Positions 1 to 64,000 of a stretch of DNA of 64,000 nucleotides are shown here, piece after piece. The notes under the pieces were generated by a model. That model had not been told where the DNA came from. It saw nothing but the letters and a program-made list of their open reading frames with translations, and ran no database searches. This stretch comes from a virus, in the UHGV virus genome UHGV-2113617. One strand, written 5' to 3'. A program made the translations under genes and the position numbers. How positions within the stretch are numbered: the stretch's first letter is position 1; every line of letters begins with the position of its first letter.

Positions 1-309
1 AACTCGGAAGTTATTGGTTAAATCTTTCATAAAAGTTCTTTGACCAGGAACGATTTCAATCAGCCCCCAATCTTCTAACAGCCATGCAATCGAATCACGA
101 CGAACTTCATCTTCTTCTGTCATTTCAACCTGGCGACCATCCATACGAAGCATTTCTTTAAAATGAACGATATAGTATAGTCCTTTTTTCTGAAGAATAT
201 GACAGGACTGATACAGAACTTTATCTTTATTATTAGCAATTCCCATGCGAGTCAAAGTTTCTTTTACTTTCAGAAAATCTTCAGGTTTTTTAAGAGTAAT
301 TTCAATCAT
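1..309 (-). CDS. regA: RegA translational repressor (3' end outside window)
   Basis: Reverse-complement translation from ATG at 309 reads MIEITLKKPEDFLKVKETLTRMGIANNKDKVLYQSCHILQKKG, the T4 RegA N-terminus; ORF runs off window start. Confidence 0.9.
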   Translation of the reverse strand, partial: MIEITLKKPEDFLKVKETLTRMGIANNKDKVLYQSCHILQKKGLYYIVHFKEMLRMDGRQVEMTEEDEVRRDSIAWLLEDWGLIEIVPGQRTFMKDLTNNFRV

Positions 310-310
310 T

Positions 311-874
311 TTACCATTCCAATGCTAGTTTTTTGAGTTGTTTCTGTTCTTTTACGTTCTTAGTCACTTCTTTCAAAAAATCATCCGTGACTAAACCTTT
401 TAGTTCTTTTAATACTAAAGGAAGTTTTCCATTTTTAGTAAGAATTGATTTATAGTTAATTGCATCATTTGTATTAACTTGATACCGCTTAGCAAGTAAC
501 TTAATAATCAATACTTCAGTAGAATCTTCGACCAGTTTTGCCCATTTACCATATCTTTTACCCCGAGGAACAGCAGCCATCAGGTAATTAAAATGGGCTT
601 CATCGCTTAAACCTGATCCAATTAAATTCATAGCATATACAGCTGGCATGCATTCAGGAAATTGTGATAATGCATTCTCAACCATGTATTTTGAATAATC
701 TTTTTGAGCAATAGAGCATTTAGTTTTATTATTGATAGCCCCAATTATTTCAAAAAATTCATTTTCAGCTTTTTCCTTGAAAGAATCAGCAGCAGATTGG
801 ACAGCTGTCCAATCTTTTGAATACCAAGCAACTTGATGCTCGTTTAATTGAATATCATCTTCAAATAAGCTCAT
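311..874 (-). CDS. 62: clamp loader small subunit gp62
   Basis: 187 aa ORF between regA and gene 44, same length as T4 gp62; tightly packed with neighbours. Confidence 0.85.
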
Positions 875-875
875 A

Positions 876-1850
876 TCACTTCCACTGCATTTCGCATGCT
901 AATTGAATGAAAAGATATGCTAAATGTAATTCCGTATTAGCCGCAATTCCATGATACTGGTTATTTTCACCAACAATTTCATACATACGAATAATACTTT
1001 GCGGAGTTACACGTGTATAGATTTCTTCGGCAAGTTTACCAACGAACCACGAATAATCAGCTGCATATTTTGGTGCTAAAGCTCTGAGCTGTTTAACATC
1101 TTTATTTTTGAGAGACTCAAGAACATCATCAATAGCACCACGATCGTTAGTAACCAGTGATAAAATACCAGCATCCAAAACACCTTTAGATGAATAACTA
1201 TCGAGCTCACCAATAGTTTTACGAAAATCAGGAAAATTCTTTTTAACCAAAGCTGCTACAACTTTCATATCAGCTATAGCAATTCCTTCATGCTTACAGA
1301 TTTCAGTCAATCGACGAATCATCTGCTTCATCATTTCAATTTTATCTTCATCGGTCGGTTGACCGAACGTAATAACTCGGCAGCGTGACTGAAGCGGTTT
1401 AATAATACCATCAATATTGTTAGCAGTAATAATAATACTACAGTTTGAACTATAAGCTTCCATAAAGGAACGAAGATGTCGCTGAGACTCTGCTAACCCT
1501 GAACGGTCAAATTCATCAATAACAATTACTTTTTGACGACCATCAAATGAAGCTGCACTAGCAAAATTAGTCAAAGGACCACGAACGAAATCAATTTTAC
1601 AATCTGACCCATTCACAAACATCATATCAGCATTTACATCATGACACAATGCTTTTGCTACAGTTGTTTTACCTGTTCCTGGAGAAGGAGAATGAAGAAT
1701 AATATGTGGAATCTTACCTTTACTTGTAATAGATTTAAAGGTTTCTTTATCAAAGGCGGGAAGAATACATTCATCGATAGTAGATGGACGATATTTCTGT
1801 TCAAGAATGTGTTCTTTTTCATTTACAGTAATCATAATTTCCTCATTCAA
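876..1850 (-). CDS. 44: clamp loader large subunit gp44 (AAA+ ATPase)
   Basis: 324 aa; Walker A GTGKTT, Walker B VIVIDEFD; T4 synteny. Confidence 0.9.
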
Positions 1851-1869
1851 GTTTTAGTGTAAATTATAA

Positions 1870-1883
1870 AGGGCCGAAGCCCT
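1870..1883 (-). promoter_or_regulatory. intercistronic stem-loop, GGGC-UUCG-GCCC on the transcript
   Basis: Plus strand aGGGCcgaaGCCCt between gene 45 stop and gene 44 start; on the minus-strand RNA the loop is UUCG. Confidence 0.6.
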
Positions 1884-1886
1884 CTA

Positions 1887-2573
1887 TTAAAAATCGTGGG
1901 TAGAATCAGCTTCAAGAGCTACTACATAATTCGCATGTTCACCTTCAAATTTAGCAGCGCCTTGTTTACCTTTTGCCCAGAGAAGAAGTTTATAATTTCC
2001 TGGTTGCATTTTCATATTTGCCATATTGATAATGAAATTAAATGTATTTTCACCATCATAATCACCAAGAGTCAAAGAATATTTAACACGGGTCAAAGCA
2101 GAATCTTCTACTTTGTTAAAACCGTTAATTACAATTTTACCTTCTTTTACTGTGATAGCAATTGTATCAATCTGCAGACCGCGAGATACACGCAACAGCT
2201 GTTGAAGGTCTTCAGCTTTAATTTCAGTAACAACAGATGCTACCGGGAATGGAATTGGTTTATTAGGAGCAACTACTGTACTCGGATCGGCTGCTGGCCA
2301 AAAAATTGTTGAACGGGCATCAGCAATTTTAATATTTCCATCTTCTGACTGGGAAATTTCTGCATCGTCATTAACTAGAGACAGAATACCGAGAAAACCG
2401 TTCAAATCGTAAATCGCTACATCAAAATCAATAGTGTCAGAAATATTTGCTTCTGCATAAGTTGTACCATTAACCGCGCGAGTCATAATAAATTGACCGG
2501 ATTTAAGCATAATACCGGAGTTAATAGTAGCGAAATTTTTAAGCAGAGCAGTAGTATCTTTAGACAGTTTCAT
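1887..2573 (-). CDS. 45: sliding clamp gp45
   Basis: 228 aa, same length and position as T4 gp45 upstream of 44/62. Confidence 0.85.
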   Translation of the reverse strand: MKLSKDTTALLKNFATINSGIMLKSGQFIMTRAVNGTTYAEANISDTIDFDVAIYDLNGFLGILSLVNDDAEISQSEDGNIKIADARSTIFWPAADPSTVVAPNKPIPFPVASVVTEIKAEDLQQLLRVSRGLQIDTIAITVKEGKIVINGFNKVEDSALTRVKYSLTLGDYDGENTFNFIINMANMKMQPGNYKLLLWAKGKQGAAKFEGEHANYVVALEADSTHDF

Positions 2574-2604
2574 GTAATTTCCTTCAATTCAAATGAGATT
2601 TAAT

Positions 2605-2628
2605 TTTATAACTAATTTAATAAAGCAA
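2605..2628 (-). promoter_or_regulatory. putative MotA-dependent middle promoter for gene 45
   Basis: Minus strand reads TTGCTTTA (MotA-box-like) followed about 11 nt later by TATAAA, in the rpbA-45 intergenic gap. Confidence 0.45.
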
Positions 2629-3018
2629 TTAACGATTAAAATCAGCAGCAATTGTTTCCGCAACAATTTGAGCAGCAACAATTAGACGTTCATCTGCATT
2701 ACCGCAATAATCATCTTCAAGGCGTTCACCGCATGAAGTCATAATAAATTTAGCACCAGCATTTAGAGATTCTGTCGTATGTTTGCGCATTAGTTCAATC
2801 CATTTATCACTCACTTCACGATCGATAGCTTCATAATACGCATGACGAGCAGGTGCAGATTTAATTTTATTCTGAATAACTTCCATTGCGTTATCAGAAA
2901 GAGACAAAACCCATGCTCGACGAATTTTATTTTGGTTTTGCGGATTTGATTCAGAACGCACGTGTTTTGGCTGAATATCTTTTACATCAACAGTATAATT
3001 CACAGTAATTTTAGTCAT
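2629..3018 (-). CDS. rpbA: RNA polymerase binding protein RpbA
   Basis: 129 aa ORF immediately upstream of gene 45; length and position as T4 rpbA. Confidence 0.7.
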
Positions 3019-3027
3019 AATACACCT

Positions 3028-3228
3028 TTAGTCATAATAATCAGTAACAGTCCAAGCTTCATTCCTGTTGGACATTATTTTCGTATATTCTGATTTAAAT
3101 GCATTCTTAAGCATAGATTCAGTAACTATATGCTCTTCATTAGAAAAATTATTTCTCAGAATATATCGTTTTATTTCAGGAATAGTTAATAGATGCTGTC
3201 CAGTTGAATATTCCATGTTTTCCTCCAT
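3028..3228 (-). CDS. hypothetical protein (T4 45.2 position)
   Basis: 66 aa ORF between rpbA and gene 46. Confidence 0.55.
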   Translation of the reverse strand: MEENMEYSTGQHLLTIPEIKRYILRNNFSNEEHIVTESMLKNAFKSEYTKIMSNRNEAWTVTDYYD

Positions 3229-3270
3229 AGAGATTATACTCTAATAAATTAAAGCATAATCTCTTATAAA

Positions 3271-4953
3271 TTAAACCATTACAGTAAACCGACCAACTTT
3301 CTTCATTTGGAGATGCTGACCATATGTTTGTGGGTCATGGTCTCTATGCGAAATAACAAAAACGTTAGTATTTTTTAAACTATCTAAAATAGTTGAAATA
3401 GCTTTTACACCTTCAACATCAGTTGCTGAATCAAAAACTTCATCGAGAATTAGTGTGTTTATTTTAACACCTGAAACTTTTTCAGCAATATCACGCCAAG
3501 TAAATAAAAGAGCAATATCAATTCGTGCTTTTTCACCTTGACTAAATGAAGCATAACTAAAATCTTCACGACCACGGGATTTAATTGTTTCATTAAATTC
3601 TTCATCTAATGTAAACACATAATCCGCTTCCATTATTTTAAGATAATGGTTAATCTGCTTATTAAATAATGGAATGTACTTTTTAATAATAGCACCTTTA
3701 ATACCAGAATCTTTGAGCATATCAGTCAAAATTCCTCTGTGGTATTTTTCCATTACTAAATTAGTTTTTGTCTTAACAATTTTATCAAGTTCTTCTTGAA
3801 GCAGTGCTATTTCATCAGCATGGTCAATAAACTCAGATGATGCTTTTTCTATAGCTGCTTTAACTTTTTTAGCTTTATCTACAGTCGTGATTAGAGATTG
3901 CTTTTTATTGCGAATATCATTTGCCAACGTCTGCTGGGTTTTAATATTATCTCGGTATTCATCAACAAGAACTTTTAAATTATCACGATGTGTTGAAAGC
4001 TGTTCAAACGAATGCGTGCATTCAGAAACTTTATCTTTAATTTTAGAAACAACTTTATCACCGGAACTTAATTGTGACAAACAGGTTGGACATAATCCAC
4101 CTTCGTGATACATATTAATGACTTTATTATACGAGTCAATTTTTGATTTAATTAAAAATGCTTCTTGACCGATTTTATTAAATGCATCAGTCGGGTCTTC
4201 ATCCAAAACAATATTAACTAATCTTTCATTAGCTTCTTCTATTTCCGATTTTAGCGTTCTAGCTTCTTTTGCCAAATCATCATACATATTCTGCAGACGA
4301 GTAAGGTTATCACCAGTTAATTTTTTCTGGCGTTCAACGTTATCATTATATATTTTAATTTGTTGGATAATACTATCTTTTTTAACATCAAGCACTTGGT
4401 TTTGTGAATTTAATTCACGTATTAGTGCTTTATTAAGCTTATCCATTTCAGCTAATGTTCCTACCTCAAGCAGGTCTTCCACAAGCTTTCTTCGCGCAGG
4501 GGTCGACAAACCCATGAAAGGGGTATACCCTGCTGTACCAAGGACAACAATCTGCTTGAAACTGGCATATGACATTCCGATAAGCTGTTCAAATTCTGCT
4601 TGGAAATCTTTACTGCTGGCAGATTCATTAAGACGTGTACCGTTAACGGTGATTTCGAAAACGTTTGGTTTTTGTCCTCTTTTGATATAGTACTTTTTCT
4701 CATCATATTCCATCCACAGTTCAACTAAAAGTTCTTTCTTATTTGTGCTGTTTATTAATTGACCTTTCTTTACATCACGAAATGGCTTGCCAAAAAGCCC
4801 AAATGTGATGGCTTCTAACATAGTAGACTTACCACCGCCATTTCGTCCAGTAATAAGAGTTTTTTGAACCTTATCTAGTTGAATGTCAATAGGATTTCCA
4901 CCTACTGACATTATATTTTGATACCTAACTCGATTTAGTTTAAAATTCTTCAC
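3271..4953 (-). CDS. 46: recombination endonuclease subunit gp46 (Rad50/SbcC-like ATPase)
   Basis: 560 aa; N-terminal Walker A GRNGGGKST, long central coiled coil, C-terminal ABC-type ATPase region; T4 gp46 length. Confidence 0.9.
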   Translation of the reverse strand: MKNFKLNRVRYQNIMSVGGNPIDIQLDKVQKTLITGRNGGGKSTMLEAITFGLFGKPFRDVKKGQLINSTNKKELLVELWMEYDEKKYYIKRGQKPNVFEITVNGTRLNESASSKDFQAEFEQLIGMSYASFKQIVVLGTAGYTPFMGLSTPARRKLVEDLLEVGTLAEMDKLNKALIRELNSQNQVLDVKKDSIIQQIKIYNDNVERQKKLTGDNLTRLQNMYDDLAKEARTLKSEIEEANERLVNIVLDEDPTDAFNKIGQEAFLIKSKIDSYNKVINMYHEGGLCPTCLSQLSSGDKVVSKIKDKVSECTHSFEQLSTHRDNLKVLVDEYRDNIKTQQTLANDIRNKKQSLITTVDKAKKVKAAIEKASSEFIDHADEIALLQEELDKIVKTKTNLVMEKYHRGILTDMLKDSGIKGAIIKKYIPLFNKQINHYLKIMEADYVFTLDEEFNETIKSRGREDFSYASFSQGEKARIDIALLFTWRDIAEKVSGVKINTLILDEVFDSATDVEGVKAISTILDSLKNTNVFVISHRDHDPQTYGQHLQMKKVGRFTVMV

Positions 4954-5213
4954 AAAAGATTCCTTTTAATGTATCTTTTAGACCATTCTATCATATCATC
5001 ATAATCTAAAAAGTATTCATCAAATTCAGCCATACAAACAACACCTTGTGCTGCTTTTGATGTGATATAAATTATTCCAACATATCTAGAATCTTCTTCG
5101 GTGTAATCAATATTTGCTATGAATTCATCGTTAATGTCAAATGTCGAAAACTTCACAGTATGCATCCTTAATACAAGATACAGCCATATCTTGTAATGAT
5201 TTAGGTGTGTCAT
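4950..5213 (-). CDS. hypothetical protein (T4 46.1 position); start uncertain
   Basis: 87 aa ORF; overlaps next ORF by 77 nt unless it starts at an internal Met (5165). Confidence 0.5.
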   Translation of the reverse strand: MTHLNHYKIWLYLVLRMHTVKFSTFDINDEFIANIDYTEEDSRYVGIIYITSKAAQGVVCMAEFDEYFLDYDDMIEWSKRYIKRNLL

Positions 5214-5400
5214 TATCTAAAATGTTGAAGTTAAAAGATACAGCCCAGTCAGTGCAGACCGTGACCTTTTTAATACAATTATCTTCAACCTCTAGCGGTT
5301 CAAACCAATATTCAATAATTTCTTTATGCCCAATATCATCTTTTACTTCGCATTCAAAATGCTGACTCATCATAACATTTTTAAATTCATCAAAAGTCAT
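5137..5400 (-). CDS. hypothetical protein (T4 46.2 position)
   Basis: 87 aa ORF; start overlaps gene 47 stop (translational coupling). Confidence 0.55.
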   Translation of the reverse strand: MTFDEFKNVMMSQHFECEVKDDIGHKEIIEYWFEPLEVEDNCIKKVTVCTDWAVSFNFNILDNDTPKSLQDMAVSCIKDAYCEVFDI

Positions 5401-6416
5401 TGTGTTGCCTCTACATATAACTGATTTGCATATTGAATAAGTGCTTCGCGATCAGAATCAGTGATGTCTGGAATTGCATTAATGTATTCTTCCATCAATG
5501 TCTGAAGAGATTGAACTTCAACTTCTTCACTATCATCTGACTCAACAGAGTTATCAATCTTTGACACAACTCGTAATGAATGCACAACTTTTTCTAGTTC
5601 AGATTCGAACTTCGTCAGATTTTTGTCTACCTCAGTTACTATAACACGTACTGATAGATTTGTAAAATCTTTATAGTCAATTTTTCCCTTAAATGGATAT
5701 TGAATTCGACGATGCCAGGTGGTGTTGTTTGGAATAAATTCCATTCGTTCTGTTTCTGTATCAAACATCCAGAACCCACGAGGGTCATTCTCGTCACCTG
5801 CAGTTAGTGTCCATGGTGTCCCAATATATCTGACGTTAGCAGCCTCAGAAATAGTATGGAAGTGACCAGACCACACTTCTTTATAAGTCTTAAGGAAATC
5901 AGGTTCAAGACCGTGAGATTTCATTCCTTTATAAAAATAAAATCCATTCAGTTCCCAGTGACCGACACAAAAAGAAGCAGATGAAGTTTTGATGTGTTCA
6001 AGAATTTCACCGGTATTTTCTTCACACATCCAAGGAATTAAATCAATCAAACATCCGTCAAAATCTACTGTAGTAGGCTTATCATATACTTTAACATTAG
6101 GATATTTAGCCAAAAGCTCAGTAGAAGCATTTGGAGTTAAAGTATTTTTAAAGTGCATATCATGGTTTCCTACAACAGTATGCAGGGTAATACCAGCATC
6201 ATCAAGCATTTGAACTATTTCACGGGCGAACTCCATAGTTTTATGCGTGATTGCTTTTCGCACATCAAAAATATCACCATATTGAATCCATGTAGTAATT
6301 CCGTTTTTCTTAGAATATTCTATCGCTTGCTTAATTCCATCCAACTGGATTGATTGAATCCACTCATCATCAGCTTTAACGCCTAAATGCCAATCACCTA
6401 AATTTAAAATTTTCAT
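5397..6416 (-). CDS. 47: recombination endonuclease subunit gp47 (Mre11/SbcD-like phosphoesterase)
   Basis: 339 aa; calcineurin-like phosphoesterase motifs (LGDWHLG, GDIFD, GNHD, GHxH). Confidence 0.9.
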   Translation of the reverse strand: MKILNLGDWHLGVKADDEWIQSIQLDGIKQAIEYSKKNGITTWIQYGDIFDVRKAITHKTMEFAREIVQMLDDAGITLHTVVGNHDMHFKNTLTPNASTELLAKYPNVKVYDKPTTVDFDGCLIDLIPWMCEENTGEILEHIKTSSASFCVGHWELNGFYFYKGMKSHGLEPDFLKTYKEVWSGHFHTISEAANVRYIGTPWTLTAGDENDPRGFWMFDTETERMEFIPNNTTWHRRIQYPFKGKIDYKDFTNLSVRVIVTEVDKNLTKFESELEKVVHSLRVVSKIDNSVESDDSEEVEVQSLQTLMEEYINAIPDITDSDREALIQYANQLYVEATQ

Positions 6417-6553
6417 ATATCAAGAACCGTCATTGAAATGCAAAATAAAATTATTGAAATAAATCCATCTGGAGTGCTAAAGAACCCAATCCAACATGCT
6501 CTAGCAAATAGATAAAATGCAAGAAAAAGTATCACATATCCAAGAAATATCAT
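6413..6553 (-). CDS. small hydrophobic protein (46 aa), putative
   Basis: ORF MIFLGYVILFLAFYLFARACWIGFF... with GGAG 10 nt upstream; its TGA overlaps the gene 47 ATG (ATGA). Below the ORF-track length cutoff. Confidence 0.3.
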   Translation of the reverse strand: MIFLGYVILFLAFYLFARACWIGFFSTPDGFISIILFCISMTVLDI

Positions 6554-6576
6554 TATATCAAACTCCGTATAAAGCT

Positions 6577-6594
6577 AAAGGGCCGAAGCCCTTT
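6577..6594 (-). terminator. stem-loop AAAGGGC-UUCG-GCCCUUU after a-gt
   Basis: 7-bp stem, UUCG loop on minus transcript, overlapping the a-gt stop and followed by a U-rich stretch. Confidence 0.5.
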
Positions 6595-7795
6595 ATTTTG
6601 TAATAATGTCAAACTGTTCTTTAAAGCAGAAGCTTGAATCTTGATGCTGATACAAAAATTCATAAGCTTTTTCGCGTTCACGGTCATAAAGAGCTCGGTC
6701 AGATGACAGTTCTTTAATACGTTCAAATGTTGATTCCATGTCGTTTTCATCAAACCAAACGATACCGCTATCATGTGAAATTAATGGAGTGTTATCAACA
6801 CGGAATTTTAAATTTTCGCCAGTAGATTTCCAAAATACCGGAATTGTTCCACATGCACCAAGCTCGAGATGAGTGTATTCTAAAGAACGCTGTAGATATT
6901 TTTTGTCCAACTTACTCAACTGATAACCAAATCCGGATTTACTCATGCGTTCAAGCATTTCGCTATTTACATAACGGTCGAGAATTTGCGTCGGCAAATT
7001 AGGAGCAATTTTAATTTGGTCTACTTGATGAAGACGATAATACTCGTATGGAATTCCTTTTTCTTTAATAGGAATGAACGCTGGAGAACGTTCCAGACCT
7101 TCCATAATAGTACTTAGTCCTGCAGGTTTAAGATGTTTTTCGTGAAAATCAAACATCTGATAAAAGCCTTTCCATGTAGTAGTACGACCAATCCAACGGT
7201 TGATATTCATGTTAATTTCAGAAACATCTTTCCAGTAAGTTGATCGAACCTTCGCAATATCCATAGGAGGCTGAAAGTTATATACGGTCGGTGCTTCTTC
7301 AATATCATCAAACAGAGAAACAGTTTCCGGATACCATTCTTTCATTAAAACTTTATTAAAATCACCATTATCAGAATGGCTAAAAATAACATCAGCTCGA
7401 CGAACAGTTTCTTCTAATCCCAAATTTCGGCGTAAAGAAAGAGAAGAATGGTCATGCTGATAAACTACAACACGAACCGAAGGTTTAATGTTATCAATAA
7501 TTTTTTTATAGTTATTAATGGTGTCTTCTTCGACTGAAGTAGCAGGAACTGAATTGATAACTAGAATATCACAATCATTTACCAGCTTAAGCGTTTTATC
7601 GTATTCTTTTGCCAATAAAACTGGAATTGAAAATGACTTATAATCATGCGCGCAATTACGAGTAAATGATTTATCTTTAGCATAAACCAAAGTTACTTCA
7701 TGGCCATTTTTAGTAAACCAATCACGCTGCTCAAGAGAAAATTTAGTTACACCACAACCTTCAAGACCTCGAGCCATAAAAATGCATACTTTCAT
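6593..7795 (-). CDS. a-gt: DNA alpha-glucosyltransferase
   Basis: 400 aa; N-terminus M(K)VCIFMARGLEGCGVTKFSLEQRDWF as in T4 alpha-gt; same position. Confidence 0.85.
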   Translation of the reverse strand: MKVCIFMARGLEGCGVTKFSLEQRDWFTKNGHEVTLVYAKDKSFTRNCAHDYKSFSIPVLLAKEYDKTLKLVNDCDILVINSVPATSVEEDTINNYKKIIDNIKPSVRVVVYQHDHSSLSLRRNLGLEETVRRADVIFSHSDNGDFNKVLMKEWYPETVSLFDDIEEAPTVYNFQPPMDIAKVRSTYWKDVSEINMNINRWIGRTTTWKGFYQMFDFHEKHLKPAGLSTIMEGLERSPAFIPIKEKGIPYEYYRLHQVDQIKIAPNLPTQILDRYVNSEMLERMSKSGFGYQLSKLDKKYLQRSLEYTHLELGACGTIPVFWKSTGENLKFRVDNTPLISHDSGIVWFDENDMESTFERIKELSSDRALYDREREKAYEFLYQHQDSSFCFKEQFDIITK

Positions 7796-7844
7796 TTAAT
7801 ATCCTCATTGTTTTGGTTTATTTTACCAAAAATTTATAAAGCAA

Positions 7845-7864
7845 TATAGGAGCCTCGGCTCCTA
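7845..7864 (-). promoter_or_regulatory. intergenic stem-loop upstream of a-gt
   Basis: Inverted repeat ATAGGAGCC..GGCTCCTAT in the gap between ORF 8039-8245 and a-gt. Confidence 0.4.
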
Positions 7865-8038
7865 TCCGCATAATACGCCATACAGAGGCTCATTAGAGCT
7901 TCTAAATTTTATGCGCTTATATGTTATAGTTCCTTCTGCTTTAGCTTTATCGTGAGCCTCTTTAAAGCGTCTCATCATTTCTACTTTAGAGGAACGAATT
8001 TTGTTATAATCTATTTCAGAAGTCTGGGTGTTCATCTT

Positions 8039-8245
8039 TCACAGTTGCCACCATTTTTTGACTTGATAAGAATCAACCCACACTTTCATATTAGGGTCTG
8101 CTCTTACAATAGGAGGATTAACTTCTTTAATTGAACTATCATGGTATTCTTTTTCAGAAATTTTCACACAAAGATGACCGTTCAAAGATTCAGTAAATCC
8201 TGCATTAATTTTAAGACGCTTGAATTTTACGTGTGTAAGCATCAA
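8039..8245 (-). CDS. hypothetical protein
   Basis: 68 aa ORF in the a-gt to gene 55 block. Confidence 0.5.
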   Translation of the reverse strand: MMLTHVKFKRLKINAGFTESLNGHLCVKISEKEYHDSSIKEVNPPIVRADPNMKVWVDSYQVKKWWQL

Positions 8246-8528
8246 TCATATCCTCAATCTGTGATCTAGTAGTCTTCCAAAGAATACTAATGAGTTCATC
8301 GTTATATGGCTGTTTTAGAATATCCCGACTTTTCTTGATAGCATATTCGTATTGAGCAAAATTATTGTTTTCAGCTGCAATCTGAGCGTGCTTATAAAGA
8401 CGGTTCAGTTCGCGTTTATTTTTAGACAATAACTTATTTGCTTTTCTTTCTGCTTCAAGACGGTTCTTTTCTTCAATAGAAGAAATAAGCTTTTCCACTT
8501 CATCATTAATTTCGGGTTTATCAGTCAT
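8211..8528 (-). CDS. hypothetical protein
   Basis: 105 aa ORF, charged/helical. Confidence 0.55.
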   Translation of the reverse strand: MTDKPEINDEVEKLISSIEEKNRLEAERKANKLLSKNKRELNRLYKHAQIAAENNNFAQYEYAIKKSRDILKQPYNDELISILWKTTRSQIEDMIDAYTRKIQAS

Positions 8529-8529
8529 A

Positions 8530-8748
8530 TTATTTCTCTAATATAAAATAAAAATCATCATCTGTTAAATGATACCGATAGTTTAATTCTACACCATTAG
8601 ATTTAAAAGCGGTATCATACGGATTTTCTGGATCAATATCAATGTCAAGAGCTAAAACTTCCCTGAGATACATTTTAAGTAAATAGGGAATAGCTTCAAC
8701 TTCAGGTATTTCTTCCAAGAATCCGGAGAGGTTAATCGTTAGCCTCAT
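8530..8748 (-). CDS. hypothetical protein
   Basis: 72 aa ORF immediately downstream of gene 55. Confidence 0.55.
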
Positions 8749-9289
8749 ATAAAAAATCCAAACTAGGAGAATCGTCTACAACACTTTTCTTTTCAGCCCC
8801 CGGTGTTCTATAGGTTGATTCTTCGTAATGCGTCATTTTATCGTAGATGTCTTGAATAAAAGTTTCATCTACTAACGCAACCATATCGTCGTCACGACTG
8901 TCATAGACATTGTGAACGAAGTAACTGTATTTCTTTGCAACTTCCTTACGTTCTTTTTTAATACGTTGGACGAATGCATTAAAACAAGCTTGAGTTATAT
9001 ATGCATGTGGGTTTTTATATTTCGTTTCATCAAAATTATGAAGTCCTTTAATAGAAGCTTCTATACCATCTGCAATCATTTCTTGTTTCCAAGACTGGGT
9101 GTATCCTGAAAAGTTGAAACGTTTAGATAAGCCTTCTGCAATAAGCATAATGGCTAATCCGATAGTATCATTCTGACGAACTACTTTATTTGGGTCTTTA
9201 TTATTTGCTAATTCTGTTTTCCAATCAATAATAGCTTGTAAAAGCTCTTTATTGTTTACGTAATTATATTTAGGCTTAGTTTCTGACAT
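8732..9289 (-). CDS. 55: late-transcription sigma factor gp55
   Basis: From ATG at 9289 (GAGGTG SD 4 nt upstream) reads [23 protein letters not shown], 185 aa as T4 gp55; the track's GTG start at 9295 is rejected. Confidence 0.9.
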
Positions 9290-9369
9290 TTTCACCTCTT
9301 AGCTCAATTCATAGATCTATTATATCATAATATTTGAAGATCTATCTTAAAGCATAGAGGATGAATCAG

Positions 9370-9639
9370 TTATCTAAGTAAACAGTATGCTTGGAACACT
9401 TTCTCCATCATCTTTTTAAATTCATGAATATCTATATAATGATCATTAATATCAGCACGATATAAAAAGTCTAAAAACTTTTTATGGGTGTTAGAATATT
9501 TACTTTCATTTAATTCAGAAACATGGCTTTCCCAATATCCAACACCAGTCTTATTTGGGAAAAATGAAATTTTCATGTATTGGTCAACATAGAAAATACC
9601 AAAATTTTCAATAGCAATAGAAATATTAATAAATTTCAT
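9370..9639 (-). CDS. hypothetical protein
   Basis: 89 aa ORF. Confidence 0.5.
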   Translation of the reverse strand: MKFINISIAIENFGIFYVDQYMKISFFPNKTGVGYWESHVSELNESKYSNTHKKFLDFLYRADINDHYIDIHEFKKMMEKVFQAYCLLR

Positions 9640-9857
9640 ACATTCATCAACTTAGCCGCTTCAAGAGCTGCATCTAGTGAATCAAATTGATCGACATATT
9701 CAATCAATTCGCCGTAATTAGCATATAACCACCATTGGCTAAATTCATACTCAAGGATGAATCCATTTCCTTCAATTTGAGTTAAACCAATGCCGTTTGT
9801 ATTTACTTCATATCCGGCAAGACGCAAATCGTTAATAAGAGCTTCGTTCATATTCAT
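9636..9857 (-). CDS. hypothetical protein
   Basis: 73 aa ORF, start/stop overlaps with neighbours. Confidence 0.5.
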   Translation of the reverse strand: MNMNEALINDLRLAGYEVNTNGIGLTQIEGNGFILEYEFSQWWLYANYGELIEYVDQFDSLDAALEAAKLMNV

Positions 9858-10180
9858 ACCTTAGCAATTTTCAGGTCAGCAAATTTTTTCTTGCGTTGAT
9901 TTTTCATACGACGAATAGTTTTATCAGAAATTTCATGCTTTTGATAAGCTTTAGATTCTACGCCAAAAGCTTTAACATCAAATTCTGACAAGATATATTG
10001 AACCAACAATTCACGGATAGTATTTCGTCCAATTTTCTGATCATTCTGTTTCATCGTCTGATGAAGCTCTTTTTCCCATTTATCCAAAATTTGAGGAGTT
10101 ACAATATCGCCTTTTTCTAGCAAAGAAACTACTTTATCATATGCATAAGAATTGATGGCGTTTTTAATTTGAATAGTCAT
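9854..10180 (-). CDS. hypothetical protein
   Basis: 108 aa ORF. Confidence 0.55.
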   Translation of the reverse strand: MTIQIKNAINSYAYDKVVSLLEKGDIVTPQILDKWEKELHQTMKQNDQKIGRNTIRELLVQYILSEFDVKAFGVESKAYQKHEISDKTIRRMKNQRKKKFADLKIAKV

Positions 10181-10219
10181 ACATTATCCTCAATTGCGTT
10201 AAAATTTTATTATCCAAAA

Positions 10220-10235
10220 AAGGGCCGAAGCCCTT
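10220..10235 (-). promoter_or_regulatory. intercistronic stem-loop AAGGGC-UUCG-GCCCUU
   Basis: Third copy of the GGGCcgaaGCCC motif, overlapping the stop of ORF 10234-10434. Confidence 0.5.
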
Positions 10236-10434
10236 AGCTAAACCGTTTTGCACCCTTCCAGCCTTCATACATCATTGCGACTGACAATGACAAAGCTCCT
10301 TCACATGCTGCATACTTATTATTCCAAAACCAGTTTAGAAAAACTTCATCCTCAATACCATTGTGTTTCATGTTCTGGAAAAATTTGGCACGTTCTTCAG
10401 CAATTCGTTGTGATAATTTAGATTCAGGATTCAT
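10234..10434 (-). CDS. hypothetical protein
   Basis: 66 aa ORF. Confidence 0.5.
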   Translation of the reverse strand: MNPESKLSQRIAEERAKFFQNMKHNGIEDEVFLNWFWNNKYAACEGALSLSVAMMYEGWKGAKRFS

Positions 10435-10566
10435 TTAAATTTTCCAGTTACCGTTTTCATCAATGAATTTAATCCAGTCATTTACTGACCACTTGGTCAT
10501 ATCGCCTTTTGGAGCAACATTTAAAGTGTATAATCCTTGTTTAAAAAGCATGCGTTTGATATTCAT
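10435..10566 (-). CDS. hypothetical small protein
   Basis: Start moved to internal ATG at 10566 (GAGGA SD upstream) to avoid a 77-nt overlap; 43 aa. Confidence 0.4.
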   Translation of the reverse strand: MNIKRMLFKQGLYTLNVAPKGDMTKWSVNDWIKFIDENGNWKI

Positions 10567-10573
10567 ATTTTCC

Positions 10574-10867
10574 TCAGCTGTAACGATAGCACTCGTTTGA
10601 TTTACGCTTAGCAACTCGTTGAGAAGTATTATAATCAAAATCGTCATCAATGTAAACTGATTTTTTCAACTTTCTTACTTCACTACGTAATTGACGATTT
10701 AACTCATCTTTAACTTCTGAATCAATGCCTTTCATTCTACGCCATTTATCAGAGCGAAAAATGTTTTCAACCATATCTTTATGACTTACGCCATCAGGAG
10801 CTTTACGCTTTCCGAAATAGTCATAATCACGTACTTTTAAATCTTTACGACGATACGTTTTACCCAT
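10574..10867 (-). CDS. hypothetical basic protein
   Basis: Start set at internal ATG 10867 (AAGGA upstream); 97 aa, Lys/Arg-rich. Confidence 0.45.
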   Translation of the reverse strand: MGKTYRRKDLKVRDYDYFGKRKAPDGVSHKDMVENIFRSDKWRRMKGIDSEVKDELNRQLRSEVRKLKKSVYIDDDFDYNTSQRVAKRKSNECYRYS

Positions 10868-11042
10868 GGAGTTTAATTTCCTTAGCAACTGAACTAAATA
10901 CAGCACGATCACAAATCATCTGTTTATGTAACTTGAGTATAAGATAATAAACTTCAAAACCGTTTACATAAGTAACACGAACAACATTACCATTAATAAA
11001 ATAATATTGTCCCTTTTTAATTTCTTTATCAACCACAACCAT
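10860..11042 (-). CDS. hypothetical protein
   Basis: 60 aa ORF directly downstream of an early promoter. Confidence 0.5.
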   Translation of the reverse strand: MVVVDKEIKKGQYYFINGNVVRVTYVNGFEVYYLILKLHKQMICDRAVFSSVAKEIKLHG

Positions 11043-11072
11043 ATCAAATCCTCAAAGGCAATTCATATGTTA

Positions 11073-11102
11073 ATAATACCACAGTTTGAACTTCTTGTAA
11101 AC
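11073..11102 (-). promoter_or_regulatory. T4-type early promoter (GTTTACA-17-TATTAT)
   Basis: Minus strand cacaaagttGTTTACA, 17-bp spacer, TATTAT, about 25 nt upstream of ORF 10860-11042. Confidence 0.6.
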
Positions 11103-11183
11103 AACTTTGTGAAAATTATTTTAGGGAACGATAAGAAGGGAACGATAGCTTAGAATGGTAATATACAGAATGCGAGAAAGAAA

Positions 11184-11197
11184 GGCCCAGAGGGCCC
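11184..11197 (-). terminator. stem-loop after nrdH
   Basis: GGCCC aga GGGCC hairpin immediately after the nrdH stop, followed by a U-rich stretch on the transcript. Confidence 0.4.
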
Positions 11198-11200
11198 GTC

Positions 11201-11509
11201 TTAGTCTTCTATGATATCTCTATCATATCCAAGTGAAATGAGAGTTTCTTTGAAGTGTTTAATGTTCTTTTGTCTAGAATCATTGATGAAAATGACTGGA
11301 TAACGAATGTTAAGAGATGTGAATCCAGCTCGTTTAGCAAGAGATACAATCAGTGGACGATCATACTCAATCTTACCATTATTTGTAAGAACTTTATAGA
11401 AAGTAAAAGGAGCATTGAGCTCCTTTAGAAGTTTTGTAACTGATTGACATCCAGGACAACGACCTACTTCATCTGGAATTCCATAGACTTCAATCTTGTT
11501 TTGTTTCAC
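11201..11509 (-). CDS. nrdH: glutaredoxin-like protein NrdH
   Basis: 102 aa with CPGC redox motif; adjacent to nrdG/nrdD. Confidence 0.75.
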   Translation of the reverse strand: MKQNKIEVYGIPDEVGRCPGCQSVTKLLKELNAPFTFYKVLTNNGKIEYDRPLIVSLAKRAGFTSLNIRYPVIFINDSRQKNIKHFKETLISLGYDRDIIED

Positions 11510-11511
11510 AA

Positions 11512-11748
11512 CTATTCCTTACTAAGAGCAGCATTCAGCTTGTTAGTAATTTTATCCAGACGCTCATTGAACTCGCTAGAAGATAGTCCTTTTTCTGGAG
11601 AAATTAAGCTAATCACGAAAAATATAGCAATAAAAGGAATAAGAAAAATAGCTCCAACTGCCATAAACAAAAAGAATGTTACGGTTGTAAGAAAATCAGC
11701 TAAACCTTTACGAAATTTATACATATTTACCCTTAATTGATTAACCAA
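11512..11748 (-). CDS. small membrane protein
   Basis: 78 aa with one long hydrophobic helix (FFLFMAVGAIFLIPFIAIFFVISLI). Confidence 0.5.
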   Translation of the reverse strand: MVNQLRVNMYKFRKGLADFLTTVTFFLFMAVGAIFLIPFIAIFFVISLISPEKGLSSSEFNERLDKITNKLNAALSKE

Positions 11749-11838
11749 GCATTGATAAGTACTAAACTATACTGCGAATAAAATTCTGGACCAAAATGAA
11801 AAATCATATCATTTATAGTATCAATAATATAATTCAAT

Positions 11839-12309
11839 TTAATCATGTTTCCACACCCCATCGGTATTTGACCAAAGTCGCTGATTATCTGATCCTCGCC
11901 ACAGCTTTTTGGTCGGAAGATTTTTCTCATACTTCCCATCAATAATAACATCAACATATTTAAGCATTTCTAGTTGTTTAATATCTTCAAATTTATATCC
12001 TGTCCACAACCAAATGCTTTTATTTGGATAAAGATTTTTTACCGTTTGAACAATGCAATGAACAACATCTCGGTTATCAGGATAAAGAGGGTCTCCTCCA
12101 GTTATAGTTAATCCTTCTATATAATCATTATTCAAACATTCAATTAATTGTTCTAGTGTTTCACCAGTGAATGGAACGCCATTTCTAGCATTCCATGTTG
12201 ATTTATTATAACACCCTTCACATTTATGCAAACACCCCGTAACGAAAAGAACGACCCTGCATCCAGGGCCATTCACAAAATCACAGGGATAAAATCTATC
12301 GTAATTCAT
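11839..12309 (-). CDS. nrdG: anaerobic ribonucleotide reductase activating protein NrdG (radical SAM)
   Basis: 156 aa; CxxxCxxC cluster (GCLHKCEGCYN); overlaps nrdD stop. Confidence 0.9.
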   Translation of the reverse strand: MNYDRFYPCDFVNGPGCRVVLFVTGCLHKCEGCYNKSTWNARNGVPFTGETLEQLIECLNNDYIEGLTITGGDPLYPDNRDVVHCIVQTVKNLYPNKSIWLWTGYKFEDIKQLEMLKYVDVIIDGKYEKNLPTKKLWRGSDNQRLWSNTDGVWKHD

Positions 12310-14123
12310 TGGTGTTTAACCCTATGCATGATTTCTTTATTTTTGCCAAGATTAAATCCGCGTTCGTTCGGATTTCCCAAATAACCACAAGTTCTTCTTA
12401 TTGTGTTCATCTTTTTAGGATCAGTTTCTCCACAAATAGAACAAACAAATCCGTTTTCAGTAGGAGTCATTTCATGGGTACTTCCACATGTAAAACATTT
12501 ATCTACTGGCATATTAACACCAAAATAATCTAAATGTTGTGCAGCATAATCCCATACAGCCTCAAGACCTTTTAGGTTATTTTTCATATCAGGAAGTTCA
12601 ACATAAGAAATGTGACCACCTGTCGCAATGAAATGATATGGGGCTTCGCGAGAAATCTTTTCAAACGGAGTAATATTTTCTTCTACTGAAACGTGGAAAC
12701 TGTTAGTGTACCAGCCTTTATCGGTAACATCTTTTACACTTCCATATTTTTCGGTATCAAGTTTACAGAAGCGATAGCACAGGTTTTCTGCAGGAGTAGA
12801 ATACAAACTAAAAGCAAATCCGGTTCTTTCAGTCCATTGTTTAAGATGAGTATTCATTTTAGTTAAAATTTCTTGTCCAATATCACGACCGACAAGAATA
12901 TTCAATTCGTGAATACCAATGTATCCTAGAGACACTGAACTTCTACCGTTTTTAAATAACTCAATTATATCGTCATCAGGTTTAAGACGAACCCCGAATG
13001 CACCTTCTTGGTAAAGAATAGGAGCAACAGTAGCTTTAACTCCTTTTAAGGAACTAATTCTACACATCAATGCTTCAAAACATAAATCCATTCGTTCGTT
13101 GAACAATTCGGCAAATTTCTGTTCATTGAACTGTGTTCCAATATAAGAATCTAACGCAATACGAGGAAGATTCAGTGTTACAACACCAAGATTATTACGT
13201 CCATCAAGAATTTCATTACCAGTCGAATCTTTCCATACGCCCAAGAAACTACGACAACCCATTGGAGAAACAGGAATAGATGAACCAGTGATAGCTTTAT
13301 TGTTCTTAGCCGAAATGATGTCAGGATACATTCTTTTACTTGCACACTCTAGAGCAAGCTGTTTAATATCATAGTTCGGATCGTCTTTATAAAGATTAAC
13401 ACCTTCTTCAACGAACATAACAAGTTTAGGGAAAATAGGAGTTATCCCATCACGACCGAGACCTTTAATACGATTTTTCAGAATTGCTTTCTGAATCATT
13501 CGTTCAGTCCAGTCAGTTCCCGTACCAAATGTAATTGTTACAAAAGGCGTCTGTCCGTTTGAACTAAAGAGAGTATTTACTTCATATTCATAAGCTTGGA
13601 ACGCATCGTATACGTCTTTTTCTGTTTTAGATTGGGCATAATTCAATGCATCTGCGATTTGCCATTTTTCCGCGTCCTCAATATGTTTCGCATAGGTGCG
13701 TTTAACATAAGGAGAAAGTACTTTATCTACATTCGCAAAAGTCGTTCCGCCATATTGATGAGAAGCAACCTGTGCAGTAATTTGTGCCATAATTGCAGTA
13801 GCAACGCCGATTGATTTAGGGGTTTCAATCTGTGCATTACCGAGCTTAAATCCGTTCTCAAGCATTCCTTTTAAATCTACTAAACAACAATTAGTAAATG
13901 GAAGAGCAGGGGAATAATCAATATCGTGGAAATGGATAATTCCGCTTTCATGTGCTTTCATAATAAAAGACGGGACCATATTTTTGGCAATGTGTTTAGA
14001 CACAATACCAGCCATAAGGTCCCGTTGAGTTGGAAAAACACGAGAATCTTTATTAGCATTCTCGTTTAAAAGGTCTTTATTAGTTTTATGAATTAATCCT
14101 TCAATTTCTTTTTCAATTGTCAT
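12306..14123 (-). CDS. nrdD: anaerobic ribonucleoside-triphosphate reductase NrdD
   Basis: 605 aa single ORF; C-terminal Zn ribbon (CFTCGS...CSICG) and glycyl-radical motif RRTCGYLG. Confidence 0.9.
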   Translation of the reverse strand: MTIEKEIEGLIHKTNKDLLNENANKDSRVFPTQRDLMAGIVSKHIAKNMVPSFIMKAHESGIIHFHDIDYSPALPFTNCCLVDLKGMLENGFKLGNAQIETPKSIGVATAIMAQITAQVASHQYGGTTFANVDKVLSPYVKRTYAKHIEDAEKWQIADALNYAQSKTEKDVYDAFQAYEYEVNTLFSSNGQTPFVTITFGTGTDWTERMIQKAILKNRIKGLGRDGITPIFPKLVMFVEEGVNLYKDDPNYDIKQLALECASKRMYPDIISAKNNKAITGSSIPVSPMGCRSFLGVWKDSTGNEILDGRNNLGVVTLNLPRIALDSYIGTQFNEQKFAELFNERMDLCFEALMCRISSLKGVKATVAPILYQEGAFGVRLKPDDDIIELFKNGRSSVSLGYIGIHELNILVGRDIGQEILTKMNTHLKQWTERTGFAFSLYSTPAENLCYRFCKLDTEKYGSVKDVTDKGWYTNSFHVSVEENITPFEKISREAPYHFIATGGHISYVELPDMKNNLKGLEAVWDYAAQHLDYFGVNMPVDKCFTCGSTHEMTPTENGFVCSICGETDPKKMNTIRRTCGYLGNPNERGFNLGKNKEIMHRVKHQ

Positions 14124-14593
14124 TTTAAACTCTTTCTAAGCTGCTTCTTAAATGAAGCTATTAATTGTGTTTTAGTGTCAGATTCATTATATTCAAATCC
14201 TCTTTGAAGCATCTCAGCCATCATTTCCTCTTTTCCTAAACGAGAAAATTCCTTTGATTTATCTCCAACAAAGTTAGGGTGAATATTATTTTGGGTGTAA
14301 TCGGATTTTAAATAAGTAAGTAAATTTTCTAACCATTCAAGATAATCAACACCTTGTCCCTTTAAGCCAGAACGATTGAATTTATGCTTCATTTGACCTT
14401 CTGCAGCATTACAGAGATTACATAGCAACCCACGTACCTTTCCTGCTTTTGGTCCATTTAATTCATGGTCATGGTCAAGGTGATTAGCTTGAACATCAGG
14501 ATTTAGTTCTCGTTGGCAAATTAAGCATTTACCGTTTTGTGCATTATAAAATTTTTGTTTTTCTTCTTTGTATAATTTGCCAGTCAATAACAT
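14120..14593 (-). CDS. 49: endonuclease VII (Holliday junction resolvase) gp49
   Basis: 157 aa; MLLTGKLYKEEKQKFYNAQNGKCLICQREL..HLDHDHELNG Zn-binding HNH-like fold; T4 gp49 length. Confidence 0.85.
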   Translation of the reverse strand: MLLTGKLYKEEKQKFYNAQNGKCLICQRELNPDVQANHLDHDHELNGPKAGKVRGLLCNLCNAAEGQMKHKFNRSGLKGQGVDYLEWLENLLTYLKSDYTQNNIHPNFVGDKSKEFSRLGKEEMMAEMLQRGFEYNESDTKTQLIASFKKQLRKSLK

Positions 14594-14599
14594 AATAAA

Positions 14600-14624
14600 A
14601 CCCTTACCTTGAATAGATAAGGGT
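14600..14624 (-). promoter_or_regulatory. 5' UTR hairpin sequestering the gene 49 Shine-Dalgarno
   Basis: ACCCUUA..UAAGGGU 7-bp stem with AAGGG SD in the 3' arm, 7 nt before the AUG; late-promoter-like AATAAATA at its 5' edge. Confidence 0.45.
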
Positions 14625-14635
14625 ATTTATTATTT

Positions 14636-14812
14636 TCAAGTATTGTAAAACATTCGATGCAATCGCTTATATTGTCGAATCATCTTTTTAGTAGGACGAG
14701 AATAAGTTCCTACACAAGTGGTCATATTAGGATCAGTAGGACTTCCTTTAATAAAAAGTTTCCAGACTTTACCACCATTTAGCTTTTCAGTATAAACCAA
14801 TTCAGTTTTCAT
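14636..14812 (-). CDS. hypothetical small protein (58 aa)
   Basis: ORF MKTELVYTEKLNGGKVWKLF...; its ATG overlaps the stop of ORF 14812-15276. Below track cutoff. Confidence 0.35.
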   Translation of the reverse strand: MKTELVYTEKLNGGKVWKLFIKGSPTDPNMTTCVGTYSRPTKKMIRQYKRLHRMFYNT

Positions 14813-15276
14813 TAAAATGCTCGGTCAGAAAAAGAAATTTGAGTTTCAAGCCATTCAATATATTCTGCCGCAGCTTGCATCAAATTTCCTTCATAACCAT
14901 CGTTGTTTTCTTGCGCAGCTAATTTAGCTAATGCATATGAAATGCGTTCACCTTGAAAAGCGGCTTTAGGTTTATGAATAGCTTGATCAACTCGTTCTAC
15001 GACTTCTTCAATTTCGCCATTTTCTACTGATTCAGTATTCCACAAGCACCAATACGTAATTGGCTTATCGTAAATGTTAATAATCTTTCCATCAGAAAGT
15101 TCAATTTCAATAATTCCAGTATCAGGTTCTATATCATCTTCACATTCTTTTACAAGTTCACGAACTTTAAAGACAATACCTGCACTAAGTTCAGGCCAGT
15201 AATTACACAGCCCTTTATCAGCACGATTAATTCTAAACCACTTATCTACTGTAATCATGTCCCATCTCCATATCAA
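14812..15276 (-). CDS. hypothetical acidic protein (T4 pin region)
   Basis: 154 aa ORF between 49 and nrdC; identity not verifiable by eye. Confidence 0.55.
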   Translation of the reverse strand: MIWRWDMITVDKWFRINRADKGLCNYWPELSAGIVFKVRELVKECEDDIEPDTGIIEIELSDGKIINIYDKPITYWCLWNTESVENGEIEEVVERVDQAIHKPKAAFQGERISYALAKLAAQENNDGYEGNLMQAAAEYIEWLETQISFSDRAF

Positions 15277-15381
15277 TTATGTCATTTATTGTAGGTTCAT
15301 TATATACTGTTTCTTCATCAGTGTAAACCGGTTCTTCCGGCTCTGGCTCTACTGTTTCCCATCTAGCCGCCCACCAGGGTT

Positions 15382-15702
15382 TTATAGCGTAATCCATTCT
15401 CGTATTGTCTGAGTTACTACACGTTCACGGGGCTCGACTAGTTCAACAGTCGGAACTGCATAATACCAGTCAGAATGATAAGAACCTGAACGGCATTCAT
15501 TTACGGAAACATGTACATTATGTTTTGGACTAAAATAAACACACTGACGATATTGACATTTACCGTCTTGCACCCAGTCTTCTATTTCGACAGGTTTAAG
15601 ATAATCGGAAAAATCGAAATCATAGTTTTCTGAAAATGCATCATGGTCTTCAATGATTTCACTCAGAACTGCATCAACATCTAATTTATTTTCAATAGTC
15701 AT
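15382..15702 (-). CDS. hypothetical protein
   Basis: 106 aa acidic ORF. Confidence 0.55.
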   Translation of the reverse strand: MTIENKLDVDAVLSEIIEDHDAFSENYDFDFSDYLKPVEIEDWVQDGKCQYRQCVYFSPKHNVHVSVNECRSGSYHSDWYYAVPTVELVEPRERVVTQTIREWITL

Positions 15703-15712
15703 TTGTCACCAC

Positions 15713-15883
15713 TTAATTTCGCAATTTATTAAGTTCTTCATAATCAATCCAGGATTCTAATCCTGATGGCAAATCAGATTCAATTTCCCAAAGAAGCTCT
15801 TCAATTTTCTGAAGACGATCTAATTCTTCAGCTGGAATAGTAACCATTGACGGAGTTCTTGATACACTAATATCGTAAATCAT
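15713..15883 (-). CDS. hypothetical small protein
   Basis: Start set at internal ATG 15883, adjacent to the upstream stop; 56 aa. Confidence 0.4.
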   Translation of the reverse strand: MIYDISVSRTPSMVTIPAEELDRLQKIEELLWEIESDLPSGLESWIDYEELNKLRN

Positions 15884-15885
15884 AT

Positions 15886-16101
15886 TTACCCCAGTTTGAC
15901 CATACAATCGCCATATTTCCATTTAGAAATAGACTTTTCACCGTTAGAATAATAAACTTCGAGTTTAGCACGATTATTTTTAATTTGAATAACCTTTGCT
16001 GTCATCAAAGTTCCATATCCATAATAAACTGCAACCTCATCACCTACATATACCGCGCTTCCGCGGTAGTCATGGATATAATCAGTTCCTTCAAGCATCA
16101 T
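15886..16101 (-). CDS. hypothetical protein
   Basis: 71 aa ORF; overlaps nrdC stop. Confidence 0.5.
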   Translation of the reverse strand: MMLEGTDYIHDYRGSAVYVGDEVAVYYGYGTLMTAKVIQIKNNRAKLEVYYSNGEKSISKWKYGDCMVKLG

Positions 16102-16361
16102 TTAAAGTATTCCCGCAATTGGTCAAATCCACCAATATGACTTCCGTCAGGAGCAAATACCTGAGGCATCGTCAATCCGATTTGAGTATCACGACCCAGT
16201 TTAGTCAGAAGCTCAGCGATTTTCTCATCATCAAAAACACCTTTTTCCGGCATAATGTTGATAAATTCAAACGGCTGTTTCTTCACAGTCAAAAGACGTT
16301 TTGCATTATCGCAATACACACATTTGTGGATGTTGCTATCATAACCATATACTTTAAACAT
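16098..16361 (-). CDS. nrdC: thioredoxin/glutaredoxin NrdC
   Basis: 87 aa; MFKVYGYDSNIHKCVYCDNAKRLL with CVYC active site, as T4 NrdC. Confidence 0.9.
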   Translation of the reverse strand: MFKVYGYDSNIHKCVYCDNAKRLLTVKKQPFEFINIMPEKGVFDDEKIAELLTKLGRDTQIGLTMPQVFAPDGSHIGGFDQLREYFK

Positions 16362-16362
16362 A

Positions 16363-16584
16363 TTATTCCTTAATTCCTAGTACTTGTTTAAAAGTCTCGT
16401 CGTAATCAAGACTTTGGCCCGTTTGTTCTTTATGTTTGTATATAATATCACTTACTTCTGATAGCATATTTTTATATGAACGAGTTAAAGCAGATTTAAG
16501 CACGCTGTATCTATCAGGAAATTTACCATGTTCATTATAATAAGCTATTGCTAATTCACGGACTGCCTTTTCAGCAGTCTCCAT
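16363..16584 (-). CDS. hypothetical protein
   Basis: 73 aa ORF. Confidence 0.5.
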
Positions 16585-16593
16585 ATATATTCT

Positions 16594-16911
16594 TTACGCT
16601 TGGTCATTTTCTTCTCGGTTAAATCGGTGTTTGCAATGACGACATTTATATTCAAGCTCTGGTTTACGCCAGTTAATCAATTGGACCTGTTCAGTACCAC
16701 ATTTTGGGCAGTTCGGAACATTCTTAGAAGCCCTTTCGCGGCGTTCAACCATAACCATAATGGCATCCCAAGCAGGAGGTTTAAAGTCTAGATCGTCACA
16801 GCCATGAATCTTTCCACGCATTTCCAGATCGTCTTCTTCACCAGCCATAATGATTTTAATTAGACTGGAATTACTTGAAGCTGCAATATCTTCTAATAGA
16901 CGCTTTTTCAT
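16594..16911 (-). CDS. zinc-ribbon protein
   Basis: 105 aa; CPKCG...CRHCKH four-Cys ribbon at C-terminus. Confidence 0.55.
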   Translation of the reverse strand: MKKRLLEDIAASSNSSLIKIIMAGEEDDLEMRGKIHGCDDLDFKPPAWDAIMVMVERRERASKNVPNCPKCGTEQVQLINWRKPELEYKCRHCKHRFNREENDQA

Positions 16912-17837
16912 TTCAATACCTCAATAGCATTACGTAAACCATTTGCTTTTGCATTAAGAGCTTTTAACAATTTGGTATGTTCGGCAATCTGGACTTCAAC
17001 TTCAATCAAACGAGCATTGAGATATTCACGTTCTTCGCTCAAGTTATCAATCTTTTCTACTTTAGGTTCTTTTACAACTGGCTTATATGTATTAGGGTTC
17101 TTCAGTTTAATTAGAATGCGTGAACTGTATAACATTGAACCATTATCTTCGGTTTCGTCATACATTTCCACTACGTCCATCATCTCCACCATCGTGCAGA
17201 GTTTATAAGACAACGAACGAATAGTTTTGTTGTGCTTATTAATTTCTCTAGCTGTCATGGTGCCGAGATTACGTGAGTAATAATAAGGAACCTGGATATT
17301 AATTAATACTGATGAACCACCTGGCTTGTGTGTTACTTCATCAGCAATAACCCAGTCCTTAACATGAACTGTATTTGTACGGTCATCGCCGGCGGTAAAT
17401 AGTTTACGAGCATGCTTAAAAAGCATATTCACTTGGTCATTGAATTGACAAGTGAATTTATCAGCAAATTTAGTTTCAGGAATGGTAGATAACCAATCAG
17501 CCAAATGGGTCTTTTTAACATCGTTAACAATAGTAAATTCAACCAAATCGGTTATAGATGTCGCAGATTTAATGAAGCTCGGCTTCATAAAGTTTTTAAT
17601 GTTATCACTAGCTACAGTAGAAGATAACAGACGAGAACGTTTAAACCATTGAAGCAAATTGCCTAACGAATGAGAATAAGCGTTTTGAGTATCTTTACAG
17701 ATATGATTTTCCTGGCCAACATATTGAAAGAAATCACGAAGAATATTATTGATTACTGCTCTGTGCCCAATCTGATAATTACGGTGTTTAGTAATAAGAC
17801 TATCAAAATAATCAATATAATGTTTACGAGTTTTCAT
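16908..17837 (-). CDS. hypothetical protein, paralog family member D (C-terminal coiled coil)
   Basis: 309 aa; starts MKTR like paralog B; motif NMLFKHARKLFTAG; C-terminal ~50 aa heptad-like. Confidence 0.6.
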   Translation of the reverse strand: MKTRKHYIDYFDSLITKHRNYQIGHRAVINNILRDFFQYVGQENHICKDTQNAYSHSLGNLLQWFKRSRLLSSTVASDNIKNFMKPSFIKSATSITDLVEFTIVNDVKKTHLADWLSTIPETKFADKFTCQFNDQVNMLFKHARKLFTAGDDRTNTVHVKDWVIADEVTHKPGGSSVLINIQVPYYYSRNLGTMTAREINKHNKTIRSLSYKLCTMVEMMDVVEMYDETEDNGSMLYSSRILIKLKNPNTYKPVVKEPKVEKIDNLSEEREYLNARLIEVEVQIAEHTKLLKALNAKANGLRNAIEVLK

Positions 17838-17889
17838 GTTCTTCTCACTTGGTTAATGATTTATACTCCGAGCCATCCTTGGCTTTAAA

Positions 17890-18891
17890 TTACTTAATTA
17901 ACTGTAAAGCTTGTTCAAGACGATCCAGGCGATTAACAGATTCTTCCCAAATCCTTTTAGCCTGTTCATATTCTTTCTGCGCTTTATTAGAAATTTCTAG
18001 AGCTTCTTTATAAGCTTTTTCTAATGCAATAACTTCTGGACGAATTTCTACCGATTCAGGTGAATCATCAAGATTATCCATTAGTTCCTCAAGGGTAGTT
18101 TCTTCTTTAGGAGTATTCACAATTTCTTCGCATTTTTGTTGGTAAATTTCTTTATCAGTTAGTGAATAAGCACACTTTACTTCACGAAGACTAACTACAA
18201 TTTTGTATCCTTCCCAACCGCACACATTCTTAAAAGGATAAGTATGAATATTTTCTACTGTTTCCATACAAAGTAGTGCAGTCTCTAATTGACGAGTTAT
18301 ATCACTAGCAATTGAGAAAAATTTATTAATGTTCTTTTGATTAGCTTCTGGTGTAAAAAATTCATAATTCACAAAAATAGCTGCTTTATTTTTATCAAGC
18401 TCATATTCTTTTATGATAATCATATCAGAAGCCCAAGGATGAATTTGACGATAATCGCCATAGCATAATTTAGAAGCTGATTTTAGAATTTGCTTTTTGA
18501 AAAGTCTGAAATTACTAATCCAACGACGAGTAAAAATATTCTCAGGGTCTTCTTTATTATTAAGATGATAAGAATTAACATCACCGAACCAATTATATCC
18601 TACTACATCTTTAGTTCGTTTAATTTCTTTCCCAAATTTACCAAGAATATCCTGATTAACTAAATATGAAAGAAGACGAGAACCTTTAAAGGTTTCCTTA
18701 ATATCATCTTTATCTTCGCGACTAGAAATTTTATGAACTTCATGAATAAATTTGCTGGAAGAAACAATGCTTACATCAATATTATTTAGCCATTGATTGA
18801 TAATGGAAATAACGCTATTCTGACTAGACATAAGTTTAACTTTATCATCAATAACACTATTGAATGATTTGATATATTCGTTACGAGTCAT
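17890..18891 (-). CDS. hypothetical protein, paralog family member A
   Basis: Start at ATG 18891 (GAGGAG SD) downstream of promoter 18920-18949; 333 aa; motif RRWISNFRLFKKQILKSASKL; C-terminal coiled coil. Confidence 0.6.
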   Translation of the reverse strand: MTRNEYIKSFNSVIDDKVKLMSSQNSVISIINQWLNNIDVSIVSSSKFIHEVHKISSREDKDDIKETFKGSRLLSYLVNQDILGKFGKEIKRTKDVVGYNWFGDVNSYHLNNKEDPENIFTRRWISNFRLFKKQILKSASKLCYGDYRQIHPWASDMIIIKEYELDKNKAAIFVNYEFFTPEANQKNINKFFSIASDITRQLETALLCMETVENIHTYPFKNVCGWEGYKIVVSLREVKCAYSLTDKEIYQQKCEEIVNTPKEETTLEELMDNLDDSPESVEIRPEVIALEKAYKEALEISNKAQKEYEQAKRIWEESVNRLDRLEQALQLIK

Positions 18892-18919
18892 ATTAATCTC
18901 CTCAGTAAAAAGTAAGAAC

Positions 18920-18949
18920 ATTATACCACATCCTTGTGGTAAAGTAAAC
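18920..18949 (-). promoter_or_regulatory. T4-type early promoter (GTTTACT-17-TATAAT)
   Basis: Minus strand GTTTACT ttaccacaaggatgtgg TATAAT; inverted repeat ACCACA/TGTGGT in the spacer. Confidence 0.6.
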
Positions 18950-19980
18950 TAGTTCAGTGCATTTAGTGCATTGTTCAGTTTAGAACGTTGCTTCGTGAGA
19001 TTTTTGACTTTTTCTTGAGCTTTTTCTAGCGTCTTTTCAGCTTCTAGCACTTCATTAGTTGCTTTAACGAGTTCATCATCTACTGCCTTGATAGACTTCT
19101 CAATCGCATCTGCATGCCATTTTTCAACAGGTTTAAGACTCGGATTTTCAATAGGAAGAAAATTCACTTTATTGAATTTCCATGCATCCTTATTACCTGA
19201 ACTATACATCCAAAATTTAGGATCGTTTGATGAGTAATTGGATAAATTTAAATTTAAGTTATCTTGCACTTCCTGCTTTTTCTCTTGTGTGACTTCGTCC
19301 TTTCTCAAAAAATCGTATTTAAATGAAACGATCATATCAAGTTCATATGTTGTTGTATGTTCCCAATTTCGCTCAAAATGAGGTAAAATCTTAGACTGAA
19401 CAGCGGCAACAACATCCATATACTTAAATGCTTCTGTCAACTGCGATTTAAGGCATTCACAAATTGAAAGAGAATTTTTTGTATTAGGTTTAAAGCTAAT
19501 TCGTGCAGTTCTATTATTTTCTTTTAATGGTCTTACTTCCATCTGAAGAGTATAACCATCAAATTTCAGATTCTTTAAGTTAATATCAGAACCTTTTAAT
19601 CGACTCGCAGTTGATAAAATTTGCTTTAATTGTCTACGGAACAGAGCAATAAATCTCCATTCAATACGATAATGATTTGGATTGAAAAATCCAGATGATA
19701 AATCGACCTTACTTTGACCAACGCCTTGAACAAATAGAGGATTTTTATAATCAATAGTTTTACAGAAATCGGTGAGCTGCTCACGAGCCGTCATTTGTGT
19801 AATATACCCTGCTTTACTAAAATTACGCACCCATTCACTACTGCTATTCTTATACTTAAAGTGATGAATAGCATGATTAACTTTATCAGGGTCTAAATTA
19901 TTTTCACACAAAAATGTCATAACATCACGAGTATAGCTGGCTCTACGAACTATATCTTCAATTTGAGAACGAGTTTTCAT
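18949..19980 (-). CDS. hypothetical protein, paralog family member B
   Basis: 343 aa; motif FRRQLKQILSTASRL; C-terminal coiled coil. Confidence 0.6.
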   Translation of the reverse strand: MKTRSQIEDIVRRASYTRDVMTFLCENNLDPDKVNHAIHHFKYKNSSSEWVRNFSKAGYITQMTAREQLTDFCKTIDYKNPLFVQGVGQSKVDLSSGFFNPNHYRIEWRFIALFRRQLKQILSTASRLKGSDINLKNLKFDGYTLQMEVRPLKENNRTARISFKPNTKNSLSICECLKSQLTEAFKYMDVVAAVQSKILPHFERNWEHTTTYELDMIVSFKYDFLRKDEVTQEKKQEVQDNLNLNLSNYSSNDPKFWMYSSGNKDAWKFNKVNFLPIENPSLKPVEKWHADAIEKSIKAVDDELVKATNEVLEAEKTLEKAQEKVKNLTKQRSKLNNALNALN

Positions 19981-19988
19981 GGTATTCC

Positions 19989-20879
19989 TTAAGATTTAAG
20001 TAAATCAACAATTTTAATTAACTTTTCACGCTCAGATTTAGCTTTACTACTCAATCCAGATAGTCTGAAAATTTCATCGTCATACTGTTGAATAGAAATA
20101 TTCAGCTCTTCAATCTGCTTATTAAAATAATCAATTTGTTCAGAATGTTTTTCGTTACTACGAACCAGTACAGGTTTTGTAGGCAATTTAGTTGAACTGG
20201 ATTCATCCGGGCGATAAATTAAAATACAACTTGAACCAATAGGGCATTTAGCACCAGATGAATATTCTAGTGTTCCAGCTTCTTTTAAAACTTCAAAAGC
20301 TAAACAGAGATGATGACCCATATTGACATAATCTGTAGAGCGAGCTCTGATGTAATAATCATCTCCACGAATACTAAATTTAAAGCATTTAAGGTCTTCT
20401 GTATTATTGGTCTTAAAAATCATTTGTTTATCTAGACCTTTAGCTAATCGAGCGCCCAATGCTAATAATCGTCGTTGATTTTCCCACAAATCCGCAATCA
20501 TTTGGTCAAATGATAATTTCGGCATTAATCGACCATAAAGGTCATATCCTTTATTATAATTACGAAGGATTTCACTCGCATTAATGCGAGACAACGCTCC
20601 AATTTTATTAAGGGCTTTCATAATGCGATTAGATAAACTCATTCCAGACCCATTTGTTCGCTGTAGATGTTTTTCTAATCCAAACCCAATATCAACTTTA
20701 AATTTATCTAAAATTTCGGCATGAACATCTCTGTCAATAACGTTCAAATTCAGAGTTGGGTTAAATCTATGAAAAAATTTATCTGGCTCTCCACGACGAA
20801 ATACAGTCCATTCATTCATCATTTTTTTATTAACTAAAGATTTAATTACTGTATTGACATTATTAATTACTACTGACAT
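19989..20879 (-). CDS. hypothetical protein, paralog family member C
   Basis: Start at ATG 20879 (GTGAGGAA SD); 296 aa; motif NQRRLLALGARLAKGL; C-terminal coiled coil. Confidence 0.55.
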   Translation of the reverse strand: MSVVINNVNTVIKSLVNKKMMNEWTVFRRGEPDKFFHRFNPTLNLNVIDRDVHAEILDKFKVDIGFGLEKHLQRTNGSGMSLSNRIMKALNKIGALSRINASEILRNYNKGYDLYGRLMPKLSFDQMIADLWENQRRLLALGARLAKGLDKQMIFKTNNTEDLKCFKFSIRGDDYYIRARSTDYVNMGHHLCLAFEVLKEAGTLEYSSGAKCPIGSSCILIYRPDESSSTKLPTKPVLVRSNEKHSEQIDYFNKQIEELNISIQQYDDEIFRLSGLSSKAKSEREKLIKIVDLLKS

Positions 20880-20886
20880 ATTTTCC

Positions 20887-21300
20887 TCACTCAATTTCAA
20901 TTTTAATTTTACTAAATACACAGAATATGATGGAAAAGACTATATAAGCACCACACACAGATTGAACTAATACCATTCCAAAGAACCAAACAATATTATC
21001 AAACAATGTCTGTTTTACGTCGAAAGGACGTAAACTTACAGTAATATTATCACCTTTTTCTATTGAAGAATACATCTCTGGGGAAATATATTCACTAAAT
21101 CTATAACCGTCTTCGAGTTCATATACGGCAATAAACGATAAACTAGACCCCTTTCCTTGAGTTCCTGTAAAGGTATTAACTACAGTAACATCATAATCTT
21201 TATAATGCATATAATCATTAATTGCGTAATAACCATATGCAACTACTATACATAAACAACATATCAATAAATTCAATCTTTTAATTATCAACCGTTTCAT
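20887..21300 (-). CDS. membrane protein (N- and C-terminal TM helices)
   Basis: 137 aa with hydrophobic segments at both ends. Confidence 0.55.
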   Translation of the reverse strand: MKRLIIKRLNLLICCLCIVVAYGYYAINDYMHYKDYDVTVVNTFTGTQGKGSSLSFIAVYELEDGYRFSEYISPEMYSSIEKGDNITVSLRPFDVKQTLFDNIVWFFGMVLVQSVCGAYIVFSIIFCVFSKIKIEIE

Positions 21301-21329
21301 AATAATCTCAATTAAAAGGGCTTAGAACC

Positions 21330-21340
21330 ATTATACCATC
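21330..21340 (-). promoter_or_regulatory. extended -10 promoter (TGGTATAAT)
   Basis: Minus strand tgGTATAAT inside palindrome TATACCAaggaTGGTATA, ~30 nt upstream of ORF 20887-21300; no clear -35. Confidence 0.4.
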
Positions 21341-21355
21341 CTTGGTATAAAGCGG

Positions 21356-21883
21356 TTATGCGAGTACCGTCTTTAACCGTTCTTCAAACTTCCGAAGAGT
21401 ATTTTGGCGTTCAGCTCTTTGCTTTTTGTAAGTTTCAATACGCTCTGAAATGAGAGAGTATCGTTCATTTACTGATTCTTTCATAAAATCAGGAATTTCA
21501 CGAGAAGCTTTAATCTCGTCAAATTTATCAATAACAGCTTGCTCTTCAGCAATTAAGTTATCATACATTAAAATATCTTTCTTGATGAACTCAATATCTT
21601 CTTGAGTTACACGAGACATTTTAGATGCTTTATCATTTTTGTACTGTTCGTTAGTATCACGAGACCAGTGTAATGTACGATTTTTATTCGTATTCTTGTA
21701 AATTTCTACAATACCGATCTCATCAATAATAACGATCCAATTCCAACGGGATTTGTAAATTTGTCCTCCATCAACAGTGATTTCACCTCCGATTGAGATG
21801 TCGTTAAAGAACTTGCTTTGCGCTTCAGATTTAAATTTGCCATCGTTGTAATTTACCAAGTTGAAAATATCTTTAGCGTTCAT
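21356..21883 (-). CDS. hypothetical protein
   Basis: 175 aa; GGAGGAA SD; C-terminal charged helical region. Confidence 0.6.
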   Translation of the reverse strand: MNAKDIFNLVNYNDGKFKSEAQSKFFNDISIGGEITVDGGQIYKSRWNWIVIIDEIGIVEIYKNTNKNRTLHWSRDTNEQYKNDKASKMSRVTQEDIEFIKKDILMYDNLIAEEQAVIDKFDEIKASREIPDFMKESVNERYSLISERIETYKKQRAERQNTLRKFEERLKTVLA

Positions 21884-21911
21884 TTTCTGTTCCTCCGTAG
21901 TTGATAGTTGT

Positions 21912-21941
21912 ATAGTACCACAGAGGAACAGTCTTGTAAAC
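21912..21941 (-). promoter_or_regulatory. T4-type early promoter (GTTTACA-17-TACTAT)
   Basis: Minus strand GTTTACA agactgttcctctgtgg TACTAT acaactatcaactac; member of a repeated promoter family. Confidence 0.55.
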
Positions 21942-21943
21942 CA

Positions 21944-22258
21944 CTAAAAGAAACTTCTTTCACAATTTTTTCCACTGAACCATGCGCTTACTGCTTTCTT
22001 AGTCTCAGGAGCAGTGTTATCCATAAACCATTCAAAGGCAGCCTTTTTATGATTCTGGAGGGCTTCTCGGGCTTTAATCTGCTCACGGTCTATTAACACT
22101 AACATATGAGCCTTTCTTGTCACCATGGGCTTCTTATGATTTTTTGAATACTCCCAGTCATTTGTCCATCGCATTGTCGTTGCGAACTGAAATACTGCTT
22201 CTTTAATTTTAGTTTCGTAAATTTCACGAGCCTTTGAGTATAACATCACTACCTCCAT
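21944..22258 (-). CDS. hypothetical protein
   Basis: 104 aa ORF. Confidence 0.5.
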   Translation of the reverse strand: MEVVMLYSKAREIYETKIKEAVFQFATTMRWTNDWEYSKNHKKPMVTRKAHMLVLIDREQIKAREALQNHKKAAFEWFMDNTAPETKKAVSAWFSGKNCERSFF

Positions 22259-22347
22259 TCACCAGTTTAATTCTAGTCATCTTTTTAATGGCAGTCCATA
22301 TAATCTATTTCTGAACTGCCTTTTTGTCATAGAAGTCCTCTTATGAA

Positions 22348-23316
22348 TTATTTCAGAAGAGTAACCTCAGCAATTTCTTCCCAACCGTTTTTGTCGGTCA
22401 TAATAAAGTCAGCAAGATAAAGAGCAGTACGCAGTGAAACATTGCGTAAACGATTAACATTAACTTTCATCCATGATAATGCTTTATAAGTTTCTTCATC
22501 AGAAAGACCGCGCTTTTGCATCATGTCAGTTGAAAGAATAACATCTTCAACCCTGACCATAATTTCTTCATTAGTGTGAACACCCAAATCTAAATAAACT
22601 GAGCGGGACACTAATGCTTGTAAATGTGGAGCAAGTTTAGTACCACGGTCTAATTCGCGGTCAATGTCAACGTTTGTGATAAAAACAATCGTTCCTTTAA
22701 ATTCAAACTCACGGTCAATGCCTTTTTCTTCTAAGTAAGAAGATGCAGTGCTCCAGCAGACTTTACGGGTCTCTCCAGTGTCCAGAGCAGCTTTTAGAAG
22801 ATTAAGAATGTCCATATCAGAGAAAACATCCACATCATCAATCAAAAGGACAGAATTCTCTTCACGATTATTCCAAAGCTGTTCATAAAGACCAATACCA
22901 GAGATTTTACCGTTAATGCTTTTATATTCAATGTATCCATTATCATTTGCTTTATTTAAAGCTTTATCTAAAGAATACGTTTTACCAATACCTGCTGCGC
23001 CAGAGATAATCAATGAACGAATATTTCCATTAATAATACCATTCGTCATCATTCCCATAACATTAAATCTTTTATTAATGCGGGTTTTCATATCTTCATA
23101 TGATTCTTTAACTTCTTCAACTTTTACACCATCATATGAAATATCTGATTTGTAAACCCAAACACCGCGACGTTTACCGTCAATTTCAACAAAAACTTTA
23201 CCATCTCCTTGTGCATCTACCGGAGCATTATCTGGGAACCATTCGCCTAAGAGCTCAAAAGTTCCAGAGATTTCTTTACCGAAGTAGATACCCTTATTGA
23301 TAGTTACAGTTTTCAT
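22348..23316 (-). CDS. P-loop NTPase (AAA-like ATPase)
   Basis: Start at ATG 23316 (GGAGAA SD), 322 aa; Walker A GAAGIGKTYS, Walker B VLLIDDVD. Confidence 0.65.
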   Translation of the reverse strand: MKTVTINKGIYFGKEISGTFELLGEWFPDNAPVDAQGDGKVFVEIDGKRRGVWVYKSDISYDGVKVEEVKESYEDMKTRINKRFNVMGMMTNGIINGNIRSLIISGAAGIGKTYSLDKALNKANDNGYIEYKSINGKISGIGLYEQLWNNREENSVLLIDDVDVFSDMDILNLLKAALDTGETRKVCWSTASSYLEEKGIDREFEFKGTIVFITNVDIDRELDRGTKLAPHLQALVSRSVYLDLGVHTNEEIMVRVEDVILSTDMMQKRGLSDEETYKALSWMKVNVNRLRNVSLRTALYLADFIMTDKNGWEEIAEVTLLK

Positions 23317-23352
23317 TTTATTCTCCAATTTCACATTTGTTTTGATAGGGTA

Positions 23353-23382
23353 ATAGTATCACACTACTACCCTACTGTAAAC
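23353..23382 (-). promoter_or_regulatory. T4-type early promoter (GTTTACA-17-TACTAT)
   Basis: Minus strand GTTTACA gtagggtagtagtgtga TACTAT taccctatc; inverted repeat GGGTAGT/TACCCTA around -10. Confidence 0.55.
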
Positions 23383-23385
23383 AAT

Positions 23386-23649
23386 TTATTTTAATGTTCG
23401 CCAAATTTTTACTGCTTCGCGACGAGATACTTCTACAGCTCCAAGTTCTACGGCTTTTTGGCGGTGGCGCGCGTGTAAGTCATAATGTTTAATGCGTTTA
23501 TCTTGAAACCAAGAGCGTTTCATTCCTATTGCTTCTGCCATTTCATGAAGCTCTTCAATATCTCCATCAGTGAACATATGACAATTTTTAGTTGGATGAC
23601 CGCGAAGTTTCCATCCATGATTCATTAAAACATCTACGTAAACTGTCAT
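23386..23649 (-). CDS. DUF4031-like protein
   Basis: 87 aa; MTVYVDVLMNHGWKLRG...HMFTDGDIEELHEMAEAIGMKRSWFQ resembles the DUF4031 family signature. Confidence 0.5.
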   Translation of the reverse strand: MTVYVDVLMNHGWKLRGHPTKNCHMFTDGDIEELHEMAEAIGMKRSWFQDKRIKHYDLHARHRQKAVELGAVEVSRREAVKIWRTLK

Positions 23650-23795
23650 TGATTCTGCTCCAAATATGTTTCTATAATTTTCTGAGCGAGATAAACTGCG
23701 TTATCTTCAGTTGCATCTTCTAAGAAATTTTCAAAACAAGCTGAAATCTCTTCTGTGTCAATCAACTTTTTTACTTCAATTAACGTAGTTTTCAT
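23646..23795 (-). CDS. hypothetical small protein
   Basis: Start at ATG 23795 (MKTTLIEVKK); the track's MVLYNYQL extension overlaps the promoter -10 and is rejected. Confidence 0.45.
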   Translation of the reverse strand: MKTTLIEVKKLIDTEEISACFENFLEDATEDNAVYLAQKIIETYLEQNQ

Positions 23796-23830
23796 TTTAT
23801 TCCCCCAAATCCACATCAGTTGATAGTTGT

Positions 23831-23860
23831 ATAGTACCATAAAGCTTTATGCTTGTAAAC
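23831..23860 (-). promoter_or_regulatory. T4-type early promoter (GTTTACA-17-TACTAT)
   Basis: Minus strand cacaaagttGTTTACA agcataaagctttatgg TACTAT. Confidence 0.55.
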
Positions 23861-23908
23861 AACTTTGTGACGTCATTTTAAACAAAAAGGGAGACCGAAG
23901 GCTCCCTA

Positions 23909-24922
23909 TCATTTATAATAACTTCGGTGGTTTTCAAGATATACCTCTTCAACGAACTTGTCCCAGAACTTCATGTCTACCTTATCAGGCATACCGTTCT
24001 TAGCTGCCTGGATGGCTAGGACTTCAACCAAATCAACAGTATCTTCAAGAAGTTCTTGAACTTCTTTAAATGGTAATTCACCGGCTTTAATCAGCTTAAT
24101 GATAGAGGCTTCGCGCAATGGGAACGCCAAATCACCTGTTTGGTAGATTTCCATCAATTGATACCCTGCGCGATAAGCATGACTCAGAGCTTTCCAGTCA
24201 ATACCTTCATTAGCTTCAGCCTTACGAGCACGTTCACCATATTCCGCATCGAGCTTATTCAGAGATTGCTTGAGCTCGATTAAAGACAAGGTGGTTTGGT
24301 ACTTACGTCCAAGAACAGTATAGAACGTTTGAGGACCTGTTTTCTCGTGGTTATGGAATACCCATTCACAGAACTCGTTTTCAGGAAGCCGATGTTTAAT
24401 ATCTACAATTTTAGTACGACGTTGTCCTTGTGTTCCATCTTCTCGGTAATCAACCCACTGATCGGGGATTTGATTAACTACTTTCAATACATTACGCAAT
24501 GCAGCCAAACGAGAACCCTTAACACCATATTTAGAAGCTTGCTTGCGCACATATCCTAAATAGGCTTTCATGTTAGTTGTATAAAACCGTGAACGATTGT
24601 CTTGGATAAATTTCCATACATCAGGCAAATCAGATTTAACTACTAGTTCAGGCGGAGTGTGAAGCATATCCAATGCTACAGTTTCACCGTCTGCTGCTAA
24701 TTTAAAGAAATACTTAAGACTGTATAGTTCATGGTCAATATCATCTTTAGTGTTTTTAGATGATGTGTTGTTAGTGTTTTTACTCATATGCTCTTTAACA
24801 TTTCCGATAAGAATATCGCGAGCAGGAGGAACAAAGATTTCTTTAAAATCTACATCAGATTCTGGAGTAGAAGTTCCATAAAGATGACTACCAAAATAGC
24901 TTTTCATTACTGTTTTCATCAT
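23909..24922 (-). CDS. Pol-beta-fold nucleotidyltransferase, function unknown
   Basis: 337 aa; N-terminal FGSHLYGTSTPESDVDF (GS-x10-DxD) then ALDMLH, the minimal nucleotidyltransferase signature; large helical C-terminal domain. Confidence 0.6.
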   Translation of the reverse strand: MMKTVMKSYFGSHLYGTSTPESDVDFKEIFVPPARDILIGNVKEHMSKNTNNTSSKNTKDDIDHELYSLKYFFKLAADGETVALDMLHTPPELVVKSDLPDVWKFIQDNRSRFYTTNMKAYLGYVRKQASKYGVKGSRLAALRNVLKVVNQIPDQWVDYREDGTQGQRRTKIVDIKHRLPENEFCEWVFHNHEKTGPQTFYTVLGRKYQTTLSLIELKQSLNKLDAEYGERARKAEANEGIDWKALSHAYRAGYQLMEIYQTGDLAFPLREASIIKLIKAGELPFKEVQELLEDTVDLVEVLAIQAAKNGMPDKVDMKFWDKFVEEVYLENHRSYYK

Positions 24923-25380
24923 TCAGCCTTATATTCAATAACAGGACATACTTTAGCTTTACGAGCTTTTAAAAATTCGACGATAATAGATTTCTTGGGT
25001 TGAATAGGAGGTAAACCTTTATACGCCCTATCAATATTTTCTACATGTAAAGCATAATCCTTTTTCCATTTATAATCTTTATATTTTTCATGCAGTTGTG
25101 CAGGAATAACAAATGAACCAATAATAAGTAAAACAAGCAAAATGGCAAGTACAAATGCTGATGGAATAAGAGTCCATAAACTACCAAAAATAAGCCATTT
25201 CTGTATGATTTCTGCACAGATGATAGTTAGACCTGCGAGTATAGTACATCCGAAAAAAGAAACGAAAAATGTAGGAATAACAATAGACCAAAAATACGCG
25301 CATAGTGTCTTAGGCCGTTTCCATTCATCATTAAACATTTTGAATAATTTATAGTGCCAAGAGCTTTCATTAATAATCAT
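24919..25380 (-). CDS. membrane protein (2-3 TM helices), translationally coupled to the nucleotidyltransferase
   Basis: 153 aa; hydrophobic stretches; stop overlaps the downstream nucleotidyltransferase ATG. Confidence 0.55.
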   Translation of the reverse strand: MIINESSWHYKLFKMFNDEWKRPKTLCAYFWSIVIPTFFVSFFGCTILAGLTIICAEIIQKWLIFGSLWTLIPSAFVLAILLVLLIIGSFVIPAQLHEKYKDYKWKKDYALHVENIDRAYKGLPPIQPKKSIIVEFLKARKAKVCPVIEYKAE

Positions 25381-25382
25381 AA

Positions 25383-25904
25383 TTATCCTTTCATTGAAGG
25401 TGTAACAGTTGTTAAATACTTAATCATAGCTTCAGATTCTGATTTTGATAATGAAATTTCTTCATTGTTTTGACGAATAGAAATAAAATCCGGATGACGG
25501 TCACGGCCAGCTTTCAAAACACACATATAAGTATCAGTTTCATCTTCAATATTTGAAATGATTGAAGCAGTTCCACATGAATGCGGTTTTTGATAAATCA
25601 ATACGGCTTTTCTTCCACCGTTTGACTGTTCATAAACTTTTAACACATCAAACAAATCACTTCTTTTATCAATAGCTAAGATGTTGTTTTCATCTTCAAT
25701 GTTAAATCCTTCGGATACTTCATAAAGTGTCACCCATAAATCGCCTATATCGATAGTAGCATTTACTTTTCCATGACTTTCAAGAGCATGACAAATTTTC
25801 TTAATTTCGTCATAACTCATTTTAATATTATCATCTCCTTGAATAAGGAAGATGTCATTTTTAAATTCAACACGAATTAAACCACTTTCACTTGAAATAA
25901 ACAT
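25383..25904 (-). CDS. hypothetical protein (paralog pair, member 1)
   Basis: 173 aa; C-terminus ...EAMIKYLTTVTPSMKG resembles the neighbour's ...AVLLKTYLDSVIPTMISK. Confidence 0.55.
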   Translation of the reverse strand: MFISSESGLIRVEFKNDIFLIQGDDNIKMSYDEIKKICHALESHGKVNATIDIGDLWVTLYEVSEGFNIEDENNILAIDKRSDLFDVLKVYEQSNGGRKAVLIYQKPHSCGTASIISNIEDETDTYMCVLKAGRDRHPDFISIRQNNEEISLSKSESEAMIKYLTTVTPSMKG

Positions 25905-25910
25905 ATTTCC

Positions 25911-26462
25911 TCACTTTGAAATCATAGTTGGAATGACAGAATCAAGATAAGTCTTTAATAAAACAGCTTCTTCTTTGTTTAATACAACAACATTAACATC
26001 ATTTACCGATTGACGAATAGTTAAGACATCTCCCTCTTCATAGCATTTTGATACATTTAAAACAGTTTCATAATTTTGATTACAAGCGTTAGTAATAATA
26101 GCATTGCAATTTTTAAACCATTTTAAACCATGTTTTCTTTCATTAGAATAATAGAAATATTTAATCTTAGCTATAAAATTATCCCAATTATTAATTGATA
26201 AGCATATTGACTCGCTTTCAATATTAAATCCTGGGCATAAAGAATAAAAATGAATTTTATGCTCATCATTAATGCTTACAATTTTATCAGTGTATGGTTT
26301 TTCAATTTGGGTTAAATGAATAATTTCGCTAGGCGTAAAATATAGCATATCGTCTTCTTGCGTCAAACGATACATATTATTTACTTTTTCTATAGCCAAT
26401 TCACCAAAAAGTGAACTAACTTCTAGTACTAATCGTTTCATATTAATCCTTTTTATTGGCAT
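25911..26462 (-). CDS. hypothetical protein (paralog pair, member 2)
   Basis: 183 aa; shares C-terminal motif and GFNIE(D/S)E segment with ORF 25383-25904. Confidence 0.55.
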   Translation of the reverse strand: MPIKRINMKRLVLEVSSLFGELAIEKVNNMYRLTQEDDMLYFTPSEIIHLTQIEKPYTDKIVSINDEHKIHFYSLCPGFNIESESICLSINNWDNFIAKIKYFYYSNERKHGLKWFKNCNAIITNACNQNYETVLNVSKCYEEGDVLTIRQSVNDVNVVVLNKEEAVLLKTYLDSVIPTMISK

Positions 26463-26721
26463 GAATTTGTTCTAAAATTTTAGAGTATTCCTTTGTATCA
26501 GATTTACGTACAATCGATACACTATAAGGCATACTATCGGTGTCTTTTATAAAGCGTTCCAAATGACACTCTAACAAAATTTCTGGGTTATAAATCGTGT
26601 ACATCAAATTACCTGTTGCTCCACGATATTGACAGATTTCTACTGATTGAGCATCATTCCACAATTTTGTTAAGACTAAATCGCCTACTTCTAATTTAGG
26701 AAAGCTCATGTTATTCACCAA
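26443..26721 (-). CDS. hypothetical protein
   Basis: 92 aa ORF. Confidence 0.5.
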   Translation of the reverse strand: MVNNMSFPKLEVGDLVLTKLWNDAQSVEICQYRGATGNLMYTIYNPEILLECHLERFIKDTDSMPYSVSIVRKSDTKEYSKILEQIHANKKD

Positions 26722-26896
26722 TTAAAGTTTCAATATAAGAATCAAGATTTACTTTAGCTTCTTCCATAAGAGTTTTGTATTTAATCTTATTAGCATGTCC
26801 GGAGAAAGCTGATTCATCAATAACTGTTGATGCATGAACAGCTTTACTATACATCTCAATTAATTCTCTTAATTTAAAAGCCTGCTCACTTGTCAT
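26711..26896 (-). CDS. hypothetical protein
   Basis: 61 aa ORF; ATG overlaps the stop of the upstream mini-ORF (TAATG). Confidence 0.5.
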   Translation of the reverse strand: MTSEQAFKLRELIEMYSKAVHASTVIDESAFSGHANKIKYKTLMEEAKVNLDSYIETLIGE

Positions 26897-27000
26897 TACA
26901 TGCTCCTTTGAATAATATCAATAATGTTGTTCACCAGATTATAAGTAAACATTGGGTAATTATATTGAATCATCACATACACAACAAACAAAACTTTCAT
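26896..27000 (-). CDS. hypothetical mini-protein (34 aa, hydrophobic)
   Basis: MKVLFVVYVMIQYNYPMF... directly downstream of promoter 27029-27058 with AAGGAG SD. Confidence 0.3.
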   Translation of the reverse strand: MKVLFVVYVMIQYNYPMFTYNLVNNIIDIIQRSM

Positions 27001-27028
27001 TCTCTTCTCCTTGGCAGTTGGCAAGATT

Positions 27029-27058
27029 ACTATACCATAACCTTGCCAACTTGTAAAC
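27029..27058 (-). promoter_or_regulatory. T4-type early promoter (GTTTACA-17-TATAGT)
   Basis: Minus strand GTTTACA agttggcaaggttatgg TATAGT aatcttgccaac; inverted repeat GTTGGCAAG/CTTGCCAAC brackets the -10. Confidence 0.55.
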
Positions 27059-27060
27059 CA

Positions 27061-27234
27061 TTAAATGACGTTTTCAATAAAATTCTGGAGTTTTGTGTGA
27101 GCATCAACCATGATTTTCATTTCTTCCTTTGCAAAAGCTATGCCTCTTTCCCTAGAAGAACACTCATAGTCAGAAACTGCATTAGCATATTCTTCAATTA
27201 GCTTCATTAAAAACATCTGCTTTTCAGTTTTCAT
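27061..27234 (-). CDS. hypothetical small protein (57 aa)
   Basis: MKTEKQMFLMKLIEEYANAVSDYECSS... with AGGTGG SD; below track cutoff. Confidence 0.4.
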   Translation of the reverse strand: MKTEKQMFLMKLIEEYANAVSDYECSSRERGIAFAKEEMKIMVDAHTKLQNFIENVI

Positions 27235-27418
27235 TATTCCACCTAATCATTTCAAGATATTGAACTAACTTAGCTTTAGATTTATCCAAATCTCTTTTAG
27301 CTGCTGCTATACCTTCGTATGAATATCCTTCACAATGCTCAACTGCTAATTGATATGAATCTATTTCAACATCACGTGCTAATTTAATGATTTTTTCAAA
27401 CTGTTCGTGTGTCAGCAT
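27224..27418 (-). CDS. hypothetical protein
   Basis: 64 aa ORF. Confidence 0.5.
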   Translation of the reverse strand: MLTHEQFEKIIKLARDVEIDSYQLAVEHCEGYSYEGIAAAKRDLDKSKAKLVQYLEMIRWNNEN

Positions 27419-27420
27419 AC

Positions 27421-27624
27421 TTAAACTCTCGTATTGTGATCGATAATTTCATCAAGAAACATATCTAAAGCTTCTACAGCATTATCAACTTTAGCTTCAA
27501 ATTCTTCAATACCTTTATTTGCAATGCCTGCCGAAAACCAAGCAAAGTCACTAAGTTCCTCATCTGCTTTGCGAATTAAAGCTACCAATTCTTTAATTTT
27601 ATCTGCTTGTTCAATACTAATCAT
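27421..27624 (-). CDS. hypothetical small protein
   Basis: Start at ATG 27624 overlapping upstream stop (TAATG); 67 aa. Confidence 0.45.
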   Translation of the reverse strand: MISIEQADKIKELVALIRKADEELSDFAWFSAGIANKGIEEFEAKVDNAVEALDMFLDEIIDHNTRV

Positions 27625-27812
27625 TATTCCACCACATATGAAAGAGAGAATATTGCACACGCCATATGAGTTGCAGCTTCATCACACATATCATAACGTT
27701 TCTTAAGAAGTTCTTCAAGTTCTTCACTAGTAACATCATCCATGTTGACGAAAAAATCACCATTAATGATGACGTAGATATTTCCTTCTTGATTAAGTGC
27801 TTCAATTTTCAT
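27624..27812 (-). CDS. hypothetical small acidic protein
   Basis: Start at ATG 27812 (AAAGAGGAG SD) downstream of promoter 27841-27870; 62 aa. Confidence 0.5.
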
Positions 27813-27840
27813 GATGTTCTCCTCTTTATCCGATAGTTGT

Positions 27841-27870
27841 ATAGTATCACAGCTCAAATGGAAAGTAAAC
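27841..27870 (-). promoter_or_regulatory. T4-type early promoter (GTTTACT-17-TACTAT)
   Basis: Minus strand GTTTACT ttccatttgagctgtga TACTAT acaactatcg. Confidence 0.55.
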
Positions 27871-27907
27871 CGGTAAAATGAAAAAAGTCTCCCGAAGGAG
27901 ACTAATG

Positions 27908-28294
27908 CTATTCGAGGGAAAGAAGATACTTACTTTGGTAAAACATTCCAGTAATATCATCTATCGTGCTTTGAATGGCTGGAGGCATTTCTTTGTAAAT
28001 GCTGTTAGATTGGTCTAGTATACGATCAATCATTTTAATTGTGTCGGTAGGAAGTTTACTAGCATCTGGAATTGAAGGTGTGTATTTTCTACCAGAATAC
28101 CCCAAATATTGCTCACCAAATTTATCAATCAAATCTGGCAACTCAGAGAAAATAAAATCGTATGCTTTGTGTCTAGCATAACTTTTAGTTTCAAAATGCG
28201 CAGAATGAAAATAAGCTTGTGCAGCCATTAATAAACCTAAGTATTCATCTGCCTTTGAAGGTTTTCCACTTTGTGAAAAGTCGCTGAATTTCAT
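27908..28294 (-). CDS. hypothetical protein (upstream of rI)
   Basis: 128 aa ORF overlapping the rI start. Confidence 0.55.
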
Positions 28295-28584
28295 TCAGTC
28301 TCCAATTTAATGTTCATAATTCTAGCGTATGATTGTGCCATCTCCGCGCCTCGTTCTATACATTCAAAATCGGAAGAGCACGGGTCATTTTTATAGGTCG
28401 TTCGCATAAAACTATAGAACTGTTCAGATGATTCTACGCTTTTATTTTCAAAAAGCATATAAACATGTCTAATACCAGATTCCATAAATTTATCAAAATG
28501 AGGATCGACATTCGCTTCAATTGGTGGAGATAAAGCAAACGCTAATCCTAGCATGGCAAATAATGCCGTTGCTTTTAAGGCCAT
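28291..28584 (-). CDS. rI: lysis-inhibition regulator rI (antiholin)
   Basis: 97 aa; N-terminal signal-anchor MALKATALFAMLGLAFALSPPIEANVDPHFDKF, as T4 RI. Confidence 0.85.
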   Translation of the reverse strand: MALKATALFAMLGLAFALSPPIEANVDPHFDKFMESGIRHVYMLFENKSVESSEQFYSFMRTTYKNDPCSSDFECIERGAEMAQSYARIMNIKLETE

Positions 28585-28596
28585 AAAGGCCTCCTA

Positions 28597-28809
28597 TCAT
28601 TTTTGTCCTGTATTTACTTTATGCCGATGCACGGCCTTAACTTTATCAAGGCATTTTTCAAAATTTCGCAATCTAGTATAGTCTGCCGGAGATTGGTTGA
28701 GTGATACTTCTCGACGCAAAGCTGAAATGATATTTCCAACTTCCCTACGAATTTCATCTAATTGAAGAACAGTAAGATTGCGAAGTTGCTTTTCAGTTAA
28801 TTGTAGCAT
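28597..28809 (-). CDS. hypothetical protein (T4 rI.1 position)
   Basis: 70 aa ORF between rI and tk. Confidence 0.55.
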
Positions 28810-28851
28810 ATATACCCCTTTAGTTAGATAAACCTATTTATAACTTTTGCA

Positions 28852-29433
28852 CTAACCGAGCTTTTTAGTTAATTCATTCCAATGTTTTCTACACAAAGAA
28901 ACATAAATTTCATCACCAATACAGATTTGATTACCTTCTTTAACTGGCGTTCCATCTTCCATTAATCGAGCTGTCATAATCGCTTTTTTACCGCAATGAC
29001 AAACTGCCTTTAGTTCAATAAGTTTATCTGCAATCGCCAAAAGTTCTTTAGAACCTTCAAATAATTTTCCAGCGAAATCAGTCCTTAGACCATAAGCCAT
29101 AACAGGAACATTATATGCATCGACAATTCGGCTTAATTGATGTACCTGTTCAGTTTTTAAAAACTGAGCTTCATCTACAAATACGCAATGAATATCTTTT
29201 TGTGCTTCAGCCCATTTATAGAACTCAAAAATATCCATATCATCCGTAATAATATTCGCTTCCTGCTTAATTCCAATGCGAGAAACGACTTCACAGACAG
29301 AATCGCGAGTATCAATAGCAGGCTTAAGAACTAATACACTCATTCCACGTTCTTTATAATTATGCGCAGCAGTCAAAAGAGAAGCAGATTTTCCAGCATT
29401 CATTGCTGCATAAGTAAAAATTAAACTCGCCAT
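28852..29433 (-). CDS. tk: thymidine kinase
   Basis: 193 aa; P-loop AAMNAGKS, C-terminal Cys pairs (CHCGKK...C..C); T4 Tk length. Confidence 0.9.
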   Translation of the reverse strand: MASLIFTYAAMNAGKSASLLTAAHNYKERGMSVLVLKPAIDTRDSVCEVVSRIGIKQEANIITDDMDIFEFYKWAEAQKDIHCVFVDEAQFLKTEQVHQLSRIVDAYNVPVMAYGLRTDFAGKLFEGSKELLAIADKLIELKAVCHCGKKAIMTARLMEDGTPVKEGNQICIGDEIYVSLCRKHWNELTKKLG

Positions 29434-29442
29434 ATCACCTTC

Positions 29443-29628
29443 TTAAAGCGTATTCACATAAGCTATTAATTCGTTTTCTTTCTTATCAAACCGATCAGCA
29501 AATTCTTCCTGGTGTTCGGGAGATAGCGGGCCGTATTCATCATAAAAGGTGTTTGCTTCTGTATGCTCATCTAGAAGTTCATGGATAAGCTCAAACAATT
29601 TATCTTTTTGTTCTTTACTCAGACTCAT
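29443..29628 (-). CDS. hypothetical acidic protein
   Basis: 61 aa ORF. Confidence 0.5.
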   Translation of the reverse strand: MSLSKEQKDKLFELIHELLDEHTEANTFYDEYGPLSPEHQEEFADRFDKKENELIAYVNTL

Positions 29629-29798
29629 ATATTAATTTCCAGAAGTTTTAAAATAATTCGCTTTTGCTTAAATATTTCCATAGTTAAATGATCAGTATCT
29701 TTTTGACCAATTCCAATGGCAAAACCTTTATTAACAGCGAGTTCAATTAAATTATCAAGTTCACGTAACACTTCATATTGTAACTCAAAACTATTCAT
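29625..29798 (-). CDS. hypothetical small protein (57 aa)
   Basis: MNSFELQYEVLRELDNLIEL...; ATGA overlaps at both ends link it to neighbouring ORFs. Confidence 0.4.
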   Translation of the reverse strand: MNSFELQYEVLRELDNLIELAVNKGFAIGIGQKDTDHLTMEIFKQKRIILKLLEINI

Positions 29799-30022
29799 TT
29801 TGGTTTACCTTCTTTAACGAAATCAGGATAAGGATAAAATCCTGAATAAAATCCTTCGCCTTTATGATTGATGCATCCTTTATTAGAGCAATAGCACCAA
29901 TAATCGAAATCACAAGCCATTTCATCATTGCATAAAGCAAAAACAACTGGCCATTTACACTTTTCACAATGTGCATTTTTAAGAATGCTAGTTTGGCTCA
30001 TAACCATGTAACCTTTAAGCAA
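29795..30022 (-). CDS. cysteine-rich (probable zinc-binding) small protein
   Basis: 75 aa with CEKCKW...C..C..C..C pattern. Confidence 0.5.
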   Translation of the reverse strand: MLKGYMVMSQTSILKNAHCEKCKWPVVFALCNDEMACDFDYWCYCSNKGCINHKGEGFYSGFYPYPDFVKEGKPK

Positions 30023-30210
30023 TATTCTTCTACATGCTGTTTACGACCTTTCTTATCAATAAAGGTATATTCAACGAATGTTCCAATATAGTCTTTATCT
30101 ACATCATGTGGACTATTAATTGGGCATTTAGTACGGCAAATGCGTTCCCATTGACGAATAATTTCCACTTTGTTTTTAGGATCAAACGGATGCGGGTAAT
30201 GTGCTTTCAT
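29998..30210 (-). CDS. hypothetical protein
   Basis: 70 aa ORF. Confidence 0.5.
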   Translation of the reverse strand: MKAHYPHPFDPKNKVEIIRQWERICRTKCPINSPHDVDKDYIGTFVEYTFIDKKGRKQHVEEYCLKVTWL

Positions 30211-30661
30211 AATCCACCACTATTAAATCAATATCAGGAGTAAACATGTCGATTAATTTAGAAACCTTATCCCAATCACCGCCAGCAATACCACAACCTA
30301 TGCGTGGAATGTAAATTACTGGTTTAAACAAAAGGGTTTCTGCCTGTAGATTTAATTCTATCATGCAGTTTACTAAAGCACCATAATCAAGATTAGGACC
30401 CGGTTCGTATTGTGTATACAGGTTATAGCATATACCAAATCCCGTAGGATTATGTTTAAAAACAATAGACATATCGCCTAGTTTATCACGAGAACCGTAC
30501 TCAGTAGTGGTTTTATCTATTTCTAAAATTTTAGGATAGGCCCTTGCTAATTGACCTGCTACACCTGAACCCATAGTATGAAAACAATTGCATCCGTGCG
30601 CAATAATATTACCTTGAAGAAATAGGGCGACAATATCGCCCTTGATATATTTTACAATCAT
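30182..30661 (-). CDS. macrodomain protein (TARG1/DarG-like ADP-ribose hydrolase fold)
   Basis: 159 aa; KGDIVALF..IIAHGCNCFHTMGSGVAGQLA and IYIPRIGCGIAGGDW match the two signature motifs of TARG1-type macrodomains. Confidence 0.65.
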   Translation of the reverse strand: MIVKYIKGDIVALFLQGNIIAHGCNCFHTMGSGVAGQLARAYPKILEIDKTTTEYGSRDKLGDMSIVFKHNPTGFGICYNLYTQYEPGPNLDYGALVNCMIELNLQAETLLFKPVIYIPRIGCGIAGGDWDKVSKLIDMFTPDIDLIVVDYESTLPASV

Positions 30662-30999
30662 CTAGTACTCAATCCTCGATTATAAGAATCTACCAAACGG
30701 TCAACCATTGAATGACAAGCGGCTTTATCTTTCTCCTCCGCAACTGAACATTCTAAGGTATTCCACTTTTTAGCATATCGTTTTAATAAAGTATCATTTT
30801 TGTATCTGCTTGATTTATCTCTTTCTCCGTCTTTATATGCATATATTAATTTCTGCGCAAATTCAGCTTGACATGCTTTATTTTTCCCACAATAATCTGC
30901 GGCAGTACGGTTTACATACTCTCTAATTTCAGTGTATGATGTATTTGCTAACGCAGAAAATGAAATTAATCCTACACATAAAACCAAAATTTTAGTCAT
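30658..30999 (-). CDS. secreted small protein (signal peptide)
   Basis: 113 aa; N-terminal MTKILVLCVGLISFSALA-NT signal peptide with AxA cleavage site. Confidence 0.55.
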   Translation of the reverse strand: MTKILVLCVGLISFSALANTSYTEIREYVNRTAADYCGKNKACQAEFAQKLIYAYKDGERDKSSRYKNDTLLKRYAKKWNTLECSVAEEKDKAACHSMVDRLVDSYNRGLSTR

Positions 31000-31537
31000 T
31001 TACTATTTCCAACAGTTTATTATTTTTAAGGTAGTTAGCCTTTTCTAGGACTTCAGAAGCATATTTAGAACCTGCTTTAACATTCCATCCCGAATTATAA
31101 GAGGATATTGCCTTTCTTATATCGCCCTTATGTATATTTAACCAATAAGAAAGTTCAATGTACGCCCAGGAAGCTGAATTGGACCGTTTATTCAACATTC
31201 TTTTTATTTCAGCATCGGTCATATTATAACCAAGTTCCTTAACTCTTGCTCGCATGGTCGGCAAATAATTTTGGAACATTCCATAGGCATGATGCTTTGG
31301 TTTAGATTTTAAATTAACTCCGGCAGAGCTTTCTTGCCATAAAATAGCAGCCATTATATGACCTAATCCACTCTTGTGGATATTTTTGTGTGTTTTATAT
31401 TTTCCATCCTTAGAAAATTGTTCCCCGAATTGATATGCGTAACGCATGTTATCGAGTTGGACATTACTGAAAGTATGCTCGGAGCTATGTGCCATCATTG
31501 AAATGGCCAATAGACCAGCGAGTAGTGCTTTTCTCAT
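30992..31537 (-). CDS. secreted lytic-transglycosylase-like protein
   Basis: 181 aa; signal peptide; WQESSAG catalytic-Glu motif and SYNSG, typical of SLT-domain enzymes. Confidence 0.55.
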   Translation of the reverse strand: MRKALLAGLLAISMMAHSSEHTFSNVQLDNMRYAYQFGEQFSKDGKYKTHKNIHKSGLGHIMAAILWQESSAGVNLKSKPKHHAYGMFQNYLPTMRARVKELGYNMTDAEIKRMLNKRSNSASWAYIELSYWLNIHKGDIRKAISSYNSGWNVKAGSKYASEVLEKANYLKNNKLLEIVND

Positions 31538-31544
31538 GCTTACC

Positions 31545-32006
31545 TCATTGAGTTTTAATTACTGCTTTAGAAGCCTTTCCTGGTAAACGACGACTGTTGA
31601 TAATTGCCATCCTGCACTGAAGTGACGGGTCTTTGAACTTCTCGTTAGGTTTACAAACTGTAAATCCAAGCCAAAGATTTCCATCTGTGATTTCTAAACG
31701 CCCAGGACGATATTCAACCCCATCAATAAAATCCTCATTAATGTCAGGACGCGGAGGCATACTCAGGAATTCATTAACTTCTAAAACATGGTCTTTTATT
31801 TTGTGGAATAATTCAAAAACATATGTCTCATCAATCTCCCGTTGAATTGCACGATCAAGAAGATGCTGAGAATATTTTAGATGAAACGATGAGACCCCTG
31901 CTGCTTTTGATGCCTCACGAATCTCATTGTTAATTTGACGAAACTCCGACTCAAAGTGACGACGGAGCTTATTTCGACGGATAAAAACTTCTGTGTTGAT
32001 AGTCAT
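31545..32006 (-). CDS. regB: endoribonuclease RegB
   Basis: 153 aa; MTINTEVFIRRNKLRRHFESEFRQINNEIREASKAAG matches T4 RegB. Confidence 0.9.
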   Translation of the reverse strand: MTINTEVFIRRNKLRRHFESEFRQINNEIREASKAAGVSSFHLKYSQHLLDRAIQREIDETYVFELFHKIKDHVLEVNEFLSMPPRPDINEDFIDGVEYRPGRLEITDGNLWLGFTVCKPNEKFKDPSLQCRMAIINSRRLPGKASKAVIKTQ

Positions 32007-32033
32007 GTTATTCTCCTCTTAACTGATAGAAAA

Positions 32034-32063
32034 ATTATACCACAGTCAAGAGGAAAAGTAAAC
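32034..32063 (-). promoter_or_regulatory. T4-type early promoter for regB (GTTTACT-17-TATAAT)
   Basis: Minus strand GTTTACT tttcctcttgactgtgg TATAAT, then AAGAGGAG SD and the regB ATG. Confidence 0.6.
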
Positions 32064-32065
32064 AA

Positions 32066-32386
32066 TTATTCTTTAAATCTAATCAATTTATTCATAGACT
32101 TTGTAACTTCTGCACGAACCTCATGTAGGTTTTTGAGTTGCTCAAGACGCTGCTCATAGTAAGCAATTTCATCTTCTTCGAGACAGTCCTGTGAATCTTC
32201 TTTAAGATAGCGTGCATAGTCCTGGAAAGCGTTACGGACTACTTCCTGGAAGTCATCAAGACTTTGAATTTTCTTAGGAGCAACAGATACACGACGAGGG
32301 GCAGTATAATACTCATAACCAAACCCTGCGCTTAATTGGGCCATTAATATTTTTCCTCTGGTTGGAACACAGCACGACAAGCCCAC
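32066..32386 (-). CDS. hypothetical protein (T4 vs.3 position)
   Basis: 106 aa ORF. Confidence 0.55.
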
Positions 32387-32610
32387 ATACTGGCTTCTTT
32401 GAGTTTCGTTTTAGCAATAGTTAACTGATCGAGACTTTCAGCATAATTCTTCGCGAATTCGCAGTCTTCACAATTATCTAGTGCTTCCCAGAATTCATCA
32501 TATAAAGCATCAAAGATAAGCCCTAAACGAACTTCAGCATCTTTGATAGCATTCACTTTACCGATTTTCTCTTCAGTATGTGGCTTATAACCCTTAATAT
32601 CTTCAATCAT
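32344..32610 (-). CDS. hypothetical small acidic protein (T4 vs.4 position)
   Basis: 88 aa ORF; T4 Vs.4 has been reported as a cyclic-nucleotide-binding anti-CBASS protein, but identity is positional only. Confidence 0.5.
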
Positions 32611-32824
32611 ATTTTACTTCCTCACCAGTACCTAAATCATATTCAACTAAACGAATAGGTTCATGAATGCCATATCCCTGAACAGAAATTTCTGTCGTAG
32701 GATAAATTCCATCAATATCACCCATATTCCATGCTTCATTAAATTGCTGTTCGCCTGAATTACTAAACCACTCGGCGAAAGCATTTAGCACATCTTCAGA
32801 ACCTTCAATAATTATCTTTGCCAT
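32603..32824 (-). CDS. hypothetical protein (T4 vs.5 position)
   Basis: 73 aa ORF. Confidence 0.5.
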   Translation of the reverse strand: MAKIIIEGSEDVLNAFAEWFSNSGEQQFNEAWNMGDIDGIYPTTEISVQGYGIHEPIRLVEYDLGTGEEVKYD

Positions 32825-33198
32825 TACAGACTCTCGGTAAAGGTACGAGCGATAACGTCGCGCTGCTGTTCCGGAGTCAGAGAGTTAAAGCGAACTGCAT
32901 AACCGGATACACGGATGGTCAGCTGCGGATATTTTTCCGGATGCTTAACTGCATCTTCCAGAGTTTCGCGACGCAGAACGTTAACGTTCAGGTGTTGACC
33001 ACCCTCGATTTTAACTGTAGGTTGTGTTTCAATTTCAATTTCACGGGCATGCAAACCATAGAAAATTTCTGGGTCTACAAAAGAGTCCTCTTTAAAAGTT
33101 TTAGAGACAATAATTCTTGCTTGAATACCGTCTTCAAAATAAATAGTACCTTTATGCGTGCCTTCAAGAATTTGATATGCTTTCATATAACCTCTCAA
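32824..33198 (-). CDS. autonomous glycyl-radical cofactor (GrcA/YfiD-like)
   Basis: 124 aa; C-terminal ...[56 protein letters not shown], the PFL-type glycyl-radical domain (RVSGY). Confidence 0.8.
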
Positions 33199-33521
33199 TT
33201 AGAAAATAAATTTATCCAAGACTGTTCTTTAATTAAAAATGGCTCAGAATCATATGCCATTAAACTTTGGGTGATTAGTCCTTTAAAAGGTCCATCAATA
33301 AATTCCATGGTAAAATATGGAATTTTATTCATTAATCTTGCATTAGGAGCAGTACACAAAACTCTGCATCCTTTGAATACGCCTTTTTGTAATTTGTATT
33401 GCTTAGGATAAAATTCGCTCAAGACGTTGTTATTTGCCAAAATTTCAAAATGATTCACCAATTTATTTTTAATAGTTTTTGGCGAAAAATAAAGATATTC
33501 GAAAAGCTGCGTGTCTGTCAT
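33195..33521 (-). CDS. hypothetical protein (T4 vs.7 position)
   Basis: Start at ATG 33521 overlapping upstream stop; 108 aa. Confidence 0.45.
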
Positions 33522-34060
33522 CATTGCATTCCGATTACGAAAAACTGCGGACGAGTAATACCACCGATGCAACAATTACTATTGCAGCAGTGTTGTACAG
33601 TGTCAATATGGACGCTATAAATCTTATCCATATCAGGAGATTTAACAGGCTCATCGATTATATACAAAATCCGCGAAAGCGATAAACCTCTGAACTTGCT
33701 TCCTTTATTACCGATAAAACTACGGACAGAATCGGTAAATAAACGAAAACGTATACCATCATTAGAATAACGCGAAAATTCCTTTTTAATGTTATTTGCA
33801 GAAATTTTAGCGTAAGCTGAAGTATTAGAAAGAACAATAACTGTTCCACCGTCATACAACCAATTAGCGGCAAAATTAGTTACTGCAGTTGATTTACCGG
33901 ATTGACGTCCACCATCTAGTCGAAGTGTGCAATACTGCTTAAGTAAGTCTTCAAATGGCGGGATATATTCGTTTTTACAAATTTCTTCTACTCTAGCATC
34001 AGAATGGTGTGTAAAAGCATTCATCAGGGATAGATAAGGACCAGTTAAAAATGTTCTCAT
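33521..34060 (-). CDS. P-loop NTPase (T4 vs.8 position)
   Basis: Start at ATG 34060 (GAGAG SD); 179 aa; Walker A GGRQSGKST, Walker B ILYIIDEP. Confidence 0.55.
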   Translation of the reverse strand: MRTFLTGPYLSLMNAFTHHSDARVEEICKNEYIPPFEDLLKQYCTLRLDGGRQSGKSTAVTNFAANWLYDGGTVIVLSNTSAYAKISANNIKKEFSRYSNDGIRFRLFTDSVRSFIGNKGSKFRGLSLSRILYIIDEPVKSPDMDKIYSVHIDTVQHCCNSNCCIGGITRPQFFVIGMQ

Positions 34061-34108
34061 TTTATTCTCTCTAAATTTGGGCCATTCCATGGCGCATGAA
34101 TTGTCCAT

Positions 34109-34160
34109 TTCTGTATTTACCCATTACCGCACTTGGGCTCGACCTTATTACAGGTTGGCG
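34109..34160 (-). repeat. ~50-70 bp element, copy 1 (homologous to 34650-34740)
   Basis: Shares GCATGAATTGTCC(R)TTTCT(R)TATTTA(Y)C..ATTACCG with the ipIII-ipII intergenic region. Confidence 0.5.
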
Positions 34161-34225
34161 GGAATCCCTCACAGAATCATGAGGTCCAGCTTGTTCCCAT
34201 GTTATTTGAATGTAAATATTTTTGC

Positions 34226-34274
34226 CTTAATACTTATACCAGTGTGGCTTCGTTAAAATTTTTCATCGAGTCAT
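34226..34274 (-). pseudogene. denV: denV (endonuclease V) deletion remnant
   Basis: Promoter and GGAGAGG SD drive ATG ACT CGA TGA (M-T-R-stop; T4 DenV starts MTRINLT); downstream reads K-I-L-T-K-P-H-W-Y-K-Y-stop, resembling the DenV C-terminus KIAQRPTWYKYY. About 115 codons are missing. Confidence 0.6.
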
Positions 34275-34299
34275 TTTACCTCTCCAAGTAATTATGAAT

Positions 34300-34329
34300 A
34301 TACTATCACAATTTTAGGAGAAAGTAAAC
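34300..34329 (-). promoter_or_regulatory. T4-type early promoter upstream of denV remnant
   Basis: Minus strand GTTTACT ttctcctaaaattgtga TAGTAT; near-identical to the promoter at 35359-35388. Confidence 0.55.
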
Positions 34330-34331
34330 TG

Positions 34332-34634
34332 TTATTTACCTTTAATTACTTTAGCTGCTTCGATAGCCGCTTGCTGAAGGTCATCCATAGACATACCGAA
34401 TTTAGAAGCAAAGTTATCAATTTTCTTTTCGACAGCATTCAAAGGCTTGGCCTGTTTACCTTCATTAGCGCCAGGAAGAGCGAGAATACGTTCTTTGTCA
34501 ATATAAAGGCTTACAAGTTTCTTACGGTCTTTATCGGACAAATCATGAAATGAATGGGCCTTTTTATTTATAGCGGCTTCTAATTTACCTGCACTCACTC
34601 GCGCTTCAGTAATAAATTCTTGATATGTTTTCAT
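34332..34634 (-). CDS. ipII: internal head protein II
   Basis: 100 aa; N-terminal capsid-targeting sequence MKTYQEFITEA; adjacent to ipIII and e as in T4. Confidence 0.8.
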   Translation of the reverse strand: MKTYQEFITEARVSAGKLEAAINKKAHSFHDLSDKDRKKLVSLYIDKERILALPGANEGKQAKPLNAVEKKIDNFASKFGMSMDDLQQAAIEAAKVIKGK

Positions 34635-34649
34635 ATGTTTCCTTTAAAT

Positions 34650-34740
34650 GTAAATAGTTTTATTCTTTAAGTTTGGGACAATTCGCACGCATGAATTGTC
34701 CGTTTCTATATTTATCTATTACCGGGTTCGAACTCGGCTT
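34650..34740 (-). repeat. ~50-70 bp element, copy 2
   Basis: ipIII-ipII intergenic region homologous to 34080-34160; contains GATAAATATAG (late-promoter-like) on the minus strand. Confidence 0.5.
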
Positions 34741-34742
34741 TA

Positions 34743-35321
34743 TTAAGAATTACCACGGGCTGCATTAGCAACGGCGTAAGCGTACTGAACATTAGCGTCT
34801 TTAAACGTACCTTTAGAGGTATCTAGTTCTGCCTTAAAGCCGCCTTTAGTCATAACATCGGCAAATTCTTTGCGGAAAGCCATTGCATCAAGGCTTCTCC
34901 ATGACGATTTGTGCTTGGCGAATTCAAGACCAGCGTAGTTGACAGCCTTAGCTAATTTATTATCAATAACCCATTTACCAGCTTTAGGCACAAACACCGG
35001 GCCTTTCTGTTTAGAGAATAGTTTTAAATTCCAGCGACGAAGTTCACCATCAGCTTTAACAAAAGCTGCGTCCAAGTTACTAGCAACAACATCTTGAATA
35101 TGACCAAATTTAAGCCCATCAACTTCAATATTTAGATCGGTGCGCCAGCGAAGTCCTTCCCAAGCGAAAGCTTTAAAGTCGGAAGCTTTTGTAGCTAAGT
35201 ATCGTTCAATAGGAGCTGTTTTAGGGTCAAAGCCGTTTCCTCGGTAAGTCCACTCATCTTTATTAATGCCTTTGGCCTTTTCCACAGAAGCTTCAGCGAT
35301 AAATTCTTTATACGTTTTCAT
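34743..35321 (-). CDS. ipIII: internal head protein III
   Basis: 192 aa; N-terminal MKTYKEFIAEA capsid-targeting sequence; Lys/Ala-rich. Confidence 0.8.
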   Translation of the reverse strand: MKTYKEFIAEASVEKAKGINKDEWTYRGNGFDPKTAPIERYLATKASDFKAFAWEGLRWRTDLNIEVDGLKFGHIQDVVASNLDAAFVKADGELRRWNLKLFSKQKGPVFVPKAGKWVIDNKLAKAVNYAGLEFAKHKSSWRSLDAMAFRKEFADVMTKGGFKAELDTSKGTFKDANVQYAYAVANAARGNS

Positions 35322-35358
35322 GTGTTTCCTTTAAATATTTTAATTAGTAACTGTGAAT

Positions 35359-35388
35359 ATACTATCACAGTTCTAGGAGAAAGTAAAC
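35359..35388 (-). promoter_or_regulatory. T4-type early promoter upstream of ipIII
   Basis: Minus strand GTTTACT ttctcctagaactgtga TAGTAT. Confidence 0.55.
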
Positions 35389-35392
35389 AACT

Positions 35393-35923
<531 letters not shown>

Positions 35924-35935
<12 letters not shown>

Positions 35936-36379
35936 GTTCATTATTCGGTAAAGTGAAGGACCCATCACATATTGCCACTGAGTACGAGGAATAAGAGCAA
36001 AAGCATCCATCTCTGGAATCATAACGCCATCTTTATTTTCAAAATAAGACTCGCAATGGCAATTTCTAAACATCTCATGCTCTACTGGAATCGTATAATA
36101 AAATAACTGTAAGTCTTTATTACTAGAATATTTAAATACACCTAGGTCTTCTAGAAGGTCTGGATTATAATTGCTAAAGCCAGTCTCTTCTAAACATTCT
36201 CTTCGTGCTGCATCTAGTGCGCTTAAATCAGAATTTTCTACACGGCCCTTTGGAATATCCCAGCGATGGGCCATCATTCCAGGCTTACGAGAACCGGTAA
36301 CCCGACCCATGAATAAATCTTTATCTTCTGTCATAAAGATAATACCAGCTGATAATGTTTTCATTTTAATTTCCTGCAA
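35924..36379 (-). CDS. nudE: Nudix hydrolase NudE
   Basis: 151 aa; Nudix box GRVENSDLSALDAARRECLEETGF; T4 e.1 position. Confidence 0.85.
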
Positions 36380-36440
36380 TCAATCACAAACTCTTTCATT
36401 GATTCATTTTCAATATAAGACATGTAGTTATTATATTCTT

Positions 36441-36722
36441 TTAACTGTATTTTGTAATCCTTTTTTCTTTGCCAATTATTTTAAAATTATCATAATGAAA
36501 ATATAGTATAGTGCCAAAGAATGAAAATAATGAAATCGCTATAGTAAAACGAAGTTCACTCCAAACCTCTGTTATAATTGCTGAACTATCGATGTTTAAA
36601 ATAAAACAGTCAATCATTAGTCCAATAAGACTACCCGCAAGAGCTGCAAATACTGATACGGCAAGAATTAATAGCGCCTCAGGAAACGAATATTTGACTT
36701 TATTTAGTTTTGGCTTTTGCAT
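36441..36722 (-). CDS. small membrane protein
   Basis: 93 aa; two hydrophobic helices. Confidence 0.5.
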   Translation of the reverse strand: MQKPKLNKVKYSFPEALLILAVSVFAALAGSLIGLMIDCFILNIDSSAIITEVWSELRFTIAISLFSFFGTILYFHYDNFKIIGKEKRITKYS

Positions 36723-37117
36723 CGTGATTCCTTAACAAATTTCATAATTTCGTTAAATTCATACGCAGCAAGTTTAAGCTGATATTCCTTTTTAATCTTT
36801 TTACACTGTGCTTTCCAATCACGTACGCGTTTACGATAATGTCTTCCTTGATACCAGTATCCTACCCAATTTACAGGTATTAATAAAAGCGGAATTATTA
36901 ATGGAAGAATTAGCGTTGCTCCAAATATTACACCGGATTCAATATCAGTCATAACGTCTATAACCATTCCAGCAATTAGCAGAATCACAAATGATACAGC
37001 TACCACAGGACCCATTAATACATCGGTAGAAATTATCTGGCGCTTTAGTTCATACTTCAAAGGTTTACTTGGAAGGTATAGTGATGGCTTTGACATATTC
37101 TCTGCATTCCTTAACAA
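36704..37117 (-). CDS. membrane protein
   Basis: 137 aa; two TM helices then a basic C-terminal tail; start uncertain. Confidence 0.5.
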   Translation of the reverse strand: MLRNAENMSKPSLYLPSKPLKYELKRQIISTDVLMGPVVAVSFVILLIAGMVIDVMTDIESGVIFGATLILPLIIPLLLIPVNWVGYWYQGRHYRKRVRDWKAQCKKIKKEYQLKLAAYEFNEIMKFVKESRCKSQN

Positions 37118-37673
37118 ATTTTTCTAGTAATAAATCGCTTTCAAAATTAGGATTTTCTACGAATTTATCAAAAAGATCATCAACAATAGTAAAGATATTC
37201 TTTTTACTAAGAATACGCTTATTTTCATATTTTGTTTCAGAGTCAACTATAAGAGTAAAGAAATATTTCTTTCCCTGAAATTTTACTGTAGTATCAATAT
37301 AAAATAAATTTGACTTTTGTAAATTACGTCTAAAACACGCGTCACTTAAACTATAAATGCCAAGATAATCATAATCGTCGTTTAAATAACAAACTGTCCA
37401 TTCAGGAGAAATGAAATCAGTAAATTCAACATCAAAATCACATGTCAATGAATGAATTGATTCAATACTGTTAATAAGTATTCCAGGACGTATTAAGGAC
37501 TTTTTACCTCTATAAAATCTTCCAGAAAGACTTTCGTCAGTTTCATACGAAGACCCCCAATAGTAATTACGCCCTTCTGCCATACGTTTAAGAGCATTTA
37601 GTAATTGGTCTGGAACATCAACATGTCTTTGGAACTCTTCAAACATTGAATTGAAATCATTTTGCATTCTCAT
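37065..37673 (-). CDS. hypothetical protein
   Basis: 202 aa ORF. Confidence 0.6.
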   Translation of the reverse strand: MRMQNDFNSMFEEFQRHVDVPDQLLNALKRMAEGRNYYWGSSYETDESLSGRFYRGKKSLIRPGILINSIESIHSLTCDFDVEFTDFISPEWTVCYLNDDYDYLGIYSLSDACFRRNLQKSNLFYIDTTVKFQGKKYFFTLIVDSETKYENKRILSKKNIFTIVDDLFDKFVENPNFESDLLLEKFVKECREYVKAITIPSK

Positions 37674-37692
37674 TCCTATTTACTCCAGTAAT

Positions 37693-37708
37693 AGGGGCCG
37701 AAGCCCCT
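37693..37708 (-). promoter_or_regulatory. intercistronic stem-loop AGGGGC-UUCG-GCCCCU
   Basis: Fourth copy of the GGGCcgaaGCCC-type hairpin, between ORFs 37714-38307 and 37065-37673. Confidence 0.5.
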
Positions 37709-37713
37709 TATCA

Positions 37714-38307
37714 TTATTTCAGAGAATTAATGTATTCCTGAACATCGGCAGAGGTAGTTTCAACCCCGGAAATATTACCGTTAAAGGTTTCAACTCGAGC
37801 AAGAGTATCTTCAATATCAACCTTAGTTAGCGCTGCGATTTCAACTACATCATCAGCAGTACTAATTCCAAGGGCATTTGCCGCACGAGTTTCACGGATA
37901 TATTCCAATTTAACTGCAAGTTCTTGACGAGCATCATCTAACTCAACTACTTTCTTGGCGATTTCAATTCGCATTTCAGCATAACCATCAGCTTTAGTAG
38001 TCAACTGCTCAGCTGTTCGACGATATAGTAAACCGAGCTTAGCATGCATTGTTACATCTTGACCTTCGGAAAGAAGTTTGCGAATTTCACGCTCTTTTGA
38101 TTCGGCTTGTCGATTCTTTTCGATAACAAGTTCACGAATACGTTTTTCTTCATTAATAGATTTAACAGAAGCAGTTTTTAGGTCTTTAATTTTATCAAGA
38201 AGTTTTGCTGCTGCAGCAGTATACTGTTCTTCAACAGATAGATTTTTAGCCATAGCAGAACCAAGTTTAGTGCGAATAAACTCAACAATTTTCTTCAGTG
38301 TGTTCAT
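37714..38307 (-). CDS. coiled-coil protein
   Basis: 197 aa, highly helical and charged with heptad character. Confidence 0.6.
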
Positions 38308-38350
38308 AGTATTTCCTTAGGTTGATTAAAAATTAAAATCTGTGGAAGAA

Positions 38351-38881
38351 TTATATCATGCTATTTAAGAGATGTAAACTATTTTTAATTTTACAAATTC
38401 GTTCAGCTTCTTCAACAGCGGCGGCGATAATGCTTTTAGCTATAGGAGTACTAATACTAGTAGCTTTTACACTTAACACGATTTCTTTATCTTTACCAGG
38501 CCAACCCCACGATTTTTCACCGTGAGTGCCTTTAATTACAGCAGACACCTCAAGTGAGCATCCATTATCATATGTTTTTACATTGACAACCCAAGGTTCA
38601 CTTTTCTCAATCGGTTTCTCAATCGGTTTATCCCAGTAAATATTAAGAATACGTGGGACATCAAATTTGGCAGGACAAATCTTAACTGTAAGACCTTCGC
38701 TTTCTAGCCAATTAATAAGAGGGCGTTCATACAGGCGACGATGTGGGCTTGGGATTCGACAAGCCTTATGTCCGTTGCTTGCGGCTTCACTAAGCTGTTC
38801 TAATACCTGCTTTTGCATTATTGATAAGATACCATCAAAAGATTTTTCGGAAGTTTCATTCAGTTCGGTATAAAGAGACAT
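38351..38881 (-). CDS. hypothetical protein
   Basis: 176 aa ORF downstream of promoter 38907-38936. Confidence 0.6.
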   Translation of the reverse strand: MSLYTELNETSEKSFDGILSIMQKQVLEQLSEAASNGHKACRIPSPHRRLYERPLINWLESEGLTVKICPAKFDVPRILNIYWDKPIEKPIEKSEPWVVNVKTYDNGCSLEVSAVIKGTHGEKSWGWPGKDKEIVLSVKATSISTPIAKSIIAAAVEEAERICKIKNSLHLLNSMI

Positions 38882-38906
38882 AACAGTTTCCTCAAATTAT
38901 AGGCTC

Positions 38907-38936
38907 ATAATATCTCAATCATGAGCCTATGTAAAC
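38907..38936 (-). promoter_or_regulatory. T4-type early promoter (GTTTACA-17-TATTAT)
   Basis: Minus strand GTTTACA taggctcatgattgaga TATTAT gagcc; inverted repeat GGCTCAT/ATGAGCC around -10. Confidence 0.5.
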
Positions 38937-39200
38937 TTATTTCATATTATTAAAATATTCTTCTGCGATTTCGTCGTTATCATGGTAAACTTTAGAAGAC
39001 AGTTTAACATAACCTTCAGCAGTGAACATGTTAATCACAACCTTTACAGTATACCACTGACCATCTTCATTACCCATTACTGCGTAAGTTTCAAACATCG
39101 GATGATCAGGACCGATAACTTTAATATCATTCACTGTACGACCGAAATCTTCTGAAACGCATTTCATAAAGAAGTTGAACAGTTCGCCGTAATTATCCAT
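38937..39200 (-). CDS. hypothetical protein
   Basis: Start at ATG 39200 (GGAG SD), 87 aa; the track's MVLYNYQL extension is promoter sequence. Confidence 0.5.
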   Translation of the reverse strand: MDNYGELFNFFMKCVSEDFGRTVNDIKVIGPDHPMFETYAVMGNEDGQWYTVKVVINMFTAEGYVKLSSKVYHDNDEIAEEYFNNMK

Positions 39201-39252
39201 TTCATTCTCCAAGTTGTTTTTCTGTATCAGTAGTTGATAGTTGTATAGTACC

Positions 39253-39282
39253 ATGGAAGAACGGGGATGTAAACCGTTTTGT
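39253..39282 (-). promoter_or_regulatory. T4-type early promoter (GTTTACA-17-TACTAT)
   Basis: Minus strand cacaaaacgGTTTACA tccccgttcttccatgg TACTAT acaactatcaactac. Confidence 0.55.
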
Positions 39283-39411
39283 GAAAAAATTTTTAAAAAG
39301 TTTTAGGGAATTCTAGGGCAGGGATGGGCAATTAAAGGATAGGATAATATATTATAAAGGGTATAAACTAAATGATGCCTAGAGAGGTCCAGAAAGGCCT
39401 AGATATCAAAA

Positions 39412-39435
39412 AGCCCCAACCTTTCGGTCGAGGCT
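39412..39435 (-). promoter_or_regulatory. stem-loop, 3' flank of ORF 39443-39916 (GNRA loop on transcript)
   Basis: On the minus transcript AGCCUCGACC-GAAA-GGUUGGGGCU, a 10-bp stem with two G-U pairs; part of a 32-bp direct repeat also at 39966-39997. Confidence 0.55.
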
Positions 39436-39442
39436 AAGAATG

Positions 39443-39916
39443 TTATTTGATTTGTTTAGCAGACCAAATGCGGTCTTTGATGATTTTTTGGAGATCTTCA
39501 ACATACTCTAGGTCATGAGCATGTGGATTATCTTTGAAACTATAGGCACGGGCTAATTTTTGGCCTTCGGTTTTAATTACTAAAAGCTCTTTAAGGATAG
39601 CTTCATATTTAGCGATAATTCCTTTAACAATATTTTTTTCTTGTGCAGCTTTAGGATCTGCTTTAGGAGCAGGTTTACCGGAAGGTTTTTCGAAAGCCGC
39701 ACCAGTAGCAACCAGACTTTTCCAGGCGGTGGTAACATAGTTACCCACAAAGCCTTCAGCTCTCATATCGTCGTAGAACTTGTACCGGGATTCGTCAGAA
39801 GCATCTTTATAAGAATATTTACCAGCTTTAATAGCAGCAGTTGCTACAGCGCGAACATCTGAAGCGGATGCTTCATTTAACACCACTTCATTTAAAAATT
39901 GAGCATATGATTTCAT
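39443..39916 (-). CDS. putative packaged internal protein with capsid-targeting-like N-terminus
   Basis: 157 aa; N-terminus MKSYAQFLNEV resembles the IP targeting sequences (MKTYKEFIAEA) with an L-x-E site; own late promoter and GGAAA SD; Lys/Ala-rich. Confidence 0.6.
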   Translation of the reverse strand: MKSYAQFLNEVVLNEASASDVRAVATAAIKAGKYSYKDASDESRYKFYDDMRAEGFVGNYVTTAWKSLVATGAAFEKPSGKPAPKADPKAAQEKNIVKGIIAKYEAILKELLVIKTEGQKLARAYSFKDNPHAHDLEYVEDLQKIIKDRIWSAKQIK

Positions 39917-39955
39917 CTTATTTCCTGTTTTAATTCGTGATTTAATATACTACTA

Positions 39956-39963
39956 TATTTATA
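39956..39963 (-). promoter_or_regulatory. late promoter (TATAAATA) for ORF 39443-39916
   Basis: Exact TATAAATA on the minus strand 40 nt upstream of the ATG. Confidence 0.6.
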
Positions 39964-39969
39964 CCAAAA

Positions 39970-39993
39970 AGCCCCAACCTTTCGGTCGGGGCT
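39970..39993 (-). promoter_or_regulatory. stem-loop, 5' flank of ORF 39443-39916
   Basis: On the minus transcript AGCCCCGACC-GAAA-GGUUGGGGCU; second copy of the 32-bp repeat. Confidence 0.55.
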
Positions 39994-40044
39994 AAGCCTT
40001 GCGGCAACCTTGTCGGGGTTCCACCTGCTAAGGCAAGTGTTTGT

Positions 40045-40136
40045 ACGAAACGCCGGGATTTGAACCCGGTTATTGAGCAGTTGACGCTACTCAATATTTT
40101 TAAAAGGCCATATCTCGACCATATCCGAACGTTCCG
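40045..40136 (-). ncRNA. tRNA-like stable RNA
   Basis: Acceptor-stem pairing (CGGAACG/CGUUUCG) plus canonical T-arm CCGGG-UUCAAAU-CCCGG, but a non-tRNA body of ~60 nt. Confidence 0.4.
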
Positions 40137-40309
40137 TCAAAAACGCTACTCGGCTTACGGCAAAGATATTTCCTCGAATCGATAATTTGGTGCGCCGTTT
40201 CTGCTGTGATGTAAGAGGGCATCAACAAATCATAAAGATTTATTAACACAATTCCTTACCCAGGGAACATCAGTCCGACGACTTACCGGTAGCGACCCGG
40301 TTTCTCATT

Positions 40310-40386
40310 TGGTCGAGGCAGAAGGATTCTAACCTTCAACCAACGGATTAGAAATCCGTTGCTCTATACAATTGAGCTATGCCCCG
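40310..40386 (-). tRNA. tRNA-Arg (anticodon UCU), CCA encoded
   Basis: Manual fold: acceptor CGGGGCA/UGCCUCG with a G-U pair, D-arm GCUC..GAGC, anticodon loop UUUCUAA, T-arm GAAGG-UUAGAAU-CCUUC. Confidence 0.8.
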
Positions 40387-40389
40387 TAA

Positions 40390-41055
40390 TTAAAATTTCA
40401 TTTTTCGACCTTTAAACCATCCTTCTGGAATTGGGTCAGTTTTCTTAATACGTTTAGAAACTTTTTCATCTAATGAATGAATCCACATCATACCAAATTG
40501 AGAATTCTTTTCACCTTGTTGGTGTTTATTTCTGGCGTGAGATTCTTTCATTTTATTAATAGTTTCAGGAGTATGGGTCTTACCCAAGAAAGATTTAGTA
40601 TTTAAAAATTTCTCTCTATACTTAGGATTATCCCAAAGCTGTTTAAACCTTTCTGAACCCATTTTACGATATTTTTCTTTAAGGTCTGGGTCGTTCTCAA
40701 ATCTGGTTTTAAAAGCGGCAGCTCCTTTTAAGGAAGCTTCTTTCTTTTTATCCAAATATTCTTTAGTGTTTAAATGGTCCCAACCACCTTCACCACCTAA
40801 TTTCAAATTATAAACATCAGGGCGCTTTAAAAACTCTTCAGTCACAATATTCTTTTCTGACTCAAACATAGAGGTTTTATCGTCAAAGAACTCTAATATT
40901 TCTTTAGAAAAATTTTCTATACCATACTTGTCTTGGGCTCTTTTTAATAATTTACCAGAACCCATATATCCATCATCTAAATTTTCGGTAGAATGAGCGC
41001 CTATGTAGATTTTATTATTAATTTTATTTGTTATTTTATAAATGTAATGGAACAT
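40390..41055 (-). CDS. segB: GIY-YIG homing endonuclease SegB
   Basis: 221 aa; N-terminal HYIYKITNKINNKIYIGAHS (GIY...YIG); located between tRNA-Arg and the 7-tRNA subcluster as in T4. Confidence 0.85.
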   Translation of the reverse strand: MFHYIYKITNKINNKIYIGAHSTENLDDGYMGSGKLLKRAQDKYGIENFSKEILEFFDDKTSMFESEKNIVTEEFLKRPDVYNLKLGGEGGWDHLNTKEYLDKKKEASLKGAAAFKTRFENDPDLKEKYRKMGSERFKQLWDNPKYREKFLNTKSFLGKTHTPETINKMKESHARNKHQQGEKNSQFGMMWIHSLDEKVSKRIKKTDPIPEGWFKGRKMKF

Positions 41056-41096
41056 AAATATCTCCTATTTCTAAGAGTATTTATGTTCTCAAAATA

Positions 41097-41168
41097 TGGC
41101 CCTGGGTGGAATTGAACCACCATCTGGCGATTATGAGTCGCTTGCTTGAACCTTCCAGCTACAGGGCC
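41097..41168 (-). tRNA. tRNA-Ile (anticodon CAU; Met not excluded)
   Basis: Manual fold: acceptor GGCCCUG/CAGGGCC, anticodon loop CUCAUAA, T-arm GGUGG-UUCAAUU-CCACC; T4 has a CAU tRNA-Ile here. Confidence 0.75.
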
Positions 41169-41174
41169 TTGATA

Positions 41175-41247
41175 TGCTGATTGACGGAATCGAACCGCCG
41201 ACGTCCTCATTACAAGTGAGTTGCTCTACCTACTGAGCTAAATCAGC
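41175..41247 (-). tRNA. tRNA-Thr (anticodon UGU)
   Basis: Acceptor GCUGAUU/AAUCAGC, D-arm GCUCAGUAGGUAGAGC, anticodon loop CUUGUAA, T-loop UUCGAUU. Confidence 0.85.
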
Positions 41248-41254
41248 GAAATTA

Positions 41255-41341
41255 CGGAGGCGATAGGATTTGAACCTATGAGTCGCCGGAGCGACTGCCG
41301 GTTTTCAAGACCGGTGCATTAAACCACTCTGCCACGCCTCC
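41255..41341 (-). tRNA. tRNA-Ser (anticodon UGA)
   Basis: 87 nt with long variable arm; acceptor GGAGGCG/CGCCUCC; anticodon loop CUUGAAA. Confidence 0.85.
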
Positions 41342-41343
41342 AG

Positions 41344-41417
41344 TCTCCGCGGCAGGATTTGAACCTGCGACATTCTGCTCCCAAAGCAGACGCTCTACCA
41401 AACTGAGCTACACGGAG
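41344..41417 (-). tRNA. tRNA-Pro (anticodon UGG)
   Basis: Acceptor with one G-U pair; D-arm GCUCAGUUUGGUAGAGC; anticodon loop UUUGGGA; T-arm GCAGG-UUCAAAU-CCUGC. Confidence 0.85.
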
Positions 41418-41429
41418 TAAATTAAATTT

Positions 41430-41501
<72 letters not shown>

Positions 41502-41507
41502 AAACTT

Positions 41508-41594
41508 TGGTACGAGAAGTGGGACTCGAACCCACAAGGAAATCATTCCGCAGCATTTTAAGTGCTGTGCCTTTACCAATTTGACCATTCTCGC
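41508..41594 (-). tRNA. tRNA-Leu (anticodon UAA), CCA encoded
   Basis: 87 nt with long variable arm; anticodon loop CUUAAAA; T-arm GUGGG-UUCGAGU-CCCAC. Confidence 0.85.
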
Positions 41595-41595
41595 G

Positions 41596-41668
41596 CTGGG
41601 AATAAAGGACTTGAACCTTTGCATCTAGCAGTCAAAGTGCTATGCCTTACCAACTTGGCTAATTCCCA
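41596..41668 (-). tRNA. tRNA-Gln (anticodon UUG)
   Basis: Acceptor UGGGAAU/AUUCCCA; anticodon loop CUUUGAC; T-arm AAAGG-UUCAAGU-CCUUU. Confidence 0.85.
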
Positions 41669-41765
41669 ATTATTAACAAAGGCTCTCAAGCAAGAACCCT
41701 TGATGATAGAGGGTATTAATCAGTGCGATATGAGTTAATAATAACAAATAATTCTTAAAGCATAT

Positions 41766-42053
41766 TTACCATTTATGATAATACATATTTACGATGCATT
41801 CAAGACCCAAAGGATTCTTGAAAATATCATATTCAAGAGGACCTTTTTCTGTTTCAATAAAGAAATCAAAGTTAACTGTGTTAAATTTACGGTCTTCCTT
41901 TACTAATTTAACCTGAGAAGATGAACGGTCAATGTAAACCTTTTCGACTTCAAAACACGTTAAAATGCCATAATCATCAATCAAGGCTTTAGCTGCTTCT
42001 TGATCATATTTATATCCATTTTCAATGGACGATACTTTCGCATAAAGAATCAT
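41766..42053 (-). CDS. hypothetical protein
   Basis: 95 aa ORF between the ipI-locus gene and the tRNA cluster. Confidence 0.55.
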   Translation of the reverse strand: MILYAKVSSIENGYKYDQEAAKALIDDYGILTCFEVEKVYIDRSSSQVKLVKEDRKFNTVNFDFFIETEKGPLEYDIFKNPLGLECIVNMYYHKW

Positions 42054-42055
42054 TA

Positions 42056-42238
42056 TTAACCTTTAGAAATTTTATCCATAGCAATAGCGATTAAACCAAT
42101 TAAAAATGCTACTACAAGTGAAAAAACGTTTTCTGCTGTAGTTAATAATCCGCATATAAATCCAACAAACATTGAAAAACTAAAAGCAGAAGCAGAAATT
42201 GCAATAGCAACATTTCGAATTAATTCACAGCGTTTCAT
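42056..42238 (-). CDS. small membrane protein
   Basis: 60 aa, two hydrophobic helices; GAGGAG SD and promoter 42267-42296 upstream. Confidence 0.5.
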   Translation of the reverse strand: MKRCELIRNVAIAISASAFSFSMFVGFICGLLTTAENVFSLVVAFLIGLIAIAMDKISKG

Positions 42239-42266
42239 TTTATTCTCCTCAGTAGTTGATAGGGTA

Positions 42267-42296
42267 ATAGTATCACTACCCTATCTAAAAGTAAAC
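42267..42296 (-). promoter_or_regulatory. T4-type early promoter with embedded stem-loop
   Basis: Minus strand GTTTACT tttagatagggtagtga TACTAT taccctatc; inverted repeat GATAGGGTA/TACCCTATC brackets the -10. Confidence 0.55.
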
Positions 42297-42530
42297 TTAT
42301 TTTTTACGAAAAATTGATTTATTTTCTGCTGCCCATTTTTCAATAACTGCAGCAGGACCAGTAACAACAATTTTATCGCCGTAATCTTCTGCGGCGAGTT
42401 GACCGAAATTATCTAATGCATCACGAAGAACTCCATGAGGCATTTCACCCATTTTATCTTTCTTACCAGTGTAAATAAACTCAACTTTTACATCAGCCGC
42501 TTCATTGATAAATTCTTTGAAAGTTTTCAT
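42297..42530 (-). CDS. internal head protein, ipI-locus variant
   Basis: From ATG 42530 reads MKTFKEFINEA... (77 aa); at the T4 ipI position next to 57B; the track's 99-aa version includes promoter/UTR sequence. Confidence 0.6.
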   Translation of the reverse strand: MKTFKEFINEAADVKVEFIYTGKKDKMGEMPHGVLRDALDNFGQLAAEDYGDKIVVTGPAAVIEKWAAENKSIFRKK

Positions 42531-42564
42531 TTTGATTTCCATTTGGTTTTGTTTTGATAGGGTA

Positions 42565-42594
42565 ATAGTATCACAACTAAAACTCCATGTAAAC
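42565..42594 (-). promoter_or_regulatory. T4-type early promoter upstream of ipI-locus gene
   Basis: Minus strand cacaaagttGTTTACA tggagttttagttgtga TACTAT taccctatc. Confidence 0.55.
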
Positions 42595-42606
42595 AACTTT
42601 GTGAAA

Positions 42607-43292
<686 letters not shown>

Positions 43293-43302
43293 TATAGTAC
43301 CT

Positions 43303-44028
43303 TTAGTGTATTTTTAGTGTATTTTTAATTTTAGAAAAAAGTTCTTCAAGAGAACCATCGTTTGTAATTACTAAATCACCATCACGAATTGGCAATCCAG
43401 CTTCTGTAATATGTGTATCATTGGATTTTTGACCAGGACGAACTACATGAATTACTGTAGCACCCATCGCCCTAGCCGCATCCATTTCATGATCTTGACG
43501 AGTATCAGGAACGATATAATAATCATAACCTGAGTTAAATTTATCAAGATAATCTAAAGCAAATAATTTTACCCAATACATGCGGTCGAAGTTATTAACA
43601 ATCAAATCCGTACCTAGGGCTTGCATCAGACGACGGACTGACCATTGATCTTCAATATTATTTATAACGTCAATAATCTTGTTACATGCTACGGAATCAA
43701 CTGATTCTTGTCCTTCGTCCTCAAAAACACACACCCCCTTAATTGGGCTTTTACCGTTAAGATAGCAAAATGCTTGTTCCATAATCGTGATTACTTCTGA
43801 TTTAGTCAGATTTAAATTAGTCTCACGATCATAGTCAATTCCTTCAAACTCTTTACGAGTTAAGCAAGGATAGTCGGTGTTTGCTGCAAATACACCCCAT
43901 GCATAAGCCAATGCATCCTTAATAGGACCAGCAAGTTGGTATTTAACTGCAGAATAATTACTCATGATAAAATCAGCAGTAGTATCTTTTCCACTACGCT
44001 TTACACCGCTTAAAAAGATTAGTTTCAT
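43303..44028 (-). CDS. 1: deoxynucleoside monophosphate kinase gp1
   Basis: From ATG 44028 (GAGGAG SD) reads MKLIFLSGVKRSGKDTTADF (P-loop), 241 aa. Confidence 0.85.
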   Translation of the reverse strand: MKLIFLSGVKRSGKDTTADFIMSNYSAVKYQLAGPIKDALAYAWGVFAANTDYPCLTRKEFEGIDYDRETNLNLTKSEVITIMEQAFCYLNGKSPIKGVCVFEDEGQESVDSVACNKIIDVINNIEDQWSVRRLMQALGTDLIVNNFDRMYWVKLFALDYLDKFNSGYDYYIVPDTRQDHEMDAARAMGATVIHVVRPGQKSNDTHITEAGLPIRDGDLVITNDGSLEELFSKIKNTLKIH

Positions 44029-44077
44029 GTGTTTCTCCTCAAATTTAATTAAGATTATAACACACAAAACTGAAGCA

Positions 44078-44608
44078 TTAAACTTCTGCTATAATTTTAC
44101 CATCTTTTTCTACTTGAAAATAGGTGTAAGGAATCGTTGCTGTACATACTAAAGCCGGGTCTGAATCTTCCGTGTAGCTAAATTCTACTTCAGATAGGTC
44201 AGAAACCCAAGGCTTATAAAAATTTATTGACATCACGATTTCAGTTTTACTATTATCTAAAATGTAAAGCGTAATGTATTCAGGACCTGTTTTTTGGGCA
44301 GTATTTTCGCCTGTAAGATAGTTACTAGTTCCTAGCATCCATTCATACATTCCTATCCACGACTTAAGCTCTTCGTCAACTATAAATCTCACAATGAGTG
44401 GGTCGTACTCAAATGTAACACCTGGACGTTGTGCTCGACCAAGTCCAAACGGCCCAGTCACGGTATCAGTAACAGGTATTCTAATTCCTGGAATAGGAAC
44501 TGACTGAGCATTTAAAGTAAAAGCAGATGTAGTATTACTATGTGGTATTGATACTACAAAGTTAGTTGTATTTGCTTGGTTAAAAATTTGTTGTAGTGCT
44601 TGCGACAT
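44078..44608 (-). CDS. 3: tail completion / sheath stabiliser gp3
   Basis: From internal ATG 44608 reads MSQALQQIFNQANTT..., 176 aa as T4 gp3. Confidence 0.75.
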   Translation of the reverse strand: MSQALQQIFNQANTTNFVVSIPHSNTTSAFTLNAQSVPIPGIRIPVTDTVTGPFGLGRAQRPGVTFEYDPLIVRFIVDEELKSWIGMYEWMLGTSNYLTGENTAQKTGPEYITLYILDNSKTEIVMSINFYKPWVSDLSEVEFSYTEDSDPALVCTATIPYTYFQVEKDGKIIAEV

Positions 44609-44714
44609 ATATTCCTCATAATGCTTTATAAATGTTGGTGGTATAATGGGTCTAAGTCCCTTCCATTCAATTCCAATTAGAACAAACAATAGAAAAGAAT
44701 GGAAGATAATAGAA

Positions 44715-45539
44715 TTAGATATTTGACCAGACTTTGTTTGCAGAGAAACGTTTTCCTTTTGAAACGAACTGCTGAAGTGGCATTAACACAACGTTCGCCC
44801 AGTCTTTCGGGGCGATTTCAACAAGGCTACCCATAATATTACCAGGTATATATGCCTTAATCATTTGGTCTGCACCTCTAAATCCTTTCACTTGACTCCA
44901 ATCAATTTTTAATTTCGTTTTATTAGTAATAGTAGGTGTATTTGCATATTGCTTTAAAAGCTCTTCTAGAAATTGCTGACGAGCTTTAGGTGGAATATAG
45001 TGCAAGTTCAATCCGTACATTAAATTGTGTTTACCTAAACCGAGGTAAATTATCAAAGGAAATTTATCCCAATAAGGAAGAGTTTCTTTGTGTTTAGCAT
45101 CATAAGCAAAAGCATATATTCGTCCCGGCTGCGGGCGAACAACTTTATGTCCTTTTACCTGCTTAATAGTTTCAGCAAACCACTTTCTGGTTTTATTATT
45201 AATTGCTGCACCTTCATTACGAATTTTATCACGCAACGTTTGCCTGAATGAATTTATCATAAGCAGTTGTCTTTCTTGCTTATTGAGTTTATTCATTGGT
45301 TTTGATTCAAGCTTTTGAATCTTTTCAGCCGTTTTAATTCCTGAAGCATATTTTGACATTGCCGAAGTAAACGTAGAGTATTTGATTCCTCTTTCTTCAG
45401 CAAATTGCTTTCCTGTCATTCCTTTTGCTTTGGCCTTTTTGTATTCAAGACCTATCTGAATCCATTTCTTTTCGTTTAATGATTGCTTAACCTTTGGAAC
45501 TTGGGGAGTGCTTTCATTAATTATTTGAAAAATAGCCAT
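44715..45539 (-). CDS. 2: DNA end protector gp2
   Basis: 274 aa, basic; T4 gp2 length and position between 4 and 3. Confidence 0.8.
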
Positions 45540-45991
45540 TATGCCCCCTTAAAGCCAAGAGCTCGTAATCCATCTTCTGTTAAAATTCTAAATTTTATTC
45601 CACGCTTTTCAGCTAAAGCTTGAGCTGCTTTCCATTTGTCAGTATTAACGGAATATGTATAAATTTCATTCATAAATCTTTTCTTCGCTGCAGTTGTTAG
45701 ATGTGCTGGTTTAACTGGTGGTTGTGTTTCTTTTTTAGGCTTTATTTCAATAAAAAATTCTTGTCCAGAAGAATCTTTCATCCAAATATCCATGAAGTAT
45801 CTACGTTTTTTCCCTTCTGCATTACAAAAATAAGGAATTACTGCTGTTTCACTACCCCATGCAATAATTTCTGGATTTTTATCTAACCATTCAAAAAAGA
45901 ATTTTTCCCAATTTGATCTATACGTAATTTTTTTAGGGTCACCTCTATATTTTGATATATTTTTAGGAACCCATTTTCCAGAATATGCCAT
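45539..45991 (-). CDS. 4: head completion protein gp4
   Basis: 150 aa; T4 gp4 length; divergent from gene 53 across a late-promoter region. Confidence 0.8.
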
Positions 45992-46002
45992 TGGATTCTC
46001 CT

Positions 46003-46010
46003 TATAAATA
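46003..46010 (+). promoter_or_regulatory. late promoter (TATAAATA) for gene 53
   Basis: Exact TATAAATA 28 nt upstream of the gene 53 ATG. Confidence 0.65.
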
Positions 46011-46017
46011 GATAATA

Positions 46018-46025
46018 TATTTATA
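46018..46025 (-). promoter_or_regulatory. late promoter (TATAAATA) for gene 4
   Basis: Exact TATAAATA on the minus strand 27 nt upstream of the gene 4 ATG. Confidence 0.65.
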
Positions 46026-46038
46026 AACAGGAGGGCCC

Positions 46039-46629
46039 ATGCTCTTTACATTTTTTGATCCGATTGAATATGCGGCCAAAACGGTGAATAAAAACGCGCC
46101 GACTATTCCTATGACAGATATTTTTAGAAACTATAAAGACTATTTCAAACGTGCTCTTGCGGGATATCGCTTACGTACTTATTATATTAAAGGTTCACCA
46201 CGCCCGGAAGAATTAGCAAATGCTATATATGGAAATCCACAGTTGTATTGGGTTTTATTGATGTGTAATGATAATTATGATCCGTATTATGGATGGATTA
46301 CTTCGCAAGAAGCTGCTTATCAAGCATCTATACAAAAATACAAAAATGTAGGTGGAGACCAAATAGTATATCACGTGAATGAGAATGGTGAAAAATTTTA
46401 TAATTTAATATCATACGATGATAATCCATATGTTTGGTATGATAAAGGCGATAAAGCTAGAAAATATCCTCAATACGAAGGAGCACTTGCTGCGGTCGAT
46501 ACGTATGAAGCTGCTGTTCTTGAAAATGAAAAACTTCGTCAAATAAAAATAATAGCAAAATCAGACATCAATTCATTTATGAACGACCTTATACGTATAA
46601 TGGAGAAATCTTATGGAAATGATAAGTAA
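46039..46629 (+). CDS. 53: baseplate wedge protein gp53
   Basis: 196 aa; T4 gp53 length and position before gene 5. Confidence 0.85.
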   Translation: MLFTFFDPIEYAAKTVNKNAPTIPMTDIFRNYKDYFKRALAGYRLRTYYIKGSPRPEELANAIYGNPQLYWVLLMCNDNYDPYYGWITSQEAAYQASIQKYKNVGGDQIVYHVNENGEKFYNLISYDDNPYVWYDKGDKARKYPQYEGALAAVDTYEAAVLENEKLRQIKIIAKSDINSFMNDLIRIMEKSYGNDK

Positions 46630-48340
46630 TAACCTCAACTGGTTTGTTGGCGTTGTTGAAGATAGAATGGACCCATTAAAATTAGGTCGTGTTCGTGTTC
46701 GTGTGGTTGGTCTGCATCCGCCTCAAAGAGCACAAGGCGATGTAATGGGTATTCCAACCGATAAATTGCCATGGATGTCAGTTATTCAACCGATAACTTC
46801 TGCAGCAATGTCTGGAATTGGAGGTTCTGTTACAGGGCCAGTAGAAGGAACTAGAGTATATGGTCATTTTTTAGACAAATGGAAAACTAACGGAATTGTC
46901 CTTGGCACTTATGGCGGAATAGTTCGCGAAAAACCTAATAGACTTGAAGGATTTTCTGACCCAACTGGACAGTATCCTAGACGTCTAGGAAATGATACTA
47001 ACGTATTAAACCAAGGCGGAGAAGTAGGATATGATTCGTCTTCTAATATTATCCAAGATAGCAATCTAGACACTGCAATAAATCCCGATGATAGACCGCT
47101 ATCAGAAATTCCAACTGATGATAATCCAAATATGTCAATGGCTGAAATGCTTCGCCGTGATGAAGGATTAAGACTAAAAGTTTATTGGGATACAGAAGGA
47201 TATCCGACAATTGGTATTGGTCATCTTATCATGAAGCAGCCAGTTCGTGATATGGCCCAAATTAATAAAGTTTTATCAAAACAAGTTGGTCGTGAAATTA
47301 CCGGAAATCCAGGTTCTATTACAATGGAAGAAGCGGTAACTTTATTTGAACGTGATTTAGCTGATATGCAACGTGACATTAAATCACATTCTAAAGTTGG
47401 CCCAGTTTGGAAAGCAGTTAATCGTTCTCGTCAAATGGCATTAGAAAATATGGCATTTCAGATGGGTGTTGGCGGTGTAGCTAAATTTAACACAATGTTA
47501 ACTGCTATGTTAGCCGGAGATTGGGAAAAAGCATATAAAGCCGGTCGTGATTCATTGTGGTATCAACAAACAAAAGGCCGTGCATCCCGTGTTACCATGA
47601 TTATTCTTACAGGGAATTTGGAATCATACGGTATTGAAGTTAAAACACCAGCTAGGTCTTTGTCAGCAATGGCTGCTACCGTAGCAAAGTCTTCTGATCC
47701 AGCTGACCCTCCTATTCCGAATGATTCGAGAATTTTATTCAAAGAACCTGTTTCTTCATATAAAGGTGAATATCCGTATGTTCACACAATGGAAACTGAA
47801 AGCGGTCATATTCAGGAATTTGATGATACCCCTGGACAAGAACGATACAGATTAGTTCATCCGACTGGAACGTATGAGGAAGTATCACCGTCAGGAAGAA
47901 GAACAAGAAAAACTGTTGATAATTTGTATGATATAACAAATGCTGATGGTAATTTTTTGGTAGCCGGTGATAAAAAGACTAACGTCGGTGGATCAGAAAT
48001 TTATTACAACATGGATAATCGTCTTCACCAAATAGATGGAAGCAACACAATATTTGTCCGTGGCGATGAAACTAAGACAGTTGAAGGTAATGGAACTATC
48101 CTAGTTAAAGGTAATGTTACTATTGTAGTTGAAGGTAATGCTGACATTACAGTTAAAGGGGATGCTACCACTTTGGTTGAAGGAAATCAGACTAATACAG
48201 TAAATGGAAATCTTTCTTGGAAAGTTGCTGGGACAGTTGATTGGGACGTTGGTGGTGATTGGACAGAAAAAATGGCATCTATGAGTTCTATTTCATCTGG
48301 TCAATACACAATTGATGGATCGAGGATTGACATTGGCTAA
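46613..48340 (+). CDS. 5: baseplate hub / tail lysozyme gp5
   Basis: 575 aa; N-terminal OB domain, central lysozyme domain (MAEMLRRDEGLRLKVYWDTEGYPTIGIGHLI, paralogous to e), C-terminal VxGxxxxx beta-helix repeats. Confidence 0.95.
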   Translation: MEMISNNLNWFVGVVEDRMDPLKLGRVRVRVVGLHPPQRAQGDVMGIPTDKLPWMSVIQPITSAAMSGIGGSVTGPVEGTRVYGHFLDKWKTNGIVLGTYGGIVREKPNRLEGFSDPTGQYPRRLGNDTNVLNQGGEVGYDSSSNIIQDSNLDTAINPDDRPLSEIPTDDNPNMSMAEMLRRDEGLRLKVYWDTEGYPTIGIGHLIMKQPVRDMAQINKVLSKQVGREITGNPGSITMEEAVTLFERDLADMQRDIKSHSKVGPVWKAVNRSRQMALENMAFQMGVGGVAKFNTMLTAMLAGDWEKAYKAGRDSLWYQQTKGRASRVTMIILTGNLESYGIEVKTPARSLSAMAATVAKSSDPADPPIPNDSRILFKEPVSSYKGEYPYVHTMETESGHIQEFDDTPGQERYRLVHPTGTYEEVSPSGRRTRKTVDNLYDITNADGNFLVAGDKKTNVGGSEIYYNMDNRLHQIDGSNTIFVRGDETKTVEGNGTILVKGNVTIVVEGNADITVKGDATTLVEGNQTNTVNGNLSWKVAGTVDWDVGGDWTEKMASMSSISSGQYTIDGSRIDIG

Positions 48341-48869
48341 TATACTTCCAATGAGCGCTGATTTAGGAGAATCCATGGAAGGTTCTTCTATCGACGTCAC
48401 CTTTACTGCTCAATTAGAAACAGGTGAAACGTTAGTATCTATAAATATAACTAGTTACGAAGAAACTCCTGGGGTTTTAGTAGAAGAAAATCGCTTATAC
48501 GGAACATATGAATCTGTGTTTGGATTTGGAAATGACGCGTTGAAATATCGTTTAGGCGATGAATTTAAAACTGCTGCTTCATGGGAAGAACTTCCTACTG
48601 ATTCTGATACTCAGTTGTATTTATGGAAAGCTCCTCAAAACCTCCAGAAGACATTCACTTACGAAGTAACATTAATATATGACTACCAAGAACAAAGTGA
48701 ATCTGGAGGTTCTGGCAGTAATTCTAGGTCATCTTCTGATACTACTGAACCGACAGATCCTCCTGCTCCAGTAAGAAAAACTCTCGTTAAAAATTATACT
48801 AAAACTATAGTTGGAAATTGGAGTCGTTGGGCTAATAAATTAAGAAGCTATGTGTATGAGAGGTCATAG
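48312..48869 (+). CDS. gp5.1-position protein
   Basis: 185 aa ORF between 5 and 5.4; Ser/Thr/Pro-rich C-terminal region. Confidence 0.6.
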   Translation: MMDRGLTLANILPMSADLGESMEGSSIDVTFTAQLETGETLVSINITSYEETPGVLVEENRLYGTYESVFGFGNDALKYRLGDEFKTAASWEELPTDSDTQLYLWKAPQNLQKTFTYEVTLIYDYQEQSESGGSGSNSRSSSDTTEPTDPPAPVRKTLVKNYTKTIVGNWSRWANKLRSYVYERS

Positions 48870-49163
48870 ATGTCAGGATTAAGTTATGATAAGTGTGTTA
48901 CTGCCGGCCATGAAGCATGGCCTCCAACAGTTGTGAATGCTACACAAAGTAAAGTATTCACTGGAGGAATTGCTGTTCTCATAGCAGGTGATCCAATTAC
49001 AGAACATACAGAAATTAAAAAGCCATATGAAACACATGGCGGAGTGACACAACCTAGAACTTCTAAGGTATATGTCACTGGAAAGAAAGCGGTTCAAATG
49101 GCTGATCCAATATCATGCGGTGATACTGTGGCTCAGGCATCATCTAAAGTATTCATTAAATAG
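48870..49163 (+). CDS. 5.4: PAAR-repeat spike tip protein gp5.4
   Basis: 97 aa, as T4 gp5.4; PAAR-like repeats ([18 protein letters not shown]). Confidence 0.85.
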
Positions 49164-49171
49164 GATTTAAA

Positions 49172-51154
49172 ATGGCAAATACCCCTGTAAATTATCAATT
49201 AACAAGAACAGCAAATGCTATTCCCGAGATATTCGTCGGGGGTACATTTGCTGAAATAAAACAAAACCTCATTGAATGGCTTAATGGCCAAAATGAATTT
49301 TTGGATTATGATTTTGAAGGCTCAAGATTAAACGTTCTGTGCGACCTTTTGGCTTATAATACGCTGTACATTCAACAGTTTGGTAATGCTGCTGTGTATG
49401 AAAGCTTTATGCGTACTGCTAACTTACGAAGTTCAGTTGTTCAAGCTGCACAAGATAACGGATATTTACCTACTTCAAAATCCGCTGCGCAGACCGAAAT
49501 TATGTTAACATGCACCGACGCATTGAATAGAAATTACATTACTATTCCTCGCGGTACTCGCTTTTTAGCATATGCAAAAGATACTTCCGTTAATCCTTAT
49601 AACTTTGTATCTACCGAAGATGTTATTGCTATTCGCGATAAAAATAACCAATATTTTCCGCGTTTAAAATTAGCCCAGGGACGTATAGTAAGAACTGAAA
49701 TCATTTATGATAAATTAACACCTATTATCATTTATGACAAAAATATAGATAGAAACCAAGTTAAGCTGTATGTTGATGGAGCAGAATGGATTAACTGGAC
49801 AAGAAAGTCAATGGTTCATGCTGGTTCTACATCAACAATTTACTACATGCGTGAAACTATTGATGGAAATACTGAATTTTATTTTGGTGAAGGTGAGATT
49901 TCCGTTAATGCGGCAGAAGGAGCATTGACCGCTAATTATATTGGAGGTCTTAAACCTACCCAGAACTCTACGATTGTTATTGAGTACATCAGTACTAACG
50001 GTGCAGATGCGAATGGCGCAGTCGGATTTTCATATGCAGATACATTAACAAATATAACTGTCATCAACATTAATGAAAATCCAAACGATGACCCAGATTT
50101 TGTTGGGGCAGATGGCGGCGGCGATCCAGAAGATATTGAACGTATTCGCGAATTGGGTACTATTAAACGCGAAACCCAGCAACGCTGCGTAACTGCGACT
50201 GACTATGATACATTCGTTTCAGAGAGATTTGGTTCTATTATTCAAGCAGTTCAGACGTTCACTGATTCTACTAAACCTGGTTATGCATTTATTGCTGCTA
50301 AACCTAAATCAGGACTATATTTAACTGCTGTACAGCGCGAAGATATTAAAAATTATCTCAAAGACTATAATTTAGCTCCTATTACACCATCAATTATTTC
50401 TCCTAATTACCTTTTTATTAAGACTAATTTAAAAGTCACATATGCTTTAAATAAGCTGCAAGAATCCGAACAGTGGCTCGAAGGTCAAATAATTGATAAA
50501 ATTGATCGTTATTATACCGAAGATGTAGAAATTTTTAACTCATCTTTCGCTAAATCTAAGATGTTGACATATGTAGATGATGCAGATCATTCTATCATTG
50601 GCTCATCAGCGACAATTCAAATTGTTCGTGAAGTACAAAACTTCTATAAAACGCCTGAAGCAGGTATTAAATACAATAATCAAATAAAAGAACGTTCTAT
50701 GGAATCTAATACGTTTTCATTTAATTCTGGACGAAAGGTTGTAAATCCTGATACTGGTTTAGAAGAAGATGTATTATATGACGTTCGCATAGTATCAACA
50801 GACCGAAATTCTAAAGGAATTGGTAAAGTTATTATTGGTCCATTTGCTTCTGGCGATGTTACAGAAAATAAAAACATTCGTCCATACACGGGCAACGATT
50901 TTAATAAATTAGCAAATTCTAGTGGACGCGACAAATACTATGTTATCGGTGAAATAAATTATCCAGCTGATATGATTTATTGGAATATCGCTAAAATTAA
51001 TTTAACATCCGATAAATTTGAGGTTCAGACTATTGAACTATATTCTGACCCAATAGACGATGTTATTTTCACACGTGATGGTTCACTGATTGTATTTGAA
51101 AATGATTTACGCCCGCAATACTTAACTATCGATTTGGAGCCTATATCACAATGA
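49172..51154 (+). CDS. 6: baseplate wedge protein gp6
   Basis: 660 aa, T4 gp6 length and position. Confidence 0.9.
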   Translation: MANTPVNYQLTRTANAIPEIFVGGTFAEIKQNLIEWLNGQNEFLDYDFEGSRLNVLCDLLAYNTLYIQQFGNAAVYESFMRTANLRSSVVQAAQDNGYLPTSKSAAQTEIMLTCTDALNRNYITIPRGTRFLAYAKDTSVNPYNFVSTEDVIAIRDKNNQYFPRLKLAQGRIVRTEIIYDKLTPIIIYDKNIDRNQVKLYVDGAEWINWTRKSMVHAGSTSTIYYMRETIDGNTEFYFGEGEISVNAAEGALTANYIGGLKPTQNSTIVIEYISTNGADANGAVGFSYADTLTNITVININENPNDDPDFVGADGGGDPEDIERIRELGTIKRETQQRCVTATDYDTFVSERFGSIIQAVQTFTDSTKPGYAFIAAKPKSGLYLTAVQREDIKNYLKDYNLAPITPSIISPNYLFIKTNLKVTYALNKLQESEQWLEGQIIDKIDRYYTEDVEIFNSSFAKSKMLTYVDDADHSIIGSSATIQIVREVQNFYKTPEAGIKYNNQIKERSMESNTFSFNSGRKVVNPDTGLEEDVLYDVRIVSTDRNSKGIGKVIIGPFASGDVTENKNIRPYTGNDFNKLANSSGRDKYYVIGEINYPADMIYWNIAKINLTSDKFEVQTIELYSDPIDDVIFTRDGSLIVFENDLRPQYLTIDLEPISQ

Positions 51155-54100
51155 CAGTAAAAGCACCTTCAGTCACTAGTCTCAGAATTTCCAAGTTATC
51201 CGCAAATCAGGTGCAAGTACGCTGGGATGACGTTGGTGCTGATTTCTACAAAATAGTAGAAATCGCTGAGACAAAAACAAACTCGGGGGAAAATCTCCCG
51301 AGCAATCAATACCGATGGATTAACTTAGGATATACTGCAAATAACAGCTTCTTTTTTGATAATGCTAATCCATTGACATCGTACATTATTAGAGTAGCTA
51401 CAGCTGCACAGGATTTTGAGCAGTCTGATTGGATTTATACCGAAGAGTTTGAAACTTTTGCTACAAACGCTTATACATTTCAAAACATGATTGAAATGCA
51501 ATTAGCTAATAAATTCATTCAGGAAAAATTTACTCTTAATAATTCTGACTATGTTAATTTTAATAATGATACTATAATGGCTGCATTGATGAATGAATCA
51601 TTCCAATTCAGCCCATCATATGCTGATGTTTCATCAATAAGTAATTTTATTATTGGTGAAAATGAGTATCATGAAATACAAGGTTCTATTCAGCAAGTAT
51701 GTAAGGATATTAATCGAGTTTATTTGATGGAATCAGAAGGGATTCTATATCTTTTTGAGCGTTATCAACCTGTAGTTAAAGTATCCAATGATAAAGGTCA
51801 AACCTGGAAAGCTGTAAAGCTCTTCAATGACCGTGTAGGATATCCTTTATCTAAGACTGTATATTACCAATCTGCGAGCGCAACATACGTTCTAGGATAC
51901 GACAAGATTTTCTATGGCCGCAAATCTACTGATGTTAGATGGTCAGCTGATGATGTCAGATTTAGTTCGCAGGACATAACATTCGCTAAACTTGGTGATC
52001 AACTTCATTTGGGATTTGATGTTGAAATCTTTGGTACTTATGCTACATTACCTGCAAACGTGTATCGTATAGCTGAAGCTATTACTTGCACCGATGATTA
52101 CATTTACGTTGTCGCCAGAGACAAAGTTAGATACATAAAAACGAGTAATGCACCTATAGATTCTGATCCATTATCTCCAACATATTCGGAAAGGCTATTT
52201 GAACCTGATACAATGACTATAACTGGAAATCCTAAAGCAGTATGCTATAAAATGGATTCTATTGGTGATAAAGTTTTTGCTCTTATTATCGGTGAAGTTG
52301 AAACATTAAATGCTAATCCTAGAACGTCAAAAATAATTGATTCTACTGATAAAGGAATATATGTTTTAAATCATGACACAAAAACGTGGAAAAGAGTTTT
52401 TGGCAACACTGAAGAAGAAAGAAGACGTATTCAACCTGGGTATGCGAATATGTCAACTGATGGTAAATTAGTTTCTCTATCTTCGAGTAATTTTAAATTT
52501 TTAAATGATAACGTTGTTAATGACCCTGAAACTGTAGCAAAATATCAGTTAATCGGTGCCGTTAAATATGAATTTCCTCGTGAATGGTTAGCTGATAAGC
52601 ATTATCATATGATGGCATTTATAGCAGATGAAAAGTCTGATTGGGAAACTTTTACGCCTCAGCCAATGAAATACTATGCAGAACCATTCTTTAACTGGTC
52701 TAAAAAGTCTAATACACGGTGCTGGATAAACAACTCTAATAGGGCTGTGGTAGTTTATGCAGATTTAAAATATACTAAAGTTATTGAAAATTTTCCAGAA
52801 ACATCGCCAGATAGATTAGTTCATGAATACTGGGATGACGGCGATTGCACTATAGTAATGCCAAACGTTAAATTCACGGGATTTAAAAAATATGCGTCTG
52901 GGATGCTTTTTTATAAATCCTCTGGTGAAATAATTTCTTATTATGATTTTAACTATCGAGTGAGAGACACGGTTGAAATAATTTGGAAGCCAACTGGAAT
53001 ATTTTTAAAAGCATTTTTACAAAACCAAGAGCATGAGACTCCTTGGTCACCAGAAGAAGAGCACGGATTAGCTGACCCTGATTTAAGACCATTGATTGGC
53101 ACAATGATGCCTGATTCTTATTTACTACAAGATTCGAATTTTGAGGCATTTTGCGAAGCATATATTCAATATCTTTCTGATGGATATGGAACTCAGTATA
53201 ACAATTTACGAAATTTAATTCGTAACAAATATCCACGAGAAGAGCATGCATGGGAATATTTGTGGTCAGAGATATATAAAAGAAACATTTATTTAAATGC
53301 TGACAAACGTGATGCTGTTGCAAGATTTTTTGAATCACGTAGCTATGATTTTTATTCTACTAAAGGAATTGAAGCATCATACAAATTTCTTTTTAAAGTT
53401 CTTTATAATGAAGAAGTTGAAATTGAAATTGAATCTGGTGCTGGTACTGAATACGATATAATCGTTCAATCTGATTCTTTAACTGAAGATTTGGTAGGAC
53501 AAACGATTTATACAGCCACAGGAAGATGTAATGTTACTTATATAGAAAGAAGTTATTCTAATGGTAAATTGCAATGGACCGTAACTATTCATAATCTTTT
53601 GGGAAGATTAATTGCTGGTCAAGAAGTTAAAGCAGAAAGACTTCCGAGTTTTGAAGGCGAAATTATTCGTGGTGTTAAAGGAAAGGATTTGCTTCAAAAT
53701 AATATAGACTATATTAATAGAAGCCGATCATATTATGTAATGAAAATTAAATCCAATTTACCTTCTTCTCGCTGGAAATCTGACGTTATTCGTTTTGTTC
53801 ATCCAGTAGGATTTGGATTTATAGCAATTACCCTTTTAACGATGTTTATTAATGTTGGTTTAACTCTTAAACACACAGAGACTATAATTAATAAATACAA
53901 AAACTACAAATGGGATTCTGGATTGCCTACTGAATATGCTGATAGAGTAGCTAAATTAACTCCAACTGGCGAAATTGAACATGATTCAGTGACAGGAGAA
54001 GCAATTTATGAACCTGGCCCAATGGCTGGTGTAAAATATCCTCTTCCTGATGACTATAATGCTGAAAATAGTAATTCAATATTTCAAGGTCAATTGCCTT

Positions 54101-54249
54101 CTGAACGACGCAAGTTAATGAGTCCTCTATTTGACGCATCTGGAACAACATTTGCACAGTTTAGGGATTTAGTTAATAAACGTCTAAAAGATAATATAGG
54201 AAATCCAAGAGACCCTGAAAATCCAACACAGGTTAAAATAGATGAATGA
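51151..54249 (+). CDS. 7: baseplate wedge initiator gp7
   Basis: 1032 aa, T4 gp7 length; start overlaps gene 6 stop. Confidence 0.9.
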   Translation: MTVKAPSVTSLRISKLSANQVQVRWDDVGADFYKIVEIAETKTNSGENLPSNQYRWINLGYTANNSFFFDNANPLTSYIIRVATAAQDFEQSDWIYTEEFETFATNAYTFQNMIEMQLANKFIQEKFTLNNSDYVNFNNDTIMAALMNESFQFSPSYADVSSISNFIIGENEYHEIQGSIQQVCKDINRVYLMESEGILYLFERYQPVVKVSNDKGQTWKAVKLFNDRVGYPLSKTVYYQSASATYVLGYDKIFYGRKSTDVRWSADDVRFSSQDITFAKLGDQLHLGFDVEIFGTYATLPANVYRIAEAITCTDDYIYVVARDKVRYIKTSNAPIDSDPLSPTYSERLFEPDTMTITGNPKAVCYKMDSIGDKVFALIIGEVETLNANPRTSKIIDSTDKGIYVLNHDTKTWKRVFGNTEEERRRIQPGYANMSTDGKLVSLSSSNFKFLNDNVVNDPETVAKYQLIGAVKYEFPREWLADKHYHMMAFIADEKSDWETFTPQPMKYYAEPFFNWSKKSNTRCWINNSNRAVVVYADLKYTKVIENFPETSPDRLVHEYWDDGDCTIVMPNVKFTGFKKYASGMLFYKSSGEIISYYDFNYRVRDTVEIIWKPTGIFLKAFLQNQEHETPWSPEEEHGLADPDLRPLIGTMMPDSYLLQDSNFEAFCEAYIQYLSDGYGTQYNNLRNLIRNKYPREEHAWEYLWSEIYKRNIYLNADKRDAVARFFESRSYDFYSTKGIEASYKFLFKVLYNEEVEIEIESGAGTEYDIIVQSDSLTEDLVGQTIYTATGRCNVTYIERSYSNGKLQWTVTIHNLLGRLIAGQEVKAERLPSFEGEIIRGVKGKDLLQNNIDYINRSRSYYVMKIKSNLPSSRWKSDVIRFVHPVGFGFIAITLLTMFINVGLTLKHTETIINKYKNYKWDSGLPTEYADRVAKLTPTGEIEHDSVTGEAIYEPGPMAGVKYPLPDDYNAENSNSIFQGQLPSERRKLMSPLFDASGTTFAQFRDLVNKRLKDNIGNPRDPENPTQVKIDE

Positions 54250-55246
54250 TTCAAGTGTTATCTATCGTGCGATAGTTACTTCAAAATTTAGAACAGAAAA
54301 AATGTTGAATTTTTATAATTCAATTGGGAGTGGTCCGGATAAAAACACTATCTTTATCACATTTGGAAGATCAGAACCGTGGTCATCAAATGAAAATGAG
54401 GTGGGCTTTGCTCCACCTTATCCAACTGATTCTGTATTGGGTGTAACTGACATGTGGACTCATATGATGGGAACCGTAAAGGTTCTTCCATCTATGCTTG
54501 ATGCGGTTATTCCTCGTAGAGATTGGGGAGATACTAGATATCCGGATCCATACACATTTAGAATTAACGATATTGTAGTATGTAACTCAGCTCCTTACAA
54601 TGCTACTGAATCAGGCGCAGGATGGCTAGTATATCGTTGTTTAGATGTTCCTGACACAGGAACATGCTCAATAGCATCTTTGACTGACAAGGATGAATGT
54701 ATTAAGTTAGGTGGAAAATGGACTCCTTCTGTTAGGTCAATGACTCCTCCTGAAGGTCGAGGAGACGCGGAAGGAACAATCGAACCTGGAGACGGATATG
54801 TTTGGGAATATCTTTTTGAGATTCCGCCTGATGTATCTATAAATAGATGCACAAATGAATATATCGTAGTTCCTTGGCCTGAGGAATTAAAAGAAGACCC
54901 AACTAGATGGGGGTATGAAGATAATCTCACTTGGCAACAAGATGATTTTGGATTAATTTACCGTGTTAAGGCAAATACTATCCGTTTTAAAGCATATTTA
55001 GATTCAGTTTATTTTCCTGATGCTGCATTACCGGGAAATAAAGGATTTAGACAAATATCAATAATCACCAATCCTCTTGAAGCTAAAGTTCATCCAAATG
55101 ACCCAAACGTTAAAGCTGAAAAGGATTATTATGATCCGGAAGATTTAATGAGGCATTCGGGCGAAATGATTTATATGGAAAATAGGCCACCTATTATCAT
55201 GGCAATGGATCAAACAGAAGAAATCAATATTCTGTTTACATTTTAA
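54242..55246 (+). CDS. 8: baseplate wedge protein gp8
   Basis: 334 aa, T4 gp8 length; followed by terminator. Confidence 0.9.
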   Translation: MNDSSVIYRAIVTSKFRTEKMLNFYNSIGSGPDKNTIFITFGRSEPWSSNENEVGFAPPYPTDSVLGVTDMWTHMMGTVKVLPSMLDAVIPRRDWGDTRYPDPYTFRINDIVVCNSAPYNATESGAGWLVYRCLDVPDTGTCSIASLTDKDECIKLGGKWTPSVRSMTPPEGRGDAEGTIEPGDGYVWEYLFEIPPDVSINRCTNEYIVVPWPEELKEDPTRWGYEDNLTWQQDDFGLIYRVKANTIRFKAYLDSVYFPDAALPGNKGFRQISIITNPLEAKVHPNDPNVKAEKDYYDPEDLMRHSGEMIYMENRPPIIMAMDQTEEINILFTF

Positions 55247-55250
55247 ATTA

Positions 55251-55277
55251 AGGGAGCCCATAGGCTCCCTTTTTTTC
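55251..55277 (+). terminator. rho-independent terminator after gene 8
   Basis: AGGGAGCC cata GGCTCCCT 8-bp stem followed by TTTTTTT. Confidence 0.8.
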
Positions 55278-55279
55278 TT

Positions 55280-55287
55280 TATAAATA
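55280..55287 (+). promoter_or_regulatory. late promoter (TATAAATA) for gene 9
   Basis: Exact TATAAATA 24 nt upstream of the gene 9 ATG, just after the terminator. Confidence 0.7.
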
Positions 55288-55311
55288 CTATAAACTCATA
55301 AGGAAACCGCT

Positions 55312-56178
55312 ATGTTCATTCAAGAACCAAAGAAATTGATTGATACCGGCGAAATTGGTAACGCTTCTACTGGTGATATCTTATTCGACGGTGGTAATAA
55401 AATTAATAGTGATTTTAACGCAATTTATAATGCGTTTGGCGATCAGCGCAAAATGGCAGTAGCAAATGGCACTGGAGCAAATGGCCAAATTATCCATGCT
55501 ACTGGATATTATCAAAAGCACTCTATAGCAGAGTACGCAACTCCAGTAAAAGTTGGCACTAGACATGATATTGATACCTCTACTGTAGGTGTTAAAGTTA
55601 TCATTGAAAAAGGCGAACTTGGCGACTGTGTTGAATTTATTAACTCAAATGGATCAATATCAGTTACTAATCCTTTAACAATTCAGGCTATTGATTCAAT
55701 CAAAGGCGTTTCGGGTAATTTGGTAGTAACTAGCCCATATAGTAAAGTTACTTTACGATGTATTTCATCTGATAATTCTACATCTGTTTGGAATTATTCT
55801 ATTGAAAGTATGTTTGGACAAAAGGAATCACCAGCTGAAGGTACATGGAATATTTCTACATCTGGATCAGTTGACATTCCACTATTTCACCGTACTGAAT
55901 ATAACATGGCTAAATTGTTAGTTACGTGCCAATCGATAGATGGAAGAAAAATTAAAACAGCAGAAATAAATATTCTTGTGGATAATGTTAATTCAGAGGT
56001 CATTTCTTCTGAATATGCTGTCATGCGAGTTGGGAATGAAACTGAAGAAGACGAAATCGCTAATATTGCATTTAGTATTAAAACAAATTATGTAACAGCG
56101 ACTATAAGTTCTTCAACTGTCGGTATGAGAGCAGCAGTTAAAGTTATCGCTACGCAGAAAATCGGGGTGGCTCAATAA
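55312..56178 (+). CDS. 9: baseplate wedge / long tail fiber socket gp9
   Basis: 288 aa, T4 gp9 length. Confidence 0.9.
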   Translation: MFIQEPKKLIDTGEIGNASTGDILFDGGNKINSDFNAIYNAFGDQRKMAVANGTGANGQIIHATGYYQKHSIAEYATPVKVGTRHDIDTSTVGVKVIIEKGELGDCVEFINSNGSISVTNPLTIQAIDSIKGVSGNLVVTSPYSKVTLRCISSDNSTSVWNYSIESMFGQKESPAEGTWNISTSGSVDIPLFHRTEYNMAKLLVTCQSIDGRKIKTAEINILVDNVNSEVISSEYAVMRVGNETEEDEIANIAFSIKTNYVTATISSSTVGMRAAVKVIATQKIGVAQ

Positions 56179-57983
56179 TGAAACAAAATATTAATATCGG
56201 TAATGTTGTTGATGATGGTACCGGTGACTACCTGCGTAAAGGTGGTATAAAAATAAATGAAAACTTTGATGAACTTTATTATGAACTTGGCGATGGAGAT
56301 GTTCCATATTCAGCCGGTGCCTGGAAAACTTATAATGCTTCATCCGGTCAAACATTAAAAGCTAAGTGGGGAAAATCATACGCTATTAATACCTCTTCTG
56401 GAAGAGTAACTTTACAACTTCCTAAAGGAACTGTTAATGATTATAATAAAGTAATTAGAGCTAGGGATGTATTTGCAACATGGAACATTAATCCAGTTAC
56501 TTTAGTAGCTGCTTCTGGGGATACAATTAAAGGGTCGTCATCGTCAGTTGAAATTAATATTCAATTTAGTGATTTAGAGCTCGTTTATTGCGCTCCAGGA
56601 CGTTGGGAGTATGTCAAAAACAAACAAATTGATAAAATTATTAGTTCAGATATTAGTAATGTAGCTCGCAAAGAATTTTTAGTAGAAGTTCAAGGACAAA
56701 CTGACTTTTTAGATGTTTTCCATGGAACTAGTTATAATGTCAATAACATCAGAGTAAAACACCGCGGTAACGAATTATATTACGGCGATGTATTTAGTGA
56801 AAACAGTGACTTTGGCTCTCCGGGGGAAAATGAAGGAGAATTAATTCCTCTTGATGGATTTAATATTAGGTTAAGACAGCCTTGTAATATTGGCGACACT
56901 GTTCAAATTGAAACGTTTATGGATGGTGTATCACAATGGAGAAGTTCATATACAAGACGCCAAATAAAAGTGCTAGATTCAAAACTAACATCAAAGACTT
57001 CTTTAGAAGGAAGCATTTATGTTACTGATTTATCGGCGATGAAATCAATTCCATTTTCAGCTTTTGGATTAATTCCTGGCGAACCCATTAATCCTAATTC
57101 TCTTGAGGTTCGTTTTAATGGAATTTTACAGCAACAGGCTGGAACAGCTGGGTATCCTCTGTTTTTGTGCGAAGGCGCTAATTCAGATACGCAAGAAGGA
57201 TGTATATCTCTTGGTGGCGAATGGAAAGAATCAAACACAGATTATTCTATAGAATATGAAGATGGAAAACCTACCAGTCTTTTATTTGATAGAAAATTTG
57301 AATCAGGCGATATAATCGTTATAACGTGGTTCAATAATGATTTAGGAACTCTTTTAGAAAAAGATGACATCATTGAATTAACGGATGACCGTTATGTTAG
57401 TAAAGGATCATCTACCGAAGTTACTGGTGATGTAGCCTTAACAGATTTTGATAAAATCGGTTGGCCAAATGTTGAAAAAGTTGATTCTTATACTAGAACG
57501 TATAATTCAATATCATCTATTTTCGATAGCATTTATCCTGTAGGTTCAATTTATGAAAATGCTATAAATCCAAATAATCCGGTGACTTATATGGGATTTG
57601 GTTCATGGAAATTATTTGGTAAAGGACAAGTTTTAGTAGGATGGAATGATGATGTTACGGATCCAAACTTTGCTTTAAACAATAATGATTTAGATTCTAG
57701 CGGAAATCCTTCACATACTGCCGGTGGAACAGTTGGAACAACATCGGTGACACTTGAGAACGCAAATCTTCCTGCGACTAAAACTGATGAAAAAGTTTTA
57801 ATTGAAGATGAAAACGGATCAGTTATTATTGGAGGTTGTCAATATGACCCAGACGAAACTGGTCCTATATATACAAAATATCGTGAAGACTACGCAACAA
57901 CAAACTCTTCACATACTCCTCCTACTAATATTAGTAATATTCAACCGTCTATTACTGTATACCGTTGGATAAGGATTGCATAA
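56178..57983 (+). CDS. 10: baseplate wedge protein gp10
   Basis: 601 aa (T4 gp10 ~602); stop overlaps gene 11 start (TAATG). Confidence 0.9.
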
Positions 57984-58642
57984 TGAGTTTACTTAATAAT
58001 AAAGCGGGAGTTATTTCCCGCTTAGCAGATTTTCTTGGTTTTAGAACTAAGAAAAATGATATTTCGGTTATGAATAATCAGCCAGTAGGCGCTGTAACAA
58101 TTTCACAAATAGCAAAAGGTTTTTATGACCCGAATGTAGAATCTGCTATCAATGATGTTAGAAATATGGCAGAGCAACCGGTTGGAGCTGTATTAGTTAA
58201 TATAAGCGGCGTATCTCCTACTGGCGTGCAACAAACCGACTATTGGTCATTTGAAGGAACTGTTACTGATACTTCAGTCAAATCAGGTGACCCAGTTATT
58301 GTTAACATGTTTGGTATTCCAGTTAAAGCTACTAATGGAATGACTTCAATTGAATTTACTAGTGCCGTTAGAATAGCTCTACAGGAAATGGTTGTAAAAT
58401 TTATTGCAATTGATTCATTTGAAGGCCATCCTACCATAGGAAATAAAATACAAGTTAAGTATTTAGATAACCAAGAACATATCTTAGAACAATACTCTGA
58501 TAAAGGAATTACTTTCAAACAGGAAATAATTTCTCCTTCTAAACCTGGGTATGGAACTTGGCAATTATTAGGTGCGCAAACTGTTACGCTAGATAGTCAC
58601 ACACAACCTACAGTATTTTATTATTTTGAGAGAGTAGCATGA
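57983..58642 (+). CDS. 11: baseplate wedge / short tail fiber connector gp11
   Basis: From ATG 57983 reads [20 protein letters not shown], 219 aa as T4 gp11; the track's upstream extension is rejected. Confidence 0.9.
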
Positions 58643-60189
58643 GTAACAATACATATCAGCACGTATCAAATGAATCAAAATATGTTAAATTCGATCCTAC
58701 TGGATCGAATTTTCCTGGCACTGTTACGACAGTACAGTCTGCATTATCAAAAATAAGTAATATCGGCGTAAATGGTATTCCTGATGCAACTATGGAAGTT
58801 AAAGGAATAGCAATGATTGCGTCAGAGCAAGAGGTTTTAGATGGAACTAATAATTCTAAAATCGTTACACCAGCTACATTAGCAACAAGATTATTGTATC
58901 CAAATGCTACTGAAACTAAATATGGTTTAACGCGTTATTCAACAAATGAAGAAACATTAAAAGGCTCAGATAATAATTCATCAATAACACCACAAAAACT
59001 GAAATACCACACTGACGATGTGTTCAAAAATAGATATTCGTCTGAGTCATCAAACGGGGTTATTAAAATATCATCTACACCTGCAGCTTTGGCTGGAGTT
59101 GATGATACTACTGCGATGACTCCGCTAAAAACCCAAAAACTTGCAATAAAATTAATTTCGCAAATAGCTCCTTCAGAAGACACTGCAACAGAATCGGTGA
59201 GAGGAGTAGTTCAATTATCTACTGTTGCACAAATTCGTCAAGGAACTCTCCGCGAAGGATATGCAATTTCCCCGTATACCTTTATGAATTCTGTTGCAAC
59301 ACATGAATATAAGGGTGTTATACGCCTAGGAACGCAGACTGAAATTAATAATAATTTGGGTGGTGTTGCAGTAACAGGTGAAACACTAAATGGTCGAGGA
59401 GCTACCGGTTCTATGCGTGGAGTAGTTAAATTAACGACGCAAGCCGGTATTGCCCCTGAAGGTGATAGCTCTGGAGCATTAGCATGGAACGCAGATGTAA
59501 TTAATACTCGTGGTGGACAAACTATTAATGGTTCTTTAAATTTAGACCATCTTACAGCAAATGGAATTTGGTCACGCGGTGGAATGTGGAAAAATGGCGA
59601 TCAACCTGTTGCCACTGAAAGATATGCGTCCGAACGAGTTCCGGTTGGAACTATTATGATGTTTGCGGGTGATTCAGCACCTCCAGGTTGGATTATGTGT
59701 CATGGTGGAACCGTGTCAGGTGACCAATTTCCTGATTATAGAAACGTAGTTGGAACAAGATTTGGTGGCGATTGGAATAATCCTGGCGTTCCTGATATGC
59801 GGGGTCTTTTCGTCAGAGGAGCCGGCACAGGCGGTCATATTTTAAATCAACGTGGACAAGATGGCTATGGAAAGGATAGACTGGGCGTAGGATGTGACGG
59901 AATGCATGTTGGTGGTGTTCAGGCACAACAAATGTCATACCATAAACATGCTGGTGGTTGGGGTGAATATAACAGAAGTGAAGGCCCATTTGGCGCGTCA
60001 GTTTATCAAGGATATCTTGGAACTAGAAAATATTCCGACTGGGATAATGCTTCATACTTCACTAATGATGGATTTGAATTAGGTGGACCGAGAGATGCTC
60101 ATGGTACACTTAATCGTGAAGGATTAATTGGTTATGAAACTAGACCATGGAATATATCATTAAACTATATTATTAAAGTTCATTACTAA
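58639..60189 (+). CDS. 12: short tail fiber gp12
   Basis: 516 aa; Gly-rich C-terminal receptor-binding region; position after gene 11. Confidence 0.85.
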
Positions 60190-60198
60190 GGATTACAA

Positions 60199-61656
60199 AT
60201 GATTGAATTAAAAGAGTTACCTTTTGTTGATAGCGTTCCTGACGAAGGTCAGGAACGTATTTCATGGATTAAAAATGGTGAAGAAATATTAGGAGCTAGT
60301 ACTAAGTATGGAAATGATGGATCAATGAATAGACCAATTGTTTCCGTGTTTAAAAACGTCGAAGTTCTTGATGAAAATGTGGGAATTCTTAAAACTGCCA
60401 TTGAAACATCACAGAAAGATATTAAAACAATTCAAGGAGTTTTAGATGTATCAGGAGATATAGAAGCACTATCGCAGATCAGTGTTAATAAAAATGACAT
60501 ATCGAATTTAAAGACACTTACCAGTGAACACACTGATATATTAACTGGAACTAATAATACAGTTGACAAAATTATTGCTGATATAGGTCCATTTAATGAT
60601 GAAGAAAACTCTGTCTATAGAACAATTAGAAATGATTTATTGTGGATTAAACAGGAATTAGGACAATATTCTGGCCAAGACATTAACGGTCTTCCTGTTG
60701 TTGGTAATGCTAGCACAGGAATGAAACACAGAATAATAACAAATAGTACATTATTATCTTCACAAGGCATTCGTTTAAGTGAATTAGAAAATAAATTTAC
60801 TGAATCTGACGTAGGATCATTAACTGTTGAAGTTGGTAAATTACGTGATGAACTTGGTAATAAACCAGTAGATTTTGGGCCAAATATTTATAATAGATTA
60901 AACACCATAGATGATAAACAAACTTTAATAATTTCTGATATAGCAGAAATTAAATCTTCTATTGGATACCCAGAAAATGTTTCTATAATAACAGAAATTA
61001 ATAATAACAAAAGTAGCATTGAAGCTATTAATAATGAATTAAATCAGAGTGAAGGTGTTAAACAGCGCTTAACGGCTATTGAAACTTCTATAGGTTCAGA
61101 TGATATTCCTTCTAGTATTAAAGGAAAAATTAAAAATCACACAACTTCTATTGAGTCTTTAAACGGAATTGTTGGTGAAAACACTTCGTCTGGTTTAAGA
61201 GCGAATGTTTCGTGGTTAAATCAAATTGTTGGAACTGACTCCAGCGGAGGACAACCGTCTCCTTCTGGATCTCTATTAAATAAAGTTTCAGTGCTTGAAG
61301 GAGAAGTTTCAGTTTTAAACAATAATGTTCAAAATATACAAGTTGAAATAGGAAATAATAGAACAGGAATTAAAGGTCAAGTTATTGAACTTACTTCACT
61401 TATAAATGGAAATAATCCTGACGGATCAACTGTTGAAGAACGAGGATTAACTAATTCTATAAAAACGAATGAAACTAACATTGCGGCAGTCACACATGAA
61501 GTAAATACAGCTAAAGACAATATATCCTCTTTACAGAGCAGCGTTCAAGCTCTACAAGAAGCAGGTTATATTCCTGAAGCTCCAAAAGATGGCCAAGCTT
61601 ACGTTCGTAAAGACGGCGAATGGGTACTACTTTCTACCTTTTTATCACCAGCATAA
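60199..61656 (+). CDS. wac: fibritin (whisker antigen control)
   Basis: 485 aa, long coiled coil, C-terminal foldon [27 protein letters not shown]. Confidence 0.95.
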
Positions 61657-61659
61657 CAT

Positions 61660-61675
61660 GGGGCCGCAAGGCCCC
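61660..61675 (+). promoter_or_regulatory. stem-loop after wac (GGGGCC-GCAA-GGCCCC)
   Basis: 6-bp GC stem with GCAA loop directly after the wac stop; no strong U-tract, so terminator function is uncertain. Confidence 0.45.
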
Positions 61676-61687
61676 AAAGGATTTTAA

Positions 61688-63389
<1,702 letters not shown>

Positions 63390-63430
63390 TAAATATTATA
63401 AACTAATTAAAGCCCAGATTAGGAGAAATC

Positions 63431-64000
63431 ATGTTTGGTTATTTTTATAATTCGTCTTTTAGACGATATGCTACCTTGATGGGCGATTTGTTTTCAAATA
63501 TCCAAATCAAACGTCAGTTAGAATCTGGTGATAAGTTTATACGTGTTCCTATTACGTATGCATCAAAGGAACACTTTATGATGAAATTGAATAAATGGAC
63601 ATCGATAAATTCACAAGAAGATGTGGCCAAGGTTGAAACTATTCTACCTCGTATAAATTTGCATTTAGTTGATTTTAGCTATAATGCTCCATTTAAAACA
63701 AACATTTTAAATCAGAATTTACTACAAAAAGGCGCAACTTCTGTAGTATCACAGTATAATCCATCTCCTATTAAAATGATTTATGAATTGAGTATCTTTA
63801 CTCGCTACGAAGATGATATGTTTCAAATAGTTGAACAGATTCTTCCATATTTTCAACCTCATTTTAATACAACTATGTACGAGCAGTTTGGAAATGATAT
63901 TCCATTTAAAAGGGATATCAAAATTGTATTAATGTCTGCTGCTATAGACGAAGCTATAGATGGGGATAATTTATCTCGTCGTAGAATTGAATGGTCATTA
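63431..64000 (+). CDS. 15: tail sheath stabiliser / tail completion gp15 (3' end outside window)
   Basis: ORF from ATG 63431 (AGGAGA SD) runs off the window end; N-terminus MFGYFYNSSFRRYATLMGDLF; position after gene 14. Confidence 0.8.
   Translation, partial: MFGYFYNSSFRRYATLMGDLFSNIQIKRQLESGDKFIRVPITYASKEHFMMKLNKWTSINSQEDVAKVETILPRINLHLVDFSYNAPFKTNILNQNLLQKGATSVVSQYNPSPIKMIYELSIFTRYEDDMFQIVEQILPYFQPHFNTTMYEQFGNDIPFKRDIKIVLMSAAIDEAIDGDNLSRRRIEWSL

Follow-up and report, generated by a model that had tools for sequence, protein, structure and literature searches.

Hairpins embedded in the early promoters of a T4-like phage genome as possible conserved RNA switches

The window analysed here is a 64,000-nucleotide stretch of the virus genome UHGV-2113617, which by its sequence is a Tequatrovirus (T4-like phage) genome, with 91-97% identity to T4-like phages. 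The first-pass annotation had described at least 13 minus-strand promoters of T4 type between positions 18920 and 42594, sharing GTTTAC(A/T) and a 17-bp spacer. A search of the whole window with GTTTAC[AT]-N17-TA[CGT][AT]AT returned 16 matches on the minus strand and none on the plus strand, compared with a chance expectation of 0.017 from 300 dinucleotide shuffles; when other spacings between 12 and 23 were scanned no match was found, 17 alone occurring. Exactly 13 strict matches fell in the described region, with -10 hexamers of TACTAT (7), TATAAT (3), TAGTAT (2) and TATTAT (1), and a 14th promoter that the annotation had missed was found at 27029-27058 (Table 1, where promoters are listed in minus-strand order; in the text they are named by their upstream coordinate). 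TGn was present in most of the matches, and the 25 nt upstream of the promoters were rich in A (0.43 vs 0.33 overall) and in A plus T (0.76 vs 0.65). The extension cacaaagtt, attributed to several promoters, was recovered at 42594 and 23860 and, outside the region, at 11102, with the variant cacaaaacg at 39274.

Table 1. Early promoters of the window and the hairpins associated with them
Feature	Position	Strand	Remarks
Early promoter, IpI-family internal-protein gene (ATG 42530)	42565..42594	-	cacaaagtt extension; embedded pairing weak
trna.4 early promoter (42267-42296) with embedded hairpin	42258..42296	-	Core GATAGGGTA/TACCCTATC, arms 42285-42274 / 42269-42258; 9-bp stem, -10 in loop; covariation seen
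e.8 early promoter	39245..39274	-	Yields false N-terminus MVLYNYQL; spacer GTTCTTCCA pairs with SD, weakly and at long range; no hairpin otherwise
Early promoter (38907-38936) with hairpin	38899..38936	-	ATAGGCTCAT/ATGAGCCTAT, arms 38930-38920 / 38909-38899, enclosing spacer and -10; next gene a 176-aa ORF, different from T4 e.7
e.6 early promoter, without hairpin	38350..38379	-	Sequence different from that of its T4 counterpart
ipIII early promoter (35359-35388) with 8-bp hairpin	35349..35388	-	AACTGTGA/TCACAGTT, arms 35372-35365 / 35356-35349; -10 TAGTAT inside hairpin loop
denV-remnant promoter (34300-34329), near-copy of ipIII promoter	34272..34329	-	Upstream of 3-codon denV remnant; inner stem AATTGTGA/TCATAATT, one G.U pair; outer stem, TTTACTT.TCTCC with SD GGAGAGGTAAA
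regB early promoter (32034-32063) within 15-bp hairpin	32006..32064	-	Spacer TTTTCCTCTTGACTG (32057-32043) paired to CAGTTAAGAGGAGAA (32025-32011), regB SD included; -10 and putative start site in loop
mobD.5 early promoter (27841-27870), without embedded hairpin	27841..27903	-	Preceded by intrinsic-terminator-like hairpin AGTCTCCTTCGGGAGACT with T-run, 27886-27903
Early promoter (27029-27058), -10 TATAGT	27016..27058	-	13-bp hairpin AGTTGGCAAGGTT/AATCTTGCCAACT, arms 27051-27039 / 27028-27016, brackets -10; z=-6.2
Early promoter (23831-23860)	23831..23907	-	Spacer palindrome CATAAAGCTTTATG; preceded by terminator-like hairpin, 23888-23907; MVLYNYQL source; upstream boundary of 458-bp two-ORF cassette
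nrdC.10 early promoter (23353-23382) with hairpin	23337..23384	-	Core TAGGGTA/TACCCTA; downstream boundary of 458-bp cassette
nrdC.8 early promoter (21912-21941)	21878..21941	-	Spacer CTGTTCCTCTGTGGT (21931-21917) pairs with ACTACGGAGGAACAG (21901-21887), SD included
nrdC.4 early promoter	18920..18949	-	Small hairpin TACCACAAGGATGTGGTA (18924-18941) within spacer and extended -10
Same motif, outside 18920-42594	15299..15328	-	In 49.1 CDS, upstream of pin; without TGn or hairpin; kept in T4
Same motif, outside 18920-42594	11073..11102	-	cacaaagtt extension; intergenic
Same motif, outside 18920-42594	10628..10657	-	Inside ORF; without TGn; also in T4

T4 carries 32 strict matches genome-wide, on a single strand only, and holds the motif at 12 orthologous sites (ipI, trna.4, e.8, e.7, e.6, ipIII, regB, mobD.5, nrdC.10, nrdC.8, nrdC.4 and pin). 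T4 early promoters were reportedly treated by Liebig and Rueger in 1989 and by Wilkens and Rueger in 1996. The promoters of the window have the same layout, an A-rich upstream element, GTTTAC(A/T) at -36 to -30, a spacer of 17 bp with TGn at its end, and TAnnAT as the -10; they also share conserved positions beyond the sigma-70 elements and a restriction to the early-gene strand. Nothing essential distinguishes the two sets; individual promoters show point changes, replaced patches (38379 and the denV promoter) or a presence/absence difference (23382, the cassette promoter). The motif also agrees with the published consensus, for which T4 lists were given by Miller et al. (2003; cited in Hinton 2010). 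Judged by motif and position, the minus-strand motifs are T4-type early promoters, as the annotation had proposed; they are orthologues of those of T4 and probably sigma-70-dependent.

The promoters of ipIII and of the denV remnant (ATG ACT CGA TGA), said to be near-identical over about 35 bp, differed at 4 of 43 positions; T4 DenV had no match in the window by tblastn. The annotation had also traced two predicted N-termini beginning MVLYNYQL to the promoter cassette, and this explanation held: the octapeptide is the translation of ATGGTACTATACAACTATCAACT, comprising the end of the spacer, the -10 and the conserved leader, and occurs at 39254 and 23840. As an N-terminus it is an artefact of the ORF caller, the real starts being MDNYGEL (e.8) and MKTTLIE.

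Each promoter sits in the 60-90 bp that separate an early gene's stop codon from the Shine-Dalgarno sequence (SD) of the gene after it. Such elements are known from T4-like phages as promoter-early stem-loop (PeSL) cassettes (Arbiol et al. 2010, PMC2839356; Comeau et al. 2014, PMC4122927), and the elements of the T-even IP locus (Repoila et al. 1994) are regarded as analogues based on T4 early promoters, with AT-rich stems (Arbiol et al. 2010). The match drawn by the annotation was borne out by the consensus, TTTACW-N17-TAYWAT, which is that published for PST and T4, by the combination of early promoter, stem-loop and SD/ATG in the spacers between genes of hyperplastic regions, and by insertions, deletions and replacements at the elements, both IP loci included. 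In a comparison with 10 relatives, 13 of 39 clusters of gene-content breakpoints lay within -70 to +20 of a promoter (6% expected, p=3e-7), an enrichment that was weak against a null of any gene junction (p=0.04). Three modules (23328-23787, 38355-38889 and 42278-42505) are each flanked by two promoters. These data support the PeSL reading, in which promoter, leader, SD and start codon would form conserved cassettes at which small genes are swapped, acquired or lost by T4-like genomes. Both the promoters and this part in gene shuffling are published biology; all that may be new is the resemblance of the hairpins to conserved RNA switches.

An inverted repeat bracketing or including the -10 had been reported for many of the promoters, with the trna.4 element as the example. 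That example stood, and a clear helix was present at 42296, 38936, 35388, 34329, 32063, 27058, 23382 and 21941, so that the inverted repeats are real at about 8 of the 14 promoters in the region. A convincing bracketing hairpin was absent from the other 6: the helix was weak at 42594, the palindrome lay inside the spacer at 18949 and 23860, and none was found at 39274, 38379 or 27870. Folding of the elements gave a minimum free energy z of -3 or below in 7 of 17 promoter windows, a level reached by 2.8% of random windows (n=250) and by 4.8% of windows that lie upstream of ORFs but contain no promoter (n=62). The duplex between a spacer and its own leader averaged -11.8 kcal in this window, against -8.7 kcal for cross-pairs between promoters (p=0.0002). 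The corresponding T4 values were -11.3 and -8.2 (p<2e-5), and the excess was retained in the 18 T4 promoters outside the homologous region (p=0.0003). Helices of 7 bp or more occurred in 56% of 146 unique promoter instances and in 22% of cross-pairs; these instances are phylogenetically related, so p-values for this figure and for the G.U count below are optimistic.

The geometry of these helices suggests a mechanism. In about half of the promoters the otherwise unconstrained spacer encodes the 5' arm of a hairpin, whose 3' arm follows closely on the -10, among the first bases to be transcribed, or sits farther along at the SD. The putative transcription start, 7 nt after the -10, would lie between the arms, and RNA made from the promoter itself could therefore not fold the hairpin, which only read-through RNA initiated upstream could form. 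Thus the embedded hairpin is probably a promoter-conditional RNA structure. We infer from the sequence that read-through RNA from upstream promoters exists, as well as every functional consequence of the hairpins. The ribosome binding site would be buried at regB and, to a lesser degree, at nrdC.8, at the denV-remnant promoter and at roughly one third of T4 early promoters. In these cases read-through RNA would be poorly translated with its GGAG shielded from RegB, and expression would come chiefly from the early promoter of the gene itself. For hairpins that merely bracket the -10, the options would be attenuation, pausing or protection of the 3' end of read-through RNA.

Predicted SD accessibility was examined on the two kinds of RNA. 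For regB in the window, accessibility from SD to AUG fell from 0.50 to 0.16 on read-through RNA, and a drop of at least 0.2 was computed in 8 of 10 genera. A hairpin over the regB promoter was present in 11 of 13 sampled genera (z -2.4 to -6.0), its stem sequence different in each, and in most of them the SD or AUG pairs with sequence preceding the start site. In T4, 12 of 32 early-promoter translation-initiation regions lost at least 0.2 predicted accessibility on read-through RNA, compared with 11% of 135 control genes (p=0.005). Within the window the predicted loss was large only at regB, and small or absent for the hairpins bracketing the -10. T4 e, soc, 49 and I-TevI have hairpins that sequester the ribosome binding site and contain an internal promoter (McPheeters et al. 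1986; reviewed in PMC3014915). There too the 5' arm precedes the start site of the internal promoter and the SD/AUG is masked by the 3' arm, so that upstream-initiated RNA is untranslatable and promoter-initiated RNA is open. However, those genes have a late (gp55) internal promoter and a switch that postpones expression until late times, whereas the early sigma-70 promoters described here are predicted to confine expression to the early burst.

A function proposed and partly tested for PeSLs is termination or attenuation, insulating cassettes from upstream transcription. The stem-loop of PeSL211/210 of RB49 lowered lacZ expression to about the extent seen with the rrnB T1 terminator, and in phi1/RB49 the stem-loops lie most often between -35 and -10 or over the -10 (Arbiol et al. 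2010), a geometry found here as well; the hairpins also directly follow upstream stop codons. Textbook terminators, GC-rich UUCG-type hairpins with a T-run, stand directly upstream of just two promoters in the region, 27870 and 23860. In contrast, the embedded hairpins mostly have no U-tract, their tails being A-rich (AACUACUGAGG, AAAACAAAUG and UAACAUG), and a scan for terminator-like structures passed only the spacer hairpin at 18949 among them. Most of the stems also lack G/C runs, and most enclose the -10, whereas the published T4/PST figure places them just upstream of the promoter. Promoters with upstream terminators showed no significant lack of embedded hairpins (p=0.31), and termination does not need SD-pairing geometry. 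Since U-tracts are mostly missing, the published terminator role is not supported for the embedded hairpins by their sequence, and this reading is doubtful.

Protection of the 3' ends of upstream cistrons, by a barrier to 3' exonucleases once RegB or RNase E has cleaved at the GGAG/SD that follows, or a pause or processing signal, is unlikely. It would suit the location of the hairpins, 5-35 nt past the upstream stop codon and 5-20 nt ahead of a GGAG-type SD, the cleavage of GGAG by RegB in early intergenic regions and the block of RegB by secondary structure (PMC3014915), and the behaviour of the stems as sense-strand RNA, but it leaves unexplained the inclusion of the SD in the 3' arm at regB in most of the 13 sampled genera.

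Alternatively, the inverted repeats could act as DNA, as hairpins, cruciforms or recombination hot spots driving cassette exchange, with no RNA role. The clustering of breakpoints, the cassettes flanked by two promoters and the placement of an RB49 mini-circle crossover inside the loop of a PeSL stem-loop (Arbiol et al. 2010) fit such a role. However, AT-rich DNA with 7-15-bp stems and loops of 8-17 nt makes poor cruciforms, and the sole resolvable junction, that of the 458-bp cassette, lay outside the stem, within the shared SD-ATG segment. Internal transition mismatches in the stems were G.U in 50 cases and A.C in 17 (32 and 14 among unique arm pairs), compared with 351 and 322 in cross-pairs, an asymmetry that points to one strand read as RNA, and the antisense duplex was less stable than the sense duplex. 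A role as DNA alone is thus quite unlikely.

The annotation had made its reading depend on conservation of the inverted repeats between related genomes, and pairing was indeed kept with compensatory changes. Paired cells made up 100%, 95% and 100% of the alignments of three orthologue families; these alignments are small, and 28, 31 and 5 of 500 shuffles reached the observed value. All 11 variable stem pairs remained paired, 5 by double changes and the remainder by G.U. Whole cassettes move from one gene to another, the regB cassette of IME08 being close to that of T4 denV, and some of the cross-genus covariation therefore reflects cassette replacement rather than stepwise compensation. The compensatory and G.U changes favour an RNA hairpin on the sense strand; this covariation and the SD pairing add to the published view of PeSLs as terminators or recombination sites. 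That the complementarity is a by-product of the family-wide consensus or of chance is highly improbable and largely refuted: the consensus does contain a weak 5-bp repeat, TGATA(-10)...CTATCA(leader), and promoters 39274, 38379 and 27870 show only that, but the cross-promoter permutation retains family-shared sequence and was still exceeded, and pairing is kept although the stem sequences vary between promoters and genera.

The whole window was searched with the consensus GTTTAC[AT]-N17-TA[CGT][AT]AT, and spacings of 12 to 23 were tested. The minus strand held 16 occurrences and the plus strand none, every one with a spacing of 17; 300 dinucleotide-preserving shuffles gave an expected count of 0.017. 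Thirteen of these strict matches lay within 18920-42594, which reproduced the count in the first-pass annotation exactly, and the sequences at its quoted coordinates were as it had described them. The other three were found at 15328 (before pin), 11102 and 10657, promoters being named here by their 5' minus-strand coordinate. A relaxed scan added a fourteenth in-range promoter, 27058, and a site upstream of gene 1 that is, from its sequence, likely a weaker member of the same T4-type early promoter family (see the table). The only plus-strand near-match probably arose by chance, with its spacing of 18, its lack of an extended -10 (TGn) and its position inside a gene. A generic sigma-70 scan (TTGACA/TATAAT) returned 93 sites where 82.6 were expected, which is no enrichment; thus, it is the T4-specific consensus that carries the signal.

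Features located in the window by the promoter, terminator and gene-content analyses
Feature	Coordinates	Strand	Remarks
Early promoter 27029-27058	27016-27058 with hairpin	-	GTTTACA-N17-TATAGT; relaxed scan; fourteenth in-range promoter; overlooked at first pass
GTTTAAT-N17-TATAAT with TGn	44054-44083	-	relaxed scan; upstream of gene 1 (dNMP kinase)
Near-match GTTTACA-N18-TATGAT	30910-30940	+	without TGn; within a minus-strand gene; only plus-strand near-match
Terminator-type hairpins upstream of promoters	27886-27903 and 23888-23907	-	terminator-like scan
458-bp cassette	23328-23787	-	two short ORFs of 64 and 87 aa, functions unassigned; between promoters 23860 and 23382
176-aa ORF in the T4 e.7 slot	38351-38881	-	between promoters 38936 and 38379

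All 14 in-range promoters carried TGn except 38936, which has GAGA in its place; the extension was also missing at 15328 and 10657. The 25 nt upstream of the -35 were A/T-rich and UP-like (AT 0.76 versus 0.65 overall; A 0.43 versus 0.33), and the -10 lay 25-44 nt from the ATG in the 15 promoters measured. The minus strand carries the early genes up to about 46 kb, as judged by GC skew and ORFs. In T4, the motif was present at 12 orthologous sites (44-76 kb), and the complete genome held 32 strict matches, all on one strand. The published T4 early -35 is GTTTAC at -36 to -31 (PMC1524935), and the regB promoter has been described in the literature as a typical early promoter. By motif architecture, upstream composition, strand and T4 orthology, the window elements are T4 early promoters and represent known biology. 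They would set the actual 5' limits of 14 to 17 early transcription units.

The ipIII (35388) and denV-remnant (34329) promoters differed at 4 of 43 positions, in keeping with their description as near-identical. The shared N-terminus MVLYNYQL, which the first-pass annotation had attributed to the promoter elements, proved to be the translation of ATGGTACTATACAACTATCAACT, comprising the spacer end, the -10 and the conserved leader, at two promoters. The main value of the analysis lies in correct annotation of this kind, in which false ORF starts are explained.

Inverted repeats had been reported around the -10 in many of the promoters. This held in part: a helix enclosing the -10 was found in about 8 of the 14 in-range promoters and spacer-internal palindromes in two, but no embedded helix was present at 39274 (e.8), 38379 (e.6) or 27870 (mobD.5). 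When 65 nt around each promoter were folded as RNA, z<=-3 was reached in 7 of 17 promoters (42296, 38936, 34329, 32063, 27058, 23382 and 21941), and in the controls by 2.8% of 250 random windows on the minus strand and by 4.8% of 62 windows that lie upstream of ORFs and contain no promoter. Of all embedded hairpins in the window, that of 27058 was the most stable (13 bp, z=-6.2).

Pairing was also measured by a permutation test that retains family-shared sequence, in which each spacer half was set against the downstream half of its own promoter and against those of other promoters. Duplex energy in the window was -11.8 kcal for own and -8.7 kcal for cross-pairs (p=0.0002), and the corresponding values in T4 were -11.3 and -8.2 kcal (p<2e-5). 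The same permutation gave p=0.0003 for the 18 T4 promoters that lie beyond the T4 counterpart of 18920-42594. Across all fetched loci, 56% of 146 unique promoter instances contained an ungapped helix of 7 or more Watson-Crick pairs, versus 22% of cross-pairs, figures that are optimistic since the instances are related.

Within self-helices, internal transition mismatches were G.U in 50 cases and A.C in 17 (32 and 14 for unique arm pairs); in cross-pairs, the same mismatches numbered 351 and 322. These counts are optimistic too, as they draw on related instances. Duplexes were more stable on the sense than on the antisense strand. The G.U/A.C asymmetry is the pattern that an RNA hairpin on the transcribed sense strand would give, in contrast to a DNA cruciform or a protein operator. 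A published alternative casts such hairpins as terminators. T-rich tails were confined to the two terminator-type hairpins upstream of promoters and to the spacer hairpin of 18949 (nrdC.4). Because the -10-bracketing hairpins (trna.4, the 38936 ORF, ipIII, 27058 and nrdC.10) lack U-tracts, a terminator role for them, though possible, is not supported by their sequence. Embedded pairing was -10.5 kcal at promoters with an upstream terminator and -12.8 kcal at those without, a trend only (p=0.31). Formation of a DNA cruciform was down-weighted on the G.U/A.C asymmetry. A common protein operator was rejected, as arm sequences and spacings varied among promoters and complementarity alone was kept.

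Conservation of the inverted repeats was examined in relatives drawn from the phage collection, with about 30 loci sampled for orthologous promoters; IMG/VR yielded 11 regB loci. In the ipIII/denV promoter, one stem pair was C:G, U.G or U:A depending on the phage and another G:C or G.U, with all cells paired. In the trna.4/ipI family, two pairs underwent double changes by way of G.U intermediates, and pairing held in 95% of cells. Double changes at two pairs and G.U-type changes at four were observed in the 27058 family together with a T4 paralogue, again with all cells paired, and A:U, G.U and G:C changes occurred in this stem in T4 and other phages. These alignments are small: the observed value was matched by 28/500, 31/500 and 5/500 shuffles for ipIII/denV, trna.4/ipI and 27058, respectively, and each family taken alone is only suggestive of covariation. 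The inverted repeats were conserved between related genomes, in that pairing was kept in all three orthologue families despite sequence change.

The 5' arm of the hairpins lay within the spacer, at times extending to the -35 or the -10, and the 3' arm began directly after the -10 or sat at the Shine-Dalgarno (SD) sequence. The inferred start site, 7 nt past the -10, falls between the arms, so RNA initiated at the promoter would lack the 5' arm and only read-through RNA, started upstream and crossing the promoter, could fold the hairpin. The embedded hairpins may thus be conserved sense-strand RNA structures present on read-through transcripts only. This is possibly new, and we regard it as a lead and not as a discovery; no mention of a promoter-conditional hairpin was found in the T4 reviews examined.

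The clearest case was regB (32063). Its spacer TTTTCCTCTTGACTG pairs with CAGTTAAGAGGAGAA over 15 bp, including 2 G.U, and the SD to AUG segment has a predicted accessibility of 0.50 when the RNA is initiated at the promoter but of 0.16 when it is read through from upstream. Among 13 Tevenvirinae genera sampled, a promoter hairpin upstream of regB was found in 11 (z -2.4 to -6.0), with a different stem sequence in each, and was absent in Aeromonas phage Aes508 and an RB49-like phage. In most of these hairpins the SD is paired with pre-start sequence, as is the AUG in Gaprivervirus and Muldoonvirus. Accessibility dropped by at least 0.2 in 8 of the 10 genera computed.

Pairing between spacer and SD was also found at nrdC.8 (21941) and the denV-remnant promoter, and at these two promoters, as at regB, the SD/AUG pairs with pre-start sequence. 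Across the T4 genome, 12 of 32 early-promoter initiation regions lost at least 0.2 predicted accessibility on read-through RNA, compared with 11% of 135 control genes (p=0.005). Burial of the ribosome-binding site by the hairpin, at regB as well as at roughly one in three early genes, is therefore a prediction of the folding models that is possibly new and has the standing of a lead. At the hairpins that involve the -10 only (trna.4, the 38936 ORF, ipIII, 27058 and nrdC.10), the SD was predicted to be open. Occlusion of the ribosome-binding site as a general role in the window was rejected, being strong at regB only and modest elsewhere, and was kept for a subset.

Hairpins that enclose a late promoter and sequester the ribosome-binding site are known from T4 e, soc, 49 and I-TevI (PMC3014915). 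As in those genes, the SD/AUG of regB, nrdC.8 and the denV remnant is paired with sequence upstream of the inferred start site of the internal promoter. Unlike those genes, in which the promoter is of the late gp55 type (TATAAATA), the internal promoters of the window are of the early sigma-70 type. The window hairpins are of the same mechanism class but a different family. Tentatively, and with somewhat more doubt than confidence, we propose that the spacer, which sigma-70 does not read, and the leader/SD form a hairpin switch that keeps read-through RNA silent and out of reach of RegB, leaving the gene's own early promoter as the only source of expression. Should read-through RNA indeed go untranslated at regB and at roughly one in three early genes, the split between immediate-early and delayed-early expression would gain a post-transcriptional component, and the regB hairpin would be a third layer of control on this toxic RNase. 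Promoter spacers would then be under dual constraint, as DNA and as RNA, which would be relevant to engineering T4-like therapeutic phages and to reading their transcriptomes.

The first-pass annotation had interpreted the elements as cassettes for modular shuffling, corresponding to the promoter-early stem-loop (PeSL) cassettes of T4-like phages. T4 early promoters and the idea of PeSL and internal protein (IP)-locus cassettes are already known. The T4/PST consensus is TTTACW-N17-TAYWAT (Comeau 2014, PMC4122927); 14 of the 16 promoters match it, and the two TAGTAT promoters are off at one position. Stem-loops in PeSLs lie between the -35 and -10 or over the -10 (Arbiol 2010, PMC2839356), and stable stem-loops within or next to the promoter were likewise found here. 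As cited in Arbiol 2010 (PMC2839356), Repoila 1994 reported analogues based on T4 early promoters, with AT-rich stems, at the two IP loci.

Alignment of window 17-44.5 kb with 10 Tequatrovirus loci resolved the breakpoints into 39 distinct clusters, and 13 of these fell within -70 to +20 of a promoter where 6% were expected (p=3e-7 under a uniform null). The enrichment was p=0.04 if all breakpoints are placed at gene junctions. As in PeSL-bearing hyperplastic regions, small ORFs were inserted, deleted and replaced, and three modules were flanked by two promoters each. The module between 38936 and 38379 was lost from two phages and exchanged for other genes elsewhere (e.7 in T4), the IpI-family gene between 42594 and 42296 was replaced, and the IP/denV region between 35388 and 34329 was rearranged. 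The 458-bp cassette was missing from T4, PST, vB_VIPECOOM01 and two IMG/VR contigs and was found in vB_EcoM_F1; its flanks overlap by 21 bp in a shared SD-ATG segment. Gene gain and loss relative to T4 are thereby located to this cassette, the replaced e.7, the IP genes and the lost denV. Collectively, the consensus, stem-loop placement and breakpoints support the shuffling interpretation, and the underlying observation is confirmed.

Mosaicism between phages extended to promoter spacers and to -10/leader patches. A cassette of promoter, anti-SD and SD (ATCTCCTGTAG...CTACAGGAGA) was nearly the same before T4 denV (locus L001) and Dhakavirus IME08 regB (L032), indicating that whole self-complementary cassettes move between unrelated genes. 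At the nrdC.8 promoter of two loci (L002 and L007), the -10 and the opening bases of the leader are TATTATTACCC, compared with TACTATACAAC in the window (21912-21941), and both flanks were identical. From its sequence, the TATTATTACCC patch resembles a short conversion tract donated by another family promoter.

Tequatrovirus genomes (T4, vB_VIPECOOM01, PST and others) were 91-97% identical to the region, and window 34000-36000 corresponded to T4 64.7-67.1 kb (nudE, e, ipIII, ipII and denV). For 18.5-43 kb, no identical record was found, the closest being 94-95% covered at 94-97% identity. Searches by tblastn with T4 proteins located ipII, ipIII, e, regB, nrdC.4, nrdC.8, nrdC.10, trna.4, e.6, e.8, mobD.5 and pin where expected, and T4 DenV had no tblastn match anywhere in the window. 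The denV gene (endonuclease V, UV repair) is cut down to ATG ACT CGA TGA at 34263-34274 on the minus strand. The N-terminus of vs.8, the next gene after denV (33524-34172, minus strand), has matches in two separate frames, suggestive of a frameshift or indel. Rfam covariance models applied to the whole window gave 8 tRNAs as the sole matches at the gathering threshold. The eight tRNA genes lie at 40313-41668 on the minus strand, with a GIY-YIG (segB-like) ORF among them (41055-40390); this region and its tRNA content vary among relatives, and several breakpoints fall there.

Follow-up and report, generated by a model that had tools for sequence, protein, structure and literature searches.

A nucleotidyltransferase of a T4-like phage, orthologue of T4 nrdC.11 and probably of RlaP type, and the membrane gene upstream of it

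Introduction

Described relatives of the nucleotidyltransferase (NTase) considered here include bacterial proteins. The RlaP proteins of P. fluorescens (PfRlaP) and P. aeruginosa (PaRlaP), which are encoded in RtcB-RtcA operons, add one or two NMPs to the 3′-OH of RNA, with a mimic of cleaved tRNA being preferred, and are inactive on DNA or protein (PMC12776372). RlaP has three strictly conserved catalytic aspartates (PMC12776372), and its architecture is that of an N-terminal NTase domain followed by a C-terminal helical domain whose last helix packs back on the NTase domain. The role proposed for it is the replacement, ahead of ligation, of a nucleotide excised by RloC-type ribotoxins. Its phage representative is NrdC.11, the T4 form of which was put in RlaP cluster 5 by the 2025 preprint, whereas the two proteins assayed belong to cluster 1a (PMC12776372). 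A quite separate NTase, HalB, serves in the bacterial defence system Hailong together with HalA; as the work of Tan et al. 2025 is presented in review, HalB carries out tyrosine-primed synthesis of oligo-dA.

With which of these does an NTase gene in 64 kb of phage DNA (the stretch that was analysed, here the window) belong? The original prediction saw it as overlapping a small membrane protein gene and making a pair with it, within an accessory block of T4-type phage DNA. The two open reading frames, at 23909-24922 and 24919-25380 on the minus strand, the overlap and the setting are all confirmed. The interpretation, a signalling or exclusion module or else a counter-defence enzyme, is supported in part. 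The best explanation, in which we have reasonable though not full confidence, is an nrdC.11/RlaP-type RNA-repair NTase preceded by an independent membrane gene.

The NTase gene and its surroundings

The features on which the argument draws are the following.

23909..24922, minus strand: coding sequence of the NTase, assigned as nrdC.11 orthologue of the RlaP family PF10127 from its open reading frame, identity to T4, PF10127 and PHROG 388 matches and AlphaFold model
24848..24892, minus strand: catalytic motif G11-S12-x10-D23-x-D25, the putative NTP-binding loop and two metal-binding aspartates, from sequence reading and conservation
24668..24670, minus strand: codon of D85, the putative third catalytic aspartate, in the ALDMLH strand, from conservation
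24919..25380, minus strand: predicted small inner-membrane protein of 153 aa, upstream neighbour of the NTase, from its open reading frame, hydropathy and PHROG 944
24917..24922, minus strand: stop/start junction, ATGATG enclosing the TGA stop codon that ends the membrane open reading frame, from sequence reading
23888..23907, minus strand: intrinsic-terminator-like hairpin, AGGGAGCCUUCGGUCUCCCU and then a U-run, immediately downstream of the NTase stop, from folding and related records

Both reading frames are, on comparative grounds, genuine genes and not chance ORFs, because homologues of the NTase make up 3,523 clusters at 50% identity and those of the membrane protein 514, with motifs invariant across genera. 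Counted from its first ATG the NTase has 337 aa and from the second, at 24919, 336 aa; the second is likely to be the true start, being the one used in T4 and most database entries and having the better spacing from an AAGG Shine-Dalgarno sequence.

The minimal Pol-beta signature that had been reported (GS-x10-DVD and ALDMLH) is readily read: G11-S12, ten residues, D23-V24-D25 and, further on, A83-L-D85-M-L-H88, with codon positions checked by hand for D25 (24848-24850), D23 (24854-24856), G11 (24890-24892) and D85 (24668-24670). A third acidic residue, left to be checked, is present as D85. Together with G11, S12, D23 and D25 it is invariant across 11 phage genera, and conservation of all five is 90% or more among 130 diverse members of the family, of 34-56% identity.

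The original prediction could not place the NTase among T4 functions. It can be placed. T4 NP_049709, for which the RefSeq product name is ‘nucleotidyltransferase’, is 86% identical to it over 336 aa without gaps, PHROG 388 is matched at 6e-132, and on this sequence comparison the gene is the orthologue of T4 nrdC.11, an already known and catalogued T4-type gene whose product is named as an RlaP in the preprint (PMC12776372). Downstream lies the nrdC.10 orthologue (PHROG 1250) and upstream y05I/MobD.1 genes. The hairpin after the NTase stop folds at -13.5 kcal/mol (z = -3.56), related records carry a ‘terminator’ annotation at the corresponding position, and it appears to mark the end of the transcription unit; between 21 and 28 kb, Rfam recognised no RNA family.

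Family membership and predicted fold

RlaP (PF10127) is the sole Pfam family to reach the reporting threshold (E <= 0.01) for the NTase, the match being of 50.1 bits against a gathering cut-off of 23 (E = 3.8e-13), and 129 of the 130 diverse homologues match it too. It covers residues 7-136, so that the C-terminal two-thirds of the protein is outside the Pfam model. For that part an AlphaFold model made from the 130-sequence alignment (pLDDT 94.8, pTM 0.85) is helpful; an earlier run with a shallow alignment (25 sequences of 70-100% identity) gave pLDDT 71.6 and a poor NTase domain, and was discarded. In the model an N-terminal alpha/beta NTase domain leads to a largely helical C-terminal region, a layout that matches the two-domain description of PfRlaP (PMC12776372), and the chain ends in a long helix, 317-336. 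The helical C-terminal domain of the original prediction is thereby upheld in its main outline, though with a beta-rich subdomain at residues ~155-209 that had not been envisaged.

Fold comparison says less about substrate. Foldseek matches are at fold level only (10-16% identity, none at E < 1e-3), the nearest solved structure being HalB (PDB 9dbh; 16% identity, 163 of 337 residues), and neither the protein nor the family profile had a relevant match among PDB sequences. As HalB is a DNA-synthesising defence NTase, fold alone does not fix what the phage NTase acts on. The modelled fold does resemble minimal NTases, such as HalB and KNTase, and not cGAS/DncV, OAS or CCA-adding enzymes.

RNA-repair genes near homologues

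The company kept by distant homologues points to RNA repair. One, of 43% identity, is 2 nt downstream of RtcB, with a metallophosphoesterase coming next after it; another, of 46% identity, follows an Rnl1-type ligase at a distance of ~4 kb; and one in a Vibrio phage is two genes from a CCA-adding-type enzyme. Within 4 kb of nrdC.11, in the window and in about 90 T4-like loci, tblastn found no RNA-repair gene, and across the whole 64-kb window and the fetched T4-like loci there were no matches beyond the source loci, with queries (RtcB, Rnl1-type, CCA-type and Metallophos) that came from distant phages and may miss diverged ligases. Pnkp, Rnl1 and Rnl2 are encoded elsewhere in T-even genomes, and association with ligases thus holds only genome-wide or in distant relatives.

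The membrane gene

What precedes the NTase matches PHROG 944 at 1.3e-49. A basic N-terminal tail of ~24 aa is followed by a continuous hydrophobic block at 25-95, with 19-aa Kyte-Doolittle peaks of 2.2 and 3.0, and then by a very basic C-terminal tail of ~55 aa, which by the positive-inside rule fits 2-4 transmembrane helices with both tails cytoplasmic. The family is present in 861 phage records. Its 514 homologous clusters yielded no Pfam domain, and all the matches listed come from T4-like phages; on those matches it is an orphan family confined to such phages. Conservation across genera sits in the predicted cytosolic tails, where H9, C27 and C145 are invariant.

The membrane gene and nrdC.11 form one transcription unit with lineage-restricted synteny. 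The original prediction took the overlap of the NTase ATG with the membrane gene stop as a sign of likely joint translation, and suggested that the pair could be a module. The junction on the minus strand, GAA-TGA-TGA / ATG-ATG-AAA, does have the ATGA form, with an overlap of 4 nt if the first NTase ATG is counted and of 1 nt if the second. However, among IMG/VR loci where the ORF upstream of the NTase is from outside the membrane family, it is overlapped by the NTase start in 42 of 65, and overlaps occur also at 20 of 46 gene junctions nearby in T4. Since it is seen with whatever gene precedes the NTase, and is common at T4 junctions, the overlap is generic tight packing of T4-type operons and not evidence for a module.

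Is the pair a module?

Should the two genes nevertheless be regarded as a dedicated unit, for Hailong-like gating, as a membrane-tethered NTase for exclusion or signalling, or as the source of an oligonucleotide decoy for host channels? In Tequatrovirus and Mosigvirus they are directly adjacent with start/stop overlap, and in Dhakavirus they are adjacent with an 8-nt gap as annotated in the record. Of 78 NTase loci from IMG/VR, 13 have the membrane family next to the NTase and 33 have it separated from the NTase, making 46 with it on the same strand and no more than 2 kb upstream; from the other 32 it is absent, with none within 4 kb. Viewed from the other gene, an NTase is downstream in 29 of 39 membrane-family loci, and 10 have none within 5 kb. 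The conserved cytosolic tails, furthermore, could form an interaction surface. From the 46 loci, spread across several genera, there may be a loose functional link.

A dedicated module is another matter, and we consider it unlikely. Besides the loci where either gene is without the other, the two are kept apart by one to three unrelated ORFs in Gelderlandvirus, Karamvirus and Jiaodavirus, and in two genomes of ~230 kb they are unlinked, tens of kilobases apart. T4 and RB3 retain the NTase but have mobD where the membrane gene would be, and in the regions of T4 examined no remnant of it was found. The rates at which the two change are discordant, with identity to the Dhakavirus counterparts being 86% for the NTase and only 35% for the membrane protein. 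The membrane-family profile finds neither HalA nor any other solved relative, and Hailong itself was rejected as an identification, there being neither a sequence-level relationship to HalB nor an obligate partner of HalA type. Comparison of gene neighbourhoods, then, goes against the module that had been proposed. What the original prediction named as its refutation, an NTase placed firmly in a family already known and a membrane gene that has nothing to do with it, is in essence what was found. We infer the membrane gene to be an accessory gene of T4-like phages in its own right, evolving fast and functionally independent of the NTase.

A more specific version merits mention. The conserved tails would bring NrdC.11 to the inner membrane or regulate it there, with the pair forming an NTase-membrane module, either Hailong-like or a decoy keeping host nucleotide-gated channels shut, that T4 lost on invasion by mobD. 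This is very unlikely. What the membrane family does, with its more than 500 clusters and its unusually conserved cytosolic tails, is a minor question that present evidence does not connect to the NTase.

Other acceptors and other enzymes

Could the NTase instead nucleotidylylate a protein or small molecule, as do MNT/MntA, DrrA, KNTase/ANT and Tam41, for instance by AMPylating a host or phage factor? Its model matches these enzymes, but at fold level only, with the low identities and Foldseek scores given above. For NCBIfam MntA the score is 15.9 bits, where the cut-off is 60, and only residues 9-26, the GS..D loop, are covered, while RlaP alone passes both the Pfam threshold and its gathering score. 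The distant homologues adjoin RNA ligases and not toxin or resistance genes, and the assayed RlaPs left E. coli proteins unlabelled (PMC12776372). We therefore rate a protein or small-molecule acceptor as quite improbable. An MNT/MntA type VII toxin-antitoxin was tried as an identification and rejected, MntA being below its cut-off and no HEPN match being given by the neighbours, which are the membrane ORF and some small ORFs.

A role for the NTase as a synthase of second messengers, cGAS/DncV-like (CD-NTase) or OAS-like, or as a CCA-adding/poly(A) polymerase-type enzyme, is barely credible, given that its claim is the Pol-beta superfamily signature (hG[GS], DxD, D) by itself, that PADLOC defence models give nothing beyond a 16-bit loop match, and that there is no match to the PF01743 PolyA_pol head, for which a Vibrio phage CCA-type gene scores 1.4e-16 in a like search. 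With neither a CD-NTase/CBASS profile match nor a cGAS-type fold match, CD-NTase and OAS were also rejected as identifications, and so all four enzyme types that the original prediction had listed (cGAS/DncV, OAS, CCA-adding and MNT) fail on profile and fold.

Proposed function

On the preferred reading, that of an RlaP-type RNA-repair enzyme, the window NTase would have the biochemical activity of RlaP, by extrapolation from the two Pseudomonas proteins. It would be a template-independent, metal-dependent nucleotidyltransferase, with D23, D25 and D85 holding the metals and G11-S12 contacting the NTP. Its probable substrate would be a tRNA half, from the action of a host anticodon nuclease that had also removed a nucleotide, and the end-healing and sealing enzymes of the phage, Pnkp with Rnl1 or Rnl2, could afterwards rebuild a functional tRNA. 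From such a mechanism it follows that the NTase would be a dispensable accessory for counter-defence or repair and not a signalling enzyme; a viable genome-reduced T4 lacking the nrdC.11-mobD.3 fragment speaks for dispensability. The suggestion of a ‘nucleotide-modifying counter-defence’ was accordingly not far from the RNA-repair role put forward for the RlaP family, though that role is itself at the stage of a proposal.

For the cleavage of tRNA and its repair, with PrrC opposed by Pnkp/Rnl1, the classic system is that of the T-even phages, which so provide a good setting in which to test whether an RlaP-type enzyme permits survival of nucleotide-excising (RloC-type) anticodon nucleases.

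Comparison with known systems

Hailong differs from the phage pair on several counts. HalB is without profile-level sequence relationship to the phage NTase; HalA forms a tetrameric channel that bears a cytoplasmic crown, and to it the 153-aa phage protein has no detectable similarity; and HalA-HalB is an obligate two-gene operon, whereas the phage pairing is broken in T4 and several other genera. With kanamycin/aminoglycoside nucleotidyltransferases and the type VII NTases of MNT-HEPN systems there is a common layout, a minimal Pol-beta core and then a helical (HEPN-like) substrate-binding region.

Bacterial RlaP has in common with the NTase PF10127, the three catalytic aspartates and an N-terminal NTase domain with a C-terminal helical region, and adjacency to RtcB is common to it and some phage homologues of NrdC.11 type. 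The phage protein differs in being of cluster 5 and not 1a, in the confinement of its Pfam alignment to residues 7-136 and in the beta-rich subdomain of its model, and T4-like phages differ in that nrdC.11 has no RNA ligase close by.

T4 NrdC.11 is nearest of all. Its length and catalytic residues are equal to those of the window protein, with identity being 95% in residues 1-245 and only 64% in the C-terminal ~90 residues, which is to say mosaic. The slot is shared, upstream of nrdC.10 and downstream of mobD.1-type genes. Between nrdC.11 and nrdC.10 the window phage, unlike T4, carries two further small ORFs, of which one is DUF4031, and T4 for its part has the homing endonuclease gene mobD upstream of nrdC.11, in the place that the membrane gene occupies here.

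Identity of the nucleotidyltransferase

Can the nucleotidyltransferase (NTase) of this region be placed in T4? The original prediction, of an NTase translationally coupled to a small membrane protein and possibly forming a module with it, held that it could not, but the gene is already known: it is T4 nrdC.11 (RefSeq product 'nucleotidyltransferase'; 86% identity, full length), a member of the RlaP family. The two predicted ORFs, with their coordinates, were both found on the minus strand.

Features of the gene pair
24919-25380, minus strand: membrane ORF, 153 aa, upstream of the NTase
23909-24922, minus strand: NTase ORF, 337 aa, downstream of the membrane ORF
23888-23907: hairpin then U-run directly after the NTase stop; stable fold, -13.5 kcal/mol, z = -3.56

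Pfam PF10127 (RlaP, 'RNA repair pathway DNA polymerase beta family') matches the NTase at 50.1 bits for a cut-off of 23 and PHROG 388 at 6e-132, and PF10127 also matches 129 of 130 sampled relatives. Searched exhaustively, its relatives form 3,523 clusters at 50% identity, and 871 of these have E <= 1e-30. The NTase is present in 1,518 phage records, and 734, mostly Tequatrovirus, match the region; BFVD has the fold, labelled 'nucleotidyltransferase', widely across phages and giant viruses. Public records of the orthologues are often mis-annotated 'thioredoxin', through transfer of the nrdC name, and one is mislabelled 'putative HNH homing endonuclease'.

The motifs read from the sequence are G11-S12-x10-D23-V-D25 and A83-L-D85-M-L-H. 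G11, S12, D23, D25 and D85, the last being the third acidic residue, are invariant across eleven genera, at identities down to 47%, and in 130 sequences of 34-56% identity their conservation is 90% or higher. Conservation extends to two long basic C-terminal motifs, RFYTT...GYVRKQAxKYGVKGSRL and EYGERARKAEANEGIDWKALSHA. From a shallow alignment AlphaFold produced a poor model (pLDDT 71.6); from a diverse one the model is confident (pLDDT 94.8, pTM 0.85), its alpha/beta NTase domain being followed by a beta-rich subdomain (~155-209) and then by a helical region whose last, C-terminal helix is long. The predicted Pol-beta fold holds; what this analysis establishes for the NTase is its family, its catalytic residues and the class of its fold. 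PDB searches with the protein and the family profile found no solved structure related by sequence.

Several NTase classes could be set aside. cGAS/DncV, OAS and CCA-adding enzymes are absent from the structural matches, PADLOC returned no defence NTase, the match to the MntA model reaches 15.9 bits where the cut-off is 60, and there is no match to the PolyA_pol head domain, for which a true CCA-type gene of a phage gives 1.4e-16.

Residues 246-337 (window 23909-24186) are 64.1% identical to T4, against 94.7% over residues 1-245, and their closest allele is that of Dhakavirus (79.3%); the gene is mosaic, and only about 8 phage records carry the window's allele at >= 95% DNA identity, which suggests intragenic recombination.

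Junction, transcription unit and neighbouring genes

The predicted stop/start overlap is plain at the junction, which on the minus strand reads ...GAA TGA / ATG ATG AAA..., the stop being embedded in the start. The second ATG is the start in T4 and most database entries (336 aa); from it the spacing to the AAGG Shine-Dalgarno is better and the stop overlap is still 1 base. A hairpin and U-run follow the NTase stop, and therefore the two ORFs close a transcription unit. Located 3′ of this terminator hairpin is a promoter-like site (23831-23859, minus strand: TTTACA, 17 nt, TACTAT, upstream TG) that, judged by sequence, would restart transcription for two small ORFs and nrdC.10. No Rfam family was found in 21-28 kb of the window.

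Those small ORFs (23386-23840, minus strand), of 64 aa (PHROG 6888) and 87 aa (a DUF4031 protein), separate nrdC.11 from nrdC.10, two genes that in T4 stand just 114 nt apart; Karamvirus myPSH1140 likewise has a DUF4031 ORF between them, and a literature search on DUF4031 gave no relevant result. The nrdC.10 orthologue (22348-23334, minus strand; 328 aa, PHROG 1250) has a Walker-A motif, GAAGIGKT, and weak sub-threshold matches to STAND and AAA NTPase families (nSTAND3, AAA_16). Upstream of the membrane ORF are two tandem y05I/MobD.1-family paralogues (25383-25904 and 25911-26462, minus strand) with PF24449 and PF24448, described as 'putative transcription factor', at the position of a single mobD.1 in T4; the label 'molybdopterin-guanine dinucleotide biosynthesis protein MobD' on small mobD.x genes is gene-name confusion.

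The membrane protein and its pairing with the NTase

The membrane ORF belongs to PHROG 944. Its N-tail is basic, residues 25-95 form an unbroken hydrophobic stretch, and the ~55 residues of the C-tail are very basic; the protein has no Pfam domain, and a family-profile search found no solved relative, HalA included. Its family is found in 861 phage records (the NTase in 1,518) and forms 514 homologous clusters, all from T4-like phages among the matches listed. Across genera the transmembrane part is variable and the cytosolic tail motifs, MxINxxSWH...PxxLCxYFW at the N-terminus and AxKxKxCP at the C-terminus, are invariant. Tail residues invariant in six genera are M1 I3 N4 S7 W8 H9 P23 L26 C27 Y29 F30 W31 ... 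A139 K141 K143 C145 P146, the His and Cys among them hinting at a small metal- or partner-binding module.

Does the overlap betoken partnership? Comparison across T4-type phages shows a pairing that varies by lineage.

Arrangement upstream of the NTase
Tequatrovirus (window): membrane ORF directly adjoins, 4-nt overlap
Mosigvirus: membrane ORF directly adjoins, 1-nt overlap
Dhakavirus: membrane ORF adjoins, annotated gap 8 nt
Gelderlandvirus: one unrelated ORF separates the two
Karamvirus: two unrelated ORFs separate the two
Jiaodavirus: three unrelated ORFs separate the two
T4 and RB3: slot taken by mobD homing endonuclease
Acinetobacter Acj61, Klebsiella Kiwi and Roth19, Aeromonas Assk: soluble unrelated ORF
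Proteus Pm5461: 59-aa unrelated membrane ORF

No membrane-ORF remnant was found in the T4 regions examined. Of 78 IMG/VR NTase loci, 13 have the membrane family adjacent, 33 have it 340-1,842 nt upstream and 32 lack it within 4 kb; reciprocally, the NTase lies within ~1.2 kb in 29 of 39 full-length membrane-family loci and not in the other 10, and two ~230-kb genomes have both, tens of kilobases apart. The NTase start overlaps the preceding stop in 55 of the 78 loci, including 42 of the 65 where the preceding ORF is not of the membrane family, and in T4 (38.7-60.9 kb) 20 of 46 consecutive junctions overlap, eight by exactly 4 nt, so the overlap reflects general packing and is not specific to partnership. 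The two proteins evolve, on sequence comparison, very differently, the NTase being 86% identical to that of Dhakavirus and the membrane protein 35%. With the pair broken in several lineages and the overlap generic, the proposed module is not supported, and the membrane protein is best regarded as an accessory gene in its own right, of unassigned function. In some 220-233-kb phages (loci L074, L075 and L080, ~3645-4004) and a divergent contig (L094, 3648-3992) a different hydrophobic ORF of 114-119 aa, apparently unrelated to the membrane family, has a 4-nt overlap with the NTase start.

A Hailong-like module was considered, as HalB is the top structural neighbour of the NTase model and Hailong pairs an NTase with a membrane channel; however, each membership feature that could be checked fails or is fold-level only, and for that reason we think it very improbable.

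A probable role in RNA repair, and the RlaP enzymes

By tblastn of the loci and window, no RNA-repair gene was found next to the NTase in T4-like phages. Among distant NrdC.11-type homologues, one (43% identity, full length) is 2 nt downstream of RtcB, with a metallophosphoesterase next, and another (46% identity) has an Rnl1-type RNA ligase ~4 kb upstream; a Vibrio phage homologue is two genes from a CCA-adding-type enzyme, and three other sampled contexts had no RNA-repair neighbour. Such contexts favour carrying the RNA-repair reading over to the NrdC.11 subfamily, without proving activity. The CCA-adding-type gene of Vibrio phage 11895-B1 (L014, 1275-3456) is annotated as two joined pieces with a nested ORF, and may be interrupted by an intron or mobile element.

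Viable reduced T4 genomes have lost the fragment from nrdC.11 to mobD.3, and so T4 can do without nrdC.11 in the laboratory. About 15 kb from the NTase is a cluster of eight phage tRNA genes (Arg, Met, Thr, Ser, Pro, Gly, Leu, Gln; 40310-41668, minus strand); if tRNA repair is what the enzyme does, these could be its substrates.

Among NTases that accompany RNA ligases in jumbo phages, RlaP is the most prevalent according to an earlier comparative study, which predicts that it puts back, ahead of ligation, nucleotides removed by RloC-type nucleases. The counter-defence hint of the original prediction pointed in the right direction. Extrapolating from cluster-1a RlaP enzymes, NrdC.11 is most likely a template-independent RNA 3′-end nucleotidyltransferase; as to substrate and biological role, we infer that it would mend RNA from which a host ribotoxin had taken a nucleotide, with tRNA halves the probable case, after which phage healing and sealing enzymes could restore function. 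Two Pseudomonas RlaPs characterised in a 2025 preprint (PMC12776372), which names T4 NrdC.11 as an RlaP of cluster 5, combine an NTase domain with a helical domain at the C-terminus and share three strictly conserved aspartates; the enzymes extend RNA 3′-OH ends by one or two NMPs, preferring a cleaved-tRNA mimic, with DNA and protein not being substrates.

What the first reader, a model, noticed from the sequence alone, without database searches (positions are those of the whole stretch)
30182..30661. Phage-encoded TARG1/DarG-like macrodomain
The 159-aa protein carries both signature motifs of the TARG1-type macrodomain (GDI...AHGCNC..MGSGVAGQLA and IPRIGCGIAGGDW). Proteins of this fold hydrolyse ADP-ribose from proteins or DNA; the bacterial antitoxin DarG uses it to reverse DNA ADP-ribosylation by DarT, a known anti-phage toxin. 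A phage copy could therefore counter DarT-type defence, or tune the phage's own ADP-ribosyltransferases. It sits in a chain of translationally coupled small ORFs downstream of tk.
Basis: partly seen in the sequence, partly recalled or inferred. Interest (0 to 1): 0.6.

Follow-up and report, generated by a model that had tools for sequence, protein, structure and literature searches.

The report
Phage macrodomain that counters DarT
This is the T4-family phage gene tk.4 (also called adfM), a small enzyme domain that strips ADP-ribose; a 2025 preprint showed phage T4 needs it to survive the bacterial DarTG2 defence, so the finding is right but not new, and the copy here is a common, divergent allele.

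Summary

The window is a T4-like phage, and the gene sits in the tk.4 slot (regB > vs.1 > vs > tk.4 > tk.3 ... > tk). A Nov 2025 preprint found tk.4 to be the single T4 gene required on a DarTG2 host and named it adfM.

Three refinements:
- The TARG1/DarG catalytic Lys is an invariant Gln here (258/258 homologs with a residue there), and TARG1 Asp125 is Ala/Gly. This matches SCO6735, which cleaves thymidine-linked ADP-ribose from DNA and needs that Gln.
- This copy is only 58% identical to T4 Tk.4, while the flanking genes are 93-100% identical. It is a sharply bounded allele replacement. Both alleles are common (337 vs 225 phage records).
- The gene lies upstream of tk, not downstream.

No biochemistry exists for any Tk.4-type protein, and this allele has not been tested.

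The parts
30182..30661 (-). tk.4 / adfM coding sequence: 159 aa plus stop, a single macrodomain
   Evidence: ORF. Pfam Macro. PHROG 335. 58% identity to T4 Tk.4 in identical synteny. AF2 pLDDT 94.2. An identical CDS is annotated 'phosphatase' or 'Macro domain-containing protein' in close relatives.
30557..30598 (-). Codons H22-A35 (HGCNCFHTMGSGVA): first ADP-ribose-binding loop, with invariant H22, N25, C26, G33 and A35
   Evidence: Invariant columns. N25 aligns with SCO6735 N27 and the DarG Asn. Mutating the corresponding Asn lowers activity in SCO6735 and in PhiKZ gp104 (N23A).
30410..30424 (-). Codons N80-Q84 (NLYTQ): the position of the TARG1 K84 / DarG K80 catalytic lysine, occupied here by an invariant Gln
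   Evidence: Profile alignments. Q in 121/121 and 137/137 homologs. SCO6735 Gln85 is essential.
30272..30307 (-). Codons P119-W130 (PRIGCGIAGGDW): second, diphosphate-binding glycine-rich loop. A126 sits at the TARG1 D125 position
   Evidence: The loop is nearly identical to SCO6735 and BT1257 (PRIGCGLAGG.W).
30192..30528 (-). Divergent allele block (about residues 45-157): 36-68% nt identity to T4, inside a backbone that is 80-100% identical
   Evidence: Sliding nt identity. Neighbouring proteins are 93-100% identical to T4 against 58% for this gene. The window-type segment is in 337 phage records and the T4-type in 225.
30658..30661 (-). ATGA overlap between the vs stop codon and the tk.4 start codon (translational coupling)
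30182..30210 (-). 29-nt overlap between the 3' end of tk.4 and the start of tk.3. In T4 this overlap is 4 nt
32034..32062 (-). Best sigma-70-like promoter match upstream of regB (TTTACT-17-TATAAT with TG). It is a possible start of the regB-vs-tk.4-tk transcription unit, by inference only
   Evidence: The scan as a whole is not enriched over shuffles (16 found vs 18.6 expected), so this is weak evidence.

Best explanation
The ORF is this phage's copy of the T4 gene tk.4 (adfM). It encodes a stand-alone, single-domain macrodomain of the ALC1-like/TARG1 class and lies in the tightly packed, translationally coupled regB-vs-tk gene cluster.

Most likely mechanism. When the host DarT2 toxin ADP-ribosylates thymidines (TNTC motifs) in single-stranded phage DNA and blocks replication, the protein binds the ADP-ribose moiety in the cleft formed by the HGCNC...MGSG and PRIGCGIAGGDW loops. 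It then hydrolyses the thymine-ribose bond, releasing ADP-ribose and restoring the DNA. It would act as an 'orphan antitoxin'.

The chemistry is not the lysine-based chemistry of TARG1 or DarG. The equivalent residue is an invariant Gln (Q84), held by an invariant Asn (N25), as in Streptomyces SCO6735. In SCO6735 the Gln positions the distal ribose, and a water-mediated mechanism has been proposed.

What is shown and what is inferred:
- Shown here: the fold, the class, the orthologous position and the active-site make-up.
- Shown in the literature: T4 tk.4 is required on DarTG2 hosts, and the Gln-type enzyme SCO6735 cleaves thymidine-linked ADP-ribose from DNA.
- Inferred: this 58%-identical allele does the same, and it does so by hydrolysis.
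For: Macrodomain family and fold:
- Pfam Macro is above its cut-off.
- The AF2 model has pLDDT 94.2.

Orthology with T4 tk.4:
- The gene order is the same.
- Identity is 58% over 155 aa with no gaps, E=1e-70.

Function of the T4 gene:
- tk.4 was the single significant hit on a DarTG2 host, and the clean knockout was sensitised.
- T4 lacking both adfA and adfN stays resistant to DarTG2, so another factor was expected.

Active site:
- Q84 is present in 121/121 and 137/137 homologs. H22, N25, D49, N80 and Y82 are invariant or nearly so.
- Q84 aligns with SCO6735 Q85, and N25 with SCO6735 N27.
- SCO6735 cleaves dT-ADPr DNA. Its Q85A mutant is dead and N27S is nearly dead. The activity was re-confirmed with synthetic substrates.
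- In the diphosphate loop the window allele (IGCGIAGGDW) is closer to the family consensus and to SCO6735/BT1257 than T4's own allele (IGAGIGKGNW) is.
Against: - No Tk.4-type protein has been assayed in vitro. The T4 evidence is genetic only and comes from a preprint.
- This allele differs from T4's at 42% of positions, mostly in residues 45-157, which include the substrate-facing loops. It has not been tested.
- Tk.4 lacks the 5-6-residue lysine-bearing 'mobile loop' that SCO6735 is proposed to use for DNA binding.
- SCO6735 Val25, proposed to position the catalytic water, is Gly23 here. The proposed role is for the backbone, so this may not matter.
- A comparative survey argued that most phage Macro domains act on soluble ADP-ribose derivatives rather than on macromolecular adducts.
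Confidence: 0.7

Rival explanations
1. The protein is mainly a Poa1p-type 'phosphatase' or a processor of soluble ADP-ribose derivatives. Candidate substrates are ADP-ribose-1''-phosphate from KptA/Tpt1-type RNA repair, O-acetyl-ADP-ribose, and ADP-ribose-derived immune signals. On this view the DarTG2 phenotype is secondary.
For: - Databases name it 'phosphatase' or 'A1pp phosphatase motif'.
- The invariant H22 aligns with Poa1p H23, a residue chosen for mutagenesis in the deposited structures, and T29 aligns with Poa1p S30.
Against: - The only functional data for the orthologous group point to DarTG2, a DNA-modifying system.
- The 'phosphatase' label is transferred by homology and has not been tested.
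- Position 29 is variable in the family: T in 70 of 121, also L, V, Q, S and M.
- The two roles are not mutually exclusive.
Confidence: 0.12
2. It protects mainly without catalysis, either by binding and inhibiting DarT2 directly or by shielding ADP-ribosylated sites. The deep allele divergence would then reflect matching to different DarT2 variants.
For: - Catalytically dead SCO6735 Q85A still inhibits DarT, and more strongly than dead DarG or dead TARG1.
- The small phage factors AdfA and AdfB act by binding the toxin, and their alleles differ in specificity.
- tk.4 shows a sharply bounded 58%-identity allele replacement in an otherwise 93-100% identical backbone. This is the pattern expected for a partner-specific interface rather than for a toxin-agnostic hydrolase.
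Against: - Every residue expected for catalysis (H22, N25, Q84 and the Gly-rich loops) is invariant over hundreds of very divergent homologs, including stand-alone bacterial ones with no DarT nearby. That argues for selection on enzymatic activity.
- The protein has no counterpart of the DarT-binding C-terminal domain of DarG.
Confidence: 0.1
3. It reverses or tunes ADP-ribosylation written by the phage's own transferases (Alt, ModA, ModB), or it removes ADP-ribose from RNA to counter RNA-targeting ADP-ribosyltransferase defences such as CmdTAC.
For: - T4-like phages encode their own ADP-ribosyltransferases (established knowledge).
- The same class of macrodomain (TARG1) acts on several nucleic-acid linkages.
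Against: - Alt and Mod enzymes modify arginine, a linkage that macrodomains are not known to cleave (established knowledge of the family).
- In the HIDEN-SEQ text read here, tk.4 is reported only as a conditional hit on DarTG2.
- The Gln-type relative SCO6735 is inactive on 2'-OH RNA ADP-ribosylation.
- The CmdTAC paper does not mention a T4 macrodomain.
Confidence: 0.05

Closest known systems
T4 Tk.4 = AdfM (anti-DarT factor Macrodomain), NP_049723; HIDEN-SEQ preprint 10.1101/2025.11.20.689424
   Same: - Same genomic slot between vs and tk.3.
- Same length class (155 vs 159 aa) and the same single-domain architecture.
- All family-invariant residues are shared, including Q84.
   Different: - Only 58% identical: 84% over residues 1-44 and about 48% over the rest.
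- The diphosphate loop is IGCGIAGGDW here and IGAGIGKGNW in T4.
- There are 4 extra C-terminal residues, giving a 29-nt overlap with tk.3.
- This allele has not been tested functionally.
Streptomyces coelicolor SCO6735 (PDB 5e3b) and Bacteroides BT1257 (PDB 2afc/2fg1)
   Same: - Gln at the TARG1-K84 / DarG-K80 position.
- An H-x-C-N motif and an almost identical PRIGCG[LI]AGG.W loop.
- Stand-alone, with no toxin partner.
- SCO6735 cleaves thymidine-linked ADP-ribose from DNA.
   Different: - Only 26-28% identity.
- Tk.4 lacks the 5-6-residue Lys-bearing mobile-loop insert.
- Tk.4 has Gly23 where SCO6735 has Val25, and C26 where SCO6735 has Asp28.
- Cellular protein versus phage protein.
DarG (DarG2) antitoxin macrodomain (Mtb 5m3i, T. 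aquaticus 5m31/5m3e)
   Different: - The catalytic Lys80 is replaced by Gln.
- There is no C-terminal DarT-binding domain. NCBIfam DarG scores 27.8 bits against a cut-off of 250, and only the N-terminal 142 of 338 profile positions match.
- There is no adjacent darT.
Human TARG1/OARD1 (4j5q-4j5s)
   Same: Top Foldseek hit (TM up to 0.83). The loops GD...H....MG.G and PRIGCG...W are shared.
   Different: Both residues of the catalytic dyad are absent (K84 to Q, D125 to A). TARG1 has Ser where this protein has N25.
PhiKZ gp104 'AdfM' (Cell Rep 2026, PMC13309987)
   Same: It is a phage-encoded stand-alone macrodomain that counters DarTG2. Removal of T-ADPr from an oligonucleotide has been shown in vitro.
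   Different: It is a different lineage. It is DarG-type, with the FPTK lysine motif, and BLASTP similarity to the window protein is marginal (E=0.001 over 33 aa). The same name was given independently to two non-orthologous proteins.
Yeast Poa1p ADP-ribose-1''-phosphate phosphatase (6lfq-6lfu)
   Same: It shares the HxCNC motif (H23 aligns with H22), and sequence and fold similarity are strong.
   Different: Poa1p has TS rather than TQ at the Lys/Gln position (my reading of the Poa1p sequence as shown). It carries a long insertion before the second loop, and its known substrate is a soluble metabolite.

Membership tests
Macrodomain superfamily (Pfam PF01661) | Sequence match above the curated threshold | tested here: met
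   33.1 bits against a gathering score of 22, covering 2-117 of 118 profile positions.
Macrodomain superfamily (Pfam PF01661) | Alpha/beta/alpha macro fold | tested here: met
ALC1-like / TARG1-like macrodomain class | Closest structural and sequence neighbours are TARG1, DarG, Poa1p, SCO6735/BT1257 and ALC1, rather than MacroD, PARG or coronavirus types | tested here: met
TARG1 proper | Catalytic dyad Lys84 / Asp125 | tested here: not met
   Q84 and A126 occupy these positions. None of the 258 homologs with a residue there has Lys or Asp.
DarG antitoxin (DarTG2) | Catalytic Lys80 in the macrodomain | tested here: not met
   Gln aligns with Lys80 of both Mtb and Taq DarG.
DarG antitoxin (DarTG2) | C-terminal DarT-binding domain, with the full-length model matched | tested here: not met
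   The protein is a 159-aa single domain. NCBIfam DarG scores 27.8 bits against a cut-off of 250, matching profile positions 2-142 of 338. PADLOC DarG matches positions 3-144 of 329.
DarG antitoxin (DarTG2) | Encoded next to a darT toxin gene | tested here: not met
   The neighbours are vs and tk.3.
SCO6735/BT1257-type (Gln-type) thymidine-ADPr hydrolases | Gln at the Lys84/Lys80 position, held by a conserved Asn (SCO6735 Q85/N27) | tested here: met
   Q84 and N25 align with them and are invariant.
SCO6735/BT1257-type (Gln-type) thymidine-ADPr hydrolases | Extended Lys-bearing mobile loop, and Val/Ile at the SCO6735 V25 position (stated to be SCO6735-specific) | tested here: not met
   The loop is 5-6 residues shorter, and Gly23 stands where SCO6735 has Val25. 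Tk.4 is therefore a sister group and not a member of the SCO6735 subfamily proper.
SCO6735/BT1257-type (Gln-type) thymidine-ADPr hydrolases | Hydrolysis of thymidine-linked ADP-ribose on ssDNA | not testable with these tools
   This needs an enzyme assay.
T4 Tk.4 / AdfM orthologous group | Positional orthology between vs and tk.3 in a Tequatrovirus genome | tested here: met
   Gene order is identical to T4, and the flanking proteins are 93-100% identical.
T4 Tk.4 / AdfM orthologous group | Full-length sequence homology to T4 Tk.4 | tested here: met
   58% identity over 155 aa with no gaps, E=1e-70. Same PHROG 335.
T4 Tk.4 / AdfM orthologous group | Required for phage growth on a DarTG2 host | not testable with these tools
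   Shown only for the T4 allele.
Poa1p-type ADP-ribose-1''-phosphate phosphatase | Residues mutated in the Poa1p structures (H23, S30) are conserved | tested here: inconclusive
   H22 aligns with H23 and is invariant. T29 aligns with S30, but this position varies in the family. Activity was not testable.

The most novel reading that the evidence does not exclude
The two deeply divergent tk.4 alleles are kept side by side, by recombination, in T-even backbones that are otherwise nearly identical. The breakpoints lie at the conserved N-terminal motif and at the gene's 3' end. This pattern may not be neutral. The variable two-thirds of the domain could set specificity, either for different DarT2 variants through direct toxin binding (as dead SCO6735 inhibits DarT) or for different ADP-ribose linkages. 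In that case Tk.4 would be a dual hydrolase-plus-inhibitor that uses a lysine-independent, Gln/water mechanism, distinct from DarG.
Probability: 0.2. Interest if true: 0.55.

Novelty: already known. Interest (0 to 1): 0.3.

Why it matters
The gene belongs to the set of counter-defences that T-even phages hold against DarTG systems. AdfA and AdfN act against DarTG1, and Tk.4/AdfM acts against DarTG2. Knowing which allele a therapeutic or model phage carries could help predict its host range on DarTG2-bearing strains.

What this analysis adds to the published genetics:
- The whole Tk.4 family is Gln-type. It is not a captured DarG, and it cannot use the TARG1/DarG lysine mechanism. The best biochemical model is SCO6735.
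- Two 58%-identical alleles circulate in near-identical genomes.
- The name AdfM currently covers two non-orthologous proteins, T4 Tk.4 and PhiKZ gp104.

These are refinements and not a new kind of system.

Tried and rejected
- **Promoter and terminator scan of 28.7-33.6 kb.** It is not enriched over shuffles (16 found vs 18.6 expected), so no firm statement about transcription can be made. The 'terminator-like' hairpin at 30624-30642 lies inside the coding region and simply encodes the conserved KGDIVAL.
- **DarG membership through NCBIfam and PADLOC.** Only sub-threshold N-terminal matches were found, so membership was rejected.
- **Equating the window protein with the biochemically characterised PhiKZ AdfM.** Rejected: gp104 is a Lys-type DarG-like protein with only marginal similarity.
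- **Looking for adfN and adfA in the window.** They are T4 genes 30.3 and 61.2, which map outside the T4 interval this window covers.
- **Inspecting active-site geometry in the model.** The coordinates are not exposed to the sandbox, so residue equivalences rest on profile alignments only.
- **Bacterial context of one homolog (Pelagimonas).** No DarT or defence neighbours were found. Only one locus was examined.
- **The CmdTAC paper.** It contains nothing on a T4 macrodomain.

Full report
**1. The observation**

An ATG-to-TGA ORF of 159 aa occupies window 30182..30661 on the minus strand. The ORF is far beyond chance:
- Pfam Macro (PF01661) scores 33.1 bits against a gathering score of 22, across almost the whole model.
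- PHROG 335 matches at E=1.6e-71.
- tblastn finds homologs in 2,778 of 50,697 phage records.
- An exhaustive HMMER scan of 1.84 billion cluster representatives gives 6,146 relatives at E<=1e-3 and 1,579 at E<=1e-10, mostly single-domain proteins of about 150 aa.

The chain of coupled ORFs is real. The overlaps are vs.1/vs 8 nt, vs/tk.4 4 nt (ATGA) and tk.4/tk.3 29 nt. Three further 4-nt overlaps follow, and then a 9-nt gap before tk. One statement is wrong: all of these genes are on the minus strand, so the ORF is transcribed before tk, not after it.

**2. Where the window comes from and which gene this is**

The 3.5 kb around the ORF is 98-99% identical to many Tequatrovirus (T4-like) genomes. 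In phage HY01 the same CDS is annotated 'Macro domain-containing protein'. In the RefSeq record of Yersinia phage ZN18 it is annotated 'phosphatase', at identical coordinates.

In T4 itself the slot between vs and tk.3 holds tk.4, annotated 'phosphatase; contains A1pp phosphatase motif'. The window protein aligns with T4 Tk.4 over 155 residues without gaps, at 58% identity and E=1e-70. It is therefore the positional ortholog of tk.4.

**3. What is published**

- A bioRxiv preprint of Nov 2025 (HIDEN-SEQ, 10.1101/2025.11.20.689424) infected a DarTG2-expressing host with a T4 transposon library. [quoted passage not shown] A clean knockout sensitised T4 to DarTG2. The authors noted AlphaFold similarity to the M. 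tuberculosis DarG macrodomain and named the gene adfM. Hydrolysis of ADP-ribose from DNA was proposed but not shown.
- This fills a gap left by earlier work. T4 lacking both adfA (61.2) and adfN (30.3) remained fully resistant to DarTG2. Those two genes lie outside this window.
- A Cell Reports paper of 2026 also uses the name AdfM, for PhiKZ gp104. That protein does remove thymidine-linked ADP-ribose from an oligonucleotide in vitro. It carries the DarG-type FPTK lysine motif and has only marginal similarity to the window protein (E=0.001 over 33 aa). The two 'AdfM' proteins are not orthologs.

**4. Fold and class**

An AlphaFold2 model built from a 64-sequence alignment has mean pLDDT 94.2 and pTM 0.89.
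- Foldseek against the PDB puts TARG1 first (E=8e-10, TM up to 0.83). Poa1p, BT1257, DarG (T. aquaticus and M. tuberculosis) and SCO6735 follow.
- Sequence searches of the PDB agree.

**5. The catalytic residues**

I first confirmed that my reference sequences are the PDB sequences: TARG1 matches 2lgr/4j5q and Mtb DarG matches 5m3i exactly, and the T. aquaticus DarG (5m31) and SCO6735 (5e3b) sequences were read from the HMMER output. The SCO6735 numbering reproduces the residues named in its paper.

Profile-anchored alignment gives these equivalences:

| Window position | Tk.4 (window / T4) | SCO6735, BT1257 | TARG1 | DarG |
|---|---|---|---|---|
| 84 | Q / Q | Q (also ALC1) | K84 | K80 |
| 126 | A / G | A | D125 | G |
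| 25 | N / N | N | S | N |
| 22 | H / H | H | H | N |

Gln84 is present in 121 of 121 listed homologs and in 137 of 137 further, more divergent representatives. Position 126 is only ever Ala or Gly. The lysine-based chemistry of TARG1 and DarG therefore cannot apply.

There is a direct precedent for the Gln type. S. coelicolor SCO6735 has Gln85 at this position and cleaves thymidine-linked ADP-ribose from DNA. It is inactivated by Q85A and nearly so by N27S, and it protects cells from DarT. Its dead mutant even inhibits DarT by interaction. The authors state that this Gln separates SCO6735/ALC1 homologs from TARG1/DarG homologs (PMC9411070). The activity was confirmed with synthetic substrates. 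SCO6735 is inactive on 2'-OH RNA ADP-ribosylation.

Tk.4 also shares the HxCN motif and an almost identical PRIGCG[LI]AGG.W loop with SCO6735. It differs in lacking the 5-6-residue Lys-bearing mobile loop and in having Gly23 for Val25. It is best described as a separate, largely phage-borne branch of Gln-type macrodomains. It is not a captured DarG. One bacterial homolog that I examined is stand-alone among housekeeping genes.

**6. A divergent allele in a T4 backbone**

Proteins encoded around the gene are 93-100% identical to T4:

| Gene | aa identity to T4 |
|---|---|
| rI.-1 | 100% |
| rI | 96.9% |
| tk | 99.0% |
| tk.3 | 92.9% |
| vs | 95.7% |
| vs.1 | 99.4% |
| regB | 99.3% |
| vs.4 | 100% |
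| **tk.4** | **58%** |

. At nucleotide level the divergence is confined to about 30192-30528, where identity is 36-68%. The 5' end of the gene and everything upstream are 80-100% identical, and tk.3 is 90-98% identical. In protein terms, residues 1-44 are 84% identical and the rest about 48%.

Megablast with the variable segment finds the window-type allele in 337 phage records (RB3, PE37 and many others). The T4-type segment is found in 225 records (T4, T2, RB18 and others). Both alleles keep every invariant residue. In the diphosphate loop, the window allele is the more canonical of the two. Whether this dimorphism is functional is unknown; see the novel case.

**7. Mechanism, with its status**

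- Shown here: the fold, the class, orthology with tk.4, the Gln-type active site, tight translational coupling, and the absence of a DarT-binding domain and of a darT neighbour.
- Shown in the literature: T4 tk.4 is needed on DarTG2 hosts, and a Gln-type macrodomain hydrolyses T-ADPr DNA.
- Inferred: this allele binds ADP-ribosylated thymidine on single-stranded phage DNA and hydrolyses the N-glycosidic bond. Q84, held by N25, would position the distal ribose, undoing DarT2's replication block.
- Weakly inferred: transcription from a promoter-like site upstream of regB (32062 to 32034). The scan as a whole is not enriched.

**8. Rivals**

- Poa1p-like phosphatase, or processing of soluble ADP-ribose derivatives. 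This is the source of the database name 'phosphatase', and a 2022 survey favoured it for phage Macro domains in general.
- Non-catalytic inhibition of DarT2.
- Reversal of the phage's own Alt/Mod modifications, or of RNA ADP-ribosylation.

The evidence for and against each is given in the Rival explanations section. None is excluded by computation, but only the DarTG2 role has experimental backing.

**9. Verdict**

The gene has been annotated as an A1pp/macro-domain protein in T4 for years, and its anti-DarTG2 role was reported in 2025. This analysis adds refinements: the Gln-type chemistry, the allele replacement, the non-orthology of the two 'AdfM' proteins, and the corrected gene order. Interest is low to moderate.

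Noticed in passing
window 29443-30001 (minus strand): The small-gene block between tk.3 and tk also differs from T4. The ORF next to tk (61 aa) is only 54% identical to T4 Tk.2. A 57-aa ORF and a Cys-rich 68-aa ORF (29795-30001, MVMSQTSILKNAHCEKCKWP...) have no T4 counterpart in the region compared. The whole tk.1-tk.4 interval is therefore a variable island in a conserved backbone.
   Followed up: partly
window 32603-32824 (minus strand): The ORF in the vs.5 position is 73 aa, against 58 aa in T4, and only 18 residues align. This is another locally replaced small gene.
   Followed up: no
window 30624-30642: A perfect GC-rich hairpin (AGGGCGATATTGTCGCCCT) lies inside tk.4 codons 7-13, 20 nt after the start codon, and is identical in T4. 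It may only reflect the conserved KGDIVAL coding sequence. A role in translation or mRNA stability was not tested.
   Followed up: partly
literature (not a window coordinate): The name AdfM has been given independently to two non-orthologous phage macrodomains. One is T4 Tk.4, which is Gln-type and supported by genetics only. The other is PhiKZ gp104, which is Lys-type and DarG-like and has biochemistry.
   Followed up: yes
window about 35482-35922 and about 15417-15611 (coordinates transferred from Yersinia phage ZN18, L003): By coordinate transfer from a close relative, the window also appears to carry a Nudix hydrolase (T4 nudE-like; its family includes ADP-ribose pyrophosphatases) and the dmd antitoxin gene. 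A Nudix enzyme could dispose of the ADP-ribose released by the macrodomain, but this is pure speculation. The ORFs were not verified in the window itself.
   Followed up: no
window 40310-41668 (minus strand): The window has eight tRNA genes (Arg, Met/Ile-CAT, Thr, Ser, Pro, Gly, Leu, Gln), with a gap of about 710 nt after tRNA-Arg. From memory this is the T4 set. The close relative ZN18 has 11 annotated tRNAs, so the window departs from ZN18 past about 40 kb.
   Followed up: partly

Follow-up and report, generated by a model that had tools for sequence, protein, structure and literature searches.

A denV pseudogene at the T4 denV position

Where bacteriophage T4 carries denV, the gene for T4 endonuclease V (pyrimidine-dimer DNA glycosylase), the virus genome UHGV-2113617 has an early promoter and a ribosome-binding site followed by a reading frame of only three codons, which raises the questions of what became of the gene, whether a live copy lies elsewhere, and what kind of T-even phage this is. 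We analysed a window of 64 kb (64,000 nt) from this ~167.6-kb gut-metagenome genome. Synteny with T4 gives the gene order e-ipIII-ipII-denV remnant-vs.8, all on the minus strand, as in T4 itself (Table 1); the denV stump amounts to 69 bases (34206-34274, minus strand). The region is a denV pseudogene of an ordinary, known kind, new only as a described instance: it is homologous to both ends of denV (by alignment with JE01, VIPECOOM01 and T4, the comparison with T4 being one that a previous sequence-only reading of this DNA had proposed), it lies at the orthologous position between ipII and vs.8, and it bears disabling lesions.

Table 1. Features of the e to vs.8 interval in the window (minus-strand features listed in their direction of transcription)
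Feature	Coordinates	Strand	Basis
e (T4 lysozyme)	35393..35887	-	ORF and translation, synteny with T4 e
Cassette copy 1 (promoter/stem-loop), e/ipIII gap	35346..35388	-	TTTACT-N17-TAGTAT; aligned with JE01, N2 and T4 cassettes
ipIII (internal protein III)	34743..35321	-	ORF; Pfam Phage_T4_IpIII on identical protein
ipII (internal protein II)	34332..34634	-	ORF; Pfam Phage_T4_IpII
Cassette copy 2 = intact denV early promoter	34287..34329	-	1 substitution relative to the cassette ahead of intact JE01 denV
denV ribosome-binding site GGAGAGG, kept	34279..34285	-	same in intact JE01 allele
Mini-ORF ATG ACT CGA TGA (M-T-R-stop), denV codons 1-3 joined at the deletion junction	34263..34274	-	
denV 3' piece = nt 356-417 of JE01-type allele minus one A	34206..34266	-	alignments, tblastn
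vs.8-like gene, 179 aa	33521..34060	-	ORF; homology to T4 vs.8 / ORF 64.0

The sequence-only reading had placed an intact early promoter and Shine-Dalgarno sequence here, and this is borne out, cassette, GGAGAGG and ATG all being the same or nearly the same as in the intact JE01 allele; the ORF, too, reads ATG-ACT-CGA-TGA (34274-34263) as it had reported. It had further seen a resemblance to the DenV C-terminus in LDEKF and KILTKPHWYKY, both taken to be out of frame. The resemblance is real: in a tblastn search of the whole window, residues 121-138 of JE01-type DenV match 34262-34209 at 89% identity (E = 3e-6), and this match, the synteny with ipII and vs.8 and the simulated deletion described below argue together that it is not due to chance. 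The frames need amending in part, in that LDEKF-stop is indeed what the +1 frame reads after the junction, but KILTKPHWYKY-stop (34262-34227) is in frame with the ATG, immediately behind the TGA; GKNIYI and the former stop codon extend the homology to 34206.

No continuous ORF of about 137-138 aa is present, and the homologous codons behind the stop hold a second stop. The Pfam family Pyr_excise (PF03013) spans DenV residues 1-86, entirely within the part that was lost, and the intact JE01 and W143 alleles score 51-53 bits to it over residues 1-86/87. The translation of the remnant matched no Pfam family, on which ground we rejected it as a functional protein. Since codons 4-118, including the whole Pyr_excise domain, are gone, no DenV can be made from the locus. 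At 100% identity the window agrees here with three human-gut metagenome assemblies (ENA ERZ28576353 scaffold_59, ERZ920300 k127_89742 and a Logan contig), which may all stem from one set of reads; the remnant is therefore not tied to a single assembler.

A 347-bp deletion between short direct repeats

The intact form of the allele is found in JE01 and VIPECOOM01, at the same position, where it encodes a 138-aa protein with 78% amino acid identity to T4 DenV. In these two phages denV contains the hexamer GACTCG twice, at nt 3-8 (ATGACTCG) and at nt 350-355 (ACGACTCG), the repeats matching at 7/8 positions when extended to A[T/C]GACTCG. Alignment with JE01 and VIPECOOM01 shows that exactly 347 bp between the repeats have been deleted, leaving 34272-34267 as the sole surviving GACTCG and the junction between 34267 and 34266. 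When we simulated this deletion in JE01 denV, the product differed from the window only by four substitutions and the lack of one A. Besides the promoter cassette and the ribosome-binding site, what was kept is ATG-ACT-CG and the last 62 nt of the gene; because the deletion is out of frame, a TGA follows at once after the junction. The internal deletion that the sequence-only reading had proposed is thus there, with its size revised from about 115 codons to 116 (347 bp plus a later 1-bp slip).

The microhomology is specific to the JE01-type allele, since the T4 allele has only CTCG at the second site. Like T4 denV, the remnant has the same locus, cassette, ribosome-binding site and first three codons, and homologous last ~20 codons; unlike it, it lacks codons 4-118 and comes from a parent allele of the JE01 type, only 78% identical to T4 DenV.

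The lesion is a clean natural case of a 6-bp microhomology deletion, and it would have arisen by replication slippage or microhomology-mediated recombination. Deletions and amplifications between microhomologies of 6-10 bp have been described in T4, some of the deletions removing ipIII (Srikant et al. 2022, PMC9391042). The window deletion resembles these in the 6-bp direct repeat at its ends, of which one copy is kept, and differs from them in having arisen in nature, in its small size (347 bp) within a single gene, and in an age sufficient for two genera to share it.

The same scar in other T4-like phages

A 62-nt probe across the junction, searched with an E-value threshold too strict for any match that was not contiguous, found the same junction in 18 GenBank records representing 16 phages: W143, SP1, BYEP01, N2, SH-2, HX01, SF, ZQ3, PHB12, RPN187, AV112, AV113, AV117, NHEP29, TH58 and ECCR664. 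Alignments, taxonomy and counts of upstream copies cover 15 of these 16, AV113 being left out; eight are Mosigvirus, five Tequatrovirus and two unclassified. The junction is identical in all 15 aligned carriers, with small drift, so that the scar goes back to one historical event and was inherited or spread by recombination. Exact-pattern scans of IMG/VR and JGI metagenome contigs matched the junction in neither its A5 nor its A6 form (see below).

No carrier has the scar annotated, and our literature search found no description of a denV scar, or of denV in T2 or T6. In HX01 (4046-4206) and NHEP29 (3984-4234) automated RefSeq/GenBank annotation has called short hypothetical ORFs over it, some of them on the other strand, and these calls are very likely spurious; recognition of an unannotated, sometimes overlaid denV scar in 16 deposited genomes is one use of the present analysis.

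Since the deletion the scar has continued to change. Two changes are common to all aligned scars and to the window, namely CCG>CCA and the loss of the original stop (TAA>CAA, 34208-34206). A nonsense codon (TAC>TAA, 34229-34227) is polymorphic among carriers. At 34263-34259 the window alone has an A5 run where the 15 other aligned carriers have A6, and its scar is the most decayed version among them. The differing A5 and A6 frames, the polymorphic nonsense codon and the scattered substitutions leave the coding frame without sign of selection.

A full-length denV was found by tblastn in every one of the 15 carriers examined, 0.4-1.7 kb upstream of the scar, between e and ipII; in such two-copy relatives the live gene sits directly 3' of e. 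The upstream genes fall into two allele classes: three carriers (BYEP01, SH-2 and N2) have the 78% class, and the rest have one of ~91%. In these 15 phages the scar is therefore a redundant second copy and no mark of lost function. In ECCR664 (OL631257, an incomplete record of 134 kb with sparse annotation) the upstream gene (3163-3572) was recovered as two overlapping tblastn pieces with an apparent frameshift, which is either a sequencing error or the sign of a second natural genome with both denV copies dead. Across our phage collection, the 798 records that hold DenV have 798 full-length places, one each, with no case among them of two intact denV copies in one genome, and in every relative examined denV is confined to the interval between e and vs.8.

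A mosaic window without a live copy

The window departs from the 15 carriers examined in lacking a full-length denV upstream, as well as in its A5. Between the end of e (stop at 35393) and the start of ipIII (35321) lie 71 nt, so e abuts ipIII with no room for a gene between them and the upstream denV is absent. A full-length denV elsewhere had been named as a finding that would overturn the pseudogene reading; tblastn of the 64-kb window found the remnant and no other denV, but such a gene is present upstream in the 15 other carriers. One further DenV-like tblastn match (14135-14281, minus strand; 41% over 49 aa to T4 DenV residues 56-101, E = 4.7e-4) lies within the C-terminus of gene 49 (endonuclease VII), and we judged it a chance match from a window-sized search at permissive settings.

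The nearest deposited phages are ~96% identical to the window over 24 kb, and none is closer. Identity in 200-nt bins is uneven across the locus. W143, a two-copy phage, matches the window at 99-100% from ~34800 to 33400 (ipII leader, ipII, scar and vs.8); in the ipIII segment (35400-34800) it matches at 88-94%, and the best matches there are JE01 and VIPECOOM01 (95.5-99%), both single-copy phages. By these bins the window is a recombinant, with a T4-type e-ipIII arrangement on the left and a W143-type scar on the right, and recombination probably separated a dead denV copy from its live partner.

Order of events

As the best overall explanation, which we think very probable, the 347-bp repeat deletion made a pseudogene of a JE01-type denV; it would have struck a genome that already had two copies, and a later recombination would have left the dead copy only. 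On this history denV would occupy two alternative positions, after e or after ipII, behind the same cassette in each, and homologous recombination between the two gene orders would yield both two-copy and zero-copy recombinants. In two-copy genomes one copy would decay, and the deletion would have been tolerated because the genome of origin held a second denV. The window phage would later have gained a T4-type e-ipIII junction from which the live copy is missing, and also the W143-like ipII-remnant-vs.8 segment, and so would have been left with the dead copy alone.

The serious competitor reverses the first steps: the deletion would have hit the only denV of a single-copy genome, and the upstream copies of the other carriers would be later re-acquisitions that restored UV repair. 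That the window proves a remnant-only state to exist, that denV is dispensable in nature (T2 and T6 are without any), that the upstream copies belong to two allele classes and stand in several contexts, as would fit several acquisitions, and that no genome with two intact copies is known all speak for it. We nonetheless consider it rather unlikely, because an upstream copy accompanies the scar in 15 of the 15 other carriers examined, in two genera; because the remnant segment matches two-copy W143 at 99-100% and ipIII does not, which points to recent import into the window's background; and because the window's scar, with its private A5, is the most decayed version.

Two other possibilities carry far less weight. 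A metagenomic scaffold is the source, and the length of an A5 homopolymer is an error-prone kind of detail, so one might ask whether the remnant reflects an assembly or sequencing error in a phage with an intact denV; with the identical junction in 16 independently isolated and sequenced phages, base-for-base agreement of three source assemblies, and a clean 6-bp direct repeat at the deletion ends, this is scarcely credible. Only marginally less improbable is that persistence of the scar reflects co-option, through a regulatory or peptide role of the three-codon mini-ORF, of a ten-codon ORF in the +2 frame (MKNFNEATLV) or of the transcript. Promoter, ribosome-binding site and ATG are conserved at 95-98% identity in all aligned carriers, and the cassette folds significantly, as co-option would have it; yet this conservation is not above that of the neutral flanks, behind the junction the window (A5) is read in another frame than the other aligned carriers (A6), the nonsense codon is polymorphic, the remnant has no Pfam match, and retention of the cassette is accounted for by its roles for the neighbours ipII and vs.8.

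The window phage is predicted to make no DenV and to be UV-sensitive, as T2 or a denV mutant is, if the ~104 kb beyond the window are also without denV. The significance is modest: a UV-sensitive, T2-like phenotype is predicted for an uncultured T4-like phage of the human gut, and mosaic recombination between alternative gene orders appears able to leave only a dead copy of an accessory repair gene. A broader proposition, about which we are evenly divided, is that this is a natural DenV-null Tequatrovirus in which recombination of an e-denV-ip... order with an e-ip...-denV order parted a decayed duplicate from the live copy, both orders being framed by the same cassette, that UV repair is lost repeatedly (T2, T6, this phage) where selection for it is weak, as in the gut, and that gene-order polymorphism with homologous recombination would, if this is true, be a general route to two-copy and zero-copy T-even genotypes.

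Comparison with T2 and T6

T2 and T6 are classically UV-sensitive, and the sequence-only reading had supposed from the loss of denV that this phage is a T2/T6-like relative. We searched the complete genomes of T2 (AP018813, 163,826 bp) and T6 (AP018814, 168,697 bp) with both DenV allele classes, with positive controls that worked, and found no DenV homologue in either (tblastn, best E = 4.6), a genome-wide absence that fits their classical UV sensitivity. The GACTCG junction and scar are likewise absent from both. In T2, e and the cassette are followed by one ip-like gene that replaces ipIII-ipII-denV and whose stop lies in the bases just past the denV end; in T6 the whole block from ipIII to vs.3 is missing, and e is followed, across a gap of ~60 nt (record about 60950-61010), by a promoter and regB. 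The window phage shares with them the predicted no-DenV phenotype in a T4-like coliphage; unlike its small lesion, their losses are larger and different rearrangements without the GACTCG scar. On genome comparison, denV absence is thus a state reached by three different structural routes in T2, T6 and the window phage.

With ~93% identity to T2 and to T6, against ~96% to its best relatives, no lesion shared with either, and a remnant segment that is 99-100% identical to W143, the window phage is neither T4 itself nor specifically T2/T6-like, and the supposed kinship is not upheld. The shortcut from "no denV" to "T2/T6 relative" is corrected accordingly.

Two details of the T2 record may be added. 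Its ip-like gene ends in TTCAAATAA (record about 62420-62440, compared with window 34200-34215) and there has a C in place of the T of the denV stop, as do all aligned scars (TTTAA>TTCAA); a scar-type or related allele, and not an intact JE01-type one, may have been the source of the T2 rearrangement. At about 62190-62200 its vs.8 homologue is 2 bp shorter than the window sequence through a deletion (GAATATCCCG vs. GAATATATCCCG); vs.8 as deposited for T2 is therefore frameshifted, and the annotation shows no more than a 174-bp ORF.

The promoter/stem-loop cassette

The window has two copies of the 43-nt cassette, one following e (35388-35346) and one following ipII (34329-34287), with 91% identity between them. 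In the copy ahead of the remnant GTTTAC (34329-34324) is read as the -35 element TTTACT (34328-34323), followed by a 17-nt spacer and TAGTAT (34305-34300). Both copies fit at 11/12 positions the consensus TTTACW-N17-TAYWAT given for the early promoters of T-even promoter/stem-loop (PeSL) elements (Comeau et al. 2014, PMC4122927). A generic sigma-70 scan called no minus-strand promoter, because the T-even early -35 (TTTACW) differs from the TTGACA that it seeks. The cassette folds as a stem-loop whose loop holds the -10 box (34275-34332, z = -3.5; 35340-35392, z = -2.5), as do the cassettes of T4 (z = -4.5) and JE01 (z = -4.2).

PeSL cassettes mediate module shuffling in T4-type phages (PMC4122927). 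The window cassettes resemble these mobile elements (Arbiol et al. 2010, PMC2839356; Comeau et al. 2014, PMC4122927) in having an early-promoter motif within a stem-loop, and in recurring at the edges of modules by which relatives differ; they are unlike them in that the -10 box and the ribosome-binding site lie inside the stem-loop, without a separate GC-rich terminator hairpin. From the position of the denV-flanking cassettes at the borders of the alternative denV sites, we infer that recombination took place at them.

In N2 the e-proximal cassette is fused straight to the denV ribosome-binding site, and the homologous e-proximal cassette is predicted to drive the intact denV in N2, BYEP01 and SH-2. 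The T4 record X04567 annotates the homologous denV -10 box and ribosome-binding site within an inverted repeat, a possible ipII transcription terminator. The kept cassette of the window probably still serves as terminator of the ipII late transcript and as early promoter into vs.8 and the genes beyond. The vs.8-like gene, the first intact gene 3' of the remnant, is presumably now the first to be served by that promoter.

Repeats in the leaders of neighbouring genes and the vs.8 start

A 47-nt repeat (34603-34649 and 35290-35336, 89% identical) covers the start of both ipII and ipIII, from the ribosome-binding site into the first codons, which encode MKTY(Q/K)EFI..., the N-terminal leader conserved among the internal proteins; ip-gene shuffling has in this repeat a further recombination substrate, and the single ip-like gene of T2 begins alike. 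A 58-nt direct repeat (79% identical) lies 5' of ipII (34688-34745) and 5' of vs.8 (34093-34150), and contains a terminator-like hairpin, a TAAATA late-promoter-like box and a leader hairpin. Its ipII copy folds well (z = -3.4) and its vs.8 copy is degenerate (z = +0.3); the repeat suggests that the vs.8 leader was derived from an ip-gene leader. Immediately 3' of the remnant, the conserved stretch 34145-34205 folds no better than shuffled sequence (z = -0.96), and we rejected a functional RNA at this place.

The longer annotation of T4 vs.8 gives a protein of 219 aa starting MRDSRQPV, which in the window is blocked by an in-frame TAATAA; X04567 gives a 179-aa vs.8 among five alternative starts. 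The vs.8 protein has a Walker-A-like motif, GGRQSGKST (window 33521-34172 region), and weak, sub-cut-off Pfam matches to AAA_14, AAA_30 and Terminase_6N.
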